Source of the DNA: Candidatus Magasanikbacteria bacterium RIFOXYC2_FULL_42_28 | Lineage (GTDB): Bacteria > Patescibacteriota > Patescibacteriia > Magasanikbacterales > GWA2-37-8 | Direction: 5' to 3' | DNA: 64,000 nt | Assembly (NCBI GenBank): GCA_001784435.1 | Contig: MFQZ01000002.1 | Span: forward strand, 12,502 to 76,501 | In this document: positions 1 through 64,000 of the stretch, piece by piece | Layout: every line of letters starts with the position of its first letter | How positions within the stretch are numbered: the first letter of the stretch is position 1 | The notes under the pieces: model-generated | Seen by the model: the letters and a program-made list of their open reading frames with translations, nothing else | Databases searched by the model: none | Told to the model about the DNA's origin: nothing | Program-made: the position numbers and the translations under genes

Positions 1-24
1 CCTTCAAAGGGAGGTGTCCTGCCG

Positions 25-729
25 TTAGACGACCTCGGAATAATTAATAAATTGTTCATGAGCTGCAAATACCCAACCCATAATCTTTCTATTTAAATTA
101 GTGCTTCGACGAACTTTAATCCTTAACACCCCATGATAATCAATGCCTTTATTTCGCCTATAACTATTAATATTACCCTTCTTAAAATACACTTTATCAA
201 AATACTGAAGACCAATTCCTAAAACATTGCTCCAGTATCTTTTTTGCTCACTAACGACTGGACCGTTTTTGTGAACATAAATTTCAAAGTGTAAATCTTC
301 CAGTGGTATTTTACAAATTTTTACCAACCATTGATAAAAAAATTTAATCATTTTATCATCACTGTTTGAAAAAATTACTTTGGCTGAAACATTATGTGTT
401 TTTTGCTTACTACCTTCCGCCCAATAAAGCGCGGCACCCATTAACAATAATGTCTGATTACTCAATTTATCAATGTCTTTTGCGGCATCTTCTCTGATAT
501 TTTTTTCAACTGAAATTCTTGCGTCCTTTTTAATTTTTGCACCTCTTAAAATTCCTTCGCGACTAATTCGTATTAATCGTTTTTTTGCTTCATCATCTAA
601 ATTAACATCTCTTAGCCACAAAGACAAAGACGCTTGAGACACAGACACTGATTTCAAAATTTCTGAATATGACAACCCTTGTTTACGCAATTTTATTGCT
701 AACTCTTTTTCTAGTGGCTTTGCTAACAT
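25..729 (-). CDS. HTH-domain protein with a single LAGLIDADG-like motif (putative free-standing homing endonuclease)
   Basis: N-terminal resolvase-like HTH (LSYSEILKSVSVSQASLSLWLRDV). The motif LLLMGAALYWAEGSK aligns to LAGLIDADGS with the conserved acidic residue and Gly-Ser. Size fits a single-motif enzyme. Inferred from motif only. Confidence 0.35.
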   Translation of the reverse strand: MLAKPLEKELAIKLRKQGLSYSEILKSVSVSQASLSLWLRDVNLDDEAKKRLIRISREGILRGAKIKKDARISVEKNIREDAAKDIDKLSNQTLLLMGAALYWAEGSKQKTHNVSAKVIFSNSDDKMIKFFYQWLVKICKIPLEDLHFEIYVHKNGPVVSEQKRYWSNVLGIGLQYFDKVYFKKGNINSYRRNKGIDYHGVLRIKVRRSTNLNRKIMGWVFAAHEQFINYSEVV

Positions 730-794
730 AATTAAACCAAGGTTATAATATTCTGTATTATATCACCTTGGTTTTATTGTGTCAACTACCCTAC

Positions 795-1748
795 TTACAC
801 CTTCAACTGCCTTCGCATTGCCAAACCACTGGACAATATGGTCAAAAGCAATACCGCCACGGCTTGGACACCGAATATAGAGAGAATATGCGAAAAATAG
901 TAATTTGTCAAGGAGAAGGCGCTGGGGAAAACTACGGCCAGATATTTATCCACAAAATTTAAGCCCCAAAATACCACTCCGGCTGTTAACGCTACACTTA
1001 CCACCGTAAACACCAATGACTCCAAAACATATGGTCCACGGATAAACCAATTGGAAGCGCCCACCAAACGTTTGATACTAATTTCCATGCGCTGACCTTG
1101 AATCGCCACCCGCACGGTGTTGAAAATAACCAAAAACGAAATAATGGCAAACAACACGGCCAGACCCAAAACCATTGTTTCCAAACGTTTGGTAATGTTA
1201 TGAATTTTATCAATCGCCTCACGATTCTCGTCAAAACTTTTGGCTTCAATTAAATTATTGTATTCCGGCAAATCCAGAGCCGTAATAATTTTTTGATAAT
1301 CATTTGGTTCGCGCGTTTTAATTATGGCCGTCGGACCAAAAGGATTATCACCCAATTCATCAAGCGCCTGCAAGACCTCGCCGTTTAAACTATGGCGCTG
1401 ACGAAATGACTCTAACACTTGCTCACGATTTAAAAGCGTAAAATCAATTACCTCCGGAAAACTTTTCACGTATTTTTGAATATCTTCAACATTTTTATCA
1501 GTGGCGTCCGCGCTAAAATACACGCTCACATTAATTTGTTCTTTTACCAATTTTATCGCTTCGTTAGTAACCACATCCACCGACCATAAGGTATTTACCG
1601 ACAACAACATTAAAACCAAAATAAACACGGTCATAAACGACATGCCGAAATTGCGACCAATGTCTTGAAAAGCGTATTTTATTGAGCGAACAAATAAAGC
1701 CATATATTGATTAGTGATAATTTCAAAATCCAAATTTCCAATTTCCAA
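795..1748 (-). CDS. ftsX: cell division ABC transporter permease FtsX
   Basis: Four-TM FtsX-like topology with a periplasmic loop. It lies immediately downstream of ftsE on the same strand. Confidence 0.85.
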   Translation of the reverse strand: MEIGNLDFEIITNQYMALFVRSIKYAFQDIGRNFGMSFMTVFILVLMLLSVNTLWSVDVVTNEAIKLVKEQINVSVYFSADATDKNVEDIQKYVKSFPEVIDFTLLNREQVLESFRQRHSLNGEVLQALDELGDNPFGPTAIIKTREPNDYQKIITALDLPEYNNLIEAKSFDENREAIDKIHNITKRLETMVLGLAVLFAIISFLVIFNTVRVAIQGQRMEISIKRLVGASNWFIRGPYVLESLVFTVVSVALTAGVVFWGLNFVDKYLAVVFPSAFSLTNYYFSHILSIFGVQAVAVLLLTILSSGLAMRRQLKV

Positions 1749-1850
1749 TTAATATCAAATTTCTAATAATAAATACCAAATTTGATATTTTGATTTTGGA
1801 TTTGATTTGATATTGGAAATTTGATATTTGACATTTCACAACACGTATTT
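1715..1850. repeat. AT-rich imperfect palindromic element, TTTCCAATTTCC/GGAAATTGGAAA word family, copy 1 (ftsE-ftsX intercistronic)
   Basis: Left arm gataatttcaaaatccaaatttccaatttccaat and right arm attggaaatttgatatttgacattt are read directly. It shares its 5' end with copies at 34298, 42571 and 57152. Confidence 0.7.
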
Positions 1851-2546
1851 ACCCTCGCTTTGATCCATAATAATTTCGCCGTTTTGTAAAGTAATAACGC
1901 GCCGGCGCAAACGATTGACCACATCGCGGTTGTGGGTCATAAGCAAAATTGTCGTGCCAAACTCATTTATCTTTTTTAAAATTTGCATCACTTCTTCGGT
2001 GTTAATAGTGTCTAAATTTCCGGTCGGTTCATCGGCGACAATTAATTTCGGCCGGTGCGCCAAAGAGCGGGCGATGGCCACGCGCTGTTGTTCCCCGCCG
2101 GATAATTGATACGGGTAGCGATTGCCTCGCCCAGACAAATTTACAATCTCCAATAACTCCGGCACGACTTGTTTAATGCGTCGTGAAACTTCACCGGCCA
2201 CCTCCAAAGCAAACGCCACATTTTCCGAAACGGTTTTTTTGGGTAATAATTTAAAATCCTGAAAAATTACGCCGATTTGGCGACGCAAAAACGGAATTTC
2301 GTCCGAACCAATGCCAGTGATATCCCAATCCCCGATTTGAATTTGCCCCTTGGTCGGCCGTTCTTCGGCAATCAAAAGTTTGGCCAGCGTGGTTTTGCCG
2401 CTACCGCTTTGACCAATTAAAGAAACGAATTCTCCGGATTTGATGTCTAAATTAACATCACGCAAAGCCACCGAAGTCGTAGAATAAATTTTACTAACGC
2501 CGTTGATTTTAATCATGTTAATAGTATACCATATCCACGAAAACAA
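1836..2546 (-). CDS. ftsE: cell division ATP-binding protein FtsE (ABC ATPase)
   Basis: Walker [13 protein letters not shown] signature [15 protein letters not shown] and Walker B LIVADEPT. Confidence 0.9.
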
Positions 2547-2589
2547 AAAAACCCCTCGGCTGGGGAAAAGTCAATATGAGTAAACTGTG

Positions 2590-2660
2590 AGCCCCCGATC
2601 AGAATCGAACTGATGTCTGCGGTTTACGATACCGCCGTTCTGCCACTGAACTATGGGGGC
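2590..2660 (-). tRNA. tRNA-Thr (anticodon CGT)
   Basis: The reverse complement folds as a cloverleaf. Acceptor is GCCCCCA/CGGGGGC, anticodon stem GCGGT/ACCGC, loop ATCGTAA and T-loop TTCGATT. CCA is not encoded. There is one A-C mismatch at the base of the acceptor stem. Confidence 0.8.
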
Positions 2661-2783
2661 ACGGCTTCGCTACGCTACGCCGTGTAAACTACGGTAGAAA
2701 ATTTCATTATTTACTGGCTAATAATAGGGCATAACGTAGTGAAGCCCTATTTTAACTCATAATAAGGCGAGATGTCAAACATG

Positions 2784-3491
2784 CTATTCAACAACTTCTA
2801 CTTTTGTCATTACGATTTCTTCTGTTGGTCGATCAGAAAAATCCACTTCACTTTTGGCAATCACATCCACCGTTTCAATTCCGCTAATAACGCGCCCAAA
2901 AATTGTATAATTGTGTGGTAACGGATAATTGGCGTGCATGATAAAAAATTGACTACCATTGGTATTGGGGCCGGCGTTGGCCATTGCCAAAACGCCACGT
3001 TCGTAACCGCGACCGTATGATTCTGTTTCCGCCCAGAGTTCATCTTCAAATTGATAACCGGGCCCGCCACTGCCCGTGCCGGTCGGATCTCCGCCTTGGA
3101 TCATAAAACCGGGAATGACCCGATGAAAAATCACGCCATCGTAAAAACCTTTTTTCGCCAGAGTTAAAAAATTTTCTACGGTTTTCGGAGCGTCGGTGAG
3201 AAATAGTTCTAAGGTAATTTCACCTTTGTTGGTTTTGATTTTTATCATAGGTTTTGTATTCTTTTTAGTAATTAAATTTGTTGGTGTGGTGGTGGGCGTT
3301 GGCGTTGTATTTTTGGCAGTGGTAGTCATCGGCTCCGGGGTTGACTCCACGACATTCTCTGGTATTGTTGTCGGTGTACCAATTATTCTCAAGTCATCTG
3401 TTTTGGGCGGTGAATAATATAATTTTATTAATCCGCCTCCGACTAAAATTACTACTGATACTCCGATTGAAGTTTTATAATAATTATTCAT
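2784..3491 (-). CDS. ppiB: peptidyl-prolyl cis-trans isomerase, cyclophilin type, with N-terminal TM and Thr/Pro-rich linker
   Basis: Cyclophilin core FHRVIPGFMIQGGDPTGTGSGGPGYQFEDE. The start is placed at the internal Met (MNNYYK), because the longer ORF to 3542 would overlap tRNA-Gly. Confidence 0.85.
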   Translation of the reverse strand: MNNYYKTSIGVSVVILVGGGLIKLYYSPPKTDDLRIIGTPTTIPENVVESTPEPMTTTAKNTTPTPTTTPTNLITKKNTKPMIKIKTNKGEITLELFLTDAPKTVENFLTLAKKGFYDGVIFHRVIPGFMIQGGDPTGTGSGGPGYQFEDELWAETESYGRGYERGVLAMANAGPNTNGSQFFIMHANYPLPHNYTIFGRVISGIETVDVIAKSEVDFSDRPTEEIVMTKVEVVE

Positions 3492-3510
3492 AAAAATAAT
3501 AAAAAATCTG

Positions 3511-3581
3511 AGCGAGTGAAGGGAATCGAACCCACGCCTCAACCTTGGGAAGGTCGCGTACTACCATTATACTACACTCGC
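3511..3581 (-). tRNA. tRNA-Gly (anticodon CCC)
   Basis: The reverse complement GCGAGTG...CACTCGC forms a perfect 7-bp acceptor. Anticodon stem is CGACC/GGTTG, loop TTCCCAA and T-loop TTCGATT. CCA is not encoded. Confidence 0.8.
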
Positions 3582-3670
3582 AGTGAGCGGAAAGAAAAGA
3601 AACTTGTTTATTTTCTTTCCCGAACTAAAAAGGCAGACCAAATGATCTGCCTTCATTATACTATATTTGG

Positions 3671-4663
3671 TTATTTTTTCAAGTCCGCAAACGGGTCGTG
3701 AATTCGCAAATATAAATTGATATTGGCCTGTTTGGAAGCATCATTTAAGTAAGTATCAATGGATGGCAAACGGAATAAAATATGGCTGGCCTGAACCGAC
3801 TCTACCTTTTCTTTTTTCTTGGTGTCAGGATTAACAACCTCTTCGGTTTTTTTATCAATCACTTTAATGACGTGATAACCAAACTGAGTTTCCACTAAAC
3901 TATCTACAACAGTACCCGTGGCAGTGGCAAAAGCGGCAATTTCAAATTCCGGTACCATTTCACCGGCTTTAAAAAATCCCAAATCACCGCCGGTAGCCGC
4001 TGTGCCGTCCTGGCCGTATTGCTTGGCCATCTCGGCGAAATCCGCGCCGGCTTTAATTTCACCCAATACTTTTTCGGCTAAAGCACGCGTATCGGTTAAT
4101 AATTTTTGGTCAGTGCCGATTTTATCAGTTAATTTTTGTTGCAAGACATAACCGTTAATAACTTTTTTCTCATAATCAGCCAAAGTCCAACCATAACGCT
4201 CCAGCAGGGCTTTGTCTAATTCCGCCGTATTGGCAAATTGTTGAAGTAATTCTGTTTTTAGCGCGTCCACGTCGGTCGCTTCCACCTTTACTCCATAGGC
4301 CTTGGCCGCGTCATCGATTAAAATATTGTTGACAGCGCGCCACAACACTTGATCAGATAAATTTTCTTCGGTCAAACTTGCGGTCGGACCGTTATTGGTT
4401 TTGTCAAACTCTCGCAAAGTTTGAATGGCTTTCATATCATCGGCATAATCAGCATACAAAATTGGCGTGCCATTCACTTTGCCGGCCGGTAAGCGCAAAA
4501 TTTTCGCCACTCCAACGGTAAACGGATCAGTCGCGGCTTTGGCATAAACCCGAAACACTGCGGTAAATACCACCACGAGTAAAACCACGCCGACAAGGGT
4601 GAGCGCGCCATAGCCAAACAGACGTAAATTTTTTCCCTCCAAAGATGTGTTGTTTTCAGTCAT
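3671..4663 (-). CDS. parvulin-type (PpiC) peptidyl-prolyl isomerase, SurA/PrsA-like, N-terminal TM anchor
   Basis: C-terminal rotamase motif GGDLGFF...FGYHVIKV and one N-terminal TM helix. Confidence 0.7.
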   Translation of the reverse strand: MTENNTSLEGKNLRLFGYGALTLVGVVLLVVVFTAVFRVYAKAATDPFTVGVAKILRLPAGKVNGTPILYADYADDMKAIQTLREFDKTNNGPTASLTEENLSDQVLWRAVNNILIDDAAKAYGVKVEATDVDALKTELLQQFANTAELDKALLERYGWTLADYEKKVINGYVLQQKLTDKIGTDQKLLTDTRALAEKVLGEIKAGADFAEMAKQYGQDGTAATGGDLGFFKAGEMVPEFEIAAFATATGTVVDSLVETQFGYHVIKVIDKKTEEVVNPDTKKKEKVESVQASHILFRLPSIDTYLNDASKQANINLYLRIHDPFADLKK

Positions 4664-4685
4664 AGAGTAAACTTAATTATTAGTT

Positions 4686-5096
4686 TTAATTTTTATTATC
4701 GGGTTTATGTAAAAAGTAGTTTAACCATTTAATCGGATTGGCCAAGTTTTTAAATTCTAACATATTATTGTTTTCCTGTCCAACTTTTATTCCCGCCACG
4801 TTGGGGATAATTCCGATTTGTTCACCCGGTTTAGCCAAATTCAATTCCAAACGAGCTTTTTCTTCAATAAAATCCTCGGATTTAACATATGCCAAAGCAT
4901 CCAAAGTGCTTAATTTTTTTACTTCCAAACGTTTAACATCTTCTTGTAAACGCGCGATTTCTTGACGCACCTGATAATCCTCATAAAAAGCGCGAGCAAA
5001 AGCGGTAATAACAAAAATAGCTACCAAAAAACCAATGGCTAAAAACCAACGCGACCAAAAGAAATTACGCCATTTTTTGTTTGTTACTCCGGCCAT
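4686..5096 (-). CDS. septum formation initiator FtsB/DivIC-like protein
   Basis: Single TM followed by a coiled coil (QVRQEIARLQEDVKRLEVKK), with the size typical of FtsB. Confidence 0.45.
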   Translation of the reverse strand: MAGVTNKKWRNFFWSRWFLAIGFLVAIFVITAFARAFYEDYQVRQEIARLQEDVKRLEVKKLSTLDALAYVKSEDFIEEKARLELNLAKPGEQIGIIPNVAGIKVGQENNNMLEFKNLANPIKWLNYFLHKPDNKN

Positions 5097-5103
5097 ATCA
5101 CCG

Positions 5104-6372
5104 CTATTTTTTTATTTTTAAAAGCAATTCCCGCGCCACTTGCCTGTCATCCCAAGGAATTTTTACGCCACCACTAACGCAAATTACCGGCTCGGTTCCT
5201 TTGGCGGTAAATACCACCACATCGCCAACTTTTGCCAATAAGTATGATAACGCAAAAGCGCGTTTACGGTCAACCTCAATAAATAAATTTTGATTATCAA
5301 TTTTACCGGCCGAACGCGCGCCCGAAGCGAGCATTTCTGCAATCTGGGTCGCGTCTTCATCAAAACAATTTACATCGGTAACAATGACAATGTCGCATAA
5401 CCGGCCGGCCACTTCGCCCATTTTGGAACGTTTACCCACGTCCCGACCACCGCCATCCGAACCAATGACGCCAATAATTTTTTTATCTTTGGCGAGCGCG
5501 CGCAACGATTTAAACAGCGCGGTCAAACTAATTGGTTCATGCGCGTAATCAACTATCACGGTAAAATTTTGTCCGGCTTTAATAAATTCCATGCGTCCGG
5601 CGATTTCTTTAACACTCGCTAAACCTTGAGCAATTTTATCGTCGGGCATGCCTTGCGACTTACCAACTTCGATTGCCAAGACAGCATTAATAACATTAAA
5701 TTCTCCCGCGACATTTATTCGGTAGCCATAACTGCTATAATCAAATTCAATTCCCGACGCATCGCTATTTTTTATTTTAGCTGAACTGGGTCGGGCTTGA
5801 ATTCTTTTGTCAGCCGTAAATTGCGCGTAAAAAGGCGCGTGTTCGTCGTCGGAATTGACAATGCTAATTTTTTGAACCGTTTGACCGCCAAAAACTTTTC
5901 GGAATGATTGTAGACTTTTAAATAATTTTCCTTTGGCAGATTTCAAATTTTCAAAACCGCCGTGGCGTTCGGAATGTTCTGTGCCGAGATTAGTAAAAAC
6001 GGCAATGTCGTAATTTAAACCATAATGGCGATATTGGGCAATGCCTTCCGAAGAAGTTTCGACAACTGCGTAACGACAGCCCGCCGTAACCATATCGCGC
6101 AACATTTTATGAATTTGCCCTAAACCCAGCATGGTCATTTTTTTGTCATTCAACCAACGTTTTTCCGCAATCTGGAATTCCACGGTGGTGAGTAGGCCGA
6201 CTTTGTGCCCGGTGGCCTCTAACACGCTCGCTATAAAACGACAGGTGCTGGATTTACCTTTGGTGCCGGTAACGCCGACGACAATTAGTTTGCGGCTAGG
6301 GCGACCGTAATACCAATAGGTGGCGACGGCGATTAGATAATGTTTTAGTTCGTTTAGTTTTTGTTTTAACAT
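5104..6372 (-). CDS. Mur ligase family protein (MurE/MurF-like central and C-terminal domains; N-terminal domain absent)
   Basis: The P-loop GVTGTKGKSST lies about 35 aa from the N-terminus, and the Mur ligase central and C-terminal domain pattern follows. Confidence 0.65.
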   Translation of the reverse strand: MLKQKLNELKHYLIAVATYWYYGRPSRKLIVVGVTGTKGKSSTCRFIASVLEATGHKVGLLTTVEFQIAEKRWLNDKKMTMLGLGQIHKMLRDMVTAGCRYAVVETSSEGIAQYRHYGLNYDIAVFTNLGTEHSERHGGFENLKSAKGKLFKSLQSFRKVFGGQTVQKISIVNSDDEHAPFYAQFTADKRIQARPSSAKIKNSDASGIEFDYSSYGYRINVAGEFNVINAVLAIEVGKSQGMPDDKIAQGLASVKEIAGRMEFIKAGQNFTVIVDYAHEPISLTALFKSLRALAKDKKIIGVIGSDGGGRDVGKRSKMGEVAGRLCDIVIVTDVNCFDEDATQIAEMLASGARSAGKIDNQNLFIEVDRKRAFALSYLLAKVGDVVVFTAKGTEPVICVSGGVKIPWDDRQVARELLLKIKK

Positions 6373-6386
6373 AAATTATTATCAAT

Positions 6387-6466
6387 TGTCATCCCGGACT
6401 TGATCCGGGATCTCTGTCCAACGATTTTACGAACGGACAGGGATCCCGATTTTCATCGGGATGACA
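6387..6466. repeat. GC-rich palindromic element (GPE), two units head-to-head
   Basis: TGTCATCCCGGActtgaTCCGGGATCTCTGTCC-spacer-GGACAGGGATCCCGAttttcaTCGGGATGACA. The left half is the reverse complement of the right half. Confidence 0.8.
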
Positions 6467-6480
6467 AAACGAGTGAACGA

Positions 6481-7053
6481 CTAAGCTCGCAACGATGTCT
6501 CATACACCACCTGCTCCAATTTATGCAACGCCTGTTTCGCCTGATCAAATTTATTGCGATTGTATCCGGTCAAATCCATATCTACCAGTTCACCAATAAT
6601 TTCTTCCGCTACCGCATGGCATCTTTTTACCATTGGAAAATTTTTAGCAGTCGCGGATTTAATGGCATAACGATAAAGCTCGCCCGGCAAATCACACATG
6701 CCACCAATATAGGTATCGGGCTCAATTGGCAAACCGGAAATTTTCCCCAATTCCTTGCCATCACAAAATTGCTTAAATAAATATGCTTCCACATATTCTT
6801 CCACACCGGCCAAATATGCGCCTTCATCAAACAATGCACTATCGCCTTTAAATTGTTTTTGCAAAGCCAACAACATTTTTTCCGATTGCGCCAAACATTC
6901 TTCACCAACTTTTTTATCATCGCGCTGAAAGGCAAAAATCGCTTTTTTGGCAAAATGCTGGGCATCGCCAGCGGACTTAATTACCTCCCGACGTTTGGTG
7001 CGATAGCCCAAAATTTGGGTGCGGATGGTGGCGAGATATTTTTTGTTAATCAT
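6481..7053 (-). CDS. Translin-family-like protein (tentative)
   Basis: The C-terminal motif YIGGMCDLPGELYRYAI resembles the translin/TRAX DLTGELMR catalytic-Glu motif, and the ~190 aa helical size fits. Recalled from memory, not verified. Confidence 0.35.
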   Translation of the reverse strand: MINKKYLATIRTQILGYRTKRREVIKSAGDAQHFAKKAIFAFQRDDKKVGEECLAQSEKMLLALQKQFKGDSALFDEGAYLAGVEEYVEAYLFKQFCDGKELGKISGLPIEPDTYIGGMCDLPGELYRYAIKSATAKNFPMVKRCHAVAEEIIGELVDMDLTGYNRNKFDQAKQALHKLEQVVYETSLRA

Positions 7054-7094
7054 ACGGATATCTTAAATATTAAACTTATCCACTCGCGTGGGTC

Positions 7095-7123
7095 TTGATA
7101 TTTTCTTAATAATAGTGTATCAT
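7095..7123 (+). promoter_or_regulatory. candidate sigma70-like promoter for tRNA-Lys
   Basis: TTGATA, a 17-nt spacer, then TATCAT, about 70 nt upstream of the tRNA 5' end. Confidence 0.3.
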
Positions 7124-7194
7124 ATAAACCAATGTTTTGTCTAACTCTAATTGCTTGCCACACGAGCTTGCTCGGCGTAGCGAAGCGAAGACGA

Positions 7195-7267
7195 GACCTG
7201 GTAGCTCAGCTGGTAGAGCGGCTCCCTTTTAAGGAGAAGGTCCCGGGTTCGATCCCCGGCCGGGTCA
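7195..7267 (+). tRNA. tRNA-Lys (anticodon TTT)
   Basis: Acceptor GACCTGG/CCGGGTC (one G-U pair), D-arm GCTC-AGCTGGTA-GAGC, anticodon stem GCTCC/GGAGA with loop CTTTTAA, and T-arm CCGGG-TTCGATC-CCCGG. Confidence 0.85.
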
Positions 7268-7312
7268 CTCAAAAAATCTTCACATTTATGTGATGATTTT
7301 TTTATATAGGTC
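7268..7312. terminator. candidate bidirectional terminator hairpin between tRNA-Lys (+) and the deaminase gene (-)
   Basis: A-tract, imperfect stem tcttcacat/atgtgatga, then a T-tract. Confidence 0.35.
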
Positions 7313-7325
7313 GAGTCGCATCGAC

Positions 7326-8045
7326 TTATTCCAAATCCGGCATCAAATCCTCAATGTATGTTTTATAATCACCCGCGAATTTTTTCGTATCTCCATGGCT
7401 TTTTAATAAATCTTCAATACTTATATCTTCAACAACTAGATGTTTTCGATCAACGTCGTTAACCATTACAATTCTCGTCCAAGGTTTTACCAAACCATCA
7501 TGACTCAACAGATTTAAGCATTGTCCGCAAGGATGTAACACTGCCCGCTCTTCTTTATAGGCATGTTCTGGTTGTTCTCCAGACCGCACTGTAGTGGTCT
7601 GATCTGAAGCAACAACTAAACCCACCACATCTAAGTTAGGTTCATATATATTTAATTCATCCTCCCTTTTACTTTCAAATTTTCCTTCTTGAGAAATCAA
7701 TGATCCTAAATGTAATTGTCGCAGCAGTCTTCTCTCGGCACACATTTTTGGTGGTGGCTGATTAACACTTCCCTTTAAATTCGCGTCAAAAGTTACTTTT
7801 CCTCTATCTAATCTCCGATCCCAGTAACACATACTTCCACCAACATGAAAATTTCGTGGAGATTCTGCAAACCTTTTCATGCTCATTGCAGCAGCGATTA
7901 AAGAATAATATTTATTACGCCAAAAATCAACATATTCCTGTGGCATTCCAGTAGTAATAATGTCTCTCGAAACTTGCGACTCAACTAACTTTATTAATTG
8001 TTGTATCGGCGTATATTCTTGACCTGCACCCTCTCTAATAAACAT
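7326..8045 (-). CDS. cytidine-deaminase-fold zinc enzyme with atypical architecture
   Basis: CAE (MCAERRLL) and PCGQC zinc-ligand motifs of the CDA superfamily. The inter-motif spacing is about 70 aa rather than about 30 aa, and there is a ~100 aa N-terminal extension. Confidence 0.5.
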   Translation of the reverse strand: MFIREGAGQEYTPIQQLIKLVESQVSRDIITTGMPQEYVDFWRNKYYSLIAAAMSMKRFAESPRNFHVGGSMCYWDRRLDRGKVTFDANLKGSVNQPPPKMCAERRLLRQLHLGSLISQEGKFESKREDELNIYEPNLDVVGLVVASDQTTTVRSGEQPEHAYKEERAVLHPCGQCLNLLSHDGLVKPWTRIVMVNDVDRKHLVVEDISIEDLLKSHGDTKKFAGDYKTYIEDLMPDLE

Positions 8046-8078
8046 ATAATTTAAAATATTACAGACATTATTGAAATT

Positions 8079-8480
8079 TTACCTCACCATCCTAATCGCC
8101 TCCCAATGATCAAAACCAATTTCATCAGGTGTAAGCTCGCTTAAATTTTTTATAATTACTTCTTTCGCATCGGTATCAGCTTTCAATTCCGGCATACTTT
8201 CTAAATCGATATGATATACAACTGAAATTCTTTTACCGGGTCGAGGGTCGCGATCGGGATAATCTAAAATTGTAAGTAATTTCAAATTTTCTGGTTTAAT
8301 TTTCAAACCAATTTCTTCTTCTAATTCACGCGCGCATGCACCCGCGACATTTACATCATCTTCATCAACATGTCCACCCGGCATAACAAATTTATTCATG
8401 AACGGTTCTTTAGCACGTTTAATTAAAATTATTTTTTGCTTATTAATTGTTATTAGGCCATCAGTCGTGAGAATTGGCAT
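8079..8480 (-). CDS. NUDIX hydrolase
   Basis: Nudix box GGHVDEDDVNVAGACARELEEEIGL. Confidence 0.8.
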   Translation of the reverse strand: MPILTTDGLITINKQKIILIKRAKEPFMNKFVMPGGHVDEDDVNVAGACARELEEEIGLKIKPENLKLLTILDYPDRDPRPGKRISVVYHIDLESMPELKADTDAKEVIIKNLSELTPDEIGFDHWEAIRMVR

Positions 8481-8490
8481 ACTATAAATA

Positions 8491-9048
8491 TTATTTAATC
8501 AAAAACTCTAATAAAATCTTCACCCCAATCGCAATCAAAATAATTCCACCAATTAGTTCCGCATGTTTACCCCAACGTCGTCCGATATTTATTCCGACAT
8601 AAACTGAACTCAAACAAAGTCCAAAAGTAATTAAGCCGATGAGCGATGACCCCAGCCAAATATTTACTGATACTAACGCGAGCGAAACACCTACGACTAG
8701 CGCATCCACACTTGTCGCAAATGACAATAAAATCAAAACTTTCCAATTATCCAAATCAACTTCTTTTTCACCCTTTGGTTTTTGCGATTCCAAAATCATT
8801 TTTGATCCTAAAATAACAAGTAAAATAAAAGCAATCCATGGGCCAAAAGTGCTGGCGATTTTTTCCAATCCCGTACCCATCATCCAGCCAATTATGGGCA
8901 TCAGCGCTTGAAATAATCCGAAAAAAAATGCGACTCGACAAGCACGCAAAAAAGACATCCTGGGATAACGCGCGCTATTGGCGGCAGAAACGGCCATTGC
9001 GTCGAGCGATAGTGTGACGGCGATTAGAATGATATTCAGAATTGACAT
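8491..9048 (-). CDS. mntP: manganese efflux pump MntP family
   Basis: Duplicated LSLDA/SVDA motifs with six TM segments, typical of MntP (DUF204). Confidence 0.75.
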   Translation of the reverse strand: MSILNIILIAVTLSLDAMAVSAANSARYPRMSFLRACRVAFFFGLFQALMPIIGWMMGTGLEKIASTFGPWIAFILLVILGSKMILESQKPKGEKEVDLDNWKVLILLSFATSVDALVVGVSLALVSVNIWLGSSLIGLITFGLCLSSVYVGINIGRRWGKHAELIGGIILIAIGVKILLEFLIK

Positions 9049-9104
9049 ATATTTATGCTTCTATTGTATCGTATTTCTCGTTATTAGTAAATGATTAATT
9101 ATTA

Positions 9105-9136
9105 GACAGAGATCCCGAATCAAGTTCGGGATGACA
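9105..9136. repeat. GC-rich palindromic element, single unit
   Basis: GACAGAGATCCCGAatcaagtTCGGGATGACA, followed by a separate terminator-like hairpin at 9145-9180. Confidence 0.8.
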
Positions 9137-9194
9137 GTTAAAACAAAAAAAATCCCTCCGAAATTCGGAAGGATTTTTGAGTCAAGGTTAAAAT

Positions 9195-9551
9195 TTAACC
9201 GTTGCGTCTCGCCTGCATGCAGTCCCGGCAGTAAACTGGTTTGTCACCAGACGGCTGGAACGGCAATTGGGTGATAGCACCGCCACAGGAGGCGCAGGTC
9301 AAATTGACCGAGAACATCTGGCGTGGGCCGGAAGAGAAACCTCCGCGAGCGCCACCACGAGAAGCGCCACGATCATCGCCACGAGTCGCGCGAAAAGCGC
9401 GGTTGCACTCGTTGCAATAAACTGGGCGATCACCAGACGGTTGAAAAGGCAATTGTGAGATGTGTGTCCCGCATTTTGCGCAGGCCAAATCCACATCAAA
9501 CATTTGTCTGTCAGTACCAAAAGCCATAGTATTTGTTGTTTTTGCTCTCAA
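9195..9551 (-). CDS. tandem zinc-ribbon protein with Arg/Gly-rich linker
   Basis: Two internal repeats, each C-x2-C-x18-C-x2-C with a conserved QLPFQPSGD(R/K)PVYC. They are separated by RGDDRGASRGGARGG. Confidence 0.5.
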   Translation of the reverse strand: MRAKTTNTMAFGTDRQMFDVDLACAKCGTHISQLPFQPSGDRPVYCNECNRAFRATRGDDRGASRGGARGGFSSGPRQMFSVNLTCASCGGAITQLPFQPSGDKPVYCRDCMQARRNG

Positions 9552-9675
9552 AATGTTGTTTGAGAATTTATAAAACGACCTATTTGGGGACTCTAACTTA
9601 CGCTAAAATTGCTATGGTTTTTGTTCCCAACTACATACAGTATAGCACAATTTTGACTTTTTGTCAAGATGTCCC

Positions 9676-10653
9676 CTATTTCTTTAAAGTTGTAATCGGC
9701 CGGCTCTGGGTAATGTAAAATTTTCCGCCTTCATATGCCCATTCAATATCGCAGGGGAATTTATAATGTTTTTCAATATTGGCGCTAATTTTCGCCAGTT
9801 CAATAATTTGTTTGCCGGATAATTTTTGCTTCTCACCTTCCGTGCCTAACTCAATCCACTCGTTCGCACTATCATCTTCTTTACCTTTAAATTCACCTTT
9901 TGATTTTTTTACTTTTACTAATTTTTTTGACTGCGCCCCAACATTTATATCAATGATACTCATTTCATTTTTACCGACCACATAACTATCAGGGGTAACT
10001 TGCCCCGACACTATCGCCTCCCCCAGGCCATAACCCGCTTCAATAATCATTTGATCGCGGTCTTCGGTAACCGGATGAACCGTAAAAGCAATTCCGGCAA
10101 TTTCCGATTGTATCATTTTTTGTACGACGACCGCCACGGAAACATAATGGTCAATCAGATTTTTCTCATGGCGATAAAAAATTGCGCGCGGCGTAAACAG
10201 CGACGACCAGCAGGTACGCACGGCTGCCGTAACATTTTTGCGTTCAATGTTTAAATATGTTTCTAACTCCCCCGCCCAACTGGCAATCGCGCTGTCTTCG
10301 GCCGTAGCGCTACTTCGCACCGCGACAAATTTCGCTTCCAATTTATCAAACGCCGTTAAAATTTCTTTTTCTAAATCTTTCGGAAATGGCCGATCATGAA
10401 TAGTATCGCGAATAACATTGCTGGCACGGTCAACCGAATTAGTATCATCAGGGTTAACTTCTTTCAAACGCGCAATAATTTCTTCTTCTAATTGTGTTTC
10501 TTTTAAAAATCGGTCAAACGCCGAAGCCACCACCACAAACCCGGGCGGAACCGGAATTTTTGCGTTCGTCATCTCGCCCAAAGACGCGCCTTTACCGCCG
10601 GCTTCGGGGACGGATTTTTTGGTGAGGTCTTTGAAAAATTTGATGTGGGGCAT
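9676..10653 (-). CDS. stand-alone PPDK_N / PEP-synthase N-terminal ATP-grasp (PEP/pyruvate-binding) domain protein
   Basis: Matches the PEP synthase N-domain throughout (GGKGASLGEM, AVRSSATAEDS, DIEWA...QSRP). There is no swivel or TIM-barrel domain. The start ATG lies 4 nt after the stop of 10658-11794. Confidence 0.85.
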   Translation of the reverse strand: MPHIKFFKDLTKKSVPEAGGKGASLGEMTNAKIPVPPGFVVVASAFDRFLKETQLEEEIIARLKEVNPDDTNSVDRASNVIRDTIHDRPFPKDLEKEILTAFDKLEAKFVAVRSSATAEDSAIASWAGELETYLNIERKNVTAAVRTCWSSLFTPRAIFYRHEKNLIDHYVSVAVVVQKMIQSEIAGIAFTVHPVTEDRDQMIIEAGYGLGEAIVSGQVTPDSYVVGKNEMSIIDINVGAQSKKLVKVKKSKGEFKGKEDDSANEWIELGTEGEKQKLSGKQIIELAKISANIEKHYKFPCDIEWAYEGGKFYITQSRPITTLKK

Positions 10654-10657
10654 AATA

Positions 10658-11794
10658 TTATTTTTTAATTAATGTTACAATTCCTTTATTCGCATCAACT
10701 TCTACCCAATCCCCGGTTTTTAAAATTTCCGTAGCATTTTTTACGCCAATAATCGCTGGAATTTTCAGTTCGCGAGCAACAACAGCCGCGTGCGAAAGGA
10801 CGCCGCCTTCGTTCGCAATAATTGCTTGAAATTTTTTAATAATGGCAACATCGTTAGGGTGCGTCGCACTCACCACTAATATTAAATCATTCCCAGGGAG
10901 TAATGTCAAAAGACGCGCGTCCAGACGATTGATAAATTTTACCGCTCGACCAATCACTTTTCCGCCCCCCCCCACCCCCTTACCGACAAGCCGGCGGTGG
11001 CTTGGGACGTTAACTTTTAAAAATTTCCGATTAATTTTGTCCACTATTTTTTTATTGGAAATAGTTAATTCTTCTTTATTTTCCGATGAAAAGAAAAAAT
11101 ATCCATTTTTTCGGTGACACAATTCTTGCAACTGATTATTATTCAAATTTAAATTGTCGTGTAAATTGACGCGTAATTCACTAATGGTAAAATACCGCAA
11201 GAGATCACCATCATAATTATATCGCCGACCGATTTGTTCGCAACAATTACTAACTATTTTCTCCACGCGCGGATAAATTTTGGCCATCTGCTCGCGCCGC
11301 GCGCTAATTCGCTCGATCAATTTTGCCTGATCCATCCTTTCATTTTTTGGGACACTGAAATACCTCCAAAAAACATTATATACTCCGATACCAGCGAGGT
11401 AACGCGAATAATGTTTAATTATTAAACACAAACATTTAATTGGATCGGCTTTTGCCAATACTTGCGCCTCTTTTTTCCAAATTAAACTATCATAATATAT
11501 TTTATAAGATAAAGCCAAAATTTTTGATAATTTTTGCTCATCATTTTGCTTCAACCAATCCGCAACTGATTTAATAATATAATTTTCATTAAACAAAAAT
11601 TTTAGTTCATTATCGCCACCACAAACCGCGACTGCTCGATAGGAAAAACCCATTATCCGACGCAACTGTCCCAGATATCCTTTTGCCACCGCGCTGGCAA
11701 AAAATAATGATAAATTTCTTTGACTGGCGAGCGCCAAGCCATATTTTTTAAGCTGTTTTGATAAATAATAATAGTCGCACGCGATTGGTTTCAT
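10658..11794 (-). CDS. swivel-domain paralog 1 (short N-domain plus C-terminal PEP-utilizing phosphohistidine domain)
   Basis: C-terminus GKGVGGGGKVIGRA...GGVLSHAAVVARELKIPAIIGV...GDWVEVDANKG is the PEP-utilizers mobile domain with the catalytic His. Confidence 0.7.
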   Translation of the reverse strand: MKPIACDYYYLSKQLKKYGLALASQRNLSLFFASAVAKGYLGQLRRIMGFSYRAVAVCGGDNELKFLFNENYIIKSVADWLKQNDEQKLSKILALSYKIYYDSLIWKKEAQVLAKADPIKCLCLIIKHYSRYLAGIGVYNVFWRYFSVPKNERMDQAKLIERISARREQMAKIYPRVEKIVSNCCEQIGRRYNYDGDLLRYFTISELRVNLHDNLNLNNNQLQELCHRKNGYFFFSSENKEELTISNKKIVDKINRKFLKVNVPSHRRLVGKGVGGGGKVIGRAVKFINRLDARLLTLLPGNDLILVVSATHPNDVAIIKKFQAIIANEGGVLSHAAVVARELKIPAIIGVKNATEILKTGDWVEVDANKGIVTLIKK

Positions 11795-11852
11795 AAATGA
11801 ATCTATTTTGTATACTCTGTTTCCAACCCTTATAATTGCCTATCAATTAATT

Positions 11853-12782
11853 TTATTCCTCTAACCTTTCGCCTCTTTTGAATCTAGAAACACGATTTTC
11901 TCGCGTAGCCATTCGCTCTTCAAACTTATAAAATAATTCTTCCACTTTGGACCAATCTAAACTCAACTTCTTGCCTTCAAATATTGCCTGTCTGTTAGGA
12001 TCAGTAAAAGAGCACTCAACTTTTTCATTACTGCCATTCCGTTTTATTTTAATCTTAAACGCTTCGGCTGGGGCAAAAAACCCGCCAATATCATCAACAT
12101 CCGATAATTTAACTTTTTTACCATTTTCATCCTCCACCTCCAATGTTTCTAATAAAAATGATTCATTAAAAAGACCATGGTTTACAATTGGCATAGCGAC
12201 CTTATTATCTGGGGTTACTCCCTTTTCAGCAAACTGTTTTAATAACCATAGATTAAAGGCGAGCCCTTCGGCTGCTTCCGCGCGAAAAGCCATATCTTTC
12301 AAACCCTCACGCAAGCCAACCTCTTGGGCACCCTGTCTTACTGTGGCACGCTCTTCTGGCGACAGACGACCATATTCGGGATGAGAACCAGCTTTGGCTT
12401 GAATTAAAGGTTTGGCGGCTTTAAGCATCGCTTGACCGTCTGGCCCTAATTCTTTATATGTAATTCCGCTTGCTTGATTAACCTGTCCGCGTTCTTGGCC
12501 AAACCCCTCTTCAATATCACTGGCAGTTTCGGCCGCGCGCCCTTCCATACTACCCACGCCTACTACACTATTATGTTCACCGCGTAAATCTAGACCAAAT
12601 TCCCGCGCTCGCGCTTTACCTTCTGGAGTTAAATCTTCAGTGTCGTTCCATTTAATAACTTCGCTAGTAGCCGGGTCAGTCCACTCACCTTTGCCACCAA
12701 AACGGTTAGAATGACGCATTAAATAAATATCCGTTTCGGTATTGTGTGTTAATTTTTCACTACTTCCTATATGTTCTGACAT
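11853..12782 (-). CDS. histidine phosphatase superfamily (PGAM-like) protein, paralog A
   Basis: LMRHS...LTPEGKARAREFG matches the RHG catalytic motif context. It is paralogous to 28438-29367. Confidence 0.5.
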   Translation of the reverse strand: MSEHIGSSEKLTHNTETDIYLMRHSNRFGGKGEWTDPATSEVIKWNDTEDLTPEGKARAREFGLDLRGEHNSVVGVGSMEGRAAETASDIEEGFGQERGQVNQASGITYKELGPDGQAMLKAAKPLIQAKAGSHPEYGRLSPEERATVRQGAQEVGLREGLKDMAFRAEAAEGLAFNLWLLKQFAEKGVTPDNKVAMPIVNHGLFNESFLLETLEVEDENGKKVKLSDVDDIGGFFAPAEAFKIKIKRNGSNEKVECSFTDPNRQAIFEGKKLSLDWSKVEELFYKFEERMATRENRVSRFKRGERLEE

Positions 12783-12793
12783 ATTTTTATATG

Positions 12794-13396
12794 TTAGTTA
12801 ATTAATAAATTAATTGATTGTTTTAATTTATCCATATTACCATCAAACACGATTCCTTTCATACCAATACTTTCACAATTAATCAGCATATCTTCTCGAT
12901 CATCAACATAAGCCGCTTCCTTTGGGTTGACGTGTGCTTTTGCGCAGGCCCCCACAAACATCTTTATATCAGGTTTGCGTAAATGTTCATAGCCAGATAC
13001 CATTCGCGCGGTTAAAACTTTTTCCAAGCCGGTTTTTTGGACAAAACGCGCGTACCACTCGGCCGGATGATTAGAAATAATGCCAGTGGCCAGTTGTTTA
13101 GAAATATCCTTGATATATTGTATCATGGCGACATTGGGTATTGTCAAATCATCAATTACCCTCACATAACATTCACTGTCAAATGGTATTTGTCCGGCTC
13201 GTTGCGCGCACATATTCAGATATTCTTTTTCGGTTATCAAACCCATGGTAAAATCTTTCCAACCTTGAAAATCATGTACCACGCGATAAAATTCTCCTTC
13301 GGGAATATTTTTCTCAATTTCATATTGTCTAATCCCAGATCTGAATCCTTCTTCACAAATCACTCCACCCATGTCAAAAAAAATGGCTTTAATCAT
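12794..13396 (-). CDS. HAD-like hydrolase (atypical motif I)
   Basis: N-terminus IFFDMGGVI (DxG rather than DxD) and a C-terminal YVDD motif. Confidence 0.5.
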   Translation of the reverse strand: MIKAIFFDMGGVICEEGFRSGIRQYEIEKNIPEGEFYRVVHDFQGWKDFTMGLITEKEYLNMCAQRAGQIPFDSECYVRVIDDLTIPNVAMIQYIKDISKQLATGIISNHPAEWYARFVQKTGLEKVLTARMVSGYEHLRKPDIKMFVGACAKAHVNPKEAAYVDDREDMLINCESIGMKGIVFDGNMDKLKQSINLLIN

Positions 13397-13402
13397 ATTT
13401 TC

Positions 13403-14881
13403 TCACTTAATCTTTCTTACCACCCCCGCGTACGCGTCAACTTCAACCAAATCACCTGTTTTTAAAAACTGAGTAGCAATCTTGGTCCCAATAACACAAG
13501 GGATTCCTAGTTCTCGAGAAATAATAGCGGCGTGGCAAGTAATACCGCCGTCGCTCGTGACAATAGCGGCGGCTTTTTTCATCGCCACTACAAACGATGG
13601 CGTGGTCATCATCGTAACCAATATCTCTCCTTCTCTCATTTCTGAAACTCGAGACGTTTCTAAAATAACTCTAACCAAACCCTGCGCTTTCCCCGACGAT
13701 GCCACTACGCCCTTAATTTCTTTTAAGGTTGGATCAATACGCGTTTCGCGATACTTATCAACTTCCTTGCCCCAAAATGATTTAAAAACATCTGTTCGTG
13801 AATCAAAATAAAAACCATGCATTTCATCTCTTGCCTCCAAGACACTCTCATCTGGTAATTTTCCAGTTTTTAAACCTTTGATGATTTCATCAATGCTAAG
13901 AAATACAACTTTGTCAAAACTCAATCCAAACTTCTCACCAATTGCGCACAATAATGGATAACCAAAATAATCAGTCCTCTGATAAAAGCGAACCAACTCG
14001 GTTTCAACAAAACTACTTTCAGCCAATAAATCTAATATTTTCTTATCGGCCACTTTAATTTTTAAGCGCCTAATCAATGCCTCTCTTTTTTCTCGTGACT
14101 TCTGACGATCAAAGGCCATAGTTCGCAATTTTGCTACTGGGTCACCCTTCTTGATATCATCAACAACTTCAATGTAAATATCCTCGGCAGTAGTATCTTT
14201 ACGAAGTAGAAACATGCTGTTGGCCCAATCGTATTTATTCTTAAATTCAACCAGTTCTTTTTTAACCGCCACCGGTAACTGAGAATATTTTAAATTTTGA
14301 AGTTTTAACTGTTTAATTTTTTTTGCCAAATGCAATATTTCAATTTCACGACGATAAAAAACTGACTCTCTATCAGAAAAAGAAATTTCAATCAATGTCT
14401 GCTTGGCCTCTTCTGGAGGCAGATGTCTTAGAATGTCAAAAAAAATACTTTCTAACAAATTACTTAAGCCACGGACAATATAATTACCGACCAACAAACT
14501 ACATACCGTTCTCCCGCGCAAATCAACATATTTTTTAAAATAATCTACCAAATCTTCGTTGTCGGCATTTTTCAATTTTTTATTTATTTCCACCATTACC
14601 AACGCGTTCTCTTCATCTTTCTGTCTGCGAGCATTATAAAAATCATCGAAGGTTCCTTTTTTTAATATGCGCCTAACAATTGACTTGGTATTTTTTTCAA
14701 AATCACTCTTATCATAATAATGTGCCCAATCCACATATTTATACCTTGATACTTTAAAACCAAAATCCGGGACATCTAACGTGGCTTTTTTAAGACAGAG
14801 ATAACGAATAAAAATATCGCGTGCCAAAAAAGCCCCCTTCCTTCTGGCAATCGCATACCATTTTATTTTTACTCTTGACAT
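13403..14881 (-). CDS. swivel-domain paralog 2
   Basis: C-terminus SDGGITCHAAIISRELGIPCVIGTKIATQFLKTGDLVEVDA. The N-domain carries the shared YDWANS-type motif. Confidence 0.7.
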   Translation of the reverse strand: MSRVKIKWYAIARRKGAFLARDIFIRYLCLKKATLDVPDFGFKVSRYKYVDWAHYYDKSDFEKNTKSIVRRILKKGTFDDFYNARRQKDEENALVMVEINKKLKNADNEDLVDYFKKYVDLRGRTVCSLLVGNYIVRGLSNLLESIFFDILRHLPPEEAKQTLIEISFSDRESVFYRREIEILHLAKKIKQLKLQNLKYSQLPVAVKKELVEFKNKYDWANSMFLLRKDTTAEDIYIEVVDDIKKGDPVAKLRTMAFDRQKSREKREALIRRLKIKVADKKILDLLAESSFVETELVRFYQRTDYFGYPLLCAIGEKFGLSFDKVVFLSIDEIIKGLKTGKLPDESVLEARDEMHGFYFDSRTDVFKSFWGKEVDKYRETRIDPTLKEIKGVVASSGKAQGLVRVILETSRVSEMREGEILVTMMTTPSFVVAMKKAAAIVTSDGGITCHAAIISRELGIPCVIGTKIATQFLKTGDLVEVDAYAGVVRKIK

Positions 14882-14919
14882 ATTATTTTGACTGTCAGTT
14901 AAATTTTAAATATCATCAT

Positions 14920-16413
14920 TTAGGCCCGTCCTAAAATTTTAACTAGGCCGGTGGCCGCATTGACTTCCAATAAATCACCATCGTGAATTATCCGAGTTCC
15001 ATTCATCGTAGCGATAACGCAAGGCACGCCCAGTTCGCGCGACACAATCGCCGCGTGCGAAGATAGCCCACCTTGGTCCGCCACAATCACCACTGCTTTT
15101 TCCATCGCTGGCACAAAATCGGGTGTGGTAAATTGCGCCACAAGAATATCCCCACGCAAAACTTTGTTAATTTCTTTTTTATCCATACAAATTTTCGCTC
15201 GACCAGTAATAATTCCACCAATGCAAGCGACTCGCCCTTGAATTGAATTCACCGCCGTATTGTCAACGGAATATTCTTTTTCCAATTCTTTTATTTTAAC
15301 CGGATCAGTAATCAAGGTAGTTTCAGAATCGCGTGCTAACATCGCGTAATTATGAAAACGAGCGTTCATTTCTTTTTCATCGGGTAGTGGCTTACCGGCC
15401 AAAGCACCAAACATTTCCGGAATTGATACCTCCATTATCCAATCAGGGTTAAAATGCGCGCGCTTGGCAATTTCCGCGTACATAAAACTGGCACCATAAT
15501 CCGCATTGAAAAATGCTTCCACGCGACGATTGCGAACATAGGAGTGAAGCTTGGCTTGGTCAATAATATGTTGGAAGTCAGGACGCGGTTTAATTTTATC
15601 TAATGCCCACGCATATTCATCGGCAACTTTTTGCTCGGAAGCATCATAAATCAAATCATCAATCTTTTTACCTTCACTAACCTGATGTTTCATTTCTTTC
15701 AAGCGATCGACAATATCGTCAAAATCATATGGCTTACTTGTAGCCAAACCACGGTTAATATAAGCAAACCTATCTAAATGCACGTCAATTTTTGCTGTCG
15801 CCTCGGCGGATAAATTATCCAAATCTTCATTGGCTGAAAAAAAATCTTTTGCAATCTGGGCTAATTTCCAACGTTCCTCACTGACTTCGGTCATCTGTTT
15901 TGGGTCAGTAAAAATCAAAACACATTTACGAAAATCGGGATCAGAAGCGGAAATATACTCCAACAACTTTGTTTCAATAGTTGATTCAAAATATTCATCC
16001 AAAGGATATTGCGCATACCAAGGGCCAGCCAAAACACGATACTCTTGCAATAATGGCTCTAAAATGCCAGCTATTTCCTCATTTGTTTTTTCTAACCAAT
16101 CAGTTTTCTTATATACCAAACCTTGTTTATACAAATGTTCATCTTGCTTTAACTCGCGATCGCAATATTTTTCAAACCAACCATCATCGGCTTGAGCATG
16201 CCCGATAATTTCCGCTTCAAATGGATCATATTCTTCTTGACGCCAATACATCATGTGATTTAAATAGGTACGATTAGGCATTGAAGTGCGTATGTCGGCT
16301 TTTTCCATGATTTCCTTCGTAAATGCCGAATTTATCATAAAACGAAGAAAAATGGGGAGTTTCCCCGATGGTTTAATTCTGTATTTTCCCGAACGCATTA
16401 CTGCTCCTGGCAT
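14920..16413 (-). CDS. swivel-domain paralog 3
   Basis: C-terminus DQGGLSSHAAIVSRELGVPCVIAT...GDLLEVNA. Confidence 0.7.
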   Translation of the reverse strand: MPGAVMRSGKYRIKPSGKLPIFLRFMINSAFTKEIMEKADIRTSMPNRTYLNHMMYWRQEEYDPFEAEIIGHAQADDGWFEKYCDRELKQDEHLYKQGLVYKKTDWLEKTNEEIAGILEPLLQEYRVLAGPWYAQYPLDEYFESTIETKLLEYISASDPDFRKCVLIFTDPKQMTEVSEERWKLAQIAKDFFSANEDLDNLSAEATAKIDVHLDRFAYINRGLATSKPYDFDDIVDRLKEMKHQVSEGKKIDDLIYDASEQKVADEYAWALDKIKPRPDFQHIIDQAKLHSYVRNRRVEAFFNADYGASFMYAEIAKRAHFNPDWIMEVSIPEMFGALAGKPLPDEKEMNARFHNYAMLARDSETTLITDPVKIKELEKEYSVDNTAVNSIQGRVACIGGIITGRAKICMDKKEINKVLRGDILVAQFTTPDFVPAMEKAVVIVADQGGLSSHAAIVSRELGVPCVIATMNGTRIIHDGDLLEVNAATGLVKILGRA

Positions 16414-16530
16414 ATAATTTTAGGTTAAATGTTGATTATATATTACACCTATATTTATATTACACCTTTTTTAAAATTCTGACAAATCAATTAACACGGT
16501 GGCCTGATAAATCCAAGTTATAAAAAATAA

Positions 16531-17760
16531 TCAAGAATAAGTATAGCCAGGGACAATTTGAATATCTTGAATTTCTGTTTCTTTAAGGCTATTCATTAAC
16601 GAACCGAGACATCCTGACGTTTTCGTCGGTAATTCTGTTACTATGTCAAAATCAACACCTGGATCATCACGCCAATCAAACCCGCCGACAAATTTAATAT
16701 CTTGTAAACCAAATGATTTTAGTAAGCCAGTAAATTCGTTAAAATACGTATACGGAAGCCTTGATGTGGCTTCGGCTGATATCACAAAGTAAGTATCTCC
16801 TTGCCTACCAACGCGCTTCACCCTTTCGATGGTTTGTGCCATTTTTGACTCTTCTTCAACAATGACGAGCGGCCCGCGATGTTCACTAAAAACGCGGTCA
16901 AACTTTGCTATGAGCTCCGAGCGTTCGGCTGGGGTCTTAGCATTTTTTTTACCAAATTGATCATAGTAATCCAAAAAATATGGATGTACTGCTCCCAAAA
17001 TATGCTCCGGTTCTTTTTTTTCAGTTGATTCCTGTTGTTGATTATGTTCCAATTTTAAAATTGCGCCAGGCACTTCCACCAAACCCATTGATTCATATTT
17101 TCGAATAAGCTCGCGAAACTTTTCATTTTGACGTACCGCAGTCTTAGTATCAGGATTAAGAACAGTTGTCTCGCTTGGAATACTATTCGCTAATTCAATT
17201 AAAAATTTATATTCAGTTGGTGACAATAGAACTGCATCTTCAAAAAATCTGGAAAAATGATCGGGGTCACGGTCAATGCCAAAAAGTTTTGGCACAAAAT
17301 TTTTTCCAAAATGCATGTAGATAACGAGGTCATTCGAAATACGAAACTGGCCGGGTAAATTTGGATCACTTGAAACTTTGCCGATCTCTATTATGGCTGG
17401 CACGCCCCGATCATTTCCTTTGTCTTCAAGGACAACCGCAAACGACCCTTCCAAACTATCACGATCCAATCTTGAATAATTATGAGATTTTTTTACAATT
17501 TCTACAAACGTTTTACTGATACGGGGATCTAAATTTTCCGGCTTGATAAAGCGGGTAAATAATGAACAACGACCAACATTATTTCCATCGATATCGCGAT
17601 CTTTAAGCGAACTTGAGCAGTAAACGTCGGAATATTCTCTAGTTCTATCAAATGTCCAGCCCGGATCAGGCACCGTTGTGATGGTGCCTTTTTGATCTGC
17701 CGGCGCAATATCAACCAAACTTTTTTCATCTGTTGGATGTCCAATATCACGTCTGCGCAT
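16531..17760 (-). CDS. hypothetical protein embedded in the swivel cluster
   Basis: 409-aa ORF with no motif I can recognise. Confidence 0.3.
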   Translation of the reverse strand: MRRRDIGHPTDEKSLVDIAPADQKGTITTVPDPGWTFDRTREYSDVYCSSSLKDRDIDGNNVGRCSLFTRFIKPENLDPRISKTFVEIVKKSHNYSRLDRDSLEGSFAVVLEDKGNDRGVPAIIEIGKVSSDPNLPGQFRISNDLVIYMHFGKNFVPKLFGIDRDPDHFSRFFEDAVLLSPTEYKFLIELANSIPSETTVLNPDTKTAVRQNEKFRELIRKYESMGLVEVPGAILKLEHNQQQESTEKKEPEHILGAVHPYFLDYYDQFGKKNAKTPAERSELIAKFDRVFSEHRGPLVIVEEESKMAQTIERVKRVGRQGDTYFVISAEATSRLPYTYFNEFTGLLKSFGLQDIKFVGGFDWRDDPGVDFDIVTELPTKTSGCLGSLMNSLKETEIQDIQIVPGYTYS

Positions 17761-17794
17761 ATGATAATATATATTTTACCAAAGTGAAATTAAT

Positions 17795-19243
17795 TTAATT
17801 TAAAATTCTAACAACCCCATGTTCGGCATCAACTTCAATTAAATCTCCATTTTTAATAATACTGGTAGCAAACTTAGTGCCAACAATACACGGCTTACCT
17901 AATTCGCGCGACACAATCGCCGCATGGCAAGTGGCACCACCATCATCGGTAACTATCGCCCCAGCGCGTTTCATCGCCGGCAAAGCATCGGGCAAGGTCG
18001 TGGTGGTTACCAAAATTTCACCTTCGACAATTTTCGCGTTCGCCTCTTTGGCATCTTTAGTAACAAACGCCCGACCCTTGCACTTGCCCTTGCCGGCAAC
18101 CAAACCTTTAATTTCTGCACTTTGATTTTTATGGTGAGACCACACCAATTTATCCGCCACTGCTTTGACGCGTATCCCCTCATATTTGTACAATTTACCG
18201 GAGTTAAAATACCACAGCATCCCCTGCTTACGTTTTTTAATTATTTTTTCCAGCACAAATTGTTCGCGCAATAGTAAATTTTCTACCTCCTGATTTTCAT
18301 AATACATCAAATCGTTAAAAGCAATCTTAAATCGACGTGATACCTCGCGCAAAACCCGATAGATAACTTGGTTGCTCCGCATCTGAATTTCTTTACGATA
18401 ATCATGATAAAGATTAAATTTATCCAATAAATCAAAATATACTTTAAACCGCGCCAACGGGATTTTATATTTAGCCAAAATTCTTTTACGTTCGCGTTTG
18501 ACCTTAATCGCAGTCAATTTTAAATCGTTTAATTCTCGCCGACGTGCCACCATCGCTTTCTTTTTTTCCAAAGCCACGTCCTTCGCCACTACATCAGAAG
18601 TAAGTTCGCCACTGCCATCCCAACTCATTTTCACCCAATCAAACTTATTCACAACTTTTAAAATATCCACTTTAGACGCCGACCGCCGCAATGACAATTG
18701 CAAAATTTCTTTATGATACGCGGCCACTGTTGACAAGGTCGCGGGATAAACCAAAGTCGCTAAATCTGGCGCGGATAATTCGCGCTTACTAAGCGAATTA
18801 ACCTTTTCTTTAAAAATAGTAGCGACATAATCATCAAACAGATCAACCGTGTACTCCGCATATTTAAGGTGGTCAACTGCTAGGCCAATAGCGCTGAAGC
18901 GAACTTTTAACAAATATTCCTTGTCAATTTTTTTTACATCAATTAACTTTAATTTTGACGTCTGTTCAAAAGTTTTTTTGCGATCCTTCTCAAATTGATA
19001 ATAAAGTTTTAGACGGGCGTTTTTGTTAGTTGACCATTTTTTAAACCAACCTCGAAATGATTTTTCTAAAATATCGGTTTTTCGCGCCCAAAAAAACTGA
19101 TCGCCAAAAAACATCACCGACCAACGGTTGATAATATAAGGATTTTTATCCAAAGGCAAACACAAAAAAACTAAATAATAGGAAATTGACTGCGGATACA
19201 AGTGGTCGCGTTCGTAAATTCTTAAATTATATTCTTTGCTCAT
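17795..19243 (-). CDS. swivel-domain paralog 4
   Basis: C-terminus DDGGATCHAAIVSRELGKPCIVGT...GDLIEVDA. The likely start is the internal Met (MSKEYNL), giving an ATGA overlap with the stop of 19240-19860. Confidence 0.7.
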   Translation of the reverse strand: MSKEYNLRIYERDHLYPQSISYYLVFLCLPLDKNPYIINRWSVMFFGDQFFWARKTDILEKSFRGWFKKWSTNKNARLKLYYQFEKDRKKTFEQTSKLKLIDVKKIDKEYLLKVRFSAIGLAVDHLKYAEYTVDLFDDYVATIFKEKVNSLSKRELSAPDLATLVYPATLSTVAAYHKEILQLSLRRSASKVDILKVVNKFDWVKMSWDGSGELTSDVVAKDVALEKKKAMVARRRELNDLKLTAIKVKRERKRILAKYKIPLARFKVYFDLLDKFNLYHDYRKEIQMRSNQVIYRVLREVSRRFKIAFNDLMYYENQEVENLLLREQFVLEKIIKKRKQGMLWYFNSGKLYKYEGIRVKAVADKLVWSHHKNQSAEIKGLVAGKGKCKGRAFVTKDAKEANAKIVEGEILVTTTTLPDALPAMKRAGAIVTDDGGATCHAAIVSRELGKPCIVGTKFATSIIKNGDLIEVDAEHGVVRILN

Positions 19244-19860
19244 ACTTTTTCGATTTTTAAAATATACATTAACCCGCCGATTTCGCAATACCAATCTTTC
19301 GGCCGTGCCCCTCCCTCGTCATTTAAAATATGATAAAACCGATAACTAAAATCAGGATTTTTTGCTTTCACGGTTTCGGCCGCGTTTTTGAAAAATACCC
19401 CATCAGCGAATTTGTCATCAGTATACACAACTGTATCATAACCCTCTAATACTTTTTTAGAAAGATAATCAACTAACATTGCTTCAGTTTTAACATTAGT
19501 CTCGCCATAATCAAAAGTGGAGTTAATTTTTTGAAAAAAAGAACGAATGTTAAAACCGACTTTCGGATTCAAATACTCCGCGCGCCAATCCATGCACTCC
19601 GCCAAACCCGTGCTGAAAGCTTCGTTATTTTTAGTCAAACTTAAAACTTCCTTAAAACCTTTGGCAGTTTGTAAGTTAAAATAATTTCCTAACTTGTAAA
19701 CTTCTTCATAGCCTTCTTCAAATTTTCTGGGCTCTGTCGCGTTATCAACTCCTTTTAATTTAATATATTCCTCGTAACTATCAAAATGAGTTAATTCTTT
19801 ATTCCACTTTTCAGGAAAAAGGGTGCCTGCCAAATCCCAAAGGTACAAAATTTTATTCAT
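19240..19860 (-). CDS. hypothetical protein, possibly a degenerate HAD-like fold
   Basis: The N-terminal LYLWDLAGTLF resembles the DxxGTL haloacid-dehalogenase motif I. The match is weak. Confidence 0.3.
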   Translation of the reverse strand: MNKILYLWDLAGTLFPEKWNKELTHFDSYEEYIKLKGVDNATEPRKFEEGYEEVYKLGNYFNLQTAKGFKEVLSLTKNNEAFSTGLAECMDWRAEYLNPKVGFNIRSFFQKINSTFDYGETNVKTEAMLVDYLSKKVLEGYDTVVYTDDKFADGVFFKNAAETVKAKNPDFSYRFYHILNDEGGARPKDWYCEIGGLMYILKIEKV

Positions 19861-21364
19861 ATCGTTTAATTATTTTTACTAAACCAATATTGGCGTTAAC
19901 TTCTACCAAATCGCCGTCTTTTAAAACATCCGTCGCAATAATTGTACCAATAATACAAGGGACACCAAGCTCGCGCGCGATAATAGCGGCGTGACAAGTA
20001 ATTCCGCCATCATCAGTAATAATAGCTTTGGCTTTTTTCATGGCCGGTAAATGTTCTGGTCTAGTCATAGAAGTCACCATAACATCACCTGAATTTATTT
20101 TATGATTATCACTACTGCTTAAAACTAATTTAACTCGACCGCGCGCGAACCCCAAAGAAGCAGGCATCCCTTTAAATTCAGAAATTTTAGATTCAGATTT
20201 TTTATATATTTTATCTAAAATTTTTCTAACCTCTTTTTTGGCGGTAATCACTCTTAAAATTTTTCCCCGACTAACCAAATACAGGCATCCGTTTTGGCGG
20301 ATTTTTAATTGTCTAATTATGTTATGATTGGATTTATGTGATAACAAACTCACAACATCTTTCGACGTACTATTAATTAATAAATTAAAATCCACACCAG
20401 CTCGCTTGGCCACTTCCCGCAAAAACCGATCATACAAAGTAGCAAAAGTAAGAGTAAATTCTTTGCGCTCATCTTGCCATTTAACAAAAATTTCGGTCAA
20501 ACGCGCAATGGCAATTATCTCCGGAGTAAACTTGTATCTTTTGAATAATGCCAATTTTCGTTTTTTTATTGCCACAATACTTTCGGGCGCTTTGATGTCC
20601 ACTAAAATGTGTTTAATTGATTCCTCTAAATTTTCTAACGTATATTCCTTCCAACCACGATAACTGCTTTTTATCCAAGAATACTTTTTTAGGTGTTTAT
20701 TTATCAATTCATTAAACTTTTTATTTTCACTTTTTTTAAGCCAATCTGCCAATTTATCATCAGTATTAAATCCAACCCGTCGCAATTTTATTACTATCTT
20801 TTTTAATTCGCTTTCCTCTCTGTTAATAAATGAAAAATCAGCGGAGGCAGTTAAGGGAGAAAAAATGCCGGCAAAATCCGAAATTCTATTTTTTTTACAA
20901 AAATCTTGTAGTAATCCCGACAAGCGTCTTTCCGCATAGAACACATACCCGTCAATAAATCCAGGCATAGAAACCTTGAACTCATAAAAATTTATAAACT
21001 TTTTTTGCCAAATGATCAATTGTTTCTCGCTTAATTTAGATAAATCATAATCATAATAAAAAGAATACCTTTTCATCATCAATTGATAATTTTTCTCCCA
21101 ACGCGCGCGCAAATTGATAATTGTCGCTGGATTACGCAAAAACTCTTTTATTACAAAAGAGCCGATGCGATTTTGGTCTTCCACCAAAGTTATCCAGTCA
21201 CCTTTTCCATCTCGGTAATTACACATGCAGAAACGAAAAGGTGGAATTTTTGTATTATAAAGCCGGCTGGTAAATCCGGTTCTGGTCATTGACAAAAACG
21301 CCAGATAGACATCAATATTTTTTTCAATATTTAACGGTTGTTTTACAAAACTATCTAAATTCAT
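19853..21364 (-). CDS. swivel-domain paralog 5
   Basis: C-terminus DDGGITCHAAIIARELGVPCIIGT...GDLVEVNA. The N-domain carries the KKYSWIKSSY motif. Confidence 0.7.
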   Translation of the reverse strand: MNLDSFVKQPLNIEKNIDVYLAFLSMTRTGFTSRLYNTKIPPFRFCMCNYRDGKGDWITLVEDQNRIGSFVIKEFLRNPATIINLRARWEKNYQLMMKRYSFYYDYDLSKLSEKQLIIWQKKFINFYEFKVSMPGFIDGYVFYAERRLSGLLQDFCKKNRISDFAGIFSPLTASADFSFINREESELKKIVIKLRRVGFNTDDKLADWLKKSENKKFNELINKHLKKYSWIKSSYRGWKEYTLENLEESIKHILVDIKAPESIVAIKKRKLALFKRYKFTPEIIAIARLTEIFVKWQDERKEFTLTFATLYDRFLREVAKRAGVDFNLLINSTSKDVVSLLSHKSNHNIIRQLKIRQNGCLYLVSRGKILRVITAKKEVRKILDKIYKKSESKISEFKGMPASLGFARGRVKLVLSSSDNHKINSGDVMVTSMTRPEHLPAMKKAKAIITDDGGITCHAAIIARELGVPCIIGTIIATDVLKDGDLVEVNANIGLVKIIKRYE

Positions 21365-21365
21365 A

Positions 21366-22853
21366 TTATTTTTGTATAATTTTCACGACTCCACGGTCGG
21401 CATCGACTTCCACCAAATCACCATCTTTTAAAACTTTGGTCGCGACTTTAGTGCCAATAATACAAGGAATGCCTAGCTCACGCGCTATAATAGCGGCATG
21501 ACACGTAAGACCGCCCTCATCAGTAATTATCGCTTTTGCTTTTTTCATCGCCGGTAAAAATTCCGGCTGGGTCATGCAGGCAACTAGGATATCACCTTGA
21601 CGCATTTTAGAGATTTCTTTTTCTCCTCGGCATACCTTGGCTATGCCAATCACCTTTCCCGAAGACGCACAGGCGCCTTTCAGTTCGGTTATTATACCAC
21701 CGTCTTGTTGCTGATTCATTTCTAAAATTTTGAAATACTTTTTCGCTTGCGCGCCAGAAAATACCAATCCTTTGAGGCCAGGCAAAAGAACAAATAAGCT
21801 TGTCTTTCGGCGTTTTTTTAATTCCGGCATAATACCCGGCAACTTCTCCAATTCTAACGCACGAATATAGCGCAGATCGTTCATAGAGACATTAAATCTA
21901 CGACTAATCTCTAACAACAAAGAATCAAGGTAGTGAATTGTTCGTGTCAGACATTCTTTACGCCGATCGTGAATTTGAAAAATTTTGTCACCGATGGTTA
22001 ATAAATTTTTTAATTCCTTATTTTTTATTTTTTTTCGTAGGGCATCACGCTTCTTAACACGAATAGATAACGATTGATAATCAAAGATAATTTTATCCAA
22101 ATCAACTTTCTTGGATAATAACTCCCTGATTTCATCTACAAAATCTTCCGGTAATAATTTTTTGGCCGAAGTATATCCATTTAATTTCCAAAAATATTTT
22201 TGCTGATGTTTTATTAATTTTTTCAGTATGTCGGGATATTTTTTTAAATCTGTGACTGATGAAAGAGTAATTTTTTTATTCTTAATTAAACGAGCCAGCA
22301 AACACAATTCATAATGCTCGATTATCATAAACGAATGGAGACGCGGGGTCGTTAAGAGTATTGTTTTATCTAAAATATCATCTTTAAATTCTTCTGCGAT
22401 TAATTTTCTGATTTTATCTTCAGTAGTCAAACTAAACCCTTCAACGATGTGTGACACACTGCACAAATAAGCAGACAAATCATTAATTTGCCGCCAAAAA
22501 GAAAAAAGCTGTTTGACACTTGCTGTTTGCCAGTTTTTTCGTTCAATTCTATCGTAAGCAGACAAAACTTCGTGGCAAATTTTTTCATTTTCACGAACCA
22601 AATAACCTGGATAATTTTTGTTACCTGCGCATTTTTTCAACAATATCTCTAAAATAGCGCAAAGATCATCCCAAGCATAAGCATAGTAACAGACATCATC
22701 TTTAAAATATTCAATACAGGCGCAATAACCAAATCCCAAAGCTTTTGGCATATCGCGCACCATGGAAAACGCCGGACCATAAAGCATCGCTGGAGTAGCG
22801 TTAAACCCTTGCAAATACCAATTCTTTTTCAATAAATTATCTACATTTATCAT
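21366..22853 (-). CDS. swivel-domain paralog 6
   Basis: C-terminus DEGGLTCHAAIIARELGIPCIIGT...GDLVEVDA. The N-domain carries QQKYFWKLNGY. Confidence 0.7.
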   Translation of the reverse strand: MINVDNLLKKNWYLQGFNATPAMLYGPAFSMVRDMPKALGFGYCACIEYFKDDVCYYAYAWDDLCAILEILLKKCAGNKNYPGYLVRENEKICHEVLSAYDRIERKNWQTASVKQLFSFWRQINDLSAYLCSVSHIVEGFSLTTEDKIRKLIAEEFKDDILDKTILLTTPRLHSFMIIEHYELCLLARLIKNKKITLSSVTDLKKYPDILKKLIKHQQKYFWKLNGYTSAKKLLPEDFVDEIRELLSKKVDLDKIIFDYQSLSIRVKKRDALRKKIKNKELKNLLTIGDKIFQIHDRRKECLTRTIHYLDSLLLEISRRFNVSMNDLRYIRALELEKLPGIMPELKKRRKTSLFVLLPGLKGLVFSGAQAKKYFKILEMNQQQDGGIITELKGACASSGKVIGIAKVCRGEKEISKMRQGDILVACMTQPEFLPAMKKAKAIITDEGGLTCHAAIIARELGIPCIIGTKVATKVLKDGDLVEVDADRGVVKIIQK

Positions 22854-22855
22854 AA

Positions 22856-24388
22856 CTATTTCAAAATTTTCATTACCCCCCTATCAGCATCAACTTCAAT
22901 TCTATCGCCTGTTTTTAAAACTCTAGTAGCATCTCTCACTCCTATTATACAGGGCATGCCAAGCTCGCGCGATAGCACCGCTGCGTGCGAAGTAATGCCA
23001 CCTTGTTCTGTCACAATCGCCGCCGCTTTTCTCATTATGGGCACAAATTCAGGCGTAGTGTTATTGGTGACTAAAATTTCTCCGGTTTTAAACTTAACCA
23101 TTTCTTTGGTTTTTTTAATTACCCGCACAATTCCCGCAACTTTTCCTTTACAAGCGGCGACACCATATAAATATCCCGCCTCGGCAATAGTTGTTGCCGG
23201 AAAAAATTTAAAAAACTTATCGGCATCCGCACCAGATGATAAAACATATTCACCTTTATGAGTGACAGCCCAAAACACTTTTTGTTTGCGCTTGGAAATT
23301 TCATCTTTATAATCTATTTTTCGCAGCAATATTCCGGCTATTTCTGGTAAAATCACAAATGACAAATCACGTTTAGAATAATTCGCGCGCCGCCCAACTT
23401 CTCCTAAAAATTTATCAAAACCAGCCATACCCATACATACCCCACTTTTACGAATATCCTTCCATTTGCTAAATAGATTTGCTGTCTTAATGATATTTTT
23501 ATATTTTGAAGGAAGTTCAATTTCTTTTTCCGCTTGCTGTCGAGCTTTTTTTGCTTTTAATAAATACGCTTGCTTAACACGCCAATCATTGAACGCCCAC
23601 GAACCACTTCGATTATTATTTAATAATTTTAATATTTTTTCATAAATTTCTAACGCGCCATATCGTTCGACATGAAAATAATTATTCCGCATCCAGTGAT
23701 AGTTTTGTTCGTGGCGATTGATTAACTTTTGAAAAGCGATTGATAATTTATTAAACTCTGGTAATTTATCACCATACGCTTTATAAAATTTGGCTGTCAA
23801 AGCCAACAAATCATGTTCTTCTTGCAAAGTAAAAGATAGATGAATAGGCGCGACTAATTCAGCAATTATTTTTTCAAAACTATCGGAATGGGTCTTTTTT
23901 AATTCTTTGCCTAATAATTCTTGTAACCAATCACTCTTGCCGGTGGACATAAACGAATCGCAAATATAGGCAACACCCCCGGCTTTTACGTACAACTCAT
24001 AATAATTTTTAAACAAATTGTATAATTGCTTATCGGATAATTTTTGTAAATCTAATTCATCAGCTTTTTTATCTAAAATCAAAAACTTATGCCAATCCTT
24101 TAGCCATTTATTATAATAACGCAAAATCCAGTCATACTTTTTTGAAACATTTTTTATAATAAATTGGCGAACTGCCAACGAACTATTCGAATCGGCAAAC
24201 CAACGCGCATGATCTTCGCGCAAAAAACAAAAGCAGTGTTTGTAGTGCCGAGGAAAATCCTTGGCTTTTTGAAACACATCACTTTCAGAAGAAGCAAACA
24301 AAGTAAAAACTTTGGAATGAAAATCTTTACTAAACTGTCCGGTTTCTCGTTTTAATATTTGTACGGAAAATTTTTTTATTTCTTTCAT
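22856..24388 (-). CDS. swivel-domain paralog 7
   Basis: C-terminus EQGGITSHAAVLSRELGMPCIIGV...GDRIEVDA. The N-domain carries EQNYHWMRNNY. Confidence 0.7.
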   Translation of the reverse strand: MKEIKKFSVQILKRETGQFSKDFHSKVFTLFASSESDVFQKAKDFPRHYKHCFCFLREDHARWFADSNSSLAVRQFIIKNVSKKYDWILRYYNKWLKDWHKFLILDKKADELDLQKLSDKQLYNLFKNYYELYVKAGGVAYICDSFMSTGKSDWLQELLGKELKKTHSDSFEKIIAELVAPIHLSFTLQEEHDLLALTAKFYKAYGDKLPEFNKLSIAFQKLINRHEQNYHWMRNNYFHVERYGALEIYEKILKLLNNNRSGSWAFNDWRVKQAYLLKAKKARQQAEKEIELPSKYKNIIKTANLFSKWKDIRKSGVCMGMAGFDKFLGEVGRRANYSKRDLSFVILPEIAGILLRKIDYKDEISKRKQKVFWAVTHKGEYVLSSGADADKFFKFFPATTIAEAGYLYGVAACKGKVAGIVRVIKKTKEMVKFKTGEILVTNNTTPEFVPIMRKAAAIVTEQGGITSHAAVLSRELGMPCIIGVRDATRVLKTGDRIEVDADRGVMKILK

Positions 24389-24418
24389 ACCGCCATGAAT
24401 TCTTAGTCGGCGATTTAA

Positions 24419-25459
24419 TTAAAAATAGTTTTTAACCGCAAATTCAAATTGTTGAATAAATAATTCTTTTAAATATGCCAAACTATTTTGCTCATAAAAT
24501 AATAACATGGCTTTTTTGTATTCAGTTTCATCTAAACTGCGCAGAGACATCGGACACCAATCATTGGCCAACAGCAAAGCATTCGCGACAATACGACTTG
24601 TGCGTTTATTGCCATCAACAAACGGCTGGGTGTAGGCAATGAGAGCCAGAGCAAACAGCGCTTTTTCTGGCGGACTTTTAGTTTTATTTATTACTTCAAC
24701 TATTTTTGCTACCGCGTCTTCGATTTGGAAGCGATTATCAATCGGCTGATAGTTGGTACCAATAATCCGCACTAAAATACTGCGCCAGTTATCAGGCACG
24801 TCCAAATCTTTTATAAGCAACGAATGAACGTCGCGTATTTTGATTGGCTTTAATAATTTAAATTTGGTCGGATCGGACAAAATATAATCAAAAGCGACTT
24901 TGTGATTTAAAATCATTATCGCTTCTTTTTTATTATGCCCACTCGCTTCACGTGCTTCTTTAATTAAAGTTTCCGTTTCAAAAAGCGAATAGGTATTACC
25001 TTCCAAACGCGATGATTTCCAGCTAATTTCAATTGTCAGCCGTTCTAATTCTTTTTTTAAGGCGATTGGACTTAAGCGCGTGCGTTTAGTTTGATATTCA
25101 TTGTTTATCTTTTCCAAACGCGTCAATTCCGATGAGGTAAATACATTTTCAAACCAATTAAAAATTTCCCAATTAAATTTTTCTTTAATATCGCGTTGAT
25201 CTTGTGATTTTTTAAAATACACATCTGGAGAATAATAATATAACAATGGATTACTAATTTTGGGCAAATAGACCACTGCTCTCGCCTTCCCCTTTTTAAT
25301 AATCAAATTAGCGATTAACAACGCTTCCAAATCACGTAAAATCGTTGGTTTGGAAATTGCATCAAATTTAGTGGCGATTTCAGCTAAAATTGAACTTTGG
25401 GGCGCCTCGCCATTTTTTTGAAGATACTCTAAAATAGCGTTTTGTCGCTGTGTTAACAT
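24419..25459 (-). CDS. Fic/Doc family protein with N-terminal wHTH. The motif is Doc-type (NKR) with His replaced by Gln
   Basis: The Fido motif reads QPFVDGNKRTSR where the canonical form is HPFx(D/E)GN(G/K)R. An HTH-like N-terminus is present. Confidence 0.55.
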   Translation of the reverse strand: MLTQRQNAILEYLQKNGEAPQSSILAEIATKFDAISKPTILRDLEALLIANLIIKKGKARAVVYLPKISNPLLYYYSPDVYFKKSQDQRDIKEKFNWEIFNWFENVFTSSELTRLEKINNEYQTKRTRLSPIALKKELERLTIEISWKSSRLEGNTYSLFETETLIKEAREASGHNKKEAIMILNHKVAFDYILSDPTKFKLLKPIKIRDVHSLLIKDLDVPDNWRSILVRIIGTNYQPIDNRFQIEDAVAKIVEVINKTKSPPEKALFALALIAYTQPFVDGNKRTSRIVANALLLANDWCPMSLRSLDETEYKKAMLLFYEQNSLAYLKELFIQQFEFAVKNYF

Positions 25460-25508
25460 AAAAAATTAAGGTTAAATATAATCGTCTCATTTTTATGTCT
25501 TAATTGTA

Positions 25509-26927
25509 TCATTTTGATACGATTTTTACAATCCCTTTTAAAGCATCAACTTCCACTTTATCCCCATCCTTGAAAATTTTTGTAGCAGTTTTAGTATTAA
25601 CAATACACGGAATACCAAGTTCACGCGAAACAATCGCGGCGTGACATGTAAGCCCGCCAAAATCAGTCACAATCGCCAACGCCTTTTTCATTGCAAAAAT
25701 ATATTCTGGACTGGTCATTGGTGCTAACAGAATTTCGCCAACTTTAAATTCACCTACTTGATTTGGGTCAAGTAATATTCGGGCGTGACCAATAACTTTT
25801 CCACCTTTTCCTTTACTCACAACTAACCCCTTTACTTCTGTCTGGCTAACAATTTTTTCTTCACCATATAATTGCCAAAATGATTTTGTTTCATTTTCGT
25901 CTAAAATCTTACAATTTTTATAAAAATTTACCCCAAAACCACTGCGACGATTATCCAATATGTTGTGCAAATCTTTCCCATCGATAATCTCTCCTATCTC
26001 CCAATACCAAGTGTTTAACAAATCATCAACTGGATAGTCAAACCGGCGCGCTACCTCAACAAGAAGCCGATCTTGGTAGTGCAAAGCCATAAATATATAC
26101 TTTTTACGCTCATCTTGCACAGTAATCCCCTCGCTAATTGCCTGCCCAATATTAATAATTGATTTTGATAAATTATACTGTTTTATTACCGCAACTTTAT
26201 TTCTTCTTGTTTCCGCCAATCTCTGACGCGTCTCTAACTTAATATTAGATGTGATCTCTTTTTTGCGTTCAACAAAAAAACTCAACGGTAACACTTGTGT
26301 TCCAGCATAACTATTTTTTAACCAATAAAATTTTTGTTGATGCTTTTTTAAATTTTCACTCGTCGCTAGAGCCATTTCTTCTTCTTGATAAAACGATGGT
26401 TTTTCCGGTGTTGTTAATATTTGAACAACTTGTTTTAAGTTCGTCTTATCCTTAATATATTTAGACAACTCCTTTTCTATATATTTATCCGCGCCATAAT
26501 TTGCCAATTCCGGCACTGTCCCGTAAATCCAAAAATTAATATAATCATGACTATAATCCGCCCAAAACTGATTAAATTGCTTATCGGTCAATTTTGCCAA
26601 ATCAATATTATCCAAATAGCGATGCCAACGCTCTAACTTAACAACCTCTTCTTTCCAGCGTTTATAAATATTATTTCGCGATTTTGGTGGCAACCAATAC
26701 TTTACAAATACTTTTTGCCCAGCACTGCGCAGAGTGGCGTATTCATTCAACCACAACATCTGACGATTGCGGAACAAGAATAAACTTCGCGACCAATTCA
26801 GCCCCAAAAACTTTTGACAAAAATACTTATAATTTACCTCGGTAAAAAATGAAGTATAAAAAAATCTGCCCGGAATCGGCCCCCAGCGAAAAATTTCTTT
26901 TTTAGGATTAAGTGGTAATTTGTTCAT
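25509..26927 (-). CDS. swivel-domain paralog 8
   Basis: C-terminus DFGGLTCHAAIVSRELGIPCIVNT...GDKVEVDA. The N-domain carries QQKFYWLKNSY. Confidence 0.7.
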   Translation of the reverse strand: MNKLPLNPKKEIFRWGPIPGRFFYTSFFTEVNYKYFCQKFLGLNWSRSLFLFRNRQMLWLNEYATLRSAGQKVFVKYWLPPKSRNNIYKRWKEEVVKLERWHRYLDNIDLAKLTDKQFNQFWADYSHDYINFWIYGTVPELANYGADKYIEKELSKYIKDKTNLKQVVQILTTPEKPSFYQEEEMALATSENLKKHQQKFYWLKNSYAGTQVLPLSFFVERKKEITSNIKLETRQRLAETRRNKVAVIKQYNLSKSIINIGQAISEGITVQDERKKYIFMALHYQDRLLVEVARRFDYPVDDLLNTWYWEIGEIIDGKDLHNILDNRRSGFGVNFYKNCKILDENETKSFWQLYGEEKIVSQTEVKGLVVSKGKGGKVIGHARILLDPNQVGEFKVGEILLAPMTSPEYIFAMKKALAIVTDFGGLTCHAAIVSRELGIPCIVNTKTATKIFKDGDKVEVDALKGIVKIVSK

Positions 26928-26932
26928 AATTG

Positions 26933-28432
26933 TTATTTTACTATCACTACGCCGTGATCAGCGTTGACTAACACCCAATCACCGTCTTTTAATTTCTTGG
27001 TTGCTGCTTGGGTGCCGATAATACAAGGAATTTTTAATTCTCGGCTGACTACGGCCGCGTGCGAGGTGATTCCGCCCTCGTCCGTCACTATGGCCACGGC
27101 GTTTTTCATAAGAGGTACAAATTCCGGGCGAGTGCTAACAGTCACCAGCACATCGCCTTGCGACATTTTTGAAAATTCACTCATTTTATTAATTACCACC
27201 ACTCTTCCCTCCGCTTTACCAGTACAAGCAATCACACCTCTAATTTCCGTGACAGCTGAATCAATTGACTTTTCAATAATTTTTTCAAGTTTGCTACTAA
27301 GTGCTGGATTAAGGTGATACTCGCTTTTACCGTTCCAAGCCAACATGTAACTCTTCTTAAACAAGGTCTCATATTTTTTGGTGAGCGACCGCTTAACCGG
27401 CAAACTCTTAATAGCCAGCGGATCGCATTTCTTAATATCTTCCCAATTCAAATTACTCCGACGCGCCATTTCTGTGCCCACGAGCTCTAAATAATGATTT
27501 AAGCGTTGCACTTGCACCTTGCGCTCATCGCGCCAAAAAGAAATTACTCCGAAAAAATGAAACATTTGCTTGCCCCATTTGGAAAGATGGTAATACTTGA
27601 AAATTTTAGTTTTTTTATCTTTAATCTCTTTGCTAAAATTTACTAGCATGTCTAATTCTTTGTGAGTATCTCTCGGACCAGATAAAATTTGTTTGATATT
27701 TTCTACTATTTCAAATGCGGTTAACACCTGTGTATGCCCCCAACTGTTGTAAATCCAAAAATAAGATGATTGATAATTCTCAATAGCTTTTTCTATTTCT
27801 GGGTACAATTTTAAACGATGTAAATTTTGCGGTGATGAAATATACAAAAAAGTGTTAAGTGCGCCGGGAGTTTTTTTGATATCTTCGACAATTTTTAACA
27901 AATCACGCTCACTACGCTGGTGACTGATTAATTTTTCTTGCGACATCAAATCCGCTATCTCGGCGTCTTCTAAAACTACATTCTCTTCAATTAATTCCTT
28001 CTTTACCAATCCTTCCGCGTCTAAATCATAAATATCAATATAAAATAAATTCCACATGAAAAAATTTGCCGAAGCCAATCGGTGATTAATTCGTAAGAGC
28101 GCTGAGTCACTAAATTTTTTAACTCCACTTTTATTTATCTCTTCAAAAATCTTTTCGCTTGCGACCCGTACTTTCTGGTACCAATCGTTGTAAAGATTAT
28201 CAATAAAACCAAAGTCTTCACGCTCTTTAAGTAAATATTTTTCCGCCAATTGTCGCATTAAGTCTTTACTAAAATAAGCCTTGGCTAAATCATTACGACA
28301 TAACCAAAAAATATTACTATCTTGATCGTGAAACCAATACAAACAACCACAACAAGGCCGATAAATAAAATAAGGCGCACTCTCGGTTTCCTGACGATAC
28401 CAGTCAGTGGTTCTAATTTTATCTAAATCCAT
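26933..28432 (-). CDS. swivel-domain paralog 9
   Basis: C-terminus DEGGITSHAAVVSRELKIPCIIGT...GDWVLVNA. The N-domain carries QSSYFWIYNSW. Confidence 0.7.
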   Translation of the reverse strand: MDLDKIRTTDWYRQETESAPYFIYRPCCGCLYWFHDQDSNIFWLCRNDLAKAYFSKDLMRQLAEKYLLKEREDFGFIDNLYNDWYQKVRVASEKIFEEINKSGVKKFSDSALLRINHRLASANFFMWNLFYIDIYDLDAEGLVKKELIEENVVLEDAEIADLMSQEKLISHQRSERDLLKIVEDIKKTPGALNTFLYISSPQNLHRLKLYPEIEKAIENYQSSYFWIYNSWGHTQVLTAFEIVENIKQILSGPRDTHKELDMLVNFSKEIKDKKTKIFKYYHLSKWGKQMFHFFGVISFWRDERKVQVQRLNHYLELVGTEMARRSNLNWEDIKKCDPLAIKSLPVKRSLTKKYETLFKKSYMLAWNGKSEYHLNPALSSKLEKIIEKSIDSAVTEIRGVIACTGKAEGRVVVINKMSEFSKMSQGDVLVTVSTRPEFVPLMKNAVAIVTDEGGITSHAAVVSRELKIPCIIGTQAATKKLKDGDWVLVNADHGVVIVK

Positions 28433-28437
28433 ATGGT

Positions 28438-29367
28438 CTATTTGTCACTCGTCTGAAATTTCTTATTAAACTCATCGCGGTCGGCCACTAATTCCTCTAA
28501 AACTACTTTAGGGGCGACCAGATCTATATCCTCATCACCCAGCTTAACTTTAATGTGAATTTCTTGTTGCGCAGGACCTGTGTTCTCAATCTCTACCCGA
28601 AAACCTTGCAATTCTTTAAACATCGGCCCAATTTTTGCCATCACTTCATTACGCCGATCCACCCCTTGTAATTTTTCAACCAACCTCAGAAGAAATGATT
28701 CATTTATAGTTGCGTGCGTTCCCAAATATCTTTCCATTTGGCTTTTTAATGGCTCATATTTTTCAGGCTTACGACCGACTAAGCGATTAAAATTTCCACC
28801 CATCTCTACATAGCGCAAAATTAAATCAGCAACATTACCAGCCACTCGGGTAATACTGGTCATTTGGGGATCGTTATCGGCTATCGCCACCTGATCACTA
28901 TTCTCCACCATAAATTTAGTTACCCAACCCTCGGCATAGGCCTTATCTAATAAACCACCCTTATCAGTGAAAAAATCCAATCGTGAATCAGGAATAATTT
29001 TTTTGCCATATTTAAGCTGTTTGGCAATTTCCGCTTCAATTTCTTCCATACTCATTCCCGTGGTATCGGGCTGGCCGGAAAGCATTACGTGCGTAGCCGA
29101 CTCCTGCGCCCGTTTACGCGGACTGGCAACGACCGCGGAAACTTCTAATTGTGGGGCAAGTCCCAGCCCTTTTTCTCTAGCGGCTGTTCTGGCAGACGGA
29201 ATTAAACGAACATCTTCGTCTGTCTGTCCGTCTGCGGTTTTTTCCTTTTTACCATGACGCATAAATTCCAACACGATTCTGGAGCGCGTTTTGCCCTCAA
29301 ACTCACTAATGCCACCATTCTTTCTCTCTGAACCAGGCATCTCAAAAGGATTCCTTGAGCTACACAT
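28438..29367 (-). CDS. histidine phosphatase superfamily (PGAM-like) protein, paralog B
   Basis: FMRHG...LIPSARTAAREKGLGL. Same length (309 aa) as paralog A, with a shared C-terminal region. Confidence 0.5.
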   Translation of the reverse strand: MCSSRNPFEMPGSERKNGGISEFEGKTRSRIVLEFMRHGKKEKTADGQTDEDVRLIPSARTAAREKGLGLAPQLEVSAVVASPRKRAQESATHVMLSGQPDTTGMSMEEIEAEIAKQLKYGKKIIPDSRLDFFTDKGGLLDKAYAEGWVTKFMVENSDQVAIADNDPQMTSITRVAGNVADLILRYVEMGGNFNRLVGRKPEKYEPLKSQMERYLGTHATINESFLLRLVEKLQGVDRRNEVMAKIGPMFKELQGFRVEIENTGPAQQEIHIKVKLGDEDIDLVAPKVVLEELVADRDEFNKKFQTSDK

Positions 29368-29385
29368 ATATTTTATGGTTAAAAA

Positions 29386-30837
29386 TTAAACCTTTTTAAT
29401 TACTTTTATTATACCACTATTAGCATCAACTTCAACCATGTCACCATCTTTCAAAATTGAAGTTGCGACTTGAGTGCCAATTACGCATGGAATACCAAGT
29501 TCTCGCGCTACTATCGCGGCGTGGCATGTTATACCACCCTCATCAGTTATAATAGCGACCGCCTTCTTCATAAGCGGTAAATACTCCGGTCTGGTCATTG
29601 GCGCCACTAAAATATCACCTGATTTCATTTTATTAAAATCTGCAGGAATTTTAATAACTTTAACAGTGCCAACGATAATACCCCGACTGGCCGATTGACC
29701 CTTTAATTCCTTAAATTGATTGTTAAATTGTTGTTCAAGTATTTTTAAAAACTCAACACATTCCCTACCGGTTAATACCACAGTTTTGTTATTGCGATCA
29801 CAATAATATATACTTTTTTTCGCGCGATTGGCTAATTCTTTTTTATAAGATTGGCCAAAATTCAAACGAGTAGAAAATATTTCTTCCGGCACAGCAAACA
29901 AAACATGTTTGTAAGGCGTACCGGCACGACGAGCAAATTCCTGCGCAAATAAATAATAATAACCAACCCCAATCATCGCTTCCCTTTTTCGTTCATCACG
30001 CCAATAACCCATACGGCGAAAAAAATAAAAAATATTATCCACCTCTTTGGGTAAACGCAATTCTTTCAACAAATTTCGACGATTCTCATTTTTATTTGAA
30101 TGTTCTAATTTAATCTTTTTAATTTTTCGTGTAATTTCTGACAGATGAATTTTTAACAATTTTTCAAAATTTTTAGTAAAATAATCTAATTTCAAAGTAG
30201 TCGCATGCGCCCAATCACGTTGAAGCCAAAAATATTTCTGTTGATGAAATTGTAGTAATGTGCCTCGCTTATTTACTGGAGACATCCTAACGTTTAACAA
30301 ACCTAATTCTTCTTGCTGTGTTAACGTCATCTCCTTCGGGGTCGTAATTAAAACCAGATCATCTGGTTTAATAGTTAAATTATATTTATTTATAACATCA
30401 TTAATTATTTTATCCCCCCATGGGTCAAACGCTTCAATATGAACACTAATAACCCACGACTGGTAATCAGCATTAACAAATTTCTTATACAAATTCAATA
30501 AATGCGACAAACTAAGTTTTGATAAATCTCTCAATTCTATATACTTAACAAGTGAATTTCTTTCATTTATGCAATTTTCCCAAGTAGTTATTTTAGAATC
30601 TATATAACGGCGATCGCGACTTTGTTTGACGATATCCGCATTTCCAGCTTTCAGCTCAGCTAAACTGTTAAAATACCCACGATGCATAACCCCATCTTGA
30701 TGGACTATAAGGTTTTTTTTGCCCCACAATTTCATACCAGAATAAAATGGAACAATAAAATAAAATGGCACGCCTGCTCCACCTTGCCGATACCAATTCA
30801 CTGTTTTAATATAATTTAAATCAATACCCGAAAGCAT
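29386..30837 (-). CDS. swivel-domain paralog 10
   Basis: C-terminus DEGGITCHAAIVARELGIPCVIGT...GDMVEVDA. The N-domain carries QQKYFWLQRDW. Confidence 0.7.
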   Translation of the reverse strand: MLSGIDLNYIKTVNWYRQGGAGVPFYFIVPFYSGMKLWGKKNLIVHQDGVMHRGYFNSLAELKAGNADIVKQSRDRRYIDSKITTWENCINERNSLVKYIELRDLSKLSLSHLLNLYKKFVNADYQSWVISVHIEAFDPWGDKIINDVINKYNLTIKPDDLVLITTPKEMTLTQQEELGLLNVRMSPVNKRGTLLQFHQQKYFWLQRDWAHATTLKLDYFTKNFEKLLKIHLSEITRKIKKIKLEHSNKNENRRNLLKELRLPKEVDNIFYFFRRMGYWRDERKREAMIGVGYYYLFAQEFARRAGTPYKHVLFAVPEEIFSTRLNFGQSYKKELANRAKKSIYYCDRNNKTVVLTGRECVEFLKILEQQFNNQFKELKGQSASRGIIVGTVKVIKIPADFNKMKSGDILVAPMTRPEYLPLMKKAVAIITDEGGITCHAAIVARELGIPCVIGTQVATSILKDGDMVEVDANSGIIKVIKKV

Positions 30838-30838
30838 A

Positions 30839-32314
30839 CTATTTCCTTATAATTCGAACTGAATTATGGTTGGCGTTAACTTCTACCAAATCACCATCTT
30901 TTAATAATTTAGTGGCAAATTTTGTGCCCACCACACAGGGAATTCCGAGCTCGCGCGAAACAATCGCGGCGTGACACATTACCCCGCCTTCGTCTGTTAT
31001 AATCGCACCGGCACGACGCATTGCCGGCACATAATCAGGACTCGTCATCGAGGCTACTAAAATATCACCCTGTTCAACTTTATTTACTTCATTAGCGCTA
31101 TGAAGCACTTTCACTTTACCACTGCAAAATCCCGCCGAGGCAATTATCCCATCGAGTTTGCCGGTACTAACTTCTTCCGGCAATAAATATTCTGCCATGC
31201 GAGCATCAGGATCGTTTAATTTAACATCGATATTCTTGCCTTGCCACCAAACATAACAATGCTTTTGGCGCTGTTCTAAAATTTCTTTTAAAATAATTTT
31301 GCCTGTTTTCAAAGCTAAAAATACTTCTTGCGGTAAATAATACTGCACTAACTCCCTTTTTATTCCTAAACGTCGACCAGTTTCAGCTAATATCCTCTCC
31401 GCCCAAAAATGTACTTGGGTAAATATTTCTTTTTTATAATCCATCAAATATCCACCTTGGCGCATAATTTTAAAATATGCGCGATACTCTGGTGAAATTT
31501 TTAATTCTTTTTCTAAACCCCGCTGGCGGATTGATAAATTTTTAAAATATTTTTCGCTCGATTTTATTTTTTCTGCCAATTTAGGATTTTTTATCATTAA
31601 ACGTAAAACTTCGGTAAAATATTTTTCATTCCAGATATACATTCCATAATCAAATGGTACCCAAAAATATTGACGGGTGTGATTTTTTATTACTAATTTT
31701 TTATTTTTTATTTTGTTATTACGAATTTTTAATGCCAACTTCGTCAAATCATCTTCTTCGCGTTTTACAAATGATTTTTCTGCTGGCGATACTAATATGT
31801 TATACATCGCCGAGTAATCTTGTCGATCGCCGTTTATCAATTTTTTCAGATAGTCAAATAATAACGGAGAAAGTTTTTCTTCTAATAATATTACTAACGG
31901 TTCGCTACAGATATAAGCGGCTTCATACATCTGTAAATATTGTTTCCAAAATTGAGATAATTCTGCATTAGAAAATTTTGACAAATCTTTCGTACTGACA
32001 TTTTTAACAAAAGTTAATAAACTATTAGACAACTTTGTGAATAATTTACTATTTTTTTTAATTAAATTTGGATCACTTTTTAGCTGATAAATTAATTCTT
32101 CAGCTGAACTTTTAATTTGACTACTTGAGGCGTACCAATACATAACATTATCCCGGTACACACATCTCGTCTCGCCAAAACTTTTCCCGCGCAATACGTT
32201 TTTCAAACCATAAGTAAAAACATGCCCGATGACATAAACATTGGGAAATATAAATACATTTTCTTTTCTTTGTTTAAAGATATAATCTCTTAACATACTT
32301 AAATATAATATCAA
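30839..32314 (-). CDS. swivel-domain paralog 11
   Basis: C-terminus DEGGVMCHAAIVSRELGIPCVVGT...GDLVEVNA. The N-domain carries TRQYFWVPFDY. Confidence 0.7.
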   Translation of the reverse strand: MILYLSMLRDYIFKQRKENVFIFPNVYVIGHVFTYGLKNVLRGKSFGETRCVYRDNVMYWYASSSQIKSSAEELIYQLKSDPNLIKKNSKLFTKLSNSLLTFVKNVSTKDLSKFSNAELSQFWKQYLQMYEAAYICSEPLVILLEEKLSPLLFDYLKKLINGDRQDYSAMYNILVSPAEKSFVKREEDDLTKLALKIRNNKIKNKKLVIKNHTRQYFWVPFDYGMYIWNEKYFTEVLRLMIKNPKLAEKIKSSEKYFKNLSIRQRGLEKELKISPEYRAYFKIMRQGGYLMDYKKEIFTQVHFWAERILAETGRRLGIKRELVQYYLPQEVFLALKTGKIILKEILEQRQKHCYVWWQGKNIDVKLNDPDARMAEYLLPEEVSTGKLDGIIASAGFCSGKVKVLHSANEVNKVEQGDILVASMTSPDYVPAMRRAGAIITDEGGVMCHAAIVSRELGIPCVVGTKFATKLLKDGDLVEVNANHNSVRIIRK

Positions 32315-32362
32315 ATAAACTCAAAAAAAACAACCTTGCTATTCGCGAGGTTGTCTATATAA

Positions 32363-34288
32363 CTATTCATCTATATTCTCCACTCGATTTGGCAAAATTG
32401 TTCTTGGCTGGGTTGGACGAGTGATTGACATGTTTCTAGGCTCGCTTTGCTCGCTCGGAACACCAAGGCTTCGCCGTGCTACGCCCCGCGAACCAGGACC
32501 AACAGAGTTTGATTTTGGTTGAAGTGATGACAGTGACATCCCCTTTTCGTTTGGATCTGTTAAAATTATTGGAGTGGGGCTACCAAAAGAATTACTGGCT
32601 TGATCATTTTTATGGCGATTGCGGTGGCGTTTTTTTTTAGGTGGTTGCGTGCCGAATTGAGGTTGTGCAATAGGTCGCGGTAAGGAATTGCTTACCGACT
32701 TAGTTGGGATCGGAATGATAGTTGAGCCAGAGATCCCGACTTTCGTCGGGATGACAGGCGAAGTTGGTGCACGGGATAGAGATTCCTCCTTCGGCGTCGG
32801 AATGACAAACGCATGCTTAACCGAAACCACCCCCTCGCCCCCTCCTTGAAAAGGAGGGGAAATTGACGGCGATTTAATTGGTACCGGTGCTTTTTCAAAC
32901 ATCGCCTCGTCATCATCTACTTCCAATTCCGATGCATCGTCATCGTTCATAATCACCATCCCACTCCAGCGCGCAATTTTATCTTCAATCTTATCTTTCG
33001 GCACGGCATAGCGTTCACGCGACACGCGCACTACTTTTTCTTGGCTATGCGTGGTTTGAGCAATGGGTGGCAAAGTTAAGGCGGAAAAGGGTTTACTCGC
33101 AATCCCATCAATCATTAATTTTAAATAAATATGATACTTGGGCAAATTCACCAGGTCCTCTTCAATAAAAGTTGGAATAAATTCTTTGGCCAAAATTTCC
33201 GCGTCCGTGGATCCAACCCGAAATGTTACCATCGTGCCCACGTTGCCGATGACCGCGGCCAACACTTCTTCTTCTAACTGTTCCATATACTGATGCGCCA
33301 TAATCAAATCCAAACGATATTTACGCGCTTCGGATAAAATATTAGCAAAACTTTCCGTGGCAAAATTTTGAAATTCATCAACATACAAAAAGAAATCTTT
33401 GCGATCTTTTTCCGGCGTGTCTACCCGCTCCATCGCGGCCAACTGTAATTTAGTGATAAGCATGCCACCCAAAAGCCGTGAATTATCTTCACCAATTCGG
33501 CCTTTAGCCAAATTCATGATTAAAATCTTTTTGTTATCCATTATTTCGCGAATATCAATGCGCGATTTAACCTGCGCCACAATATTGCGAATAACCGAGG
33601 CGGATAAAAATTGACCGATTTTATTTTGAATAGGGGCAACAGCTTCCTGGCGATATTTATCATTGTAAGCGGCGAATTCTGTCTGCCAAAACGCTTTCAC
33701 CACCGGATCTTTTAAATTGGCCACGACGCGTTTACGATAATCCGCGTCCGCGAGCAAGCGGTTGATACCAAGTAAAGTCGTACCGGGAAAATCCAATAAC
33801 GCCAAAATAGTATTGTTCAAAATATATTCCATACGCGAACTCCAAACATCCGGCCAGATTTTTTTAAACACACCCATTAGCCCCGACGCGACCAAATGTT
33901 TGTATTCCGGGCGCACGGTTTCTAAAATATTAAAACCGATTGGAAAATCAATGTCCGAGGGATTAAAATATATCACATCGTTGATGCGATGAGGCGGAAT
34001 GAAATCAATAATTTTTTCCGCGAAATCGCCGTGCGGATCAACTAACCCCACACCATGCCCGGCATAAATATCGTTCAAAACCATGTTTTCCAAAATCGTC
34101 GTCTTACCCATGCCAGTTTTGCCCACCACATACATATGGCGACGACGGTCATCAACTTTAATGCCAAATTTACGATTTTGATTACGATAATTTACCAAAC
34201 CAAAAAAATTGATCTCGGGGTTAATCGCGACCAAGGATTTTGGTTCTGCCGGAGCTGGTGTTATCGGTTGATCAAATTCGTCGGACAT
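32363..34288 (-). CDS. soluble VirD4/TrwB-like (type IV coupling protein family) P-loop ATPase with low-complexity C-terminal tail
   Basis: Walker A YVVGKTGMGKTT followed by GLVDPHGDF, compared with TrwB GxTGxGKS...VDPNGD. No N-terminal TM. The C-terminal ~200 aa is Pro/Ser-rich and hosts in-frame GPE copies. Confidence 0.5.
   Translation of the reverse strand: MSDEFDQPITPAPAEPKSLVAINPEINFFGLVNYRNQNRKFGIKVDDRRRHMYVVGKTGMGKTTILENMVLNDIYAGHGVGLVDPHGDFAEKIIDFIPPHRINDVIYFNPSDIDFPIGFNILETVRPEYKHLVASGLMGVFKKIWPDVWSSRMEYILNNTILALLDFPGTTLLGINRLLADADYRKRVVANLKDPVVKAFWQTEFAAYNDKYRQEAVAPIQNKIGQFLSASVIRNIVAQVKSRIDIREIMDNKKILIMNLAKGRIGEDNSRLLGGMLITKLQLAAMERVDTPEKDRKDFFLYVDEFQNFATESFANILSEARKYRLDLIMAHQYMEQLEEEVLAAVIGNVGTMVTFRVGSTDAEILAKEFIPTFIEEDLVNLPKYHIYLKLMIDGIASKPFSALTLPPIAQTTHSQEKVVRVSRERYAVPKDKIEDKIARWSGMVIMNDDDASELEVDDDEAMFEKAPVPIKSPSISPPFQGGGEGVVSVKHAFVIPTPKEESLSRAPTSPVIPTKVGISGSTIIPIPTKSVSNSLPRPIAQPQFGTQPPKKKRHRNRHKNDQASNSFGSPTPIILTDPNEKGMSLSSLQPKSNSVGPGSRGVARRSLGVPSEQSEPRNMSITRPTQPRTILPNRVENIDE
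32706..32807. repeat. GC-rich palindromic elements inserted in-frame in a CDS (two or three units)
   Basis: cagAGATCCCGActttcgTCGGGATGACAgg and GGATAGAGATTCCtccttcggcgtcGGAATGACAaa, translated on the minus strand as ...FVIPTPKEESLSRAPTSPVIPTKVGISGS... Confidence 0.75.
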
Positions 34289-34297
34289 AGTTGCTAT

Positions 34298-34392
34298 AAA
34301 ATTTCAAAATCCAAATTTCCAATTTCCAATCAAATCAAAATGTCAAATATCAAATTTTGACATTGGAAATTGGAAATTTGACATTATCGTAT
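34298..34392. repeat. AT-rich palindromic element, TTTCCAATTTCC family, copy 2
   Basis: aaatttcaaaatccaaatttccaatttccaat...cattggaaattggaaatttgacatt. Confidence 0.7.
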
Positions 34393-34417
34393 ATTATACC
34401 ACACTTCCCCTATTTTA

Positions 34418-34990
34418 TCACCTCCATCTATCCTTTTTTCTACTTTCGCAAATTTTTAAAACCATACCACGCGCCAGCGCCCAGGCCGACAAGGTGGAGC
34501 CGTCCATAATTTCGCCCCGTTTAATCATTTCTTCAAATTCATCAACGCGTCGAATGATAACTTCCGTAGTTTCGCGCGCCGACTGTTCCGGCGCGCCCGC
34601 CTGTGTTAATTCATCGGCCACAAAAACATGCAGTGGACTTTTGACATAACTAATACTACCGTGGAATGATCCTACCTTTAAAAAATTACTGGATTGGTAT
34701 CCGCTTTCTTCCAATAATTCTCGCTGTGCGCCTGCTTGCGGGGCTTCACCATCGTCAATTCGTCCGCACGGAAATTCGACGCTAATTTGATCACACAAAT
34801 ATCGATATTGCGCCACGAGCACCAGCCGACCATCATCTAAAATTGGCACGGTTAAAGCGCCGCCATTGGACTCGCCGTAATAATATTCGCTTTTCGTGCC
34901 GTCTGGCAATTCAATTAAATCACGCTTGTATTCCCACCAAGCGTTTTTGTTTATGATTTCTTCGGAAATTTTTTTATAGCGACCATTCAT
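34418..34990 (-). CDS. NUDIX hydrolase (ADP-ribose pyrophosphatase-like)
   Basis: Nudix box GRIDDGEAPQAGAQRELLEESGY. Confidence 0.8.
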   Translation of the reverse strand: MNGRYKKISEEIINKNAWWEYKRDLIELPDGTKSEYYYGESNGGALTVPILDDGRLVLVAQYRYLCDQISVEFPCGRIDDGEAPQAGAQRELLEESGYQSSNFLKVGSFHGSISYVKSPLHVFVADELTQAGAPEQSARETTEVIIRRVDEFEEMIKRGEIMDGSTLSAWALARGMVLKICESRKKDRWR

Positions 34991-34994
34991 ATTT

Positions 34995-35105
34995 TTAGTT
35001 CATAGTTCAAAGTTCACAGCCAATAGTCATAAATAATTCTACCAATAGTGTGTCACTCGCTTCATCACTCTATTGGCTCAGAACTATTGGCTATGAACTA
35101 CGAAA
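34995..35105. repeat. AT-rich palindromic element, CCAATAG/CTATTGG word family, full copy
   Basis: tagttcatagttcaaagttcacagccaatagtcat...ctattggctcagaactattggctatgaactacg. Confidence 0.65.
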
Positions 35106-36279
35106 ACATCACCCACTCGGGTTTAAAAATTAACAGCACGCCTAAAATTAAAATTAGCGCGCCGGCGACCAAATTAGTATATTTCGCGTATTTCGTGCCA
35201 AACACTTTTTGTTTCAATGTGACCATAGCGACCGCAAACACAATCATGTCATCTAACATGTAAAAAATTATATAACCAACCATGTATAGATATTTTTGCC
35301 AAGTTGGAATACCGGACATTGCCAAAACTTGTGTGTAAATCGCGGGAAATCCGGCCGAGCAGGCCATTTCTACTAAATTTACGGAAAAGCCAAGCAAAAT
35401 TATCCCTAAAACCGACCACCACAAACTTTGGCGATGGACAATATCTTTTATTTTGGCAAAAATTTTCTGATTCCACGATTGATTGCTTACTTCGCAAACA
35501 ACACCATCGGCTTTACGATTTTTCCAAAAATCATATAAATTTTTTCCACCGATGCCAACCGCCACCGCACCAATTAATGCTCTGATGGCAAAAACCGAAC
35601 CAATGAAAGTGATAAAATTAAACCACGCGGCCATGAACGCGAAATACACAACGCCGGAGGTGATAATAAATATTCCGCCCAAGAGTAACATCCGTTTGCG
35701 ACTTTCCATGCCGAGTAAAAGCGTGATTAAAAATAACAGCACCCACATCGCACAGGGATTAAAACCATCCAACAGCCCCACCACTACTGTTAAAAGTGGT
35801 AAAGAAAATTTCTGGGGATTAATTTCACCCAAAATTGGCACATTTACTTTTGGCCCACTGTCAGTAACCACGTTGTCTTGAGTTTTCTCGTGCGTTTTAA
35901 TCGCTTTTTCAATGGCACCAATTAAATCATCGCCGGTACTCACATCACTACTGTATCCGTAAAAAACTTTATCATCAATAAAAGTAATCGGCACACTCGT
36001 CGTCTTGGCACCGATGCGCGCGACAAATTCTTTTAATTTTTCTAGCGAAGCGGGTTCGGTCAATTCGTATAAACTAAAATTAACTTGCTCGCTATATTTT
36101 GGTTTTAAAGTGGAATTAATAAAAGCGATTTCCGCGCGACAATGCGGGCAGGTTTCCAAATGAAATAAAGTAAAATCAACTTTGTCGGCGCGCGGACCGG
36201 ACGAAATTGGTTGTGTCCAAACTACGGTCGGCGCAAGCGCTATCACTGTTAAAAAAATAATTACTAAACGTTTGAACAT
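35098..36279 (-). CDS. thioredoxin-fold (CPHC) domain fused to CcdA/DsbD-type transmembrane disulfide transporter
   Basis: N-terminal HLETCPHCRAE in a thioredoxin-like fold, then multiple TM segments with GFNPCAMW, a CcdA-type Cys motif. Confidence 0.65.
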   Translation of the reverse strand: MFKRLVIIFLTVIALAPTVVWTQPISSGPRADKVDFTLFHLETCPHCRAEIAFINSTLKPKYSEQVNFSLYELTEPASLEKLKEFVARIGAKTTSVPITFIDDKVFYGYSSDVSTGDDLIGAIEKAIKTHEKTQDNVVTDSGPKVNVPILGEINPQKFSLPLLTVVVGLLDGFNPCAMWVLLFLITLLLGMESRKRMLLLGGIFIITSGVVYFAFMAAWFNFITFIGSVFAIRALIGAVAVGIGGKNLYDFWKNRKADGVVCEVSNQSWNQKIFAKIKDIVHRQSLWWSVLGIILLGFSVNLVEMACSAGFPAIYTQVLAMSGIPTWQKYLYMVGYIIFYMLDDMIVFAVAMVTLKQKVFGTKYAKYTNLVAGALILILGVLLIFKPEWVMFS

Positions 36280-36289
36280 AAATATATAA

Positions 36290-36425
36290 AAATTCTAATT
36301 TCTAAATACTAAATCCTAAACAAGTTTAAAACCCAAAACTCAAATAAACAATCGATTTGAAACTTGAATTTTATTATTTGGATTTGTTTAGAATTTAGAG
36401 TTTGGGGTTTAGGATTTAAACTTAC
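36290..36425. repeat. AT-rich palindromic element, CTAAAT/ATTTAG word family, copy 1
   Basis: ctaatttctaaatactaaatcctaaac...gtttagaatttagagtttggggtttaggattt. Confidence 0.65.
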
Positions 36426-36828
36426 TTGCTAAATCCTTAACACTAATCTCACCTGGATTTTTAATTATAGAATGGACACTGCCACCACCATCACCGGTAT
36501 AGCGTGGCAAAATGTGCCAGTGCACATGCGGCACAGCTTGACCAGCAACTGGCGCATTATTAATGCCGATATTCATACCATCCGGATTTAAGCGCGCTTG
36601 CACTCGCCCGGCGGCAGCGCGCAACCCAACTGATAAAAGTTGAAAATCCTCTACGCTCATACTCCAAATATTTTCAAAATGTTTTTTGGGGACTACCACG
36701 GTATGGCCTTGGGCGTGCGGAAATACGTCTAAAAATGCTAAACAATTTTCATCTTCATAAACGGTGTAATTGGGAATTTGACCAGCGATGATTTTGCAAA
36801 ATATACAATCCATACAATTAATTTTCAA
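36409..36828 (-). CDS. HIT family protein (histidine triad nucleotide-binding)
   Basis: HIT motif HVHWHILPR. Confidence 0.85.
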   Translation of the reverse strand: MKINCMDCIFCKIIAGQIPNYTVYEDENCLAFLDVFPHAQGHTVVVPKKHFENIWSMSVEDFQLLSVGLRAAAGRVQARLNPDGMNIGINNAPVAGQAVPHVHWHILPRYTGDGGGSVHSIIKNPGEISVKDLASKFKS

Positions 36829-39037
36829 TTACTAAAATATCTCCAAATTTTTTAACAATTGCTTTATTATTATACCTCACTTCTCCTTCTTTTACCACCC
36901 CAAAACAACGACTCGCGCCGGTCAGTATTTTACTGTCCGCGAGTATTGCTTCGGCACTGCGCATTTTAAATTTATTAAATAATTGGACGCGTTCGGGTTG
37001 AGCAAAATTTTGGCCCATGGGAAATCCACCACCGATTATGGTTTTTGCGGAAATTGCTTCCAGGGCTAGTAGCGGATAAGTGTCAGCCAAGACACAGGGG
37101 CGCCGAGATTGCTTCTCTTCGCTCGCAATGACAGAATATACATAATCCATGGCCTGATATTCATCACGGCTGACCGTTTTAGCGTCTGGACCGAGAGAAT
37201 ATGAGGCGGTAATCGCGAGAGAGATAATAAAAATAATAAACAACAACGCGATAGATTGCTCCCCGCCAGAGGCGGACAGGCGTCTGATCCTCGCAATGAC
37301 AAAGTTGATTGCACCCGCTACCATTATGATGGCAAGCCAGGCCAAAACCACATCTAACCGGCGCGCTAATAAATTATCGCCAGTTAAAAAATAACGAGAA
37401 ATAATATTGCCGGACATTAGACCGAGAAATAATAGGGCAAGTAATTTTTGTCGCGGGCGATAGATTGCTTCGTCAGCGCCGGTGGCACCTCCTCGCAATG
37501 ACAAAAAGGCACCGAACAATGTCACGAACCAAAATAAAATCGCAAATCCAACCAGCCACCAGCGCCATTGCATTAGAATATTCACGACAAACGCGTAAGA
37601 CGGCGCTTGATTAAATAAAATATTTCCGGACGCGATGTCATGCGGACGCGGGCCACTTGCAAAATAATACGCGGAAAAATTACCAACGGTCTGTTGCGCT
37701 TGGCCGAGCCAATTTATATTAGGATTAAATTGTGAGTAATTGGTGATGAGTTCAATAATGGGGATGGATAGAGCAACGAGAATAAAAACCAACGGAAAGA
37801 TAAAAATAGATTGCCGCGTCGCTGCGCTCCTCGCAATGACAAAGTAAACCATCCACGCCAACCAAAATAAAATAAAATATAACGTATAACCAAAAATTAA
37901 TAACACGCCGGCAATTGCCAAAAATAGTATCCCTAATTTTTCGCCAACCGGACGCTTAACAATCATTAACAATAAAAACAGCCAAAATAAAAAATCGATA
38001 TTAACCGGCAAGGTGGTGGCGCCGGCAATTTGCAAGCCAAATGGCAAAAATCCCAACCAAACTAAAAATAATGATTCGGATTTCTTCCACCCCAAAGCCC
38101 TCCCCCATTCAAACGCCAAAATCGGAAAAAATAACGCCCACAAAATCGGCCCGAACCAGCGATTAAAACTCATTAAATCAAAATTGAAAAAAGTTTTGCC
38201 GATTATGCCCAATGACCAAAATTGCGCGTAACCCAATCGACCAATATCTAATTTTTGCCAAAAATTGGATTCGCCTATGGGAGCAACAGTTGAAAAACTA
38301 TTTCCCGCCACCAAATTTAATTCCTGTCCCAAATGCCGCCAACTATCGGCATTATAAAAATACTCATGTGTGGCTGGCAAATAACTGGTAAGCAAAAATG
38401 CGTGCGCGCAAAGTAAAAACAACACCACCTTGGCTGGTAATTTCGCAAAACATAAAAATCCTAAAACTAAAGTAGCGGCGCCGAACCAATAAATATAGGC
38501 GGACGGTAAAATTTGCCAAGGGGTAACAGGGCTTGGCTGCGTTACACCCTGTAAACCGTCAGTGCCAATTGTAAATAATTGATGGGCGGTAATTAACCAC
38601 AAAACAACATACAAAAACACCCCAGCTTTGTTGCGTGGCATTTCCTGCAAAATTTTCAAATTATCATCAAACCAAGCCAGCATTTCTGACTCCTCTTGAT
38701 TCTCTCTCCAAAAAATCAAAGGCAATAACCCTGCCCCAAATAGCGCCAAAGCCACGCTAAGGGGCGTAAAATGATAGAAACACAGCGAAAGCCCAATGAT
38801 CCACCCGGCGCTCATAAGCGCTCCCAAGGCCGCCAAGAGCCGTACACGCAAAGCGCGTGGTGAAAAATCAAATCTAACAACTAAAATTCGGCGCCACCAT
38901 TTGGCTGTAATTAGCCAATAAAATAAAAAAATGGCGCTTTTTTGCCAAGTAGGCGCGTTATAAAATAATAAAAAAAATATCAAACCGGATATAATAAATA
39001 GGCCCAATAACTTTTTGGAAAACACGCGAAAATTCAT
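36818..39037 (-). CDS. large polytopic membrane protein (about 20 TM; possible lipid-linked glycosyltransferase-like) carrying four in-frame GPE insertions
   Basis: Hydrophobic throughout. No catalytic motif recognised. Confidence 0.4.
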   Translation of the reverse strand: MNFRVFSKKLLGLFIISGLIFFLLFYNAPTWQKSAIFLFYWLITAKWWRRILVVRFDFSPRALRVRLLAALGALMSAGWIIGLSLCFYHFTPLSVALALFGAGLLPLIFWRENQEESEMLAWFDDNLKILQEMPRNKAGVFLYVVLWLITAHQLFTIGTDGLQGVTQPSPVTPWQILPSAYIYWFGAATLVLGFLCFAKLPAKVVLFLLCAHAFLLTSYLPATHEYFYNADSWRHLGQELNLVAGNSFSTVAPIGESNFWQKLDIGRLGYAQFWSLGIIGKTFFNFDLMSFNRWFGPILWALFFPILAFEWGRALGWKKSESLFLVWLGFLPFGLQIAGATTLPVNIDFLFWLFLLLMIVKRPVGEKLGILFLAIAGVLLIFGYTLYFILFWLAWMVYFVIARSAATRQSIFIFPLVFILVALSIPIIELITNYSQFNPNINWLGQAQQTVGNFSAYYFASGPRPHDIASGNILFNQAPSYAFVVNILMQWRWWLVGFAILFWFVTLFGAFLSLRGGATGADEAIYRPRQKLLALLFLGLMSGNIISRYFLTGDNLLARRLDVVLAWLAIIMVAGAINFVIARIRRLSASGGEQSIALLFIIFIISLAITASYSLGPDAKTVSRDEYQAMDYVYSVIASEEKQSRRPCVLADTYPLLALEAISAKTIIGGGFPMGQNFAQPERVQLFNKFKMRSAEAILADSKILTGASRCFGVVKEGEVRYNNKAIVKKFGDILVIEN
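37105..37842. repeat. four GC-rich palindromic element copies (ATTGC/GCAAT stem variant) inside a CDS
   Basis: Copies at 37105-37134, 37251-37302, 37460-37504 and 37806-37842. Each reads (G)ATAGATTGC-variable GC-rich hairpin-CTCGCAATGACA(A)AG. Three are translated as FVIAR... (a shortened VIAS version at the first copy), and the third copy in a different frame as FLSLRGG.... Confidence 0.8.
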
Positions 39038-39102
39038 ACCACCCTATTATACAAAACTATGCACACTTTATCAACACCACTCCCCTTGCGGGTAAATGAT
39101 GG

Positions 39103-40581
39103 ATGAGATACTATATACAAACTATGGCCACTGACGAACTTAATAAAATTCCACCGCAAAGTTTGGAAGCCGAGATGTCACTACTCGGTTCTATTTTGTT
39201 GGACAAAGACGCGATGCTTAAAATCGCGGATATTACCCAGCCGGATGATTTTTATAAAGACGCGCATTTTAAAATTTTTGAAACTATCGCCGAGCTGTAT
39301 TCCAAAAATGAACCAATTGATATTTTAAGTTTGAGCAACCGCTTGGAAGAAACCGGTACTTTGGAAAAAGTGGGCGGACGATCTTATCTCGCCACGCTGG
39401 CCAATTCCACGCCGACCGCCGCCAATATCGTCAACTACGCTAATATCGTTCACAAAAAAGCCGTACGCCGCCGCTTGCTCGGCGCGTCGCACGAAATTTC
39501 GCGTTTGGGTTATGAAGAAGTGGAGGATATTGAAACCATTTTAGATCAAGCCCAGCGCTCACTGTTTGGCGTATCGCAAATTTATTTTAAACAAACTTTC
39601 GCGCCCATTCGGAGTGTGCTGACGGACGCGTTTGACCGCATTGACGAGTTGCACCGTAACAAAGGGCAGATGCGCGGACTGCCGACCGGTTTTACGCAAT
39701 TGGATAATCTGCTGGCCGGTCTACAAAAATCCGATTTGGTAATTTTGGCCGCGCGCCCTTCTGTGGGTAAAACCTCTTTGGCTTTGGATATGATTAGGAA
39801 TATCGGTGTTAAACAAAAAAAACCGGTCGCGATATTTTCTTTGGAAATGAGTAAAGAACAATTGGTGGACAGATTGCTGTGCGCCGAAGCCGGTATTGAT
39901 TTGTGGCGGATGCGCACCGGCAAATTATCCGACCGACCGGAAGATGATGATTTTCCGCGTATTGGCCACGCGATTGGCGTGTTGTCCGAGGCGCCGATTT
40001 TTATTGATGACTCCCCCAATGTTAACATCATGCAAATTCGGACCAAGGCGCGCCGTTTGCAAGCCGAGCATGGTTTGGGTTTAATTGTCATTGATTATTT
40101 GCAACTGATGGAATCGCGCGGTAATATTGAAAACCGCGTCCAAGAAGTCGCGGAAATTACCCGTGGACTTAAAAGCATCGCCCGCGAATTAAATATTCCG
40201 GTAATGGCGCTATCGCAGTTATCGCGCGTGGTAGAACAAAGCAAGCCGGCGATTCCAAAATTGTCGCATTTGCGTGAATCCGGCTCTATTGAACAGGACG
40301 CGGATGTCGTTATGTTTATTTACCGCAAAGCCGCGGACAGAAATTATCGTCCCGAAGATGTGGCGCCCGATGAAAAAAACATCGCCGAAATTCACATTGC
40401 CAAACACCGCAATGGTCCAACCGGCGTGGTCAAGTGTATTTTCCGCGAACAATTGGCATCGTTCCGTAATTTGGATACTACTTACAGCACACCCACGCCC
40501 AGTGGCCCGCCAACGTTAAAACCTAAATCAGCGTTTGTGAAAATTCCACCCCAACGACCGCCGGAGGAACCAGAGTTTTAG
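39103..40581 (+). CDS. dnaB: replicative DNA helicase DnaB
   Basis: DnaB N-domain (PPQSLEAEMSLLGSIL), Walker A ARPSVGKTSLAL and RecA-like C-domain. The true start may be the internal Met at 39124. Confidence 0.9.
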   Translation: MRYYIQTMATDELNKIPPQSLEAEMSLLGSILLDKDAMLKIADITQPDDFYKDAHFKIFETIAELYSKNEPIDILSLSNRLEETGTLEKVGGRSYLATLANSTPTAANIVNYANIVHKKAVRRRLLGASHEISRLGYEEVEDIETILDQAQRSLFGVSQIYFKQTFAPIRSVLTDAFDRIDELHRNKGQMRGLPTGFTQLDNLLAGLQKSDLVILAARPSVGKTSLALDMIRNIGVKQKKPVAIFSLEMSKEQLVDRLLCAEAGIDLWRMRTGKLSDRPEDDDFPRIGHAIGVLSEAPIFIDDSPNVNIMQIRTKARRLQAEHGLGLIVIDYLQLMESRGNIENRVQEVAEITRGLKSIARELNIPVMALSQLSRVVEQSKPAIPKLSHLRESGSIEQDADVVMFIYRKAADRNYRPEDVAPDEKNIAEIHIAKHRNGPTGVVKCIFREQLASFRNLDTTYSTPTPSGPPTLKPKSAFVKIPPQRPPEEPEF

Positions 40582-40594
40582 CGCAACACACGCC

Positions 40595-40688
40595 TGTCAT
40601 TTCGAATCCCCCGTCGCAGTGGGGTGAGAAATCTCCATCTCGACGGGATAGAGATCCCTCGTCGGTGCGAACCTCGCTCGGGATGACA
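40595..40688. repeat. GC-rich palindromic element, complex copy
   Basis: TGTCATTTCGAA...cgacGGGATAGAGATCCCtcgtcg...CTCGGGATGACA. Confidence 0.7.
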
Positions 40689-40721
40689 AAATAAAAAAAT
40701 TAATTTTTAAATTAAAAATAT

Positions 40722-41027
40722 ATGAGCATGCTAGGAAAACTCAAGCAGTTTAAAGATTTACGCGAACAGGGTAAAAAAATGCAATCGTTATTAAAAGATG
40801 AAGCTACGACCGCAACTTCGGCCGGTGGAAAAGTCGCAGTGACCTTGGATGGAAATTTGCAAATGTCCGGATGTGCGATTGATACCAGCCTGTTAGTTGC
40901 GTCCGAAAAATCGAAATTAGAAAATGCAATAAAAGACGCACACAACGATGCTTTGAAAAAAATCCAGCGCGTGATTGCGACCAAGATGCAAGAGTCAGGT
41001 GATTTTAAAATGCCAGGTTTTAATTAA
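40722..41027 (+). CDS. ybaB: nucleoid-associated protein YbaB/EbfC
   Basis: About 100 aa, KLKQFKDL...MQ start and a C-terminal ...FKMPGF motif typical of YbaB. Adjacent to recR. Confidence 0.8.
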   Translation: MSMLGKLKQFKDLREQGKKMQSLLKDEATTATSAGGKVAVTLDGNLQMSGCAIDTSLLVASEKSKLENAIKDAHNDALKKIQRVIATKMQESGDFKMPGFN

Positions 41028-41624
41028 ATGTATTCCCAATCCATCGACAAACTAATTGCCGAATTAAAAAAATTGCCATCGGTGGGCCAACATACCGCCG
41101 AACGGTATGTTTTTCATTATTTAACTCGGGGCAAACGCGAAGTGGCGGATTTGATTTTGAGTTTAAATGGATTAATTAATAATGTAAAAAGTTGCGAAGT
41201 GTGCTGGGATTTTACCGATACGAGCCCGTGCAGAATTTGTTCGGATCCAAAACGTGATCAATCCGTGCTGTGCGTGGTCGCGGATTCGCAATCAGTTGTT
41301 GCATTACAAAAAACCGGCGCCTTTATCGGACGCTATCATGTTTTGCGCGGGGTATTAGATGGTAGTGACCCGGAAAGTTTTAGACGAATTAAATTAAAAG
41401 AATTATTTAATCGATCTGTAAAAGATAAAAATTTGAAGGAAATTATTTTGGCGCTTAATCCGGATTTGTCTGGTGAGACGACGATGTTGTATTTGGAAAA
41501 AGAATTACGTACAAAAAATCCAACAATCAAAATTGTGCGCCTGGCACGCGGATTACCATCGGGTAGTGATTTGCAATACGCCGATGAGATTACCTTGGAG
41601 AGCGCGTTGAAAAATAGGAGGTAA
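41028..41624 (+). CDS. recR: recombination protein RecR
   Basis: HhH LPSVGQHTAERYVFH, a C4 zinc finger CEVCWDFTDTSPCRIC and a Toprim domain. Confidence 0.9.
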   Translation: MYSQSIDKLIAELKKLPSVGQHTAERYVFHYLTRGKREVADLILSLNGLINNVKSCEVCWDFTDTSPCRICSDPKRDQSVLCVVADSQSVVALQKTGAFIGRYHVLRGVLDGSDPESFRRIKLKELFNRSVKDKNLKEIILALNPDLSGETTMLYLEKELRTKNPTIKIVRLARGLPSGSDLQYADEITLESALKNRR

Positions 41625-41628
41625 AAAA

Positions 41629-41647
41629 ATCCCGACTAAGTCGGGAT
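41629..41647. terminator. bidirectional rho-independent terminator, CCCGACTAAGTCGGG family
   Basis: aaaaaaATCCCGACTAAGTCGGGATtaaattttt, between convergent recR and rplU. Confidence 0.7.
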
Positions 41648-41667
41648 TAAATTTTTCTATTGCTTCT

Positions 41668-41973
41668 TTACGCGAATTTCACTTCGGTAAATCTTTGGCG
41701 CTGACCGTGGACTTTATGGTAGCGCACTTTGCGTTTGAATTTTTCTACGCGCAAGGTTCGGTTCTTGCCTTGGCGCACGACATTGGCTTCTACTTTGACG
41801 CCATCCAAATACGGCGTGCCGACTTTGGCATTACTGCCATCGTCGTCAGCCATAAGCAAAACTTTATCAAAATTAACTTTGTCGCCGGCAACGACTTCTA
41901 ATTTTTCAATTTTTAACACTTCGCCATTCTTGACTAAGTATTGTTTTCCGCCGGTTGCAATTACTGCTAACAT
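41668..41973 (-). CDS. rplU: 50S ribosomal protein L21
   Basis: MLAVIATGGKQYLV...RQGKNRTLRVEKFKRKVRYHKVHGQRQRFTEV. Confidence 0.9.
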   Translation of the reverse strand: MLAVIATGGKQYLVKNGEVLKIEKLEVVAGDKVNFDKVLLMADDDGSNAKVGTPYLDGVKVEANVVRQGKNRTLRVEKFKRKVRYHKVHGQRQRFTEVKFA

Positions 41974-41993
41974 ATAATAATATCAACTTAATT

Positions 41994-42059
41994 GTCATGC
42001 TGAACTTGTTTCAGCATCTCCTGAAAATCACGGGATCCTGAAACAAGTTCAGGATGACA
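41994..42059. repeat. GC-rich palindromic element, ATGCTGAA/ATCCTGAA stem variant, double hairpin
   Basis: TGTC-ATGCTGAActtgtTTCAGCAT-ctcctgaaaatcacggg-ATCCTGAAacaagTTCAGGAT-GACA. Confidence 0.75.
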
Positions 42060-42098
42060 CGAATAATGGGCTAATTATAATACACTTCTATGTTTTTG

Positions 42099-42566
42099 TC
42101 AATTGCCAACGGCAAAGCTATCCCCAATCTTGATATTTCGCGCCAAAACCTGCCCCGCCGGCATCTCTAAAACAAAATCCGAATCCTGGCGAGCAAAATA
42201 CACAATTAAGTCGGTTTCGGCCCGATTGGGCTCAATGGGCACGTTGGGAGCGATGTCTATTACTTTACCGTCACGAATCCACAGGATATCAATGGGGAAT
42301 TTCATATCGCGCATTACAATGCTGTGCTGGTCTTCGCTGGGAAATACAAAAAGCATGCCATCGTATTTATCTAGATTCTCTCGACCACCTAATCCTTTGT
42401 ACAAACGGGTTGATTCTTTGGCAACTAAAACTTTTAAATCATTATTATTAATTTTAACTTCTATACTTGGCCAGTGATAGGAATATAGTTTGACCACCAA
42501 AGCAAATAATATTATTCCGCCAAATAATATAATACTGCGCTTATTGCTATTTTTTTTATCAGACAT
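42099..42566 (-). CDS. DUF192-family protein (COG1430) with N-terminal TM
   Basis: GLGGRENLDKYDGMLFVFP...MRDMKFPIDILWI matches the DUF192 pattern. Confidence 0.6.
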   Translation of the reverse strand: MSDKKNSNKRSIILFGGIILFALVVKLYSYHWPSIEVKINNNDLKVLVAKESTRLYKGLGGRENLDKYDGMLFVFPSEDQHSIVMRDMKFPIDILWIRDGKVIDIAPNVPIEPNRAETDLIVYFARQDSDFVLEMPAGQVLARNIKIGDSFAVGN

Positions 42567-42570
42567 ATAT

Positions 42571-42690
42571 TGATAATTTCAAAATCCTAATTTCCAATTT
42601 CCAACCAATGCCAAAGCCAAAATATCAAATTTGTCATTATGATTTTGGATTTGATTTGACATTGGAAATTGGAAATTTGACATTATTATC
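42571..42690. repeat. AT-rich palindromic element, TTTCCAATTTCC family, copy 3
   Basis: tgataatttcaaaatcctaatttccaatttccaa...cattggaaattggaaatttgacattattatc. Its reverse complement is about 90% identical to the copy at 57152-57262. Confidence 0.75.
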
Positions 42691-43692
42691 GCCCCGTCCT
42701 ATCGCCAATGCTACCACACCCATAAGCGCAATAGCAAATAACAACGCCACCAACTTCCCCACACTTTGCAAAAACCACGCGAGTGATCCAAATCCGGCGG
42801 CGACTACATACAACATTAAAACAATCGTGCGCTCGGAAATTTTGAATTTATCCGCCAGCCAATAATATATATGTTCGCGATCGCCTTGAAAAATTGACTG
42901 GTGGCGACGGACGCGAACAATTATTACCCGAATTAGATCTAAAATCGGCACCGCCATCACGAGTAAGGCAGTGGCAATTTTACCACCGGAAATTACCGCT
43001 AAAATTCCCAAAATATATCCCAAAAACATTCCGCCACCTTCTCCTAAAAATATTTTCGCCGGTTGAAAATTAAAAATTAAAAAACCGAGAATCGCGCCAA
43101 CAAAAATTAATGCCAGTAGCGCCATATCGGGTTGATGCCAACGCTCGCCACTCGCCACGCCGTAAATGACGAGAGCCCCAATGGCCGTGATGCCGGCCGC
43201 GAGGCCATCTAAACCATCTAAAATTTTTACCGTGCTGGTCATCCCAAAAATCCAAACAAATACTAAAGCGCTCGCCCCCAAACCACTCAGACCAATTACC
43301 CCGCCCAAAGGATTGGTAATTTTGTCTATTCCCACTCCCCCACCAATTGCTAAAAAGCACGCCAAAGCAATTGCGGTTAAACGAGCAACCGGAGACAAGC
43401 GTTGTTTGTCGTCAAATAATCCAACAATTAATAATACCAAACTGCCAAAAAATACGCCCACTAAGTCAACCGGATGTAAATTTTTACCAAATAAATTAGT
43501 AAAATTTATAATATACCCAACCACCAGCCAAAAAGCCAAAAAAATCGCTATTCCACCTCCCAAAGGCACCGGCCGGCTATGCAGTTTACGCCCACCGTCC
43601 GGAATATCAAAAAGTTTTATGGTGGTGAATAATTTTATGGCACCAAAAGTAAAAAGTGCTGACAGTGCCAATGAAACAAGAAAAAAATACAT
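42637..43692 (-). CDS. polyprenyl-phosphate N-acetylhexosamine-1-phosphate transferase (MraY/WecA family, GT4)
   Basis: DIPDGGRKLHSRPVPLGGGIAIF signature and 10-11 TM segments. The last ~18 codons lie within the AT-rich element. Confidence 0.7.
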   Translation of the reverse strand: MYFFLVSLALSALFTFGAIKLFTTIKLFDIPDGGRKLHSRPVPLGGGIAIFLAFWLVVGYIINFTNLFGKNLHPVDLVGVFFGSLVLLIVGLFDDKQRLSPVARLTAIALACFLAIGGGVGIDKITNPLGGVIGLSGLGASALVFVWIFGMTSTVKILDGLDGLAAGITAIGALVIYGVASGERWHQPDMALLALIFVGAILGFLIFNFQPAKIFLGEGGGMFLGYILGILAVISGGKIATALLVMAVPILDLIRVIIVRVRRHQSIFQGDREHIYYWLADKFKISERTIVLMLYVVAAGFGSLAWFLQSVGKLVALLFAIALMGVVALAIGRGDNNVKFPISNVKSNPKS

Positions 43693-43697
43693 AAAAT

Positions 43698-46478
43698 TTA
43701 CTCAACTCTCAATTCCCCTCCCGCACCTATTACGACCACATCGCGTCGTTTTAACTTACCAGACAAAATCAAATCTGCTAATTTATTTTCCACTCGCTCC
43801 TGCAAAGCGCGACGCATTGGACGAGCGCCAAATTCGGGATCAAAACCAACTTTTGCCAAAAAATCTAAGGCCTCCTCTTCAACTTTCAAATCAATTCCTT
43901 TTGCTTCCAAATCTTTCGCCACGCGTTTTAACATCAATCCGGCAATTTTACGAATCGCGTCCTCGTCCAAACCGTGAAACAATACAATTCCATCAAACCG
44001 ATTTAAAAATTCCGGTTTAAAATATTGGCCTAATTCGCCGTGCAAGAGCCGTTCTTTAATTGCTTCACTGGATAATCCTTCGCGCATTTTATCTGTTACA
44101 TACGCGGTGCCGGCATTGGTGGTCGCGATTAAAATCACATTGGTAAAATCCGCCACTCGCCCGACACTGTCGGTCAAGCGCCCGTCGTCCATCACTTGTA
44201 AAAATAAATTCAAAATATCTTTATCCGCTTTTTCAATTTCATCTAACAACAATAACGCGAACGGATTTTGGCGCACGGCTTCGGTCAAAATTCCACTTCC
44301 CTTTTCTCCGGGCGCGCCCAGCAAACGATAAATGCCGGATTTATCTTGATACTCACTCATATCCAACCGAATCATCCGCTCTTCACCGCCAAAATATACT
44401 TGCGCGATGGTTTTGGCTAATTCGGTTTTGCCCACGCCGGTCGGACCCATAAATAAAAAGTTGGCAATAGGTTTATTTTGCGATCGAATTTCCGCGCGCG
44501 CCCGCCGGAGAGCACTCGCGACCATCCCGACCGCTTCGTCTTGGCCAATGACGCGTTCGTGCATTTTTGTTTCTAAATTAATTAATTTTGTGCTTTCATC
44601 GGCCGATACGGTTGATGCCGGAATATGGGTTTTTTCTGCCACCACCGCTCCGGTTTCTTCGGCCGTAACGAGCGAATTCGCGCCTTTGGTATTGCGAGTA
44701 TGCACCGCGGTTTCGCTCATCACTTCCAAAGCGCTCCCGGGTAAACAAGAGTCGTGAATAAAACGTTTTGACAGTTGCACGGCCTTGGCAATCGCGTCAT
44801 ACGAAAAAAAGACATTATTTTTGTATTCCGCGTAACCAACTTTTGATTCCAAAACTTGAATCGCCTGATTTTCATCCATTTCTTTAATTTCCACTTTGGT
44901 AAATACGCCACTTAAGGCCGAATTGGCAAAATTACGCGCGTACTCGTCGGTTGAGGTCGTCGCGAAAGTAAAAAAACGCCTGCTGGACAAATGTTCGGCC
45001 ATGGCATTGGCAACATCCAAGCCCCCTTCCGCGCCGGCCGAAACACCGATTAAATCATGAATGTTGTGAATAAATAAAATAATATTTTTTGCCCGCGCGA
45101 CTTCGTACATGATATTTTGTAATCGTTCGACCGCGCCGGACGGCGACGCGCCGGCCAACAATGCCGAGGTGCTGATGCGTACCAATCGTTTATCTTTCAA
45201 GCGGGGTGGCACATCTTCGGCCACCATTTTTTGCGCCAATCCTTCCATCACACTTTTTTTACCAACCCCATGTTCACCCACTAAAATTACATTTTCTCGT
45301 CCACCGTCCACCACGCGAAAAATTTCTTCAATTTCTTTATCACGCGCCACACAATTTTCCAAACGCCCAAATTGCGCCATTAAGGTCAAATCCTCGCTAA
45401 ATTGATTTAAAAATGGTGTTTGCACGGCCGTCATTGCCCGGTCCATTCCTTTGGTAGAACGTCGCCAAGCGGCTTTTCTAAATTCTTGATGTTGCCGATA
45501 CAGTCGTTCGCGAATTCGCACCCACTCTACCACATTTTCTAATTTTTGTTTGTTAATATCTAATCCAAATAAAATATCCTGCAAAACCGGCGCTTGTTTT
45601 ACAACCGCGAGCAATAATTCCGTCACACTGACATAATCTTGATGGGCGTGAAACGCTTCTTCATAGGCCTGAAAAATCACCTGCTGAAAATCGGCCGATG
45701 GCAACGGCAATAAATTTTTTGATTTATTTTTTGCTTTGGGAAATAATTTTCCTAATTCGGATTGAATTGATTTGGCCGGAACACTCAAACGAATAAAAAT
45801 ATTGGCGATGCGATTAAATGATAATAAGGTATAAAATAAATGAATCGGCTCGATCGCGGTGGAGCCGGCCCTGTCGGCAAAACGATAAGCATTGGCTAAA
45901 ACAATTTTGGCCTCGTCGGTATAGGATTCGGAAATATTAATGCGTCGCGCGCGCCGAATTTTAAACGCGGATTTCCAATCATCAATTTTGCGATCACTGC
46001 CACCTTCGTCACCTTGATAAGAATGACGCTCTACCAAACCAACCTGTTGTTTTTGGCGAATTAAACGATATTGAAAATACAAAACCAGTAGCGCGCCAAC
46101 CCAAAACAACGGCTCATTAAAAAACATTTTTAAACCGACCAACGGATCAATTTTCCATAATTGAATAAAAACCAGATGGCTTTTACTTTCATAAGAAAAC
46201 CACCCAAACCAAAGCCAACAAACCGCGATCAGAACTCCCACGGTAATAAAACGAATGATATTAAAAATTCGGCGACCACGCGCGAGTGACAAATGATAGC
46301 GAGTTAAAGGAAATTTCCAAAACAACCATTTTCCGCGAATCAAATGCCCCATTGCCAGGCCACGACAATTTGAACAGCGCAAAAAATTCTTAGTGCCGGT
46401 GGATTGACAATCCGGGCAAGTTACCAGATTTAGTGATGGCTGTTTTTCGAACATCATACAGACAAAATCAAAATGCAA
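43698..46478 (-). CDS. Clp/Hsp100 AAA+ ATPase (ClpA/ClpC-like) with N-terminal zinc ribbon and TM anchor
   Basis: N-terminal CPDCQ...CSNCRG and two or three TM helices, a Clp N repeat region, AAA1 GEHGVGKKS and AAA2 GPTGVGKTELAK. Confidence 0.8.
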   Translation of the reverse strand: MHFDFVCMMFEKQPSLNLVTCPDCQSTGTKNFLRCSNCRGLAMGHLIRGKWLFWKFPLTRYHLSLARGRRIFNIIRFITVGVLIAVCWLWFGWFSYESKSHLVFIQLWKIDPLVGLKMFFNEPLFWVGALLVLYFQYRLIRQKQQVGLVERHSYQGDEGGSDRKIDDWKSAFKIRRARRINISESYTDEAKIVLANAYRFADRAGSTAIEPIHLFYTLLSFNRIANIFIRLSVPAKSIQSELGKLFPKAKNKSKNLLPLPSADFQQVIFQAYEEAFHAHQDYVSVTELLLAVVKQAPVLQDILFGLDINKQKLENVVEWVRIRERLYRQHQEFRKAAWRRSTKGMDRAMTAVQTPFLNQFSEDLTLMAQFGRLENCVARDKEIEEIFRVVDGGRENVILVGEHGVGKKSVMEGLAQKMVAEDVPPRLKDKRLVRISTSALLAGASPSGAVERLQNIMYEVARAKNIILFIHNIHDLIGVSAGAEGGLDVANAMAEHLSSRRFFTFATTSTDEYARNFANSALSGVFTKVEIKEMDENQAIQVLESKVGYAEYKNNVFFSYDAIAKAVQLSKRFIHDSCLPGSALEVMSETAVHTRNTKGANSLVTAEETGAVVAEKTHIPASTVSADESTKLINLETKMHERVIGQDEAVGMVASALRRARAEIRSQNKPIANFLFMGPTGVGKTELAKTIAQVYFGGEERMIRLDMSEYQDKSGIYRLLGAPGEKGSGILTEAVRQNPFALLLLDEIEKADKDILNLFLQVMDDGRLTDSVGRVADFTNVILIATTNAGTAYVTDKMREGLSSEAIKERLLHGELGQYFKPEFLNRFDGIVLFHGLDEDAIRKIAGLMLKRVAKDLEAKGIDLKVEEEALDFLAKVGFDPEFGARPMRRALQERVENKLADLILSGKLKRRDVVVIGAGGELRVE

Positions 46479-46508
46479 ATATCAAAATGAAAAATGACAA
46501 TATAAAAT

Positions 46509-46895
46509 TTAAAATTTACGACCGGCCACTGCCCCACTTGCGACCTGAAAACTATTATAAAATCCCCAGATAACAAAAATCGGCAACAATAACCAGAACG
46601 AAAATAAAATTACACACGCGCCAAGCCAAACCGCCAACGCAAACGCGCGCGCGATAATTTGCACTACCCGCATGAAAAACGAAATCACCCTCCCCTGCCA
46701 GTCCGACTGCCCATACATCGGCACAAAAATATTTTTTAACCACAGTCCGGGAGCGAAAGTCCGATTGCCCCAAGCTAAAATCGCCAAACAAAAACGCGCG
46801 GCGCGTAAGGTGCCGAGTGTGTACCACCAAAATGGAAAATACAATATGTCTACAATGGCTTCAATAAATAGACGTTGTAGGACGAGGATAAACAT
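46509..46895 (-). CDS. hypothetical small membrane protein
   Basis: 128 aa with three or four hydrophobic segments. Confidence 0.3.
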   Translation of the reverse strand: MFILVLQRLFIEAIVDILYFPFWWYTLGTLRAARFCLAILAWGNRTFAPGLWLKNIFVPMYGQSDWQGRVISFFMRVVQIIARAFALAVWLGACVILFSFWLLLPIFVIWGFYNSFQVASGAVAGRKF

Positions 46896-46934
46896 AGTAA
46901 TTCTCTATAAATAGTATACCATATTTTTGAAAAA

Positions 46935-46985
46935 TAAAAAACCCGATGCTTAGCGTCGGGCATGGCACGCTAAGCGTGCCACCAA
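46935..46985. terminator. tandem hairpins with CTTAG/CTAAG loops
   Basis: CCCGAtgCTTAGcgTCGGG followed by GGCACGCtaaGCGTGCC. Confidence 0.4.
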
Positions 46986-47003
46986 AAATCTAACTGAAAC
47001 TGA

Positions 47004-47363
47004 CTATCGCAACGCCACCACCGCACCCACCGGAGTCAAATGTTTAACTTGCGCCACGGCGACCATATTCAATTCCGGCACGCGCTTTTTGATGTAGACG
47101 AGCGAGCTGTAATCTGCTACGGTAACTTCTAAATTTTTAATTTCATCAACCAAATCAGTCGATTGACGTTCTAAATCGTGAATTTGATAGCCGGCCGCCG
47201 CGGTATCACCAGTCTGAAATAAATACAATATGCCGAACATCGCGACACACATAACGAGCGACACGCGCGCTCCTAAACCAGACAGCCAAGACGGAGTGTC
47301 AATGGAAGTTAAAGAATCAATTAATCCAGAATAATGATTTTGAATTTGGTGTTTGAGTGTCAT
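47004..47363 (-). CDS. FtsL-like cell division protein
   Basis: Single TM plus coiled coil, positioned immediately downstream of rsmH as in dcw clusters. Confidence 0.4.
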   Translation of the reverse strand: MTLKHQIQNHYSGLIDSLTSIDTPSWLSGLGARVSLVMCVAMFGILYLFQTGDTAAAGYQIHDLERQSTDLVDEIKNLEVTVADYSSLVYIKKRVPELNMVAVAQVKHLTPVGAVVALR

Positions 47364-47367
47364 AGTA

Positions 47368-48273
47368 TTAAATTTTTTCCACGACTCGCAATTTGGCGCT
47401 CCTTGCGCTCGCGTTTTCGGCCACTTCGGCCTCGGTCGCGATTATGGGTTTTTTATTGATTAAATAAATTTCTTTGTTTTCAATTTTTTGAAAATATTGT
47501 TTGACGATCCGATCTTCCAACGAATGAAATGAGATTACTGCTAATCGTCCGCTTGGTGCCAATAATTTTACTGCGATTGGTAAAACTTCTTTTAGCACCT
47601 CCAATTCTTCGTTCACCGCAATTCGTAATGCTTGAAATATTTTTGTGGCCGGATGTAATCCTCCCACCCACGGAATTTCTTTGGTGCTCTTTAATTTTTG
47701 GCGATAAACTTGTAAAACTATTTCACTTAATTCGCTTGATCGTGCAATTAATTTGATTTTTCTGGCTTCGACAATTGCGCCGGCAATTTGTTCGGATAAT
47801 TCTTCTTCGCCAAATCTTTTAAAAATTCCATTCAATTCGTCTTCTGGCAACCTGTTTACCAGTTGTCCGGCCGTCGGAGTATCAGCGCTCGGATCAAATC
47901 TCATGTCTAATGGTTCGTCGGTTTTAAAACTGAATCCGCGTCCCCTTTCTTCAAATTGCGGTGTAGACCAGCCCAAGTCCATTAAAATCGCGTCCGCTTT
48001 ATCAAATTTATTTTCTAAAACAATTTTTTCTAAATTTCGAAAATTGCCTCTACTGAAAATTACTCGTTCGCCAAACCGGTATAAATTTCTTTTAGCGCGC
48101 AATAATGATTCCGAATCAGTGTCAATGGCTAATAATTTTCCTTTTGGGCCGATTTTTTCGAGTATTACTTCGCTATGGCCGGCATCACCAACCGTGCAGT
48201 CAATTACCTTGGAACCATTTTTCAGATTTAAACTTTCTAATACTTCATTTAATAAAACAGGAATGTGCCTCAT
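47368..48273 (-). CDS. rsmH: 16S rRNA (cytosine1402-N4)-methyltransferase RsmH (MraW)
   Basis: MRHIPVLLNEVLE...GHSE with the SAM-binding motif. Confidence 0.9.
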   Translation of the reverse strand: MRHIPVLLNEVLESLNLKNGSKVIDCTVGDAGHSEVILEKIGPKGKLLAIDTDSESLLRAKRNLYRFGERVIFSRGNFRNLEKIVLENKFDKADAILMDLGWSTPQFEERGRGFSFKTDEPLDMRFDPSADTPTAGQLVNRLPEDELNGIFKRFGEEELSEQIAGAIVEARKIKLIARSSELSEIVLQVYRQKLKSTKEIPWVGGLHPATKIFQALRIAVNEELEVLKEVLPIAVKLLAPSGRLAVISFHSLEDRIVKQYFQKIENKEIYLINKKPIIATEAEVAENASARSAKLRVVEKI

Positions 48274-48725
48274 ACGCCTAACTCAGCCATTTTTTCGGCA
48301 ATACCATTGCTATTCGTTTCGGTACGTGTTTTGTACTCATTCCATTTCGTTTCGTCCCAGATTTCCACTCGGCTATACAAACCGGCGACAGTCACATTCT
48401 TTTTTAAGCCGGCAAAAGTTCGTAGATATTCCGGTAAAACCGCTCGGCCTTGTTTATCTACTTCTAACTCCATCGCCCCACCGAGCATTGAGCGAGCAAA
48501 AGCGCGACTGTCAGAATTAGTTAATGGTAAAGCGGCTAATTTTTCCGCGAGTTTTGTCCACTCTGATTTAGTATAAAGAAACAAACAATTATCTAAACCG
48601 CGCGTGACAACTGAACCTTTTTTTAATTCATTGCGAAATTTAACCGGTATTGCTAATCGGCCTTTGTCATCCAAATTGTGCGCGTATTCGCCGATAAACA
48701 TATTGGCTATTTTTATTTTCCCCAC
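48270..48725 (-). CDS. mraZ: transcriptional regulator MraZ
   Basis: Duplicated DDKGRLAIP/DKQGRAVLP MraZ motifs. Confidence 0.85.
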   Translation of the reverse strand: MGKIKIANMFIGEYAHNLDDKGRLAIPVKFRNELKKGSVVTRGLDNCLFLYTKSEWTKLAEKLAALPLTNSDSRAFARSMLGGAMELEVDKQGRAVLPEYLRTFAGLKKNVTVAGLYSRVEIWDETKWNEYKTRTETNSNGIAEKMAELGV

Positions 48726-48823
48726 TGTTCCCCACCTATATCCATTTTACACCACTTTAAAACACCTGTCAACATTTTAAACCAAAAATTGCCCTTTAAA
48801 TTTTGGCTAAAATATAACAAAAA

Positions 48824-48842
48824 GTCCCGACTAAGTCGGGAC
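48824..48842. terminator. rho-independent terminator, CCCGACTAAGTCGGG family
   Basis: caaaaaGTCCCGACTAAGTCGGGACtgtgg, downstream of the beta-CASP RNase gene and upstream of mraZ. Confidence 0.6.
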
Positions 48843-48868
48843 TGTGGATAAGTTTTTATACTTTTATT

Positions 48869-50236
48869 TTATACCTTTACTTTTAACCCAAAATCCACAA
48901 CCGTGGCTTTCACGCCTAATTCAGTTTTCAGTAATTTAGCGAACGCTTCAGCCGGACCGGGTTCGCCGTGATTTAAATAAACTTTTTTGGGCAAAGTCGG
49001 GCCACCACCAATCCAATCTAACAATTTTTCCTGATCGGCGTGCGCCGAAAGCGCCCCGACCGCCTCTACATGACAGCGTACATTTACCGTCTCGCCTAAA
49101 ATATGCACGCGTTTATCACCATTAAAAATTTTTCTACCCAAAGTGCCTTCGGCTTGGTAACCGATAAATAATAACGTGCTATTTGGGTCTTCCAGATAAC
49201 GCAAAGCGTGATAAATAATGCGCCCACCGTTCATCATACCGGAACCGGCAATAATAATTTTGGGGCTGGGTACGGCGTTAATATGTTTGGAATCTTCGCG
49301 CGTTAAGCACATTTTTAAACCGGGAAAATTAAATAGGTCATCATCAGCTTGTAATAATTTTATTGATGCCTCATCGTAATACTGCGGATATTTTCGATAC
49401 ACAGCGGTGGCTTTTATAGCCAAAGGACTATCCACAAAAATCGGCACGCGTGGCAAACGTTTTTTTCTATCAACCAAATCATTTAAATCGTACAAAAGTT
49501 CTTGGGTGCGCTCCAAAGAAAACGCCGGCATCATCAACGTGCCACCCCGATCAATCGCTTCTTTTACCTTTTTTTCAATATAGGTCTGGCGGTCAAACTC
49601 ACGTTCGTGCAAACGATCACCATAAGTTGATTCGCAAATTAACGCGTCAATATCGGCTGGCAAGGAATCGGTCTCCCGAATTATCGGCATCTTGGCATTG
49701 CCAACATCGCCGGAAAATACCACCCGCTTGCCTTCGGCGCAAATTTCCACCGCAGCCGCGCCAAAAATATGCCCGGCATCGCGCAATTTTATTTTTATTC
49801 CGCCACTCACCGTTCCCGCCAAAATTAATTCTTCATAATAATCCAACGGCTTAAAATGAGCGGCGCACTCGGCGACCGCGATTTCATCGTATAAAATCGG
49901 CGTGCCATAATTAATGGAGTTATGTTCCATTACCGATACCGCGTCTTCCAAAATCAACCGCGCCAATTCCAAAGTTGCCGGCGTGCCATAAATCCAACCG
50001 GTGAAACCACGTTTGACTAATAACGGCAAACGACCAATATGATCCAAATGAGCGTGGGTAATTACCACGGCGTTTATTTCGGATGGAACAAAAAGAAACT
50101 GTTCGCCGTTGCGTTTTTCCATTTCCGACCCGCCTTGAAACATCCCGCAATCCACTAAAATTTTCTGACCGGTGGCCTCAACGAGCGAACAAGAACCGGT
50201 TACCACTCGCGCCGCTCCACAAAAAGTTATATTCAT
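48869..50236 (-). CDS. beta-CASP family MBL-fold ribonuclease (CPSF/TTHA0252-like)
   Basis: MBL motif HAHLDHIG, N-terminal FCGAARVVTGSCSLVE and a ~450 aa beta-CASP layout. Confidence 0.7.
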   Translation of the reverse strand: MNITFCGAARVVTGSCSLVEATGQKILVDCGMFQGGSEMEKRNGEQFLFVPSEINAVVITHAHLDHIGRLPLLVKRGFTGWIYGTPATLELARLILEDAVSVMEHNSINYGTPILYDEIAVAECAAHFKPLDYYEELILAGTVSGGIKIKLRDAGHIFGAAAVEICAEGKRVVFSGDVGNAKMPIIRETDSLPADIDALICESTYGDRLHEREFDRQTYIEKKVKEAIDRGGTLMMPAFSLERTQELLYDLNDLVDRKKRLPRVPIFVDSPLAIKATAVYRKYPQYYDEASIKLLQADDDLFNFPGLKMCLTREDSKHINAVPSPKIIIAGSGMMNGGRIIYHALRYLEDPNSTLLFIGYQAEGTLGRKIFNGDKRVHILGETVNVRCHVEAVGALSAHADQEKLLDWIGGGPTLPKKVYLNHGEPGPAEAFAKLLKTELGVKATVVDFGLKVKV

Positions 50237-50394
50237 ATATAGTTAGAATTATAATAATTATACCAGATATCACCCGACTATACAAATAACCCAAAATTTG
50301 TTATAATTACTAGGTGTGAAGAAATAAAAATTAAGATTTTTATTTCTAAGCACCGACGTAATTTCAAGCTCCGCTTATAATACTCTCAATTAAT

Positions 50395-51051
50395 ATGGTA
50401 CGCAGAAATTTAGACGACATTCAAATCGTAGAACCGCCTTTGGAAGAATTAACCAAACAACACTCACATAAACGTGGTTGTTTTTTGAGTTGCGTTTTTA
50501 TAATTTTTTTAATTGTGAGCAGTGTCATTGGCATCAGATTTTATTTGGGCGCCGGTCCGCAAACAATCAAAGCCGTCCCTCCTAATTTTCCGGCTGACAT
50601 TCCGCTTTATGACAAAAATAACATTGAACAGATAACTTTTATACCGGGGCAATACAAAGACCGCGGTTTGGAAATCGCCACTTTTATCCCCAAAATTTTA
50701 TTAGCCCCGTTTATTTCCCGTTTAAGCACCGGCACTACTACTGCCGGAGTAACGGAAACAGATTCATATTGGAATGGCTTGCGCCAAGTGATTTCTCGTC
50801 CACCCGGCGACTATCACGATACTGTTCAAATTGAATGGCGTAGTATTGACGCTGATTATGGTTTTATTATTTCTTATTATAAAAAAGAACTCTTAAAAAA
50901 GAATTTTATTATCGAGACAGAATCAGAGGGTCAAAACACCAAACAATTCTCTTTTAAACGCGATAACGCCAGTGGGTCAATTTACACTCGCGGTCATATT
51001 GACTCTTTGTCCGGCACGGAATATCTGATTTTAACCGTGAATTTGCCTTAA
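50395..51051 (+). CDS. hypothetical protein with N-terminal TM
   Basis: One TM (CFLSCVFIIFLIVSSVIGI). No recognised motif. Confidence 0.3.
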   Translation: MVRRNLDDIQIVEPPLEELTKQHSHKRGCFLSCVFIIFLIVSSVIGIRFYLGAGPQTIKAVPPNFPADIPLYDKNNIEQITFIPGQYKDRGLEIATFIPKILLAPFISRLSTGTTTAGVTETDSYWNGLRQVISRPPGDYHDTVQIEWRSIDADYGFIISYYKKELLKKNFIIETESEGQNTKQFSFKRDNASGSIYTRGHIDSLSGTEYLILTVNLP

Positions 51052-51052
51052 C

Positions 51053-52666
51053 ATGTTAAAAATTTTTCATTCATCTTACAAAACCGTCACCGCGGCCGCC
51101 ATTATGCTTTCGGGAGCAAGTTTGATTTCACGTCTAGTCGGCATTGTGCGCGACCGAGTTTTGGCGCATAATTTTGGCGCCGGACCGATTATGGATGCCT
51201 ACTACACCGCGTTTAAAGTACCGGATTTAATTTATAATTTATTAATTGTGGGCGCGCTCACGGCCGGATTTATCCCCACTTTTACCAAATTATTTCAATC
51301 AGACGATAAAAACCCGGCCTGGAAACTTGCCAATAATTTATTAAATATTTTAGCGATTGGGTTGATTGTTTTATGCGGAATTGGCGCGCTAACTGTTCCC
51401 TATTTCGCGCATTTCATCGCGCCCGGATTTACCGGAGAAAATTTAGCCCGCGTCATCAACTATACTCGCATAATGTTTTTATCGCCGTTAATTTTGGGGG
51501 TTTCCATGATTACCGGCGGAATTTTACAATCTCTGCGTCGGTTTACTTTATATTCTTTCGCGCCGGTATTTTACAACTTTGGTATTATTGTCGGCGCGGT
51601 TGGACTAGTGCCTATTATTGGCGACATTGGTTTGGCTTGGGGTGTGATTTTGGGTGCCGCCCTTCATTGCGCTTTGCAAATTTATGGCGCAAGCCATGCC
51701 GGCTACCGATGGAAATTTTGGTTTGATTTAAAAGACGCCAATACTCGCTTGATGGGAAAATTAATGGTACCACGAACGCTCGGCGTCGCTGCCACCCAAA
51801 TCAGCCAGGTCGCCTTCACCATGATCGCGACTTTGTTGCCAATTGGCAGTGTGGCGGTTTTTAATTACGCCAATAATTTACAGGGCTTGCCCATTGGCAT
51901 AATCGGCATTCCTTTCGCGCTCGCGGTCTTTCCTCTTTTATCCGAAGCGGTAGCCAAAAATGATGATCGGCAATTTATCGCCTACGTCTCCGGCACCGCG
52001 CGCAAAATTATTTTATTAATTGTTCCTTTTACAATTTTATTTTTATTATTGCGCGCGCAAATTGTGCGGGTAGTTTTAGGAAGTGGCAGTTTTGATTGGA
52101 CCGCGACTATTAGCACCGCCGACACTTTGGCTTTTTTTGCTTTAGGCATGCTCGCGCAATCATTAATCCCACTGTTAGCGCGGGCATTTTACGCTCTGTC
52201 CGATACCAAGACGCCGTTTATCGCCGGCGTGATTGCCGAACTCATCGGCATCATCTTCGCTCTTCTACTATATAAACGACTGGGCACGCCGGGATTGGCG
52301 CTGGCCACCACCATCGCTGCCACCTTAAATTTAATTTTTTTAACCGCATCATTCCGACATCTGGCCAAAGGGCTGGAAGAAAAAATATTATTACCAATGT
52401 TATTTAAAACCAGTGTCGCCGGACTAATTATGGCGGTCGTGGTGCAATATTTAAAAACCCCGTTGGCAAAAATATTCAACCAGGACTATTTCTGGGGCAT
52501 ATTTGGCCAAGGCGCGGTCGCGGGAATTGTCGGGGTTGCGGTTTACGCGTTATTATGCTATATATTAAGGATTCAAGAGTTTGTGGAAATTGCTGGATCG
52601 TTGCGTAAACGCTTCTTAAAAGCAGAAAATATACCTACAAGCGAAGGGATTACACTTATTGAATAG
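51053..52666 (+). CDS. murJ: lipid II flippase MurJ (MviN)
   Basis: N-terminal SRLVGIVRDRVLAHNFGAG...DAYYTAFKVPDL with 14-TM MOP-superfamily layout. Confidence 0.85.
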   Translation: MLKIFHSSYKTVTAAAIMLSGASLISRLVGIVRDRVLAHNFGAGPIMDAYYTAFKVPDLIYNLLIVGALTAGFIPTFTKLFQSDDKNPAWKLANNLLNILAIGLIVLCGIGALTVPYFAHFIAPGFTGENLARVINYTRIMFLSPLILGVSMITGGILQSLRRFTLYSFAPVFYNFGIIVGAVGLVPIIGDIGLAWGVILGAALHCALQIYGASHAGYRWKFWFDLKDANTRLMGKLMVPRTLGVAATQISQVAFTMIATLLPIGSVAVFNYANNLQGLPIGIIGIPFALAVFPLLSEAVAKNDDRQFIAYVSGTARKIILLIVPFTILFLLLRAQIVRVVLGSGSFDWTATISTADTLAFFALGMLAQSLIPLLARAFYALSDTKTPFIAGVIAELIGIIFALLLYKRLGTPGLALATTIAATLNLIFLTASFRHLAKGLEEKILLPMLFKTSVAGLIMAVVVQYLKTPLAKIFNQDYFWGIFGQGAVAGIVGVAVYALLCYILRIQEFVEIAGSLRKRFLKAENIPTSEGITLIE

Positions 52667-52669
52667 TGA

Positions 52670-52790
52670 TAATTTTCAATTATCAATTTACAATTTTCAT
52701 TGAATTTTCAATTTCGAAATTTTCAAACACGAATTGGAAATTGATCATTGTAAATTGAGTGAAAATTGAAAATTGGACATTGAACATTAT
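52670..52790. repeat. AT-rich palindromic element, GAAAAT/ATTTTC word family
   Basis: aattttcaattatcaatttacaattttcattgaattttcaatttcgaaattttc...gaaaattgaaaattggacattgaac. Confidence 0.6.
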
Positions 52791-54597
52791 GAACGACAAA
52801 ATTCGAAACTTTTGCATTATTGCCCATATCGATCACGGGAAATCTACTCTCGCCGATCGCTTTTTGGAATTGACCGGCACGGTGTCTAATCGCGATATGA
52901 AAGCGCAGATGTTGGATTCAATGGATTTGGAACGTGAGCGTGGCATTACCATTAAACTGACTCCTGTACGAATGAGTTACAAGGATTATATTTTAAATTT
53001 AATTGACACTCCCGGACATGTGGATTTTAATTATGAGGTATCACGCTCGCTCGCGGCGGTGGAAGGCGCGGTATTACTTGTGGACGCCACCCAAGGCGTG
53101 CAAGCCCAAACTATCGGCAATCTATATCTGGCGCTGGAACAAAATTTAACCATTATTCCGGTCATCAACAAAATTGACATGCCGGCGGCGGATATTAAAA
53201 AAACCATTGCCGAAATTATTCATTTAATCGGTTGCGCCGAAGCCGATATTTTACTGGCCTCTGGGAAAACCGGCCAAGGGGTCCCAGAAATTTTGGAAAA
53301 AATTATTGAAAAAATTCCTCCCCCACCCGACTTGAGCGCCGAACCGGCGCGCGCGCTAATTTTTGATTCGGAATATAATGAATACAAAGGCGTGGTCGCG
53401 GCTATCCGCGTGGTGGATGGCGAATTAAAAAAAGGTGATAAAATTTTGCTAATGGGCACAACGACGGTGGCGGATATTTTAGAAATTGGCTATTATAAAC
53501 CAAAATTTGTTCCGGCGCAATGTCTCAAAAACGGCGAAATCGGTTATGTCGTTACCGGGCTAAAAGCCGTAGTTGACTGTCGGGTGGGCGATACTATCAC
53601 CACCTTAATTGACGTTCCCAATTTAATCGCCACAGCTAAAAATGCTTTGCCGGGCTACAAAGAAGTCAAGCCGATGGTCTTTGCCGGCGTCTTTCCGAGA
53701 GAAGGTGATGCGTATCAAGAATTACGCAATGCAATTGAACGGTTAAAATTAAATGATTCAGCGCTGTATTATGAACCGGAACAATCCGCTGTCTTGGGCT
53801 TTGGTTTTCGCTGTGGATTTTTGGGAATGTTGCATTTGGATATTTTTCAAGAACGGTTAAAACGCGAACACAATTTAGATATAGTAATTACCACCCCGAG
53901 CGTCGCTTATAATATTACTAAAATTAACAAAGAACAGCTTACTATTCACAGCCCGCAAGAAATGCCTAACCCCAGCGCGATTTTAGAAATGTCCGAGCCG
54001 TGGATGAATTTGGATATTATTACACCCAAAGATTATGTTGGCAATATTATGGGCTTGATTGCCGAGCGCAAGGGTCGCTACGTAAATACCGAATATTTAA
54101 GCACTGGTGTTGATCAACGCGCGTTGTTACACTACAAAATTCCCTTGGCATCGCTTGTTACGGACTTTTATGATAAACTAAAGACATTGACCTCGGGCTA
54201 TGCCAGCATGAATTACGAAGTGTGTGGCTATGAAAAAACCGACGTGGTCAAATTAGATATTTTAGTAGCCGAAGAACCGGTGGAAGCATTGTCAATCTTG
54301 GTTTGGCGCGATGACGCGTTTAAAGTTGGCAAAAAAGTGGTGGAGTCATTAAAAGAAGCACTCCCCCGCCAACAATTTGAAGTAAAAATCCAAGCGACCA
54401 TTGGTGGTAAAGTCATCGCGGCCGAACGCTTGTCGGCTTTGCGTAAAGATGTTATTGCGACATTGTCCGGCGGAGATTATTCCCGCAAAAGAAAATTATT
54501 AGAAAAACAAAAAGCCGGTAAAAAGAAAATGAAAGCACATGGCGCTGGTAAGGTGGAAATTCCAACCGAGGCGTATTTGGCGGTGTTGAAAAGATAG
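52788..54597 (+). CDS. lepA: elongation factor 4 (LepA)
   Basis: MNDKIRNFCIIAHIDHGKSTLADR. The ORF-table start at 52759 lies inside the palindromic element, so I use the internal ATG at 52788. Confidence 0.95.
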
Positions 54598-54645
54598 TGA
54601 AGTTCAAAGCCAATAGTTCATAGCCAATAGCACGAATGGGGCTGA
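54598..54645. repeat. half copy (one arm) of the CCAATAG family element
   Basis: gtgaagttcaaagccaatagttcatagccaatagcac. Confidence 0.5.
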
Positions 54646-54681
54646 GCGATCTATTACAAAATATAATATAAATTTGTCATT

Positions 54682-55020
54682 ATGGAAATTATTTTAAAAA
54701 GTTTAATATCGGCGGTAATAACAGGACTAATTTTAGTTGTTTCAAATTATGCTAGCCCAAAATTGGCTGGGGCGCTTGGTGGCATACCGATTGTATTCGC
54801 AGTGTCGTATGTTCTGATAACAATGCAAAACAAATCGGTTGCCAAAGATTTCTTGGCGGGGGGGGTATACGGCGCCATTGCGGCCATATTTTTCAGTATA
54901 ATTCTGATACTATTCAATTACTTATTCCCCAAATATCACTGGGTTAATTTTATAATTGCTTACGCGCTTTGTTTTTTAGCCGCGTTTGGCATGTCATATT
55001 TTACAACAAAAAATGTATGA
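54682..55020 (+). CDS. hypothetical small membrane protein
   Basis: Four hydrophobic segments. Confidence 0.3.
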   Translation: MEIILKSLISAVITGLILVVSNYASPKLAGALGGIPIVFAVSYVLITMQNKSVAKDFLAGGVYGAIAAIFFSIILILFNYLFPKYHWVNFIIAYALCFLAAFGMSYFTTKNV

Positions 55021-55038
55021 AACACAAAACCATAAAAT
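55016..55038 (+). repeat. 23-bp direct repeat, copy 1
   Basis: TATGAAACACAAAACCATAAAAT, identical to 57046-57068. It encodes a truncated MKHKTIKLP*. Confidence 0.7.
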
Positions 55039-55042
55039 TACC

Positions 55043-55075
55043 ATAAAAAAAACAACCCTTATAAAAAGAGTTGTT
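55043..55075 (-). terminator. rho-independent terminator of the tRNA-like RNA
   Basis: On the minus strand, AACAAC-13 nt loop-GTTGTT followed by T8, immediately after the encoded CCA. Confidence 0.5.
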
Positions 55076-55080
55076 TAACT

Positions 55081-55169
55081 GGTGGACGGAGGGGGAATCG
55101 AGCCCCGAAACTAGAGTAGCAATTCTAGACGTGGAGCCATCCACTCTCCGCCCTCGAGTCCACCGTCCA
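55081..55169 (-). ncRNA. tRNA-like small RNA (89 nt, encoded CCA; non-canonical fold)
   Basis: The 5' GGACGG pairs with the 3' CCGTCC-A-CCA. T-arm GGGG-CTCGATT-CCCC. The internal segment forms GTGGA-TGGC-TCCAC and CTAGA-ATTGCTAC-TCTAG hairpins instead of a canonical anticodon arm. Confidence 0.5.
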
Positions 55170-55170
55170 C

Positions 55171-55179
55171 ATTATATCA
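55171..55179 (-). promoter_or_regulatory. extended -10 promoter (TGaTATAAT) for the tRNA-like RNA
   Basis: On the minus strand, TGATATAAT ends about 6 nt before the first G of the RNA. Confidence 0.45.
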
Positions 55180-55367
55180 TAATTACAGACAAACAAAAAG
55201 AACTCCCTTGCGGGAGTTCCGAGATCGGAGTGGATATAGATTCCACGCCTGAATTGCTACTAATGATAGTATATTCTAAACTAAATATTTTGTCAATCCA
55301 TTTATCCACACCTTATAAAACACAAAATCATAAAATACCGGAACATTCCTAACAAATTCAACATTCT

Positions 55368-56534
55368 ATGTACAAACAAATAACCGAAATTTTTACTTAC
55401 AATTTTACTGTCGCCACTGACGGCCTGTATGCAATTTATTTATCCGCCTCTTGTGGTAGAAAAAATTACTTACGCACGGAACTTGACGGATCGGCTTTAA
55501 AAAGTCTTACGCCAAAAAGAAAAAATAAATATTTTAATATTCCCCCATCGTGGAACGGCAACGAATTGAAAGGGACTTCCAAAACAATTGTTTTTGTTAT
55601 AAAATTGCTCAAAGGCAATCATGGATTAAATTTCATTCCCAAAGGAAAAGTGGAAATAACAACGGAGCCGAAAATTACAGAAATAAATGATGCCGGTCTG
55701 GTAGCGCTTTTCAGTGATATTCAAAGCGAAAATAAAAATTGCCAACCATGGATTACGGTCGCACTGATTAATTTGCCTTTAAGATTTTTTGATGCTTCAA
55801 TAATGTGTAAAAAGAAATTTTTAGACAGCGACGATGTAAAATTGATAATTGATGAACAGATTCAAAAAAATCCACTCAAATCTATCTGGCGCGGCAAGAA
55901 CTGGTTTTGGCGTGGCGCGGAAATAAAAGGCAATGCTCAAACTAACAGGTTTTACCCTGACTTGCCGACAGGTACCCATTATATAGATCTGTGGTCAGAT
56001 GGCACACCAATTTTAAAAAGTTTGGATATTTTGTTGATTAGAGAGGACGCAATAAAAAGAATTCCGACCGTAGATAACCCAGAGTGGACCGGCGATTTTT
56101 TAGACGATCCCGAAGAAATTATTTTAGCCAGATTGATATTCGGCGAAGCCAATAGTGAGCCACAAAAGACCAAAGAATGGGTCGGCTGGTCGGTGATTAA
56201 CAGGACTAAAGCAAAATCGTGGTGGCCGAATACTATTCATGGCGTAATTCTGCAGGCGGGACAGTATGATCCATTTAAAACCAAGGATCCGAATTTTGAA
56301 AAAATAATCAATCCTCTTAATTATAAAAATGTCGGCGAGACGGACAAAAAAAACTGGTTCGAATGTTATGATGTCGCAAAAAGTATTATCTTAAAACAAA
56401 GCGCTAATCCCACGGAAGCTACACATTTCCACGGCGCTGGCGTCACCGAAGATTGGTTTCGAAGACACATAGTACCAAAAGGCAAATTTATTAAAAAAAT
56501 CGGCAATACTTATTTTTACTGGAGTCCAAATTAA
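55368..56534 (+). CDS. protein with C-terminal SleB/CwlJ-type cell-wall hydrolase domain
   Basis: C-terminal ARLIFGEANSEP...VILQAGQYDPF...ATHFHG matches Hydrolase_2 (SleB) motifs. The ~250 aa N-domain is unknown. Confidence 0.5.
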   Translation: MYKQITEIFTYNFTVATDGLYAIYLSASCGRKNYLRTELDGSALKSLTPKRKNKYFNIPPSWNGNELKGTSKTIVFVIKLLKGNHGLNFIPKGKVEITTEPKITEINDAGLVALFSDIQSENKNCQPWITVALINLPLRFFDASIMCKKKFLDSDDVKLIIDEQIQKNPLKSIWRGKNWFWRGAEIKGNAQTNRFYPDLPTGTHYIDLWSDGTPILKSLDILLIREDAIKRIPTVDNPEWTGDFLDDPEEIILARLIFGEANSEPQKTKEWVGWSVINRTKAKSWWPNTIHGVILQAGQYDPFKTKDPNFEKIINPLNYKNVGETDKKNWFECYDVAKSIILKQSANPTEATHFHGAGVTEDWFRRHIVPKGKFIKKIGNTYFYWSPN

Positions 56535-56537
56535 GAT

Positions 56538-57035
56538 ATGTTTTTTAGAATTACCAAAATTATTATTTTTTTTACGATTGTCGCAATTTTTGAAATCATC
56601 GGTATTTATCTATACCGCCCGTCTTTGATGATTGACACTTACCGCGGAGACGACGAATCCAGTATTTGGATTACAACCAGATATTTTGATTTTCAGAAAA
56701 AAATTTCTGATACAGATATGTACAAGTTTGACGACATCCAATGGTCGCCAAATGGCAGATATTTTTCTTATTATGATTTTGTGAGATTAGAATGGGCGGA
56801 TAAAGAATGGGCATTAAAAATTGTTGATGCCAGATTTTTTATCACAAAAATATTATTTATCGGCGATTATCATACGGGTTCTTATGATTGGCTCGATGAT
56901 AATACAATAAGAGTTTGCGCCAACGCCGGCAGTGGAGTAAGACAGTGCCGAAATATTGATATACACGAAAAACAGCCGGTGGTCGCGATAGACGATTATG
57001 GCTCTGACGCATGGCAAATGATTAAAACTTTTTGA
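56538..57035 (+). CDS. hypothetical protein with N-terminal TM
   Basis: 165 aa with one TM. Confidence 0.3.
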   Translation: MFFRITKIIIFFTIVAIFEIIGIYLYRPSLMIDTYRGDDESSIWITTRYFDFQKKISDTDMYKFDDIQWSPNGRYFSYYDFVRLEWADKEWALKIVDARFFITKILFIGDYHTGSYDWLDDNTIRVCANAGSGVRQCRNIDIHEKQPVVAIDDYGSDAWQMIKTF

Positions 57036-57045
57036 TTTATTAAAT

Positions 57046-57068
57046 TATGAAACACAAAACCATAAAAT
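57046..57068 (+). repeat. 23-bp direct repeat, copy 2
   Basis: TATGAAACACAAAACCATAAAAT, here starting an intact 31-codon ORF. Confidence 0.7.
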
Positions 57069-57143
57069 CACTTTGGACAGTAGTTGCTATAATTGGAATT
57101 TTGGCGATGCTATTTTTTACGATGTTGCCGATATTTCAGTAAA
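57048..57143 (+). CDS. small hydrophobic peptide (31 aa), not in the ORF track
   Basis: ATG AAA CAC ... CAG TAA translates to MKHKTIKSLWTVVAIIGILAMLFFTMLPIFQ. Its first 21 nt are duplicated at 55018. Confidence 0.3.
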
Positions 57144-57151
57144 CCAGGATG

Positions 57152-57262
57152 AAATGTCAAATTTCCAATTTCCAATGTCAAATCAAATCCAAAATCCTAA
57201 TATCAAATTTGACATTTTGGCTTTGACATTGATTTGAAATTGGATATTTGGATTTTGAAATT
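57152..57262. repeat. AT-rich palindromic element, TTTCCAATTTCC family, copy 4 (inverted orientation relative to 42571-42690)
   Basis: The first 44 nt are identical to the reverse complement of copy 3 (aatgtcaaatttccaatttccaatgtcaaatcaaatccaaaatc). The remainder is about 85% identical. Confidence 0.75.
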
Positions 57263-57268
57263 ATCACT

Positions 57269-57673
57269 ATGCACATCTTGCGCAAATACCAACTAGACAT
57301 CGTTTTCTTATTTTTTGCGCTCACAATTTTACTTTGGGCATTTTTTTATGCGTTGGAATATTTTGGCGTTGATCCGCGCGACTACGAATGGTACGTGGCC
57401 GGGCCATTGTTAATTTTTTATGGCGTTTTTATCTGGCAAATACGCGGTAAAATAAGTATCGCCGACCGACGCGCGCTAACGACCAAATCAATGCTGTATT
57501 GGATCACGCTTGGTGTAATTATGTTCTTAACCTTTGATACACCAGTTTCAGCAATTGACTTCTGGAGCGTGCGGGTATTTTTCATAATTTTCACTTTACT
57601 GTTAGCAGATTCTTATTGGGATTTTAAAAAAATAAGTATTAGGTGTTTGGCAAGGGAAAAAAATAAATGCTAA
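57269..57673 (+). CDS. hypothetical membrane protein
   Basis: Four TM segments. The ORF-table start at 57248 lies within the repeat, so I use the internal Met (MHILRKY). Confidence 0.3.
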   Translation: MHILRKYQLDIVFLFFALTILLWAFFYALEYFGVDPRDYEWYVAGPLLIFYGVFIWQIRGKISIADRRALTTKSMLYWITLGVIMFLTFDTPVSAIDFWSVRVFFIIFTLLLADSYWDFKKISIRCLAREKNKC

Positions 57674-57677
57674 TTCT

Positions 57678-57800
57678 GTCAAATTCTAAACACTAAACTC
57701 TAAATCCTAAACAAATACCAATTTCAAAATCCAAATTAATTTTTATATATTTGAATTTAGAGTTTGTTTAGAATTTAGTATTTAGAATTTAGAGCTTAAA
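57678..57800. repeat. AT-rich palindromic element, CTAAAT/ATTTAG word family, copy 2
   Basis: caaattctaaacactaaactctaaatcctaaac...gaatttagagtttgtttagaatttagtatttagaatttagagc. Confidence 0.65.
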
Positions 57801-57810
57801 AAATTCACCT

Positions 57811-59592
57811 ATGAAGCAGTGGAATATACTACCGACACCGAGCCCGGAATTTTTAACTTCTCACCCGGAATTACCAAATATTATCGCGCGCTTACTTTGG
57901 AACCGCGGATTACAAACTCAAATTCAAATTGATGAATTTTTAAATCCGGATTATTTGGGCGATTTACACGACCCGGCTTTATTTCGCGACATGGAAAAAG
58001 CCGTGGATATTTTGTTTGACGCAATTAAAACCGACAAACGAATTGTCGTGCACGGCGACTATGACGCCGACGGTGTGTGCGCGGCGGCGATACTCGTCAA
58101 TACTTTAAAAAAATTAGGACACAAAAATGTCGGCGTATTTTTGCCCCACCGCGAAACCGATGGTTATGGCTTAAATTTAAATACGGTAAAATATCTGGCC
58201 GAACAAAAAACTGATATTATTATTACCTGCGACTGCGGTATTAGCAATGTCGCCGAAATTACCGCGGCCAAAACGGCCGGTATGAAAGTGATAGTCACCG
58301 ACCATCATACTATCCCACCGACACTTCCGCCCGCTGACGCGATTATTCATCCGCTCATAGAAGGGGAAACTTATCCGGACAAAGGCCTATCGGGCGGAGG
58401 CGTGGCTTTTAAATTAATGCAAGCACTTTTGAATCGTCATCATTTGGAAAATGAATTTTTGCCAGACGGTAAAACCCACGAATCATTTGAAAAATGGCAA
58501 TTGGATTTGGCGGCTATTTCCACGGTTGGCGATATGGTGCCATTAATTGGCGAATCCCGCACCATTGTGCGTTACGGCCTAACCGTGTTAAACAAAACCC
58601 GCAATTTGGGATTACAAAAATTATTACGCGTTATCGGCATTCACGACGAGAACGGCGAACCAAAACGTGGCACGATCACGGCCGAAACATTATCGTTCCA
58701 AATCGTCCCACGCATTAATGCCGCTGGCCGGATGGATCACGCTAATACCGCTTTCCAATTATTAACCGCCGAAACCGAAGCGGAAGCCAAAAAATTAGCC
58801 GAACTGTTAAATCAAAATAATTTAGACCGCCAAAAATTAACCGAAACGATTGTAACAGCGGCACGGGCACAAATCAAAGCCAATTCCCTCCCCGCCGACC
58901 CGGTGTTATTTGCTTACGACGAAAAGTGGATTACTGGCATTTTGGGTTTGATCGCTGGAAAAATTAAAGACGAATTTAATAAACCAACCATCATCATGGG
59001 AAAAAATAGTGGCGAAATTACTGGCTCGGGTCGCAGTATTCCGGAATTTAGTTTAATCGGGGCACTCCAAAAAATGCCGGAACATTTTCATAAATTCGGT
59101 GGCCACCCGATGGCTTGCGGTTTTTCTTTGAAATCAGAGGACGGGTTAGAAAATTTTAAAAAGGACTTGATAAAGTTGGCAAATGAGACAATCGCGGACG
59201 CTAATAAATTAGTACCGACAATAATTGTGGACGCGGAAGTAAATTTGGAAGATATCCACTGGGAATTATACGATTTATTACAAAAATTTGAACCATTTGG
59301 CCAAAAAAATGAAGAGCCAAAATATCTGGCACGCGGTTTAACTATTGTAAGCGTTGACCCGCTCGGCCAAACCGGCAAACATTTACGTCTGATGGTCAAG
59401 CACAACAATCAAACTGTTCGCAAAACTATCGCCTTTGGCCTAGGCGATATTAATAAGCATCCGGACGATTGGAAGGTGAATTTAAAACCAAATGATAAAG
59501 TGGATTTGGTGTTTACGGTGGGAGTAAACGAATGGAACGGCAATCGTGAGCTGGAATTAAAAATAATTGATATTAAAAAATCCCCCGACTAA
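57811..59592 (+). CDS. recJ: single-stranded-DNA-specific exonuclease RecJ
   Basis: DHH motifs (VVHGDYDADGVCAAAIL, DHH at TDHHT) and a DHHA1 region with GGHPMACGFSL. Confidence 0.85.
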   Translation: MKQWNILPTPSPEFLTSHPELPNIIARLLWNRGLQTQIQIDEFLNPDYLGDLHDPALFRDMEKAVDILFDAIKTDKRIVVHGDYDADGVCAAAILVNTLKKLGHKNVGVFLPHRETDGYGLNLNTVKYLAEQKTDIIITCDCGISNVAEITAAKTAGMKVIVTDHHTIPPTLPPADAIIHPLIEGETYPDKGLSGGGVAFKLMQALLNRHHLENEFLPDGKTHESFEKWQLDLAAISTVGDMVPLIGESRTIVRYGLTVLNKTRNLGLQKLLRVIGIHDENGEPKRGTITAETLSFQIVPRINAAGRMDHANTAFQLLTAETEAEAKKLAELLNQNNLDRQKLTETIVTAARAQIKANSLPADPVLFAYDEKWITGILGLIAGKIKDEFNKPTIIMGKNSGEITGSGRSIPEFSLIGALQKMPEHFHKFGGHPMACGFSLKSEDGLENFKKDLIKLANETIADANKLVPTIIVDAEVNLEDIHWELYDLLQKFEPFGQKNEEPKYLARGLTIVSVDPLGQTGKHLRLMVKHNNQTVRKTIAFGLGDINKHPDDWKVNLKPNDKVDLVFTVGVNEWNGNRELELKIIDIKKSPD

Positions 59593-59601
59593 GTCGGGGG
59601 A
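59581..59601. terminator. bidirectional rho-independent terminator, CCCGACTAAGTCGGG family
   Basis: aaaaaaTCCCCCGACTAAGTCGGGGGAttttttg, between convergent recJ and 59616-59924. Confidence 0.7.
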
Positions 59602-59615
59602 TTTTTTGCAATTAT

Positions 59616-59924
59616 TTAACCACGGACTTCTTTTTCCAACTGCGCCCATTTCTTTTTCAAACGACGAACCAAAATCATTTTCACATCATCGGCCAATTCT
59701 TTTTTAGCGCCATATTCTTCTACCGCCCGCTCGACGAGGGCATTATACATTTCTTTGGTCGGGCCATCTAACTGCTTAATACTTACCTTCAACTCGTTAT
59801 ACAGTGGCTCCAAATGCGCCAATAATTTCGCGCGCATTTCTTTGCCTTTCGGGGTGGCGTTAAGCCACATCGCGGCGGCGCCAACTAAACCACCAAACAA
59901 CAGTCCGCGTTTGAAATTACCCAT
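59616..59924 (-). CDS. YtxH-like small protein (tentative)
   Basis: N-terminal GLLFGGLVGAAA glycine zipper followed by an amphipathic helical region. Confidence 0.3.
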   Translation of the reverse strand: MGNFKRGLLFGGLVGAAAMWLNATPKGKEMRAKLLAHLEPLYNELKVSIKQLDGPTKEMYNALVERAVEEYGAKKELADDVKMILVRRLKKKWAQLEKEVRG

Positions 59925-59951
59925 ATAATTGAAATTAATTTATTGAGCTAT

Positions 59952-60806
59952 TTACACTCCACAATCAACCGGCGCGTCTTGGCCGGAAGAACTAACCCAA
60001 CCAAACCCGGATTGAAAGCCAATATTGGGCAGGGCTTCATCACATTCAGACGGTGGATTTTCAAACCCGGCACAAATCGCCTGTTTGACCGCTTCCGGTG
60101 TACGCGATACCTGGGCTTCTACGCCATTTATTATCAAAGTCGGCGAGCCCTGCACTCCATATTTTTGCGCTAACTCGGTATGGATCGGATAAATTGGATA
60201 ATTACCAGATAACCAAGAAGCCTTATCATCAAATTTGGCGGTAATACCAAATTGTTTATCAGCCGAAGCCATACAGGTGTTAACCTTACTTTCGGAAATT
60301 TTCGCTTCTTTCAAGCAAGCGGCTGAGTCATCTTTACCGGAAAAACACTGCAAGTACGAAATCAATTCTTCTTCAGAGTGGGTTTCGCCAACACAATACT
60401 GGCGAGTATTTTCATCGATTTCTTTTTTACCATGCATGGCGTAATCCACATATTTTACAGAAATATCCGCCTCATTTCGGAGCAATCCCCAAGCCGGTAA
60501 ATAGGCCTTTTGCATTTGCAAACCATAAGGGCAATATGACATTACAAACAATTCCACGACCGGTTTTTTGGTTTTAGGAACGGTTGGTGGTGGCGGTAAG
60601 GGTTGACCGGCAGTATCTTGGGCCGTAGCGATAGCGGCGTTATAACCCGCCGACCCTGAACCACCCAAACTTACTTTACCTCCGAAGACCAAACCCAACA
60701 TTATAAAAAATCCCAAAGTACACAAAACTAACAGCCCGCCTACTCCCCCTAAAATTAAGGCGCTTTTAGAATCCAAAAGCGCAAAAAATGATTTTTTTTC
60801 TTCCAT
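59952..60806 (-). CDS. membrane-anchored DsbA/thioredoxin-fold protein with degenerate CPYG active-site motif
   Basis: N-terminal TM, a Pro-rich linker and FVMSYCPYG, which is CxxG rather than CxxC. The C-terminal GVQGSPTLIING is DsbA-like. Confidence 0.5.
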   Translation of the reverse strand: MEEKKSFFALLDSKSALILGGVGGLLVLCTLGFFIMLGLVFGGKVSLGGSGSAGYNAAIATAQDTAGQPLPPPPTVPKTKKPVVELFVMSYCPYGLQMQKAYLPAWGLLRNEADISVKYVDYAMHGKKEIDENTRQYCVGETHSEEELISYLQCFSGKDDSAACLKEAKISESKVNTCMASADKQFGITAKFDDKASWLSGNYPIYPIHTELAQKYGVQGSPTLIINGVEAQVSRTPEAVKQAICAGFENPPSECDEALPNIGFQSGFGWVSSSGQDAPVDCGV

Positions 60807-60857
60807 AGAAAAATTAAATTAATAAATGTTTAAAACTTAAAAAAGAAATTAATACAG

Positions 60858-61484
60858 TTAATCCCCCACTAATTCATTATACATTATAATCAAATTCTCC
60901 GCAACCGTTTCAGGCGAAAGGGGGTGTGGATAATCCGGATTGGTGGTTTTGTCAAGGCCAAGCATATATACTTTACTGCCAAATTTGGTGGTTTGTTCCC
61001 GAGTGGCGGCTTTGGGCTCAATCAACAAAATCGCATCTGCTAAAGTAAAAAATTCTGGTAGATAATAGCGATTATAAAAATAAATATAAACTGAAATCAA
61101 GTCAACAAACTTTACCGGCCGATGGTGAGTGACGACCAAATGAGCATTAGGCCGTGATTTGATAAATTTAAATATCTCACCACCGCCACCTAAAAACGGC
61201 GTGTGGAGATGAATTATTTCCGGTTCTTTACGAGTAATCTTGGTAGCCATTATTTTAGTCATGGCTTGAACCGACGCGGTTTTTTCATAATTGCGCGAAG
61301 GCGCGACCGTGGCCACCTCTTCTCGAACAGTGATAGGCGGTTTGCCGCCATATTGCAAAGTAAACACATCAACCTCAACTCCCAAATTATTTAATGCTTC
61401 CACCCACGAAAACGCGCGATCGCGAATATCATCGAAATATTCAAAGGCCGATGGAATGATATGGGTAAGTTTCATACAACGCAT
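60858..61484 (-). CDS. glycosyltransferase N-terminal (GT4-like) domain-only protein
   Basis: 208 aa resembling the N-half of GT-B enzymes (IIHLHTPF). It overlaps the upstream full-length GT4 gene by 13 nt. Confidence 0.35.
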   Translation of the reverse strand: MRCMKLTHIIPSAFEYFDDIRDRAFSWVEALNNLGVEVDVFTLQYGGKPPITVREEVATVAPSRNYEKTASVQAMTKIMATKITRKEPEIIHLHTPFLGGGGEIFKFIKSRPNAHLVVTHHRPVKFVDLISVYIYFYNRYYLPEFFTLADAILLIEPKAATREQTTKFGSKVYMLGLDKTTNPDYPHPLSPETVAENLIIMYNELVGD

Positions 61485-62617
61485 TGGTAAAACTTTTCTA
61501 ATTTATTCACAATTTTTTCCCAAGAATAATCCGTTGACCAAACGTGGGCGCGCTCGCCAATACTTTTTGCTTGTTCAGGATTGTCTAATAATTTTTTAAT
61601 TTTTTCAGACAAATCTTGACTGTCACCGGGTTTAAATAAAAATTCATTACCAAAATTATTAAAAATAGCTTGTAAGCTTGACAAGTCGCTGGCCACCGTC
61701 GGCTTGGCGCAAGCTGATGCTTCCAAAAGCACCATCGGCAATGATTCGGATAATGACGGAATGATAAGTGCCGTGCTTAAATTATATAATTGCGCCAATT
61801 TCGCTGGTGATTTACGGCCTAAAAATCGGACACTATCAGACACCCCTAAATCTTGAGCTAAGTTTTCGTATCCCGACCGTAATTCCCCCTCCCCGACCAT
61901 AAACAAAAAAACATTATTATAAATTGCCTGTTTTTTTAAAATTGCCCAGGCGCGCAATAAAACCTCCGCACCTTTATAAAAATACGCCTTACTCATGCCG
62001 GCCACAAACAATAAAACCCGCGCGTTTTCCGGCAAATTATACTTACTAAATTCCCCGCCAACGGAATGCGGTTTAAAAATATCCAAATCCACGCCATTGG
62101 GCAGAATTGAGTAATTAATTTTTTTAGCAACTACTAAATTTTTTATCGCGCTTTCGTCCGGTTGATCGGGACGCAAAAATAAAACTTGGTCGCAGACAGA
62201 AACTAAACGCGGGGTAATATGACGACCATACCAACTAAAAAATCTACCCAGTAGTCCCCCATTTATCACCGGATCGTTATGATAATGTAAGATTACTTTT
62301 GCCTTAATTTTTTTACGAAACAACCAAATTAATTCCGCCACGCCAAAAAACGGATAATGGAGATGAACAATATCAAAGTTTTTTAATTCACTAATTATCC
62401 CCGGCAAAAAAGCGGCGTTACCATAACTAAACAACGGTTTTAAAGGTTTTATTTTGAAAGGTAATTCCGGTGACGCGCCCAACTCAAGGTGATAATCCGG
62501 CGTAATCACTGTCACATCGTGCCCGCGCTCATGTAAATTACACGCCAAATAATACGCCACGCTCGTCATGCCACTTTGATAAGGTAAAAATGTACAGACC
62601 ACTTGAGCAATTTTCAT
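61472..62617 (-). CDS. glycosyltransferase family 4 (GT-B fold)
   Basis: The N-terminal Glyco_trans_4-like region plus the C-terminal ESLPMVLLEASACAKPTVASD (E-x7-E-type motif). Confidence 0.8.
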   Translation of the reverse strand: MKIAQVVCTFLPYQSGMTSVAYYLACNLHERGHDVTVITPDYHLELGASPELPFKIKPLKPLFSYGNAAFLPGIISELKNFDIVHLHYPFFGVAELIWLFRKKIKAKVILHYHNDPVINGGLLGRFFSWYGRHITPRLVSVCDQVLFLRPDQPDESAIKNLVVAKKINYSILPNGVDLDIFKPHSVGGEFSKYNLPENARVLLFVAGMSKAYFYKGAEVLLRAWAILKKQAIYNNVFLFMVGEGELRSGYENLAQDLGVSDSVRFLGRKSPAKLAQLYNLSTALIIPSLSESLPMVLLEASACAKPTVASDLSSLQAIFNNFGNEFLFKPGDSQDLSEKIKKLLDNPEQAKSIGERAHVWSTDYSWEKIVNKLEKFYQCVV

Positions 62618-62681
62618 TTGATACGGAATATGTATTTAAATATATATTCAAGTATATACTTGAATATATACTTTTTAAAAA

Positions 62682-63014
62682 CTATTTATTTTTATCAGCG
62701 CGCAAACCTAACGCGCGCGTCAAAATCGTAATCTCGCGTTTCATTTTCTCCATTCGCACATTTAATCTAAACAATAAATAAAACATTAGCGCCAACGCCA
62801 AATACACCACCAAATCCGCGCCCCGCCCCACGCCGAATAATTTTGCCAACGCCGAAGCACTGTCAGGCAAAATCGCCACCACCATTACTAAAAACCAAAA
62901 CAACGACCAACCCGCCAATTCCAACGCGGACAATTGCGCGACGCGAAATTTTTGAATAGTTTTAAAAATGGCGAATACAGAAAAGGCAACAAGTAAAATT
63001 TGGATTAGGTACAT
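62682..63014 (-). CDS. DUF2304-like small membrane protein
   Basis: 110 aa with three TM segments, adjacent to a GT2 gene as is typical for this family. Confidence 0.35.
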   Translation of the reverse strand: MYLIQILLVAFSVFAIFKTIQKFRVAQLSALELAGWSLFWFLVMVVAILPDSASALAKLFGVGRGADLVVYLALALMFYLLFRLNVRMEKMKREITILTRALGLRADKNK

Positions 63015-63019
63015 ATTTT

Positions 63020-63685
63020 TTATTTAACAAATAAACTAATCAACCAATCAAAAATAATTTTAACCCCCCCGCCGGTTCCTTGGCCAAATTCGTGGTAAAC
63101 AACTTTCACGGGATATTCGGCAAAAGGCAATTTTAATTTTTTAATTTGGCGCAAAATATCGGAATTGTGCGCCATGCCGTCTTGAGTGATGACAATTTTT
63201 TCCGTTGCCAAGGGCGTCAAAACCCGAAAACCGTTATGAACATCAGTCAACCAAACTCCGGTCATTAAAAAATTTACCACCCGACCAATCGGAATTATAA
63301 AATATTTTTTAAGTCCGGGAATTAATGAGCGATTGTCTAAAATTTTTGATCCCAATACAACATCCAAACTATTATTTTGCAACAATTCTACCGCCCCTTT
63401 AATATCGCCCGCGTCAAATTGATCATCGCCGTCAAAATGCACGATAATTTCCGCGCTCTGCGCCCAGGCATATTCATTGCCGGTTTGCAAAGCCGCGCCC
63501 TGTCCGCGATTTATTTCGTGTCGTACCAAATTCACACCTTCAGCCCGCGCCACCTCCGCCGTATTATCACTTGACCCATCATCAACCACCACCACATTTT
63601 TCCACCCATGTTCAAAAAGGCCGCGAATAACGCGACCAATTCGCTCGGCTTCGTTGTGAGCGGGAATAATAACCCAAACTAACAT
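63020..63685 (-). CDS. glycosyltransferase family 2 (dolichyl-phosphate mannose synthase-like)
   Basis: VIIPAHNEAERIG...VVVVDDGSSDNT DxD-type GT-A motifs. The start is placed at the internal Met (MLVWVII). Confidence 0.8.
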   Translation of the reverse strand: MLVWVIIPAHNEAERIGRVIRGLFEHGWKNVVVVDDGSSDNTAEVARAEGVNLVRHEINRGQGAALQTGNEYAWAQSAEIIVHFDGDDQFDAGDIKGAVELLQNNSLDVVLGSKILDNRSLIPGLKKYFIIPIGRVVNFLMTGVWLTDVHNGFRVLTPLATEKIVITQDGMAHNSDILRQIKKLKLPFAEYPVKVVYHEFGQGTGGGVKIIFDWLISLFVK

Positions 63686-63689
63686 AAAA

Positions 63690-64000
63690 TTACCTTTTGC
63701 GATCAAACAACAGCGCCTCCTTATTAGCCATAGTATAATCAATCGTGCTTTGCAAACCATCTTCCAAGCGCGTCAAAGGCATCCAATCCAAAACATCTTT
63801 CGCGTAAGCCAAATCCGGCAAACCTTTTTTAGTGGCGAATAAAAGCGCCGGCTCAAAGGCCACAGTAGACGACGAACCAGTCAGGTTGATAATTTTTTGC
63901 GCGACTTCAATAATCCGATGATTGGTGTCCCCGCCCAAATTAATGAGCCAGACATCCGGTGGCGCGGACATCAAGCGCACCAAACCGTCAATCATATCAT
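63690..64000 (-). CDS. NAD-dependent sugar epimerase/dehydratase (SDR, UDP-sugar 4-epimerase-like), C-terminal fragment running off the window
   Basis: The C-terminal segment resembles the GalE/UDP-glucuronate decarboxylase family. The N-terminus lies beyond the window edge. Confidence 0.5.
   Translation of the reverse strand, partial: DMIDGLVRLMSAPPDVWLINLGGDTNHRIIEVAQKIINLTGSSSTVAFEPALLFATKKGLPDLAYAKDVLDWMPLTRLEDGLQSTIDYTMANKEALLFDRKR

Follow-up and report, generated by a model that had tools for sequence, protein, structure and literature searches.

What are the AT-rich imperfect palindromes that stand between the genes of a Magasanikbacteria genome, and how did they come to be there? Four of them, 93-125 nt long and built from 7-nt words, occur in a 64,000-nt stretch of Candidatus Magasanikbacteria bacterium RIFOXYC2_FULL_42_28 (MFQZ01000002.1:12502-76501; the window below). 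An earlier note on this DNA had described them as a MITE-like family. All four were present at the places that it had given, with boundaries refined here, and all lie between protein-coding genes:

1714-1838, (-) strand: c1, 125 nt, between ftsE (1836-2516) and ftsX (795-1703)
34296-34388, (-) strand: c2, 93 nt, in the 5' leader of a TraG/TrwB-like gene (32363-34288)
34393-34421, (-) strand: sigma-70-type promoter directly upstream of c2, GTGATA-17-TATAAT with an upstream TG
42572-42690, (-) strand: c3, 119 nt, between a WecA/MraY-like gene (42637-43692) and a DUF192 gene (42099-42566)
57150-57267, (+) strand: c4, 118 nt, between a gene for a 31-aa membrane peptide (57047-57142) and a membrane protein gene (ATG at 57269)

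A fifth copy, c5, was found on the same contig 4 kb outside the window (L161, 13926-14042), which brings the count to at least five in about 74 kb of one genome. The orientation of c1 to c5 is that of the flanking genes in all five cases.

One family of hairpin-forming elements

In a repeat search of the window c1-c4 fell into one family, with between-copy identities of 72-92 % over about 110 nt. The near-identity of c4 to the reverse complement of c3, pointed out in the earlier note, was borne out: on direct reading the two are identical over the first 44 nt from AATGTC, and in the repeat search 42567-42684 and 57153-57270 were 92 % complementary over 118 nt. The word TTTCCAATTTCCAA, allowed up to two mismatches, gave 19 matches against 3.15 expected, a number reached in none of 100 shuffles, and GGATTTTGAAATTATCA, allowed up to three, gave six against 1.1 expected. 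A profile made from the five copies found exactly c1-c4 in the window at E values of 1e-19 to 1e-35 (c1, 2e-27; c2, 1e-19; c3, 8e-35; c4, 3e-34). The score on the opposite strand was about 30-55 bits lower for each copy, so the copies have polarity. From the common start attributed to all four copies c2 and c4 depart, with ATAAAATTTC and ...AATATCCAATTTCAAA, respectively.

The termini are TGA(T)AATGTC... and ...GAAATTATCA(C), and the two inverted arms, about 50 nt each on direct reading, make up the whole element, whose GC content is 19-28 %. The 7-nt word structure is present in all copies; c2, which is devoid of one internal heptad block, differs from the others by a heptad-multiple or repeat-bounded indel. 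Every copy folds as a single long imperfect hairpin, at -30.7 (c1), -35.2 (c2), -35.3 (c3) and -32.3 kcal/mol (c4), with z scores against shuffles of -3.4, -4.8, -3.7 and -3.2, respectively. Complementary words do not co-vary, which leaves selection on the stem without evidence from compensatory changes, and an arm pairs nearly as well with arms from other elements as with the partner arm in its own element (p 0.04). The sense strand folds better than the antisense strand in 31 of 43 elements (p 0.02), a small margin that is biased by how the elements were delimited. The stems consist almost wholly of A-U and G-U pairs followed by GAAAUUAUCA, and not of a short G+C-rich stem with a U tract; canonical intrinsic terminators are present elsewhere in the window. 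A consensus scan set against shuffle expectation detected no terminator-like and no sense promoter-like sites inside the copies. A search of the window against Rfam gave nothing at the gathering threshold for the copies and only three tRNAs, and at E<=1 the only matches were far below threshold, to eukaryotic miRNA-precursor hairpins.

Two host genes had their ends damaged by the copies. The stop codon of ftsE is now TGA, the first three bases of c1; directly behind c1 the stop codon presumed to be original (TAA), 7 nt of spacer and the ATG are all intact. In the WecA/MraY-like gene the C-terminus was replaced: c3 provides the stop together with the 17 codons before it (DNNVKFPISNVKSNPKS), so the overlap reported earlier is real. 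Overlaps had also been reported with the starts of the 57248 ORF and of a lepA-type ORF; these proved to be artefacts of ORF calling, in which the first in-frame TTG or GTG was taken, and the real starts are the ATG codons at 57269 and 52789, respectively. Since a promoter is located directly upstream of c2, this copy presumably lies inside the transcript. The promoter box TGTGGTATAAT is also kept in the related contig L037.

Empty sites in relatives and copies elsewhere

The elements have the behaviour of insertions: in related Magasanikbacteria contigs three of the four sites lack them, and the spacers there measure 4-21 nt. No element is present at the c1 site of L163 (8-nt spacer, FtsX identity 86 %) or of L164 (19-nt spacer, FtsX identity 70 %), the genes orthologous to those around c3 are 4 nt apart in L037, and the c4 site is represented in L021 by a 21-nt spacer. 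The c2 site is occupied in L037 and L120 as well, by a rearranged version of 70-95 nt behind the same promoter. Together with the lack of terminator-like sites inside the copies, the empty sites uphold the earlier proposal of a mobile or recently duplicated element as opposed to independent terminators. Target-site duplications were also looked for. There is none at c1, where the empty site could be rebuilt to the base from L163 and L164 as TTG|element|TAATCAATATATG; at c3 and c4 no direct repeats are visible, the spacers of L037 and L021 being too diverged to place the insertion point.

Besides c5, the search for more copies yielded more than 130 related ones elsewhere. The outcome that the earlier note had named as its refutation, with neither further copies nor presence or absence variation, therefore did not come about. 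The wider sample rests wholly on exact matches to a single 23-mer from the 3' arm, which occurs in at least 88 metagenome loci, in 41 loci of species-representative genomes and in more than 130 contigs overall, against a chance expectation of at most about 1 by our own calculation. The contigs are assigned to Patescibacteria, to Stahlbacteria/WOR-3 and to bins labelled as other phyla; some of the matches in bins with labels other than Patescibacteria may be binning errors. No match to the 23-mer was found in viral contigs. The loci have the same heptad-palindrome layout, and the elements also occur as AT-rich islands within contigs of 50-55 % GC. Outside this genome their polarity agreed with that of the host genes in 22 cases and opposed it in 8 (p 0.016). 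In 32 cases a start codon follows 5-16 nt after the end of the 3' arm; in 28 the arm adjoins the end of a gene, and in 14 it falls within an ORF of the opposite strand. In L102 a half-element, a 3' arm, is located 8 nt before a tRNA gene and downstream of a canonical promoter. The window contains no rRNA gene, and a scan of 20 related loci detected no rRNA either.

PF05635 cassettes with the same arms

In ten independent loci (L107, L050, L054, L079, L033, L133, L143, L153, L157 and L160) the two arms, a C-arm and a G-arm, enclose a gene for a 120-aa four-helix-bundle protein of the PF05635/TIGR02436 family, the "23S rRNA intervening-sequence protein" (S23p), recognized at Pfam E values of 3e-14 to 5e-17 and at 1e-22 for TIGR02436. 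In all five cassettes that were folded the arms form a terminal stem of 24-56 bp that surrounds the ORF and takes in its ATG. One of the ten also carries a 163-aa gene without a Pfam match, and no transposase was found in any of them. Strain-level indels in the 3' arm are heptad-multiple or repeat-bounded, of 46 nt between L133 and L134 and of 14 nt between L153 and L154.

In every window copy the conserved N-terminus of S23p (MSNFQFPMSNQIQNPN-) is still encoded by the 5' arm. In c1 this arm runs ATG TCA AAT..., translated as MSNIKFPISNQIQNQNIKFG, and the vestigial ORFs of c2, c3 and c4 are MSNFQFPMSKFD, MSNFQFPMSNQIQNHNDKFD and MSNFQFPMSNQIQNPNIKFD, respectively. Among the 120 closest PF05635 proteins the N-termini read MSNQIQNPNDKKK or MSNFQFPMSNQ.., which is the translation of the 5' arms of the window copies. 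About 12-20 first codons of the S23p ORF are thus kept, and the gene body is absent. No PF05635 gene that could be a partner of the ORF-less copies was found in this genome over the window and the additional 10 kb that were read.

Origin of the elements

We consider it fairly probable that c1-c5 are ORF-less derivatives of IVS-like selfish cassettes which colonise operon spacers, are co-transcribed with the host genes and form AU-rich stems that are probably cut by RNase III. The full-length cassette comprises a 5' arm of 7-nt words running into the start and first 13-20 codons of the gene, the 120-aa PF05635/TIGR02436 gene itself in the middle, and a complementary 3' arm finishing in TTGGAAATTTGGATTTTGAAATT. 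The window copies would have retained both arms with the first ~20 codons and lost the gene body, probably by recombination between the short TTTGAT repeats at both ends of the ORF. Entry of the gene body into pre-existing palindromes is an alternative to such a deletion, as the TTTGAT of the junction could derive from either end. The cassettes insert into very short operon spacers, mostly in the orientation of the host genes, and since they bring neither a promoter nor a terminator with them they are presumably transcribed within the host mRNA, where the two arms would pair into a long AU-rich stem. Like the stems of the S23p-type intervening sequences (IVSs) of 23S rRNA, this one is most likely cut by RNase III, which would separate or destabilise the flanking cistrons.

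ORF-less IVSs are also found in 23S rRNA genes. S23p-type IVSs are known from the 23S rRNA genes of Coxiella burnetii, Leptospira, Brucella and Xanthomonas; that of Coxiella has a 28-bp terminal inverted-repeat stem, within which RNase III excises it, and, directly before the ATG of S23p, heptamers in tandem whose number varies (PMC4990558). The full-length relatives described here share with them the long terminal-inverted-repeat stem around a PF05635 ORF that starts in or next to the stem. Heptamer repeats 5' of the ORF that vary in number between strains, the coexistence of short ORF-less and longer ORF-bearing forms, the sporadic distribution and the lack of a known mobility gene are common to both. 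In contrast, the present elements are located in spacers of protein genes or beside tRNA genes and not in 23S helices 9, 25 and 45, their words are AATGTCA/AATTTCC and not GACAGAT as in Coxiella, they are multi-copy within one genome, and the PF05635 ORF in the loop is missing from the window copies but present in the ten related loci.

A strict designation as MITEs is not supported. A classical MITE would be a non-autonomous deletion derivative of an insertion sequence with a DDE transposase, whose mobilisation in trans uses the terminal inverted repeats and duplicates the target site. The present elements resemble MITEs in being short (93-125 nt against less than ~600 bp), non-coding, multi-copy, palindromic with terminal inverted repeats and insertion-polymorphic, and in having larger gene-bearing relatives with the same ends; the 92 % identity of c3 and c4 and the spread of the family over several phyla as AT-rich islands in contigs of 50-55 % GC would fit this origin as well. 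It is nevertheless unlikely, because c1 has no flanking direct repeat and none is visible at c3 and c4 (with the reservation on their diverged spacers given above), the larger relatives found always carry PF05635, with or without one gene of unknown function, and never a transposase, and the arms are slippage-prone heptad arrays and not fixed ends. That the elements are immobile host hairpins under selection (intercistronic RNA stabilisers, processing signals, attenuators or arrays of sites for a conserved DNA- or RNA-binding protein), alike through shared functional constraint, has only a small chance of being correct. It would account for the occupied c2 site in two species ~20-25 % diverged at the nucleotide level, for the 22 to 8 orientation bias and for the half-elements of L013 and L040, which are identical over about 46 nt whereas neighbouring synonymous sites differ, upstream of a gene that we take to be glmS from its N-terminus MCGIVAY.... 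The position of the 3' arm shortly before start codons and, in L102, before a tRNA gene could be read in the same way, but proximity to start codons is a trivial outcome of such short spacers, and the arm also abuts gene ends or sits in opposite-strand ORFs. Moreover, relatives lack the element at three of the four sites, with genes 4-21 nt apart, the copies code for the N-terminus of a protein family, for which a pure RNA or DNA signal would have no need, and they harm the host genes at the C-terminus replaced by c3 and at the stop codon replaced by c1.

The conserved 23-mer contains TTGGAA-N17-GAAATT, with the spacing between GAAATT and the ATG clustered at 5-16 nt. The 3' arm might therefore be read as an outward promoter (TTGGAA or TTGACA, 17 nt, GAAATT) giving leaderless or short-leader mRNA, or as a ribosome-loading site in an organism that is devoid of Shine-Dalgarno motifs, and the arm 8 nt before a tRNA gene would agree with a promoter. 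We regard this as very improbable: the genome uses canonical TTGACA-17-TATAAT and TGnTATAAT promoters near start codons, on the sense strand of the arms no promoter rose above shuffle expectation in the consensus scan, both c2 and the half-element of L102 are downstream of canonical promoters and hence presumably inside the transcript, and the 3' arm often faces into the 3' end of a gene. Least credible, and already disfavoured for the copies, is an in-situ origin as independent low-complexity sequence, arisen convergently by slippage and template switching in AT-rich spacers. The 7-nt periodicity, the strain-level heptad indels and the occurrence of heptad palindromes of other words in the same window speak for it, but convergence would have to produce identities of 72-92 % over about 110 nt with profile E values down to 1e-35, an exact 23-mer common to more than 130 loci where about one or fewer would be expected by chance, and a common coding remnant.

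The copies also differ from other palindromic repeats. The Correia elements of Neisseria, ERIC/IRU of enterobacteria and RUP/BOX of pneumococcus are imperfect palindromes of 100-150 nt in transcribed intergenic regions, insertion-polymorphic between strains and forming hairpins in mRNA; those of Neisseria are cut by RNase III, which affects mRNA stability, and Correia elements are further marked by defined terminal repeats and by duplication of TA. The present elements are comparable in size, in presumed co-transcription and in insertion polymorphism, but show no apparent resemblance to the consensus sequences of those repeats, none of which is known to be heptad-built or tied to a PF05635 gene. 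REPs measure 20-40 nt, are usually GC-rich, show a conserved GTAG head and go together with a Y1 (HUH) RAYT gene. Like REPs and BIMEs, the present elements are intergenic and palindromic, do not duplicate their target and often stand in operons, where they are presumably co-transcribed; unlike them, on direct reading, they have 19-28 % GC, ~50-nt arms and no GTAG head, and no linked RAYT gene was seen. Avd, a pentameric four-helix bundle related to PF05635, acts together with a reverse transcriptase and a structured RNA in diversity-generating retroelements (DGRs), which are common in Patescibacteria. No reverse transcriptase, template repeat or variable repeat was found next to any cassette read here, which distinguishes the cassettes from DGRs.

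More tentatively, the rRNA intervening sequence might be only the best-known landing place of a larger, so far undescribed class of promoter-less and transposase-less hairpin cassettes, with an Avd-like four-helix-bundle protein as sole gene, which spread without target duplication and shed ORF-less hairpins like c1-c4; we hold this to be possible but doubtful. If it were true, such cassettes would have spread across operon spacers of Patescibacteria, Stahlbacteria and other phyla, for example by a hairpin- or RNA-dependent mechanism, and the four-helix-bundle protein would be their own mobility or maintenance factor.

Three further heptad palindromes were noted in the window:

36290-36428, (-) strand: words TCTAAAT/ATTTAGA; fold -30.4 kcal/mol, z -4.2
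52667-52792, (+) strand: words TTTTCAA/TTGGAAA, between murJ and lepA; z -1.8
57677-57806, (+) strand: upstream of recJ; fold -25.9 kcal/mol, z -5.5

The one at 36290-36428, with profile E values of only 1e-3 to 4e-3, is possibly a distant relative and was left out of the family count; it is missing from L037, as is the adjacent 393-aa gene. The palindrome in front of lepA (52667-52758) is a different element, related only marginally (E about 2e-3). That at 57677-57806 is 75-81 % similar to the 36290 palindrome and not significant with the profile (E 0.4), and in the relative L021 the spacer upstream of recJ holds a canonical family member instead.

The four copies in the window and their host genes

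Four copies of an AT-rich palindromic repeat lie in the window, designated c1 to c4:

c1, 1714-1838 (-), between ftsE and ftsX
c2, 34296-34388 (-), between a strong promoter and a TraG-like gene
c3, 42572-42690 (-), between a WecA/MraY-like gene and a DUF192 gene
c4, 57150-57267 (+), between a gene for a 31-aa membrane peptide and a membrane protein gene

Read along the flanking genes, all four start with (TGA/GATA)AATGTCAAATTTCCAATTTCCAATGTCAAATCAAATCCAAAATC and end, at the 3' side, with TTGGAAATTGGAAATTTGGATTTTGAAATTATCA(C). That they form one family, as the earlier note had proposed, was confirmed by direct reading, by a repeat search (42567-42684 matches 57153-57270, taken in reverse complement, at 92 % over 118 nt), by the enrichment of core words in the window (19 matches versus 3.15 expected; 6 versus 1.1 for a second word) and by a profile built on the copies, which recovered c1 to c4 and no others in the window with E values of 1e-19 to 1e-35. 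Column identity in the four-way alignment averages 72 %. Each arm is an array of 7-nt words (AATGTCA, AATTTCC, AATCAAA, TCCAAAA and their complements), and folding gives every copy a single hairpin, long but imperfect, with an energy of -30.7 to -35.3 kcal/mol (z -3.2 to -4.8). The position of the C-rich arm at the front was dropped as an orientation signal since the palindrome reads alike on both strands, and polarity was taken instead from the profile scores: in every copy one strand scores approximately 30-55 bits higher than the other, hence the palindromes have polarity. All four copies are situated between co-directional genes, as had been noticed earlier, and are oriented as those genes. 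The repeats of the family are dispersed and polar, form hairpins and insert into operon spacers of very small length.

Contigs from the Rifle aquifer and other samples match the window at 100 % identity, and the window is syntenic with Candidatus Magasanikbacteria RIFOXYD2_FULL_41_14 at 70-80 % nucleotide identity, which identifies the organism as a Patescibacterium. A Shine-Dalgarno motif is essentially absent across approximately 60 genes of the window, and the promoters are canonical (TTGACA-17-TATAAT or TGnTATAAT), only 8-25 nt from the start codons; ordinary GC-rich terminators are present. The AT-rich upstream regions and the -10 boxes 8-25 nt before ATG suggest short-leader or leaderless mRNAs in this organism. 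Inside c1 to c4 a scan against shuffled sequences found no terminator-like site and no sense promoter-like site above chance. Without a promoter or terminator of their own, the elements are therefore presumably transcribed with the host genes.

The overlap with gene ends claimed in the earlier note stood for the WecA-like gene, whose last 17 codons and stop come from c3, but not for the starts of the gene at 57248 and of lepA, where the first in-frame TTG/GTG had been taken. The TGA stop codon of ftsE is contributed by c1. The repeats thus alter real gene ends and also cause spurious N-terminal ORF extensions: FtsX of the window was called at 312 aa (JGI) instead of 302, with the extension entering the upstream palindrome (ORF 795-1748). 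Several other FtsX homologues exceed the usual 302 residues by 8-30, and there a palindrome is only suspected as the cause.

Empty sites and distribution of the family

Comparison with syntenic contigs indicates that the copies are insertions. In L037, a related contig syntenic with window positions 43694-32887, the spacer between the WecA-like and DUF192 genes is 4 nt, so the c3 site is empty there, and at the c2 site the same promoter is followed by an element in rearranged form. At the c4 site of L021, which is syntenic with 54086-58626, the spacer measures 21 nt; upstream of recJ, where the palindrome of the window consists of other words, L021 contains a canonical member of the family. 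The ftsE-ftsX spacers are 8 and 19 nt in contigs whose FtsX proteins are 86 and 70 % identical, respectively. Directly after c1 the window shows TAA, 7 nt and ATG, so that a stop-spacer-start order of the ancestral type is preserved there, and c1 thus directly follows the last sense codon of ftsE and directly precedes its stop codon. No direct repeat flanks c1 at this junction, reconstructed to the base, and at c3 and c4, where the spacers are too diverged to place the insertion point, no duplication is visible.

A fifth copy, c5, was found on the same contig 4 kb past the left end of the window. Exact copies of the 3'-arm 23-mer TTGGAWATTWGGATTTTGAAATT are present in at least 88 metagenome contigs and in 41 loci of species-representative genomes; by our own calculation, chance would give at most about one match even in AT-rich DNA. 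The further copies that a mobile family should have thus exist, in the form of c5 and of exact 23-mers in more than 130 loci, and the empty sites in relatives together with c5 bear out in substance the earlier view of a mobile-type repeat. The named genomes with the 23-mer belong to Magasanikbacteria, Moranbacteria, Paceibacterota, Stahlbacteria/WOR-3, Thermodesulfobacteriota and Brocadiales; it is also present in bins labelled Saccharibacteria, Gammaproteobacteria or Bdellovibrionales, labels that may be partly wrong. Some carrier contigs have 50-55 % GC, and the element forms an AT-rich island there. Among 2.9 million viral contigs there was no match to the 23-mer.

In one operon of Stahlbacteria (contigs L015, L032 and L122; e.g. 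L015 2030-3000) every spacer contains a family member, with a larger and different central part and, in one spacer, two tandem 3' arms; GGGGG Shine-Dalgarno motifs follow these elements. We take the operon to encode a 2-oxoacid:ferredoxin oxidoreductase, judging from the N-terminus MIEVRLHGRGGQG.

PF05635 cassettes and rRNA intervening sequences

In approximately two thirds of the 23-mer matches the complementary 5' arm lies 25-150 nt upstream. In a second cluster of matches this distance is 370-450 nt, and the 'loop' between the arms is a gene. It encodes a PF05635 protein of approximately 120 aa ('23S rRNA-intervening sequence protein') in four loci (L107, L050, L054 and L033; E 3e-14 to 5e-17), and a degraded copy of it is present in a fifth, L079. 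NCBIfam assigns the protein to TIGR02436, 'four helix bundle protein', its nearest solved structure is 2RLD, and PADLOC gave no defence family for it. Its close homologues number more than 7,900, many of them the sole gene on a contig of approximately 1 kb; the repeats may contribute to the large number of such short contigs. Five more homologues, found via the protein, all had the same layout (heptad 5' arm with an ATG in the arm, ORF, stop, heptad 3' arm, next ATG) and all were co-oriented with their neighbours. The cassettes, each comprising the two arms and the gene, were found at the following sites:

between ileS and recO
between rpsQ (S17) and rplN (L14), with a second small gene (163 aa); L143-L152, 1501-2538
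upstream of ligA
upstream of holB
directly downstream of rnc, the RNase III gene; L160, 492-1572

The repeats place stems of 100 nt in otherwise tightly coupled operons, such as ftsEX and, in L143, the otherwise invariant S17-L14 ribosomal protein operon. The S17 stop and the cassette start in L143-L152 overlap as TAATG, an overlap also seen at c5 (L161 13923-13927). The position beside rnc in L160 may be a coincidence, although rRNA intervening sequences (IVSs) are known to be excised by RNase III. When five full-length cassettes were folded, terminal stems of 24-56 pairs surrounded the ORF, and the start codon was inside the stem.

The window copies retain a trace of this gene. The N-termini of the 120 closest homologues read MSNQIQNPNDKKK, or MSNFQFPMSNQ... 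in longer forms, and the 5' arms of c4, c3, c1 and c2 translate as MSNFQFPMSNQIQNPNIKFD, MSNFQFPMSNQIQNHNDKFD, MSNIKFPISNQIQNQNIKFG and MSNFQFPMSKFD, respectively. This match means that the window copies keep the gene start and the 3' flank without the gene body. In full-length cassettes the conserved domain begins with the codons K-F/Y-D (AAA TTT GAT), and the stop codon is often followed by TTTGAT(ATT); the apex of the short copies, AAATTTGATATTT, would be the outcome of recombination between the two short repeats. Comparison of near-identical strains revealed a 46-nt deletion bounded by TTTAACATTTGGATTTT repeats and a 14-nt duplication in the 3' arm, showing that the arms evolve by slippage, which also accounts for the block missing from c2.

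The IVS of Coxiella burnetii is described as a selfish element, 428 nt long, in helix 45 of 23S rRNA, whose terminal inverted repeats pair into a 28-bp stem with the S23p ORF in the loop; GACAGAT tandem heptameric repeats, variable in number between strains, lie directly 5' of the ATG of the ORF, and RNase III cuts the stem internally (PMC4990558). In architecture the elements described here agree with the Coxiella IVS in every feature, but they lie outside rRNA. The Rfam scan of the window gave no real match for them. Copies c1 to c4 are best assigned to an IVS-like cassette family (PF05635/S23p) outside rRNA, as members without the ORF. In the literature we found no description of such cassettes or heptad palindromes between protein-coding genes, and searches on the sequence words and on S23p/TIGR02436 gave no account of these elements outside rRNA; to our knowledge this variant outside rRNA is undescribed. 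The origin and mobility of the IVSs are stated to be unknown and, like the function of the very large PF05635/TIGR02436 family, have been open since about 1990 (PMC4990558). The window has the same kind of element between ordinary genes, and the empty and filled sites (one to the base), the ORF-less and ORF-bearing forms and the strain slippage are material for testing both insertion and the role of the protein.

Orientation along the host genes is seen in all five copies on this contig and prevails elsewhere (22 versus 8, p 0.016). The elements would be transcribed within the host mRNA, c2 directly after a promoter consensus match, and the arms would pair there as an AU/GU stem of approximately 50 bp. 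The stem is probably cleaved by RNase III, by analogy with rRNA IVSs, and cleavage would uncouple or destabilise the flanking cistrons and, in full-length cassettes, would govern access to the stem-buried start codon. Three tests for selection on the stem, all negative or weak, gave no proof of it: cognate arms paired better than non-cognate ones at p 0.04 with a negligible effect size, word-level covariation between the arms was not significant, and the sense-over-antisense folding advantage was weak in a test that is itself biased.

The family, called MITE-like in the earlier note, fails as a MITE in the strict sense, as there is no target duplication where the junction is readable (at c1) and no transposase in the ten larger relatives that share the arms. 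TIGR-Tas arrays were dismissed since neither a tandem array nor a Tas gene is present here. Independent origin of the palindromes as convergent products of slippage cannot explain a 23-mer shared exactly by more than 130 loci. A fixed host regulatory hairpin would agree with some conservation at orthologous sites (c2 and a half-element in the related loci L013 and L040), but it is contradicted by the empty sites in relatives and by the coding remnant in the copies; the conservation may reflect secondary recruitment.

The 3' arm could also be read as a promoter (TTGGAA-17-GAAATT) or a ribosome-loading site, given its spacing of 5-16 nt to start codons and one case before a tRNA. That spacing follows from the tiny size of the spacers, and the promoters of this genome are of the canonical TATAAT type. 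Moreover, the scan found no sense-strand promoter-like site in the arms, with a total over the four regions not above shuffles, the same arm points at gene ends in 28 cases and is contained in opposite-strand ORFs in 14, and the organism essentially lacks Shine-Dalgarno motifs, which speaks against ribosome binding. Both roles were rejected as the main reading.

Other repeats and features of the window

A second, GC-richer palindrome family (TGTCATCCCGnACTTGnTTCGGGATC...) is present at 6384-6426, 9097-9139, 40595-40700 and 41993-42059. The orthologous spacer of L037 lacks its copy at 41974-42098, which has a TATTATAAT -10 box on one side and the start of rplU on the other. GGGAATGACA units, similar to this family, flank a heptad arm in the related locus L113. 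A third type, made of CCAATAGTTC(A/T) words, occurs at 34991-35097 and 54598-54640, as a full hairpin (-33 kcal/mol) upstream of a NUDIX gene and as a half copy after lepA. In comparison with L037 (7779-7839), the window has an extra block at 34991-36408 between the HIT and NUDIX genes, consisting of a 393-aa gene (35098-36279) between two different palindromes, one a heptad palindrome and the other a CCAATAG palindrome; the product of the gene looks like a membrane thiol-disulfide protein.

Approximately nine paralogous genes of 470-510 aa stand in tandem at 13403-32314 (-), an unusually large local expansion that the repeat search shows as families D1, D2 and D4; on matching contigs the genes are called as PEP-utilizers (PF00391) with a PPDK_N neighbour. 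The 347-nt gene-free stretch 55021-55367 folds very stably when read on the - strand (-110 kcal/mol). ARAGORN found nothing in it, and the only Rfam match was tRNA-Sec-like (55083-55169(-), 24 bits and thus below the gathering score, 47); the stretch may hold a structured RNA that has escaped recognition, or else an unusual tRNA. Three sites, 55016-55041, 55314-55339 and 57046-57071, share a near-identical repeat of 26 nt (TATGAAACACAAAACCATAAAAT...), the third being the start of the gene for the 31-aa membrane peptide upstream of c4. Finally, a terminator-like hairpin, CCCGACTTAGTCGGG, with flanking A/T runs (family D14) is used three times, at 41625-41650, 48812-48840 and 59570-59598.

Follow-up and report, generated by a model that had tools for sequence, protein, structure and literature searches.

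The 64,000-nucleotide stretch of a Candidatus Magasanikbacteria genome analysed here (the window) carries 13 palindromic units that very probably belong to a known family, the Ssn-related motifs (SRM) of the NTS/dRS3 type (Chenal et al. 2025, Nat Commun 16:2388; PMC11893778). We also think it likely that these units are single-stranded-DNA recognition sites of an Ssn-type nuclease. The novelty is modest and lies in their occurrence in a candidate-phyla-radiation bacterium, with half of the copies in frame within genes. A sequence-only reading had described a dispersed, palindromic, REP-like family with compensatory stem changes, which our results bear out, and had matched its consensus to no named family, which was wrong.

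The Neisseria NTS/dRS3 repeat is CGTCATTCCCGCGMAVGCGGGAATCYRG, and Ssn is a single-domain GIY-YIG nuclease of ~94 aa whose recognition site is the SRM as single-stranded DNA (PMC11893778). For the Neisseria and Wolbachia homologues, the single-stranded TGTCAT-palindrome-ATC strand folds, and Ssn binds the hairpin and cleaves slightly 5′ of it, at a distance of a few nucleotides; the enzyme leaves the complementary strand, double-stranded DNA, and RNA intact (PMC11893778). Mutagenesis of SsnA identified the GTC 5′ of the palindrome as a determinant of cleavage and the C 3′ of the palindrome as a determinant of binding (PMC11893778).

Scanning the window for [AG]GAT, a hairpin of at least 5 bp, and ATGACA returned 15 matches, which correspond to 13 distinct G-AT[palindrome]AT-GACA units, each 31–54 nt long. 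All GC-rich hairpin copies listed by the sequence-only reading are in the sequence, although part of one of them (32706–32725) holds no scorable unit. The candidate SRM units, one of their doublets, and the two genes that host intragenic copies are as follows.

6387–6418, + strand: short hairpin, TGTCATCCCGG ACTTGA TCCGGGATCTCTGTC, left half of a doublet; DNA fold −8.4 kcal/mol, z −4.2
6436–6466, − strand: short hairpin, right half of the same doublet; z −4.2
6387–6466, no strand assigned: convergent doublet, forward unit, 17-nt spacer, and reverse unit; −24 kcal/mol, z −5.9
9105–9136, − strand: solitary short hairpin in the MntP/zinc-finger ORF spacer; z −4.2
32363–34288, − strand: host gene, TrwB/VirD4-like coupling-protein ORF whose low-complexity C-terminal tail holds two units in frame
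32726–32756, − strand: short hairpin in the TrwB/VirD4-like ORF, in frame within its C-terminal tail; covariance model R1 match, folds well as DNA
32775–32807, − strand: long form, ATTCC/GGAAT outer stem, in frame in the same tail; R1 match, fold no better than shuffles
36818–39037, − strand: host gene, 739-aa multi-pass membrane protein with four in-frame units in length-variable loops
37101–37133, − strand: long form, ATTGC/GCAAT, in frame in the membrane-protein ORF, encodes VIASEEKQSRR
37248–37301, − strand: long form, in frame in the membrane-protein ORF, encodes VIARIRRLSASGGEQSI
37457–37503, − strand: long form, in frame in the membrane-protein ORF but using a different reading frame of the unit, encodes SLRGGATGADEAIY
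37803–37841, − strand: long form, in frame in the membrane-protein ORF, encodes VIARSAATRQSI; best model score, 48.6 bits
40595–40639, + strand: long form, ATTTC/GAAAT, left half of a doublet downstream of dnaB
40647–40688, − strand: long form, ATCCC/GGGAT, right half of that doublet, upstream of a YbaB-like ORF
41993–42024, + strand: short hairpin, ATGCTGAA/TTCAGCAT, left half of a doublet; z −3.7
42028–42059, − strand: short hairpin, ATCCTGAA/TTCAGGAT, right half of that doublet; z −3.7

Only the short length of the units would favour the idea that they are a chance or compositional artefact of an AT-rich genome. The same scan on 200 dinucleotide-preserving shuffles yielded 0.64 matches on average and four at most, compared with 13 units observed within 36 kb, and the R1 covariance model, run with filters off, recovered exactly the 13 units (E ≤ 0.0012, individual values from 5e-11 to 1e-3), with the next match at E = 5.5. 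The shuffle count and model E-values refute a chance origin, and with the same consensus recurring at hundreds of loci we regard it as exceedingly improbable. No units were found across the other 22 kb of the window, nor in 20 kb of flanking DNA.

Read on the opposite strand, each unit has the form TGTCAT-palindrome-ATCTCT, and the arrangement GTC-AT...AT-C is present on the unit's forward strand in 13/13 cases; the GTC before the palindrome and the C after it are invariant, and no other bases are. The terminal ATGACA noted earlier indeed occurs in all 13 units, while the GA(C/T)AGAGAT lead-in ascribed to every copy occurs in only five, its invariant part being the G before the stem AT. Judged by sequence, the units thus carry the bases that are critical for SsnA binding and cleavage in homologues, and the NTS (CGTC-ATTCCCGCG..CGCGGGAAT-CYRG) and window repeats (TGTC-ATCCCGG..CCGGGAT-CTCT) have a common frame. 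Like the published repeats, those described here are oriented hairpins whose AT-bounded palindrome is preceded by GTC and followed by C, have numerous, dispersed, and clustered copies, and show a broad phylogenetic spread. They differ in their candidate-phyla-radiation host and in having stems other than the ATTCCC/GGGAAT of Neisseria, and only one unit (match at 6387–6415) fits the published search string HGTCWYN(0-2)YYVSBRHN(0-5)WNVSBRGN(0-2)RNCYNB (PMC11893778). The other 12 miss it owing to the composition of the stem or to a long insert; since the string was built by hand from 29 genomes of four phyla (PMC11893778), we treat it as an aid to searching and not as defining the family.

The units fall into two classes: six short perfect hairpins and, as a further difference from the published repeats, seven long forms in which a 5-bp outer stem surrounds an insert of 12–33 nt. 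Folded as DNA, the short units reach −6.1 to −8.5 kcal/mol (z −3.7 to −4.3), and the doublet at 41993–42059, whose right half shows a compensated G:C to C:G swap relative to its partner, folds as a whole with a z of −10.6. For the long units, the predicted fold is no more stable than that of shuffles (z −0.5 to +0.6), and the backing for their outer stem comes solely from covariation across genomes. The stem variants quoted in the sequence-only reading (ATCCCGA/TCGGGAT, ATTCC/GGAAT, ATTGC/GCAAT, ATCCTGAA/TTCAGGAT, and ATGCTGAA/TTCAGCAT) are right, and so was its expectation of pairing beyond chance: of 134 matches from an unbiased scan, 115 showed Watson-Crick pairing at each of the three free stem positions, against ~5% expected. 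Its further claim that the hairpin and not the sequence is conserved holds as far as compensatory pairing goes, but is overstated given the invariant GTC and C, the predominance across phyla of the stem version ATTGC/GCAAT, and the unstable long units, and because altering the palindrome with the hairpin retained abolishes the activity of Neisseria SsnA (PMC11893778).

Stem covariation would also be expected of a structured RNA motif acting after transcription, such as a cis-regulatory hairpin, processing site, mRNA stabiliser, or ribozyme, and this explanation gains something from distal loops that in some units are TTCG, TGCG, or GAGA and from phage copies that in some cases lie directly 5′ of Shine-Dalgarno-like purine runs. 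We nevertheless consider it very unlikely. In a 69-sequence alignment, pre-filtered for a paired stem, all 41 changes in the outer stem were double ones, each exchanging one Watson-Crick pair for another, and G·U pairs were absent. Units lie both along and against the direction of transcription, and inverted doublets are found as well; many units have 3-nt loops, which are commoner in DNA hairpins, and the stem lacks a following T-run. Rfam 15 gave no match at gathering scores and, at a permissive E ≤ 10, generic long-hairpin hits only. The RNA version of the repeat is neither bound nor cut by the published enzyme (PMC11893778); RNA-seq, which had been proposed as a check, is therefore off target, as this enzyme acts on single-stranded DNA.

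The reading as Ssn recognition sites draws on the genes that the units accompany elsewhere. The expectation of further copies was confirmed by a wider search, which found many: the motif is spread over dozens of phyla, its consensus holds across hundreds of loci, and 76 adjacent pairs are convergent (forward then reverse, the order of SRM-ssn-SRM) against 15 arranged the other way round. The doublets of the window share this convergent order but enclose no gene. At three loci (L172, L229, and L135), small GIY-YIG genes (PF01541) are bracketed exactly by inverted units, and the arrangement of forward unit, small GIY-YIG gene, and reverse unit recurs in many phyla, which matches the convergent units around a ~94 aa single-domain GIY-YIG gene in the published family, although here in other loci and not in the window. 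We examined this association in 80 metagenome loci selected solely for encoding a GIY-YIG protein of 92–97 aa. A unit lay within 200 nt of the gene in 66 of the 80 loci and on both sides in 54, with a convergent layout in 28; the corresponding measures in the paper are 71% and 42% (PMC11893778). Unit density was 6.4 per kb beside the GIY-YIG gene and 0.59 per kb elsewhere in those loci, an 11-fold difference.

The flanked proteins are 92–97 aa long, with PF01541 as their sole domain, and Y6, Y17, and E63 are invariant among them, to be compared with the published inactive mutants Y6A, Y17A, and E64A (PMC11893778). At one locus (L435), a family member is flanked by ATTCCCGC..GCGGGAAT, which are the arms of the NTS palindrome in Neisseria. 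The closest matches among solved structures are UPF0213 proteins, and these are weak (E = 2.6e-6); the family is present in candidate-phyla-radiation lineages, related ones included. Size, domain, catalytic residues, and context together suggest that the unit-flanked family is Ssn-type, and its proteins are candidate members of cd10448.

These same arrangements bear on the possibility that the units are REP/REPIN elements moved by a REP-associated tyrosine (HUH, Y1) transposase (RAYT), as in Escherichia coli and Pseudomonas. The resemblance is considerable: hairpin repeats between same-strand genes, long hairpins formed by inverted doublets, and BIME-like clusters in other genomes all fit, and the two systems share short hairpins recognised as single-stranded DNA, a single small enzyme gene flanked by repeats, and the concept of a domesticated mobile element. 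The gene nested directly between inverted units, however, encodes a GIY-YIG nuclease and not a Y1 transposase, the conserved tag is GTC/C and not GTAG, and REP families of Enterobacteria and Pseudomonas are lineage-specific whereas the present consensus is common to many phyla, which makes a REP origin highly improbable. The ends of IS200/IS605 elements and integron attC sites likewise function only when folded as single-stranded DNA read on one strand, with conserved bases at the base of a variable hairpin. They differ from the units in their enzymes (HUH transposase and tyrosine recombinase, respectively) and consensus sequences; IS200/IS605 ends also lie on the same strand instead of converging, and attC sites are arrayed between cassettes.

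Six of the 13 units are in frame within two genes, both of whose ORFs stay open, whereas 2% of the repeats in N. meningitidis are intragenic (PMC11893778). Along with the single match to the published string and the seven poorly folding long forms, this is a feature specific to the window. Intragenic copies occur only with the TGTCAT strand as sense, probably because this strand is stop-free in all frames, and in protein loops of variable length survival would be limited to copies that preserve the reading frame. No units were found in the gene for the 732-aa orthologue of the membrane protein in one relative (L121), and other homologues have unit-type peptides at different positions; the L121 orthologue of the TrwB/VirD4-like ORF has two units of its own. 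The six translated units and the similar peptides that recur in homologues might suggest selection for the encoded peptide, as a protein-level module akin to a short repeat domain. Because one protein uses different unit frames (VIAR..QSI and SLRG..DEAIY), non-coding spacers hold units too, and the intragenic copies sit only in poorly conserved, length-variable loops and tails, we find this explanation most implausible.

A parallel for in-frame insertion is offered by the Rickettsia palindromic elements (RPE), which Ogata et al. in 2000 reportedly described as selfish-looking elements lying in frame in protein-coding genes and translated as extra loops. RPE are ~100–150 bp long and have their own consensus, compared with 31–54 nt for the units. 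Rickettsia is itself among the SRM-rich genera of the published survey (PMC11893778).

Comparisons with relatives revealed insertion polymorphism, a check that had been suggested beforehand, both in spacers and within the membrane-protein family. The doublet at 6387–6466 lies between translin-family and Mur-ligase ORFs, with an SRM-ssn-SRM layout lacking the gene inside, and has a near-identical copy at another locus in the relative L125. The dnaB/YbaB-like spacer (40595–40688) is unit-free in L121 and holds a different doublet in L125, and the doublet at 41993–42059 is absent from the L21/DUF192 spacer in both; doublets in related genomes occupy differing spacers. These between-species comparisons, which recovered no exact empty site, suggest that the units are mobile. 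Correia elements, the Neisseria MITEs, are likewise small repeats with inverted ends and abundant in a host that is naturally competent, but they measure ~100–155 bp, carry terminal inverted repeats of 26 bp, and show a TA duplication. Their sequence is unrelated to that of the units, for which no target duplication was seen.

If the units are indeed SRM, the solitary units and doublets may be non-autonomous derivatives of an SRM-ssn-SRM cassette, which would spread and persist where tolerated, length-variable protein loops included. So far, a further difference from the published systems is that a protein-profile search of ~84 kb of the host genome (the window together with L446 and L448, ~20 kb of flanking DNA) found no ssn-like gene, and a cognate Ssn is therefore only putative in this host; if encoded, it would cut the units. 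In N. meningitidis, Ssn activity lowers the integration of incoming repeat-carrying DNA, a role in transformation shown in Neisseria only (PMC11893778). Cut by a cognate Ssn, the units would influence single-stranded-DNA recombination in the Candidatus Magasanikbacteria host.

Scanning both strands of the window for (A/G)GAT, a stem of at least 5 bp and ATGACA recovered 13 distinct units.

Palindromic units of the window from the pattern scan, with their placement
6387-6418 and 6436-6466: two units forming the inverted doublet 6387-6466, GACA ends outward
9105-9136: solitary unit
32726-32756 and 32775-32807: two in-frame units in the C-terminal tail of a TrwB/VirD4-like coupling protein (ORF 32363-34288, minus strand)
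37101-37133, 37248-37301, 37457-37503 and 37803-37841: four in-frame units in a 739-aa multi-pass membrane protein (ORF 36818-39037, minus strand)
40595-40639 and 40647-40688: two units forming the inverted doublet 40595-40688, GACA ends outward
41993-42024 and 42028-42059: two units forming the inverted doublet 41993-42059, GACA ends outward

The same pattern matched a mean of 0.64 times, and at most 4 times, in 200 dinucleotide-preserving shuffles of the window. A covariance model built from the window units together with copies in other genomes, run with filters off, returned exactly those 13 (E = 5e-11 to 1e-3), the next-best match having E = 5.5. The repeat family in the window is a real, well-defined feature, as the sequence-only reading had claimed, and the compensatory stem variants listed there are correct. 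The GAYAGAGAT lead-in that it attributed to all copies is present in 5 of the 13 units only; what is constant is a G ahead of the stem AT and GACA behind it.

The units take two forms. Six are short, perfect hairpins of 8-9 bp with 4-5 nt loops, which are predicted to fold well as ssDNA (-6.1 to -8.5 kcal/mol; z from -3.7 to -4.3). The other seven, the long form, have an outer stem of just 5 bp, made of AT and three variable pairs, that encloses a GC-rich insert of 12-33 nt, which typically starts with TTCG, CACG or CGCG and ends with CTC; their predicted folding is no better than that of shuffles (z from -0.5 to +0.6), and judged by modelled energy the long form is not a convincing hairpin. 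Long hairpins are predicted for two of the three doublets (z of -5.9 and -10.6). Within doublet 41993-42059, a G:C to C:G swap between the two units leaves each unit's own stem intact and introduces mismatches into the doublet-wide long hairpin.

The sequence-only reading had not recognised the consensus as that of a named family, but the family is published. Chenal et al. (2025; PMC11893778) extended the Neisseria dRS3 repeat to an oriented sequence, NTS (CGTCATTCCCGCGMAVGCGGGAATCYRG), and generalised it as Ssn-related motifs (SRM), which lie near 71% of ssnA homologues and on both sides of 42%. SsnA is a 94-aa single-domain GIY-YIG protein (CDD family cd10448) that binds NTS only when it is single-stranded and cleaves just one strand, a few nucleotides upstream; dsDNA and RNA are not cut, and the mutants Y6A, Y17A and E64A are inactive (PMC11893778). 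Transformation by NTS-bearing DNA is about five-fold lower with SsnA, and Ssn homologues of Wolbachia and of other Neisseria species likewise cleave their respective motifs (PMC11893778). The authors likened NTS-ssnA-NTS to an insertion sequence and compared it with REP/RAYT, offering the IS-like idea as a hypothesis only (PMC11893778). Read on the other strand, the window units have the same frame as NTS, TGTC-AT-palindrome-AT-CTCT, and their invariant bases, GTC ahead of the palindrome and C behind it, are those whose mutation most affected cleavage and binding (PMC11893778). The published degenerate SRM search string fits only 1 of the 13 window units, so the number of SRM in lineages of this kind has probably been greatly underestimated. 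Literature searches with sequence strings and with repeat-encoded peptides returned primer and chemistry noise only.

We inspected the ORFs lying between distant inverted units and found that, at three loci (L172, L229 and L135), a forward (TGTCAT-strand) and a reverse unit directly bracket a small GIY-YIG gene; a REP/RAYT interpretation was dropped once these ORFs proved to be GIY-YIG genes. As an unbiased test, 80 metagenome loci were chosen solely for encoding a relative of that GIY-YIG protein. A unit lay within 200 nt of the gene at 66 of the 80, units lay on both sides at 54, and the convergent layout, forward unit then reverse unit, surrounded the gene at 28, the usual distances being some 30 nt on the upstream side and some 10 nt on the downstream side. 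Unit density was 6.4 per kb beside the gene versus 0.59 per kb across the remainder of these loci, and the long form was the commonest unit type beside ssn-like genes in the sampled metagenome loci. Y6, Y17 and E63 are invariant in this metagenome protein family, compared with the catalytic Y6, Y17 and E64 of SsnA (PMC11893778). A member of the same family, at locus L435, lies between ATTCCCGC and GCGGGAAT, the arms of the Neisseria NTS palindrome. In NCBIfam the GIY-YIG protein matched only a homing-endonuclease entry, below threshold, and in the Protein Data Bank only UPF0213 proteins, weakly. The protein is carried by candidate-phyla-radiation lineages such as Uhrbacteria and WWE3; no ssn gene was found in the window or in its two flanking stretches, which add about 20 kb of this genome. 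At L135 (2700-2850), a Falkowbacteria ssn-like GIY-YIG gene that lies between convergent units is itself broken by an unrelated long palindromic insert.

Further copies beyond the window, and pairing maintained beyond chance, were the tests proposed with the original observation, and both came out in its favour. The covariance model located 233 copies in 100 loci, often clustered, with 76 adjacent pairs in the convergent doublet layout versus 15 in the opposite order. The matches listed for a genome-collection pattern that allowed any base at the three inner stem positions (AGAGAT NNN YNCG N4-34 CTC NNN ATGACA) came from, among numerous others, Patescibacteria, Bacteroidota, Chloroflexota, Omnitrophota, Thermodesulfobacteriota, Planctomycetota, Fibrobacterota and Atribacterota. 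Of 134 matches, 115 had Watson-Crick pairs at every one of these positions, versus roughly 5% expected, in the versions TGC/GCA (dominant), CGC/GCG, TCT/AGA, TCC/GGA, TAC/GTA and CTT/AAG. An alignment of 69 sequences held 41 two-sided stem changes, no one-sided changes and no G.U pairs; since these sequences had been preselected for a paired stem, 115 of 134 is the unbiased pairing figure. Copies also occur on viral contigs, where a scan for the short form (AGAGAT-N-YCAAG-N-ATGACA) gave chance matches only. We considered a structured RNA (kink-turn, UNCG or GNRA loops, small ribozymes) and rejected it: no Rfam family matches the units, G.U pairs are absent, the loops are mostly 3 nt, and the published enzyme is inactive on RNA.

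In this groundwater candidate-phyla-radiation bacterium, 7 of the 13 units lie in spacers between same-strand genes and the other 6 lie inside ORFs whose reading frame they keep open, compared with 2% intragenic SRM in N. meningitidis (PMC11893778). The sense strand is TGTCAT...ATCTCT in all six intragenic units; this strand has zero stop codons in any frame, and the opposite orientation contains TAG and TGA. The membrane protein uses differing reading frames of the unit (VIARSAATRQSI versus SLRGGATGADEAIY), and therefore no particular peptide is under selection. Across 22 homologues, its intragenic units are located in loops of variable length. A rough count places about 20% of units in other genomes within long open frames. 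The in-gene copies resemble Rickettsia palindromic elements, being translated as extra protein loops.

Several other features of the window were recorded. GC skew is negative in 28 of 32 2-kb bins (1-64000), giving a near-steady fall in cumulative skew, and genes are mostly on the minus strand; the forward (cleavable) strand of the unit is on the minus strand in 9 of 13 units, including every unit outside inverted doublets, a bias of small numbers that is confounded with gene orientation. Adjoining doublet 6387-6466, maybe by coincidence, is an ORF of the translin family (PF01997, E = 1.4e-16; 6481-7053, minus strand); translin is a nucleic-acid-binding protein uncommon in bacteria. Some 10 nt from the solitary unit is a terminator-like hairpin bordered by A and T runs (9146-9180; AAAAAAAATCCCTCCGAAATTCGGAAGGATTTTTG). 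Another long hairpin (34304-34388), in the upstream spacer of the TrwB/VirD4-like ORF, is not a unit and is matched, below threshold, by generic miRNA-precursor models alone. A tandem array on the minus strand (13403-32314) comprises about ten paralogous ORFs of roughly 470-510 aa, and in each of the six scanned the sole recognised domain is a terminal PEP-utilising-enzyme mobile domain (PF00391). Interspersed in the array are a Fic-domain ORF (24419-25459) and one for a histidine phosphatase (28438-29367), and the related locus L121 has the same arrangement.

To examine gain and loss, we compared the syntenic region dnaB - ybaB - recR - L21 - DUF192 between the window and two relatives, L121 and L125. 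Doublets follow dnaB and L21 in the window; in L121 a doublet lies instead in the ybaB-recR spacer, and in L125 a doublet following dnaB is near-identical to doublet 6387-6466. Insertion-site polymorphism, suggested as a check by the sequence-only reading, is thus seen in that doublet sites differ among the three; exact insertion boundaries and empty sites are undefinable because the L121 and L125 spacers are too diverged. No target-site duplication was visible at the doublet ends. A different, AT-rich repeat (TTTAGATTTTAGATGTCAGATTTTAGATATAG with inverted copies) occupies spacers of L121 (13140-13180) and L125 (7550-7630) where the window has none or a unit doublet. No units were found in the gene for the 732-aa L121 orthologue of the membrane protein, and other homologues have unit-type peptides at other positions (e.g. 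VIPTEVEIS, VIPSEARADEESLS, SLREVAQATKQS and EIATAFGLAMT). A 683-aa variant of the 739-aa protein (P0040, SRR3989339 assembly) is without the stretch between two intragenic units (37101-37301), its junction falling inside a unit (FVIAS-V-EKQSRR); this deletion reflects either one unit recombining with another or a misassembly at the repeat. Another variant, P0039, diverges into a further unit-type peptide, SLRGAQRRGNL.

For homologues, the literature shows that the forward strand, folded as ssDNA, is recognised and cleaved. Here, the window units share the architecture of those targets, the nuclease gene is flanked by units across phyla, doublets have the cassette layout minus the gene, and unit sites differ between related genomes. 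The window units would then be non-autonomous relatives of an SRM-ssn-SRM cassette, which a cognate Ssn may cut whenever DNA uptake, replication or transcription exposes them as single strands. In a doublet, cutting upstream of the two convergent units would place the breaks immediately beyond its ends, as for an element-end nuclease. In-gene copies may owe their persistence to the lack of stop codons in every frame of the forward strand and to the tolerance of the loops.

Tentatively, and somewhat short of an even chance, we propose that SRM-ssn-SRM cassettes and their gene-less doublets and singles form an uncharacterised class of mobile element that uses an ssDNA route and a GIY-YIG nuclease, has colonised most bacterial phyla and, in candidate-phyla-radiation bacteria, routinely sits within proteins in their reading frame. 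Peptides that are very common in hypothetical-protein databases, VIARSEATKQS, SLRGAKRRSNL, CHCEERSDEAIS and DCFVASLLAMT, would then derive from it. The idea, movement included, is compatible with the site polymorphism in relatives, the 5:1 convergent bias, the gene lying exactly between units and the cross-phylum consensus.

These results are of value mainly for naming the repeat correctly and for three observations, on copies read in frame, on a long form and on how poorly the published string detects units. All three are modest steps past the 2025 paper: half of the window's copies encode additional loops in two proteins, the membrane protein and the coupling protein, the long form with 5-bp arms and a variable insert is commonest beside metagenome GIY-YIG genes, and the published string undercounts. 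Annotators gain a name and a biochemical partner for a repeat that abounds in uncultivated bacteria and that likely inflates hypothetical-protein predictions and breaks assemblies. If the cassette is truly mobile, it would represent a kind of transposon built on a nuclease not hitherto known in that role, and each variant unit would indicate a possible new ssDNA-cutting specificity for biotechnology.

Follow-up and report, generated by a model that had tools for sequence, protein, structure and literature searches.

An array of swivel-domain proteins with a single ATP-grasp partner in Candidatus Magasanikbacteria, a probable battery of two-component RPH-type dikinases

The closest described relatives of the locus reported here are two-component homologs of RPH, of which PpsAB (phenylphosphate synthase), CreHI and HpeHI have been characterised (PMC12167813). 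Like the present array, these systems combine a stand-alone ATP-grasp protein with a partner that carries an RPH-type substrate domain and a C-terminal swivel; the two genes are adjacent, and the catalytic histidine lies in a GGxxxH motif. The H581Q variant of HpeH is inactive (PMC12167813), and the mechanism of RPH, including the roles of R666, E667 and K670, has been described (PMC4844700). An earlier note on this DNA stated that no system of such architecture was known, but PpsAB, CreHI and HpeHI precede it. The two-part enzyme type and its core mechanism are already known, and the apparent novelty is an array in which one charger would serve many acceptors.

We analysed a 64,000-nucleotide stretch of DNA (the window) from a Candidatus Magasanikbacteria bacterium, a groundwater member of the CPR/Patescibacteria with a tiny, reduced genome. 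Positions 9676-32314 hold a chromosomal array on the minus strand, comprising eleven genes (W1-W11) for proteins in which an N-domain is followed by a swivel domain (N-H) and a single ATP-grasp gene. Pfam assigns 11 PF00391 domains and one PPDK_N domain to the array proteins, in agreement with the tandem array of eleven swivel paralogs and one PPDK_N protein that had been proposed. The genes overlap or are separated by gaps of 1-5 nt, with 4 nt between the ATP-grasp gene and W1.

9676..10653, minus strand: stand-alone ATP-grasp (PPDK_N) protein, 325 aa; PF01326 E 4.3e-99, residues 16-324
10658..11794, minus strand: W1, 378 aa, a short form with a truncated, diverged N-domain and the swivel His (motif GGVLSHAA); PF00391 E 6e-24; family positions D296/R298/K299/E315 are E/M/A/Q; other arrays also contain such forms, 340-375 aa long
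13403..14881, minus strand: W2, 492 aa, N-domain and swivel His; PF00391 E 1.2e-25; nearest relative P0088 (63% identity); conserved charged positions diverged to T/L/V/A
14920..16413, minus strand: W3, 497 aa, N-domain and swivel His; PF00391 E 1.3e-20; the most strongly conserved subfamily, for which other assemblies have homologs 73-77% identical; the D-R-K motif takes the N-R-V form common to ~22-24% of the family
17795..19294, minus strand: W4, an ORF of 499 aa when read from a TTG, with a probable true start at the ATG at 19243 (482 aa); PF00391 E 9e-25; overlaps the upstream HAD-fold gene by an ATGA start/stop; charged constellation full apart from H216
19853..21364, minus strand: W5, 503 aa; PF00391 E 3.3e-22; nearest relatives 44-45% identical; constellation full
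21366..22853, minus strand: W6, 495 aa, the protein used for the structure model; ortholog of the single copy at the same locus in several Magasanikbacteria
22856..24388, minus strand: W7, 510 aa; PF00391 E 1.3e-27; 49% identical to a protein at 15875-17425 of locus L008; constellation full
25509..26927, minus strand: W8, 472 aa; PF00391 E 2.7e-25; 52-55% identical to members at L005, L025 and L028; constellation full
26933..28432, minus strand: W9, 499 aa; PF00391 E 3.7e-25; 52% identical to P0097; E334 and R348 unmatched in the alignment
29386..30837, minus strand: W10, 483 aa; PF00391 E 6.2e-28; 45-46% identical to P0105 and P0179; constellation full
30839..32314, minus strand: W11, 491 aa, the first gene of the array; PF00391 E 1.5e-26; 62-63% identical to P0094 and to a protein at 7105-8559 of L008; constellation full, with K at 298

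We consider it probable that the array forms a chromosomally encoded battery of two-component dikinases of the RPH type, in which one grasp protein charges the 11 N-H proteins. The product of 9676-10653 would bind ATP and transfer the beta-phosphate to the swivel His of each N-H protein, releasing AMP and Pi. Each phospho-His swivel would dock on its own ~390-aa N-domain, and from there the phosphate would reach the bound substrate by way of a conserved cluster of Arg, Glu, Lys and His, for a net reaction of ATP + X-OH + H2O -> X-O-P + AMP + Pi. Homology to RPH, PpsAB and HpeHI is the basis on which we infer this chemistry, a single grasp that charges in trans, and the small-molecule nature of the substrates. 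One charger common to all paralogs would explain why their swivel domains are ~52% identical whereas their N-domains share ~17% identity. Our leading guess for the role is that scavenged metabolites bearing hydroxyl groups are trapped with high affinity by phosphorylation, or are activated by it, with detoxification of host or environmental compounds about as likely.

The protein encoded at 9676-10653 gives the only grasp match in the window, and its C-terminus (...QSRPITTLKK) coincides with the end of the domain. PEP synthase 8a8e is the best PDB match both for this protein (1.8e-70) and for the swivel (2.6e-50); the grasp protein also matches the ATP-grasp of RPH (5hv6/5fbs, ~1e-55) and a 387-aa stand-alone chain (9goj, 1.8e-47), and scores 271 bits with the RPH model NF041857 against a cut-off of 999. 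We predict that it serves as the "charger" that binds ATP and that it corresponds to HpeI/PpsB and to residues 1-314 of RPH. Because grasp and swivel are nearer to PEP synthase than to RPH or HpeI, they form a separate lineage, and the chemistry could differ.

Modelling shows the ~390-aa N-domain to have the fold of the RPH rifampin-binding domain, which supports the likeness first suggested. The phospho-accepting His in the GGxxxH motif of the swivel is invariant in all paralogs. Within the N-domain, R348, R319, E315, E334 and R298 are conserved in 93-97% of 170 family members and H216 in 89%; this charged set is retained by eight of the 11 window paralogs, and most of it is missing from W1 and W2. 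A glocal profile alignment places RPH R666-E667-x-x-K670 on the R-D-E-R-K motif of the family. The N-domain alone has no significant sequence similarity to RPH, since N-domain-only profiles score RPH 648-747 at 1.1-6.6 bits, the range of shuffled controls; the A2 profile has no match in the PDB. The correspondence with the RPH active site therefore depends on the swivel-anchored alignment. Diverged ATP-grasps or PEP synthase remnants, a possibility raised in the earlier note, are ruled out as an identity for the paralogs, whose N-domains are neither ATP-grasp nor TIM-barrel. As that note had also read, the PEP-utilizers_C TIM barrel is missing: Pfam finds no match to it in any array protein, and phmmer with the PEP synthase C-terminal domain finds none within the window.

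The window paralogs are 42-77% identical to orthologs elsewhere but 28-35% identical to their array neighbours. Judged by sequence, they are old, separately maintained subfamilies, each conserved across genomes, which therefore suggests a different small-molecule substrate for each N-domain. The short length of W1, together with the loss of most conserved N-domain residues from W1 and W2, might instead be taken to mean that the array is decaying debris, either the remains of truncated PEP synthases or duplicates that have become pseudogenes. Yet none of the 11 ORFs is interrupted or lacks the catalytic His, the genes lie close together in a reduced genome, and the N-domains derive from neither ATP-grasp nor barrel. 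The intact ORFs and retained His, together with the orthologs and the size of the family (5,304 representatives), effectively refute decay, to which we assign almost no probability.

The N-domains constitute a distinct sequence family of CPR/DPANN organisms. In Magasanikbacteria the conserved slot holds 1, 6, 11 or at least 11 modules. Exactly one grasp, lone or fused, lies in or adjoins the array at 16 of 28 distinct loci, and more than one at none of the 28; the proposed co-occurrence of array and lone PPDK_N gene thus held up, and most grasp-less loci end at a contig or flank boundary. Locus L030 encodes a natural G-N-H fusion of 793 aa (G, grasp) that is colinear with RPH, and L031 encodes G-N-H-N-H-N-H in an uninterrupted 1,839-aa ORF found in two assemblies. 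Further fusions have the orders G-N-H-N-H and N-H-N-H-G. Gene order and the L030 and L031 fusions support a putative functional link between a single grasp and many swivel proteins. A less favoured account is that the lone grasp is not the common charger, so that each swivel protein has a different donor, such as a full PEP synthase or PPDK encoded elsewhere, or the grasp serves only the adjacent paralog. This account draws on at least two loci (L014, L020) whose arrays lack a grasp in the 5.5-10 kb to each side, on another without one within 3.7 kb downstream (L010), on a full PEP synthase 5 kb from the single paralog of L024, and on the affinity of swivel and grasp to PEP synthase. We judge it unlikely, given that no array in any lineage has more than one grasp, that apparent absences are mostly contig ends, and that the grasp-(N-H)3 and grasp-(N-H)2 fusions join one grasp to several modules. 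In addition, the degree of conservation is much alike among the 11 swivels (37-66% identity), which fits a docking partner common to them all.

Several other genes lie within the array, and some of these accessories recur in the arrays of other lineages.

11853..12782, minus strand: His_Phos_1 (PGAM/histidine-phosphatase superfamily) protein A, 309 aa; PF00300 E 7.6e-6, 26.2 bits (cut-off 21.7); RHS motif at residue 23, second His in NHGxxNESF; recurrent, with homologs within the L023 and L001 arrays
12794..13396, minus strand: HAD-superfamily hydrolase, 200 aa; PF00702 E 7e-11, PF13419 E 3e-8; recurrent, with homologs in L023, L015 and L026
16531..17760, minus strand: 409-aa near-orphan protein with only 4 homologs
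19240..19860, minus strand: HAD-fold protein, 206 aa, without a Pfam match; a conserved Patescibacteria family and recurrent array accessory
24419..25459, minus strand: Fic/Doc-family protein; PF02661 E 2.2e-11; degenerate active-site motif QPFVDGNKRTSR, His replaced by Gln
28438..29367, minus strand: His_Phos_1 protein B, 309 aa; PF00300 E 9.8e-6; RHG motif; no PDB match by sequence; recurrent, with homologs within the L008, L029 and L005 arrays

Fusions of N-H to HAD occur at L022, P0049 and P0211. The HAD-fold and His_Phos partners would most likely dephosphorylate or rearrange phosphorylated products, or reset phospho-His. The view that the embedded genes fit a phosphoryl-transfer theme stands for these recurrent HAD and His_Phos genes, but not for the Fic protein with its degenerate motif. 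That gene is probably a passenger or loosely associated; canonical Fic genes lie near the arrays of L015 and L019. The 409-aa gene, too, is probably a passenger, and counting it as an array member was an over-reading: it has no match in Pfam, NCBIfam or PADLOC, it is not array-linked elsewhere, and its homolog P0333 lies outside any array. Among the PADLOC defence models, none matches the grasp or any paralog, and none the HAD-fold or His_Phos protein; only the Fic and TrwB-like proteins are matched, by generic models.

Kinases and phosphatases in one operon are not self-explanatory, and their joint presence counts against reading the locus as a dikinase battery.

Two further interpretations bear on these partners. 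The paralogs might be phosphoryl-activating ligases or condensing enzymes of a biosynthetic or modification toolkit, similar to PigC, RedH and HapC and without a stable phospho-product. NCBIfam models of the PigC/RedH type match the grasp (E 7e-70) and the paralog swivels, once extending over W10 residues 312-479, and ligase and kinase chemistry are indistinguishable by sequence. These models nonetheless give array proteins 76-82 bits against a cut-off of 1300. PigC, RedH and HapC are single-chain condensing enzymes in biosynthetic clusters, whereas no biosynthetic genes were found accompanying the arrays, and recurrent phosphatase-family partners suggest real phospho-intermediates; we therefore find ligase chemistry improbable. 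Alternatively, the swivel proteins might act on proteins in a regulatory phosphorelay (PTS Enzyme I-HPr- or PPS-like), with His_Phos proteins resetting the swivel His in the manner of SixA, a phosphohistidine phosphatase of the His_Phos_1 superfamily. The swivel domain is common to PTS Enzyme I, His_Phos genes recur in arrays, and a Haloferax PPS-like protein is reported to act as a regulator (PMC10948481). Against a relay, the N-domain matches the small-molecule-binding domain of RPH and no protein-docking module, the window contains no HPr-like or response-regulator partners, and the conservation of eleven subfamilies, with a conserved charged cluster of phosphotransfer type, is easier to reconcile with enzymes than with regulators. 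We give this interpretation little weight and retain the dikinase battery.

The array is flanked as follows.

9148..9178, minus strand: strong intrinsic-terminator-like hairpin, a 14-bp stem then a T-run, 3' of the zf_Tbcl_2 gene (9195-9551)
32363..34288, minus strand: TrwB/VirD4-like coupling-protein ATPase, directly upstream of the array; PF10412 E 1.7e-12
34393..34421, minus strand: promoter-like site between the NUDIX and TrwB-like genes, upstream of the latter; GTGATA-17-TATAAT with extended -10 TG, 10/12 consensus

The hairpin, the sole strong minus-strand terminator across 9000-35200, is likely to be where one or more transcription units end; by its consensus match alone, the site at 34393..34421 is a candidate promoter for the TrwB-like gene and the array. 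TrwB-like orthologs lie directly upstream of the array at six related loci (L003, L008, L009, L012, L018 and L010), and at L001 genes for PrgI, TraC-like, VirB4-like and T4SS-pilin proteins come after the array. This arrangement could indicate that the proteins are cargo or effectors of a neighbouring type IV secretion or coupling system, delivered to a host cell. However, T4CP homologs are abundant in Patescibacteria, at about two per genome on average and mostly apart from virB4 (PMC12102498), and DPANN arrays have no TrwB- or T4SS-type neighbours. Delivery to a host is thus very improbable. Too much had been read into the TrwB-like neighbour, which appears to reflect conserved synteny within one lineage, Magasanikbacteria; its functional link to the dikinase battery is only putative.

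Comparison with known systems sets the array apart from each of them. In addition to being its best sequence match, PEP synthase/PPDK shares an identical GGxT(C/S)HAAIVSRELGIPC motif. Models NF005057 and TIGR01418 nevertheless score under their cut-offs, the window has no PEP/pyruvate-binding TIM barrel, and the swivel, which in those enzymes lies between grasp and barrel, is here C-terminal to an RPH-type domain; the database names "phosphoenolpyruvate synthase/PPDK" are therefore misleading. By NCBIfam matches, the prodigiosin ligases PigC, RedH and HapC are members, with the array proteins, of one superfamily that combines ATP-grasp, substrate domain and swivel. RPH (PDB 5hv1, 5fbs; PMC4844700) has all its domains in one chain of 867 aa, whereas the array grasp has a gene of its own; the RPH insertion YGMRCAGEID after the KY motif is missing from the array family, and the RPH model NF041857 gives paralogs 63-68 bits against a cut-off of 999. 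Relative to HpeHI, CreHI and PpsAB, the array N-domain belongs to another sequence family, ~390 aa long as against the ~600-aa full-length PRK08296 models, which match paralogs over residues ~371-494 (the swivel) only, at 84-117 bits (cut-offs 578-730). By these comparisons the paralogs fall outside the PpsA/CreH/HpeH clade, whose members share ~45% identity. The array swivel and grasp are PEP synthase-like, with the Thr of T-(C/S)-H kept in most copies. The arrays occur in bacteria of the CPR and archaea of the DPANN, genes for aromatic catabolism are absent from their surroundings, and their partners are HAD and His_Phos proteins rather than carboxylases. Where those systems have one acceptor, the arrays have up to 11 or more per grasp. 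This one-charger, many-acceptor arrangement and the large family to which it belongs among ultra-small bacteria and archaea, with variable array size, multi-module fusions and recurrent HAD and His_Phos genes within arrays, appear to be undescribed.

The dikinase array is a real, non-chance feature of this chromosome. The minus strand carries 18 closely spaced genes between positions 9676 and 32314 (locus tags A3J93_04205 onward), 11 of which encode paralogs of 378-510 aa (W1 to W11). The last ~105 residues of every paralog match the PF00391 PEP-utilizers swivel domain (Pfam; E values of 1e-20 to 2.5e-28), and the histidine of the GGxx(C/S)HAA motif is present in all 11 without exception. The row contains the only ATP-grasp of the 64-kb window, a stand-alone PPDK_N protein (hereafter the grasp) whose gene starts 4 nt past the W1 stop codon. 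Seven further genes lie interleaved among the paralogs, including those for His_Phos_1, HAD and Fic/Doc proteins and a 409-aa protein.

Genes of the dikinase array, in order of coordinate
9676-10653, minus strand: grasp, 325 aa, PPDK_N alone (E 4.3e-99), last gene of the row
10658-11794, minus strand: W1, short form, N-domain of ~265 aa
11853-12782, minus strand: His_Phos_1 protein, RH(G/S) motif kept
12794-13396, minus strand: HAD hydrolase
13403-14881, minus strand: W2, N-domain and PF00391 swivel
14920-16413, minus strand: W3, N-domain and PF00391 swivel
16531-17760, minus strand: 409-aa near-orphan protein
17795-19294, minus strand: W4, TTG-initiated ORF, overlaps the upstream HAD-fold gene (19240-19860) by 55 nt
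19240-19860, minus strand: HAD-fold protein
19853-21364, minus strand: W5, N-domain and PF00391 swivel
21366-22853, minus strand: W6, N-domain and PF00391 swivel
22856-24388, minus strand: W7, N-domain and PF00391 swivel
24419-25459, minus strand: Fic/Doc-family protein, catalytic His replaced by Gln
25509-26927, minus strand: W8, N-domain and PF00391 swivel
26933-28432, minus strand: W9, N-domain and PF00391 swivel
28438-29367, minus strand: second His_Phos_1 protein, RH(G/S) motif kept
29386-30837, minus strand: W10, N-domain and PF00391 swivel
30839-32314, minus strand: W11, N-domain and PF00391 swivel

Domain searches and ORF coordinates thus reproduce the row of eleven swivel paralogs and one lone grasp described in an earlier note. 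The layout stands, with three corrections of detail: W1 is a short form, the Fic/Doc protein is degenerate, and an in-frame ATG at 19243 is probably the true start of W4, giving a protein of 482 aa. This ATG makes an ATGA overlap with the stop codon of the HAD-fold gene at 19240-19860, which suggests translational coupling of the two. Short forms of the family (~340-430 aa), in which the swivel is intact and the N-domain is cut short or no longer recognisable, are found in many arrays (L007, L008, L010, L026, L028 and L029, related loci from other genomes, besides W1) and seem not to be mutually orthologous.

The array region is not a mobile element, given its ordinary chromosomal flanks (FtsEX, Mur ligase, DivIC, PPIases, DnaB, RecR, Clp ATPase, HIT, NUDIX and three tRNAs). 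The sole strong minus-strand terminator, at 9178-9148, lies 3' of a gene for a two-repeat treble-clef zinc finger (zf_Tbcl_2, 9195-9551, minus strand), and promoter-like sites occur at 34421-34393, 5' of a TrwB-like gene, and at 9667-9639, a strong site 5' of the zinc-finger gene. A scan for promoters and terminators inside the array returned no convincing site. These positions, along with ATGA overlaps and spacings of 1-5 nt between genes, fit expression of the array as a single long transcription unit or a few of them. The zinc-finger gene, which also adjoins the grasp at L003, L008, L009 and L012, is followed here by a gene for an MntP-type manganese efflux pump (8491-9048, minus strand). 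Further downstream, 6481-7053 (minus strand) encodes a 190-aa Translin-family protein (PF01997, E 1.4e-16), unusual in a CPR bacterium as the family is mainly eukaryotic and archaeal.

The N-domain of the paralogs (~390 aa, ~265 aa in W1) has zero matches in Pfam or NCBIfam even at E<=10. Mean pairwise identity among the 11 paralogs is 16.9% for the N-domain and 51.5% for the swivel, a threefold difference of the kind predicted for swivels that share a docking partner. The earlier note had proposed an HMM comparison with the rifampin-binding domain of rifampin phosphotransferase (RPH), and for the N-domain alone sequence similarity is undetectable: an N-domain-only profile has no match among PDB sequences, and a profile of 170 N-domain sequences scores 6.6 bits against RPH residues 648-747, within the range of shuffled controls. 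We therefore do not claim homology of the two domains at the sequence level. The catalytic residues of RPH are R666-E667-x-x-K670 (PMC4844700). When the swivel anchors a glocal alignment with the full-length profile, they align with high posterior probability to W-R-D-E-R-K of the family; a check confirmed the residue numbering, and the correspondence is suggestive only.

A near-invariant charged cluster occupies the C-terminal half of the N-domain (n = 170, W6 numbering): R298 (93%), E315 (94%), R319 (95%), E334 (94%), R348 (97%) and H216 (89%), with D296 and K299 at ~75%. Such a cluster, seen without any reference to RPH, has the appearance expected of a shared phosphotransfer site. The set is kept in 8 of the 11 window paralogs; the other three are W3, in which the common variant N-R-V occurs, and the diverged W1 and W2. 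Identity as RPH itself is ruled out, as the components are split and the score falls far under the cut-off. A PEP/pyruvate-binding TIM barrel was looked for across the window and none was found, which rules out PEP synthase or PPDK. A known defence system was also rejected, PADLOC having matched none of the dikinase parts.

Gene neighborhoods link the grasp to the swivel proteins. At 16 of 28 distinct loci compared, recovered with W6 alone as query and hence biased toward W6 relatives (window included; Magasanikbacteria, other Patescibacteria, and the DPANN archaea Woesearchaeota and Nanoarchaeia), exactly one lone or fused ATP-grasp, usually the last gene, lies in or beside the array, and more than one is found at 0 of 28. 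At most remaining loci a contig or flank end is close to the array; the grasp is absent within range at L014 and L020, and at L010 from the 3.7 kb downstream. The latter locus (Magasanikbacteria GW2011_GWC2_37_14) also has, downstream of its array, a GC-rich segment at 18990-20120 in which each strand carries long ORFs in several frames; it contrasts with its AT-rich surroundings and may be foreign DNA or a gene for an RNA. The conserved chromosomal slot in Magasanikbacteria has the order NUDIX, TrwB-like, array, PPDK_N, zf_Tbcl_2, and holds one N-domain-swivel (N-H) module at L003, L009, L012 and L018, six at L008, 11 in the window and at least 11 at L010.

Fusions make the link covalent. L030 encodes grasp-N-H as a single 793-aa ORF that is colinear with RPH in alignment. 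Among 219 collected family proteins, we found N-H-N-H (n = 16) and N-H-N-H-N-H (n = 3), as well as three architectures bearing the grasp (G): G-N-H-N-H-N-H (n = 2), G-N-H-N-H (n = 1) and N-H-N-H-G (n = 1). P0079, a G-(N-H)3 protein from an archaeal context, is an uninterrupted ORF of 1,839 aa (table 11) present in two assemblies. Linkers join the modules, and the junctions show neither a start-like Met nor an abnormal Trp content; with the P0079 ORF, these features rule out a gene-calling artefact for such cases. Covalent linkage of one grasp to three modules directly supports one charger serving several acceptors. Simple stop-codon loss could account for P0049 (N-H-HAD). P0112, a multi-module protein of 2,648 aa with 5% Trp, has W in place of conserved Gly ('NWD' for DGD, 'DADEW' for DAxxG) and looks like a protein from an organism with UGA=Gly (code 25) whose gene was translated under code 4.

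The window paralogs share 42-77% full-length identity with relatives elsewhere, as against 28-35% within their own array. Because nearer relatives reside in other genomes, the array brings together old subfamilies that have been maintained separately, and did not arise by a recent burst of tandem duplication. This argues for conserved functions that differ between the subfamilies, the simplest case being different substrates. An exhaustive search returned 5,304 cluster representatives with E<=1e-3, a number that falls to 3,764 with E<=1e-10. Named matches are all Patescibacteria, and genome matches are CPR/DPANN save a few MAGs with doubtful labels. Seven loci (L008, L012, L020, L022, L024, L026 and L028) are titled 'uncultured Gammaproteobacteria bacterium' or 'uncultured Methanosarcinales archaeon'; L008 has the full Magasanikbacteria synteny (NUDIX, TrwB, array, grasp, zf), and with the CPR/DPANN content of the family this makes the MAG labels look unreliable.

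HAD-fold and His_Phos genes recur within arrays of unrelated lineages (L001, L005, L008, L015, L023, L026 and L029), and HAD domains are fused to N-H modules at L022 and in P0049 and P0211. This recurrence makes it likely that the system includes a coupled step of dephosphorylation or phosphomutase type, or one that resets the phospho-His. The Fic/Doc protein, which the earlier note had placed within a phosphoryl-transfer theme, is not counted as evidence because its catalytic His is missing: its active-site motif reads QPFVDGNKRTSR, in which GNKR resembles Doc and Gln replaces His, so that the protein could be a pseudo-enzyme. Near the DPANN arrays L015 and L019, Fic genes have the canonical HPFxDGNGR. 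The 409-aa protein has 4 homologs in 5.8 billion proteins, and its domain search returned none save a faint MYG1/DHH-like match (E 0.21); since it is a near-orphan with one homolog (P0333) outside any array, we treat it as a passenger.

Genes resembling type IV secretion (T4SS) components adjoin several arrays. A TrwB/VirD4-like gene lies directly upstream in the window and at six Magasanikbacteria loci, and at L001 (other Patescibacteria, 13607-21503) five modules, a His_Phos gene and a grasp are followed directly by PrgI, a TraC-like gene, a VirB4-like ATPase and a T4SS pilin. The adjacency may be coincidence or a real association. That array proteins are T4SS effectors has a low probability, as the TrwB adjacency reflects synteny within the lineage and T4CP homologs abound in Patescibacteria.

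The analysis shows the domains and their fold, the conserved residues, the synteny and the fusions. The chemistry, charging in trans by a single grasp, and substrates that are small molecules are inferred by homology. The proposed chemistry is modeled on the two-component dikinases HpeHI, CreHI and PpsAB (PMC12167813) and on RPH (PMC4844700). ATP would be bound by the grasp and attacked at its beta-phosphate by the swivel His of an N-H protein, with release of AMP and Pi; the phospho-His swivel would then swing back to its own N-domain to phosphorylate the bound substrate. We regard this general mechanism, a two-component RPH-type dikinase battery, as quite probable. HpeHI is described as a scavenging system with a submicromolar Km (PMC12167813), and by analogy irreversible dikinase chemistry would suit high-affinity capture or activation of scarce compounds by an episymbiont; RPH-style detoxification is about equally plausible. 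A fuller proposal, slightly more doubtful than probable, is a CPR/DPANN-specific system of phosphoryl distribution with one charger and many acceptors, in which one grasp would load up to 11 or more substrate-specific swivel proteins, sometimes as a polyprotein. For organisms with reduced genomes, such a battery would be modular and open to expansion, and its irreversible, high-affinity phosphorylation might serve either to capture host metabolites or to neutralise host compounds, in concert with dedicated HAD and His_Phos phosphatases.

CPR and DPANN genomes are very small and have few recognisable metabolic enzymes. The genome of the window spends ~22.6 kb on this one enzyme family, an estimated 2% or so if it has the ~1 Mb usual for CPR. 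Thousands of family members are without functional annotation. The proteins of the array are 'hypothetical protein' in GenBank and 'Phosphoenolpyruvate synthase', 'PEP-utilising enzyme mobile domain-containing protein' or 'Phosphoglycerate mutase' in UniRef; other public labels are 'PEP-utilizing enzyme' and 'phosphoenolpyruvate synthase/PPDK'. A PEP synthase/PPDK label can wrongly suggest gluconeogenic capacity in metabolic reconstructions. The RPH-type two-component reading would give many CPR/DPANN genes that lack an explanation a concrete biochemical hypothesis that can be tested, and would extend a recently defined dikinase subfamily well past aromatic catabolism. The arrays offer a natural model of one ATP-loading subunit serving many diverged acceptor modules. 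If some substrates are antibiotics, they would be an unexplored resistance reservoir; if host metabolites, they would bear on nutrient acquisition by episymbionts.

The core mechanism is precedented, and the interest of the system stems from how large the family is, from its confinement to ultra-small symbionts, from a one-to-many design that includes natural polyprotein fusions, and from the PEP synthase/PPDK misannotation. A literature search found no description of the family or its arrays in CPR/DPANN, which is weak evidence given incomplete search coverage. The earlier note, which knew of no described system with such an architecture, was wrong on this point, as HpeHI, CreHI and PpsAB are already known as two-component systems (PMC12167813). 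The arrays differ from these in several respects. The N-domain belongs to another sequence family, since PRK08296 models match the swivel only, and the grasp and swivel are nearest to PEP synthase, with the T-(C/S)-H motif largely kept. One grasp accompanies many acceptors, the hosts are CPR/DPANN without an aromatic-catabolism context, and the recurrent partners are phosphatase-family proteins.
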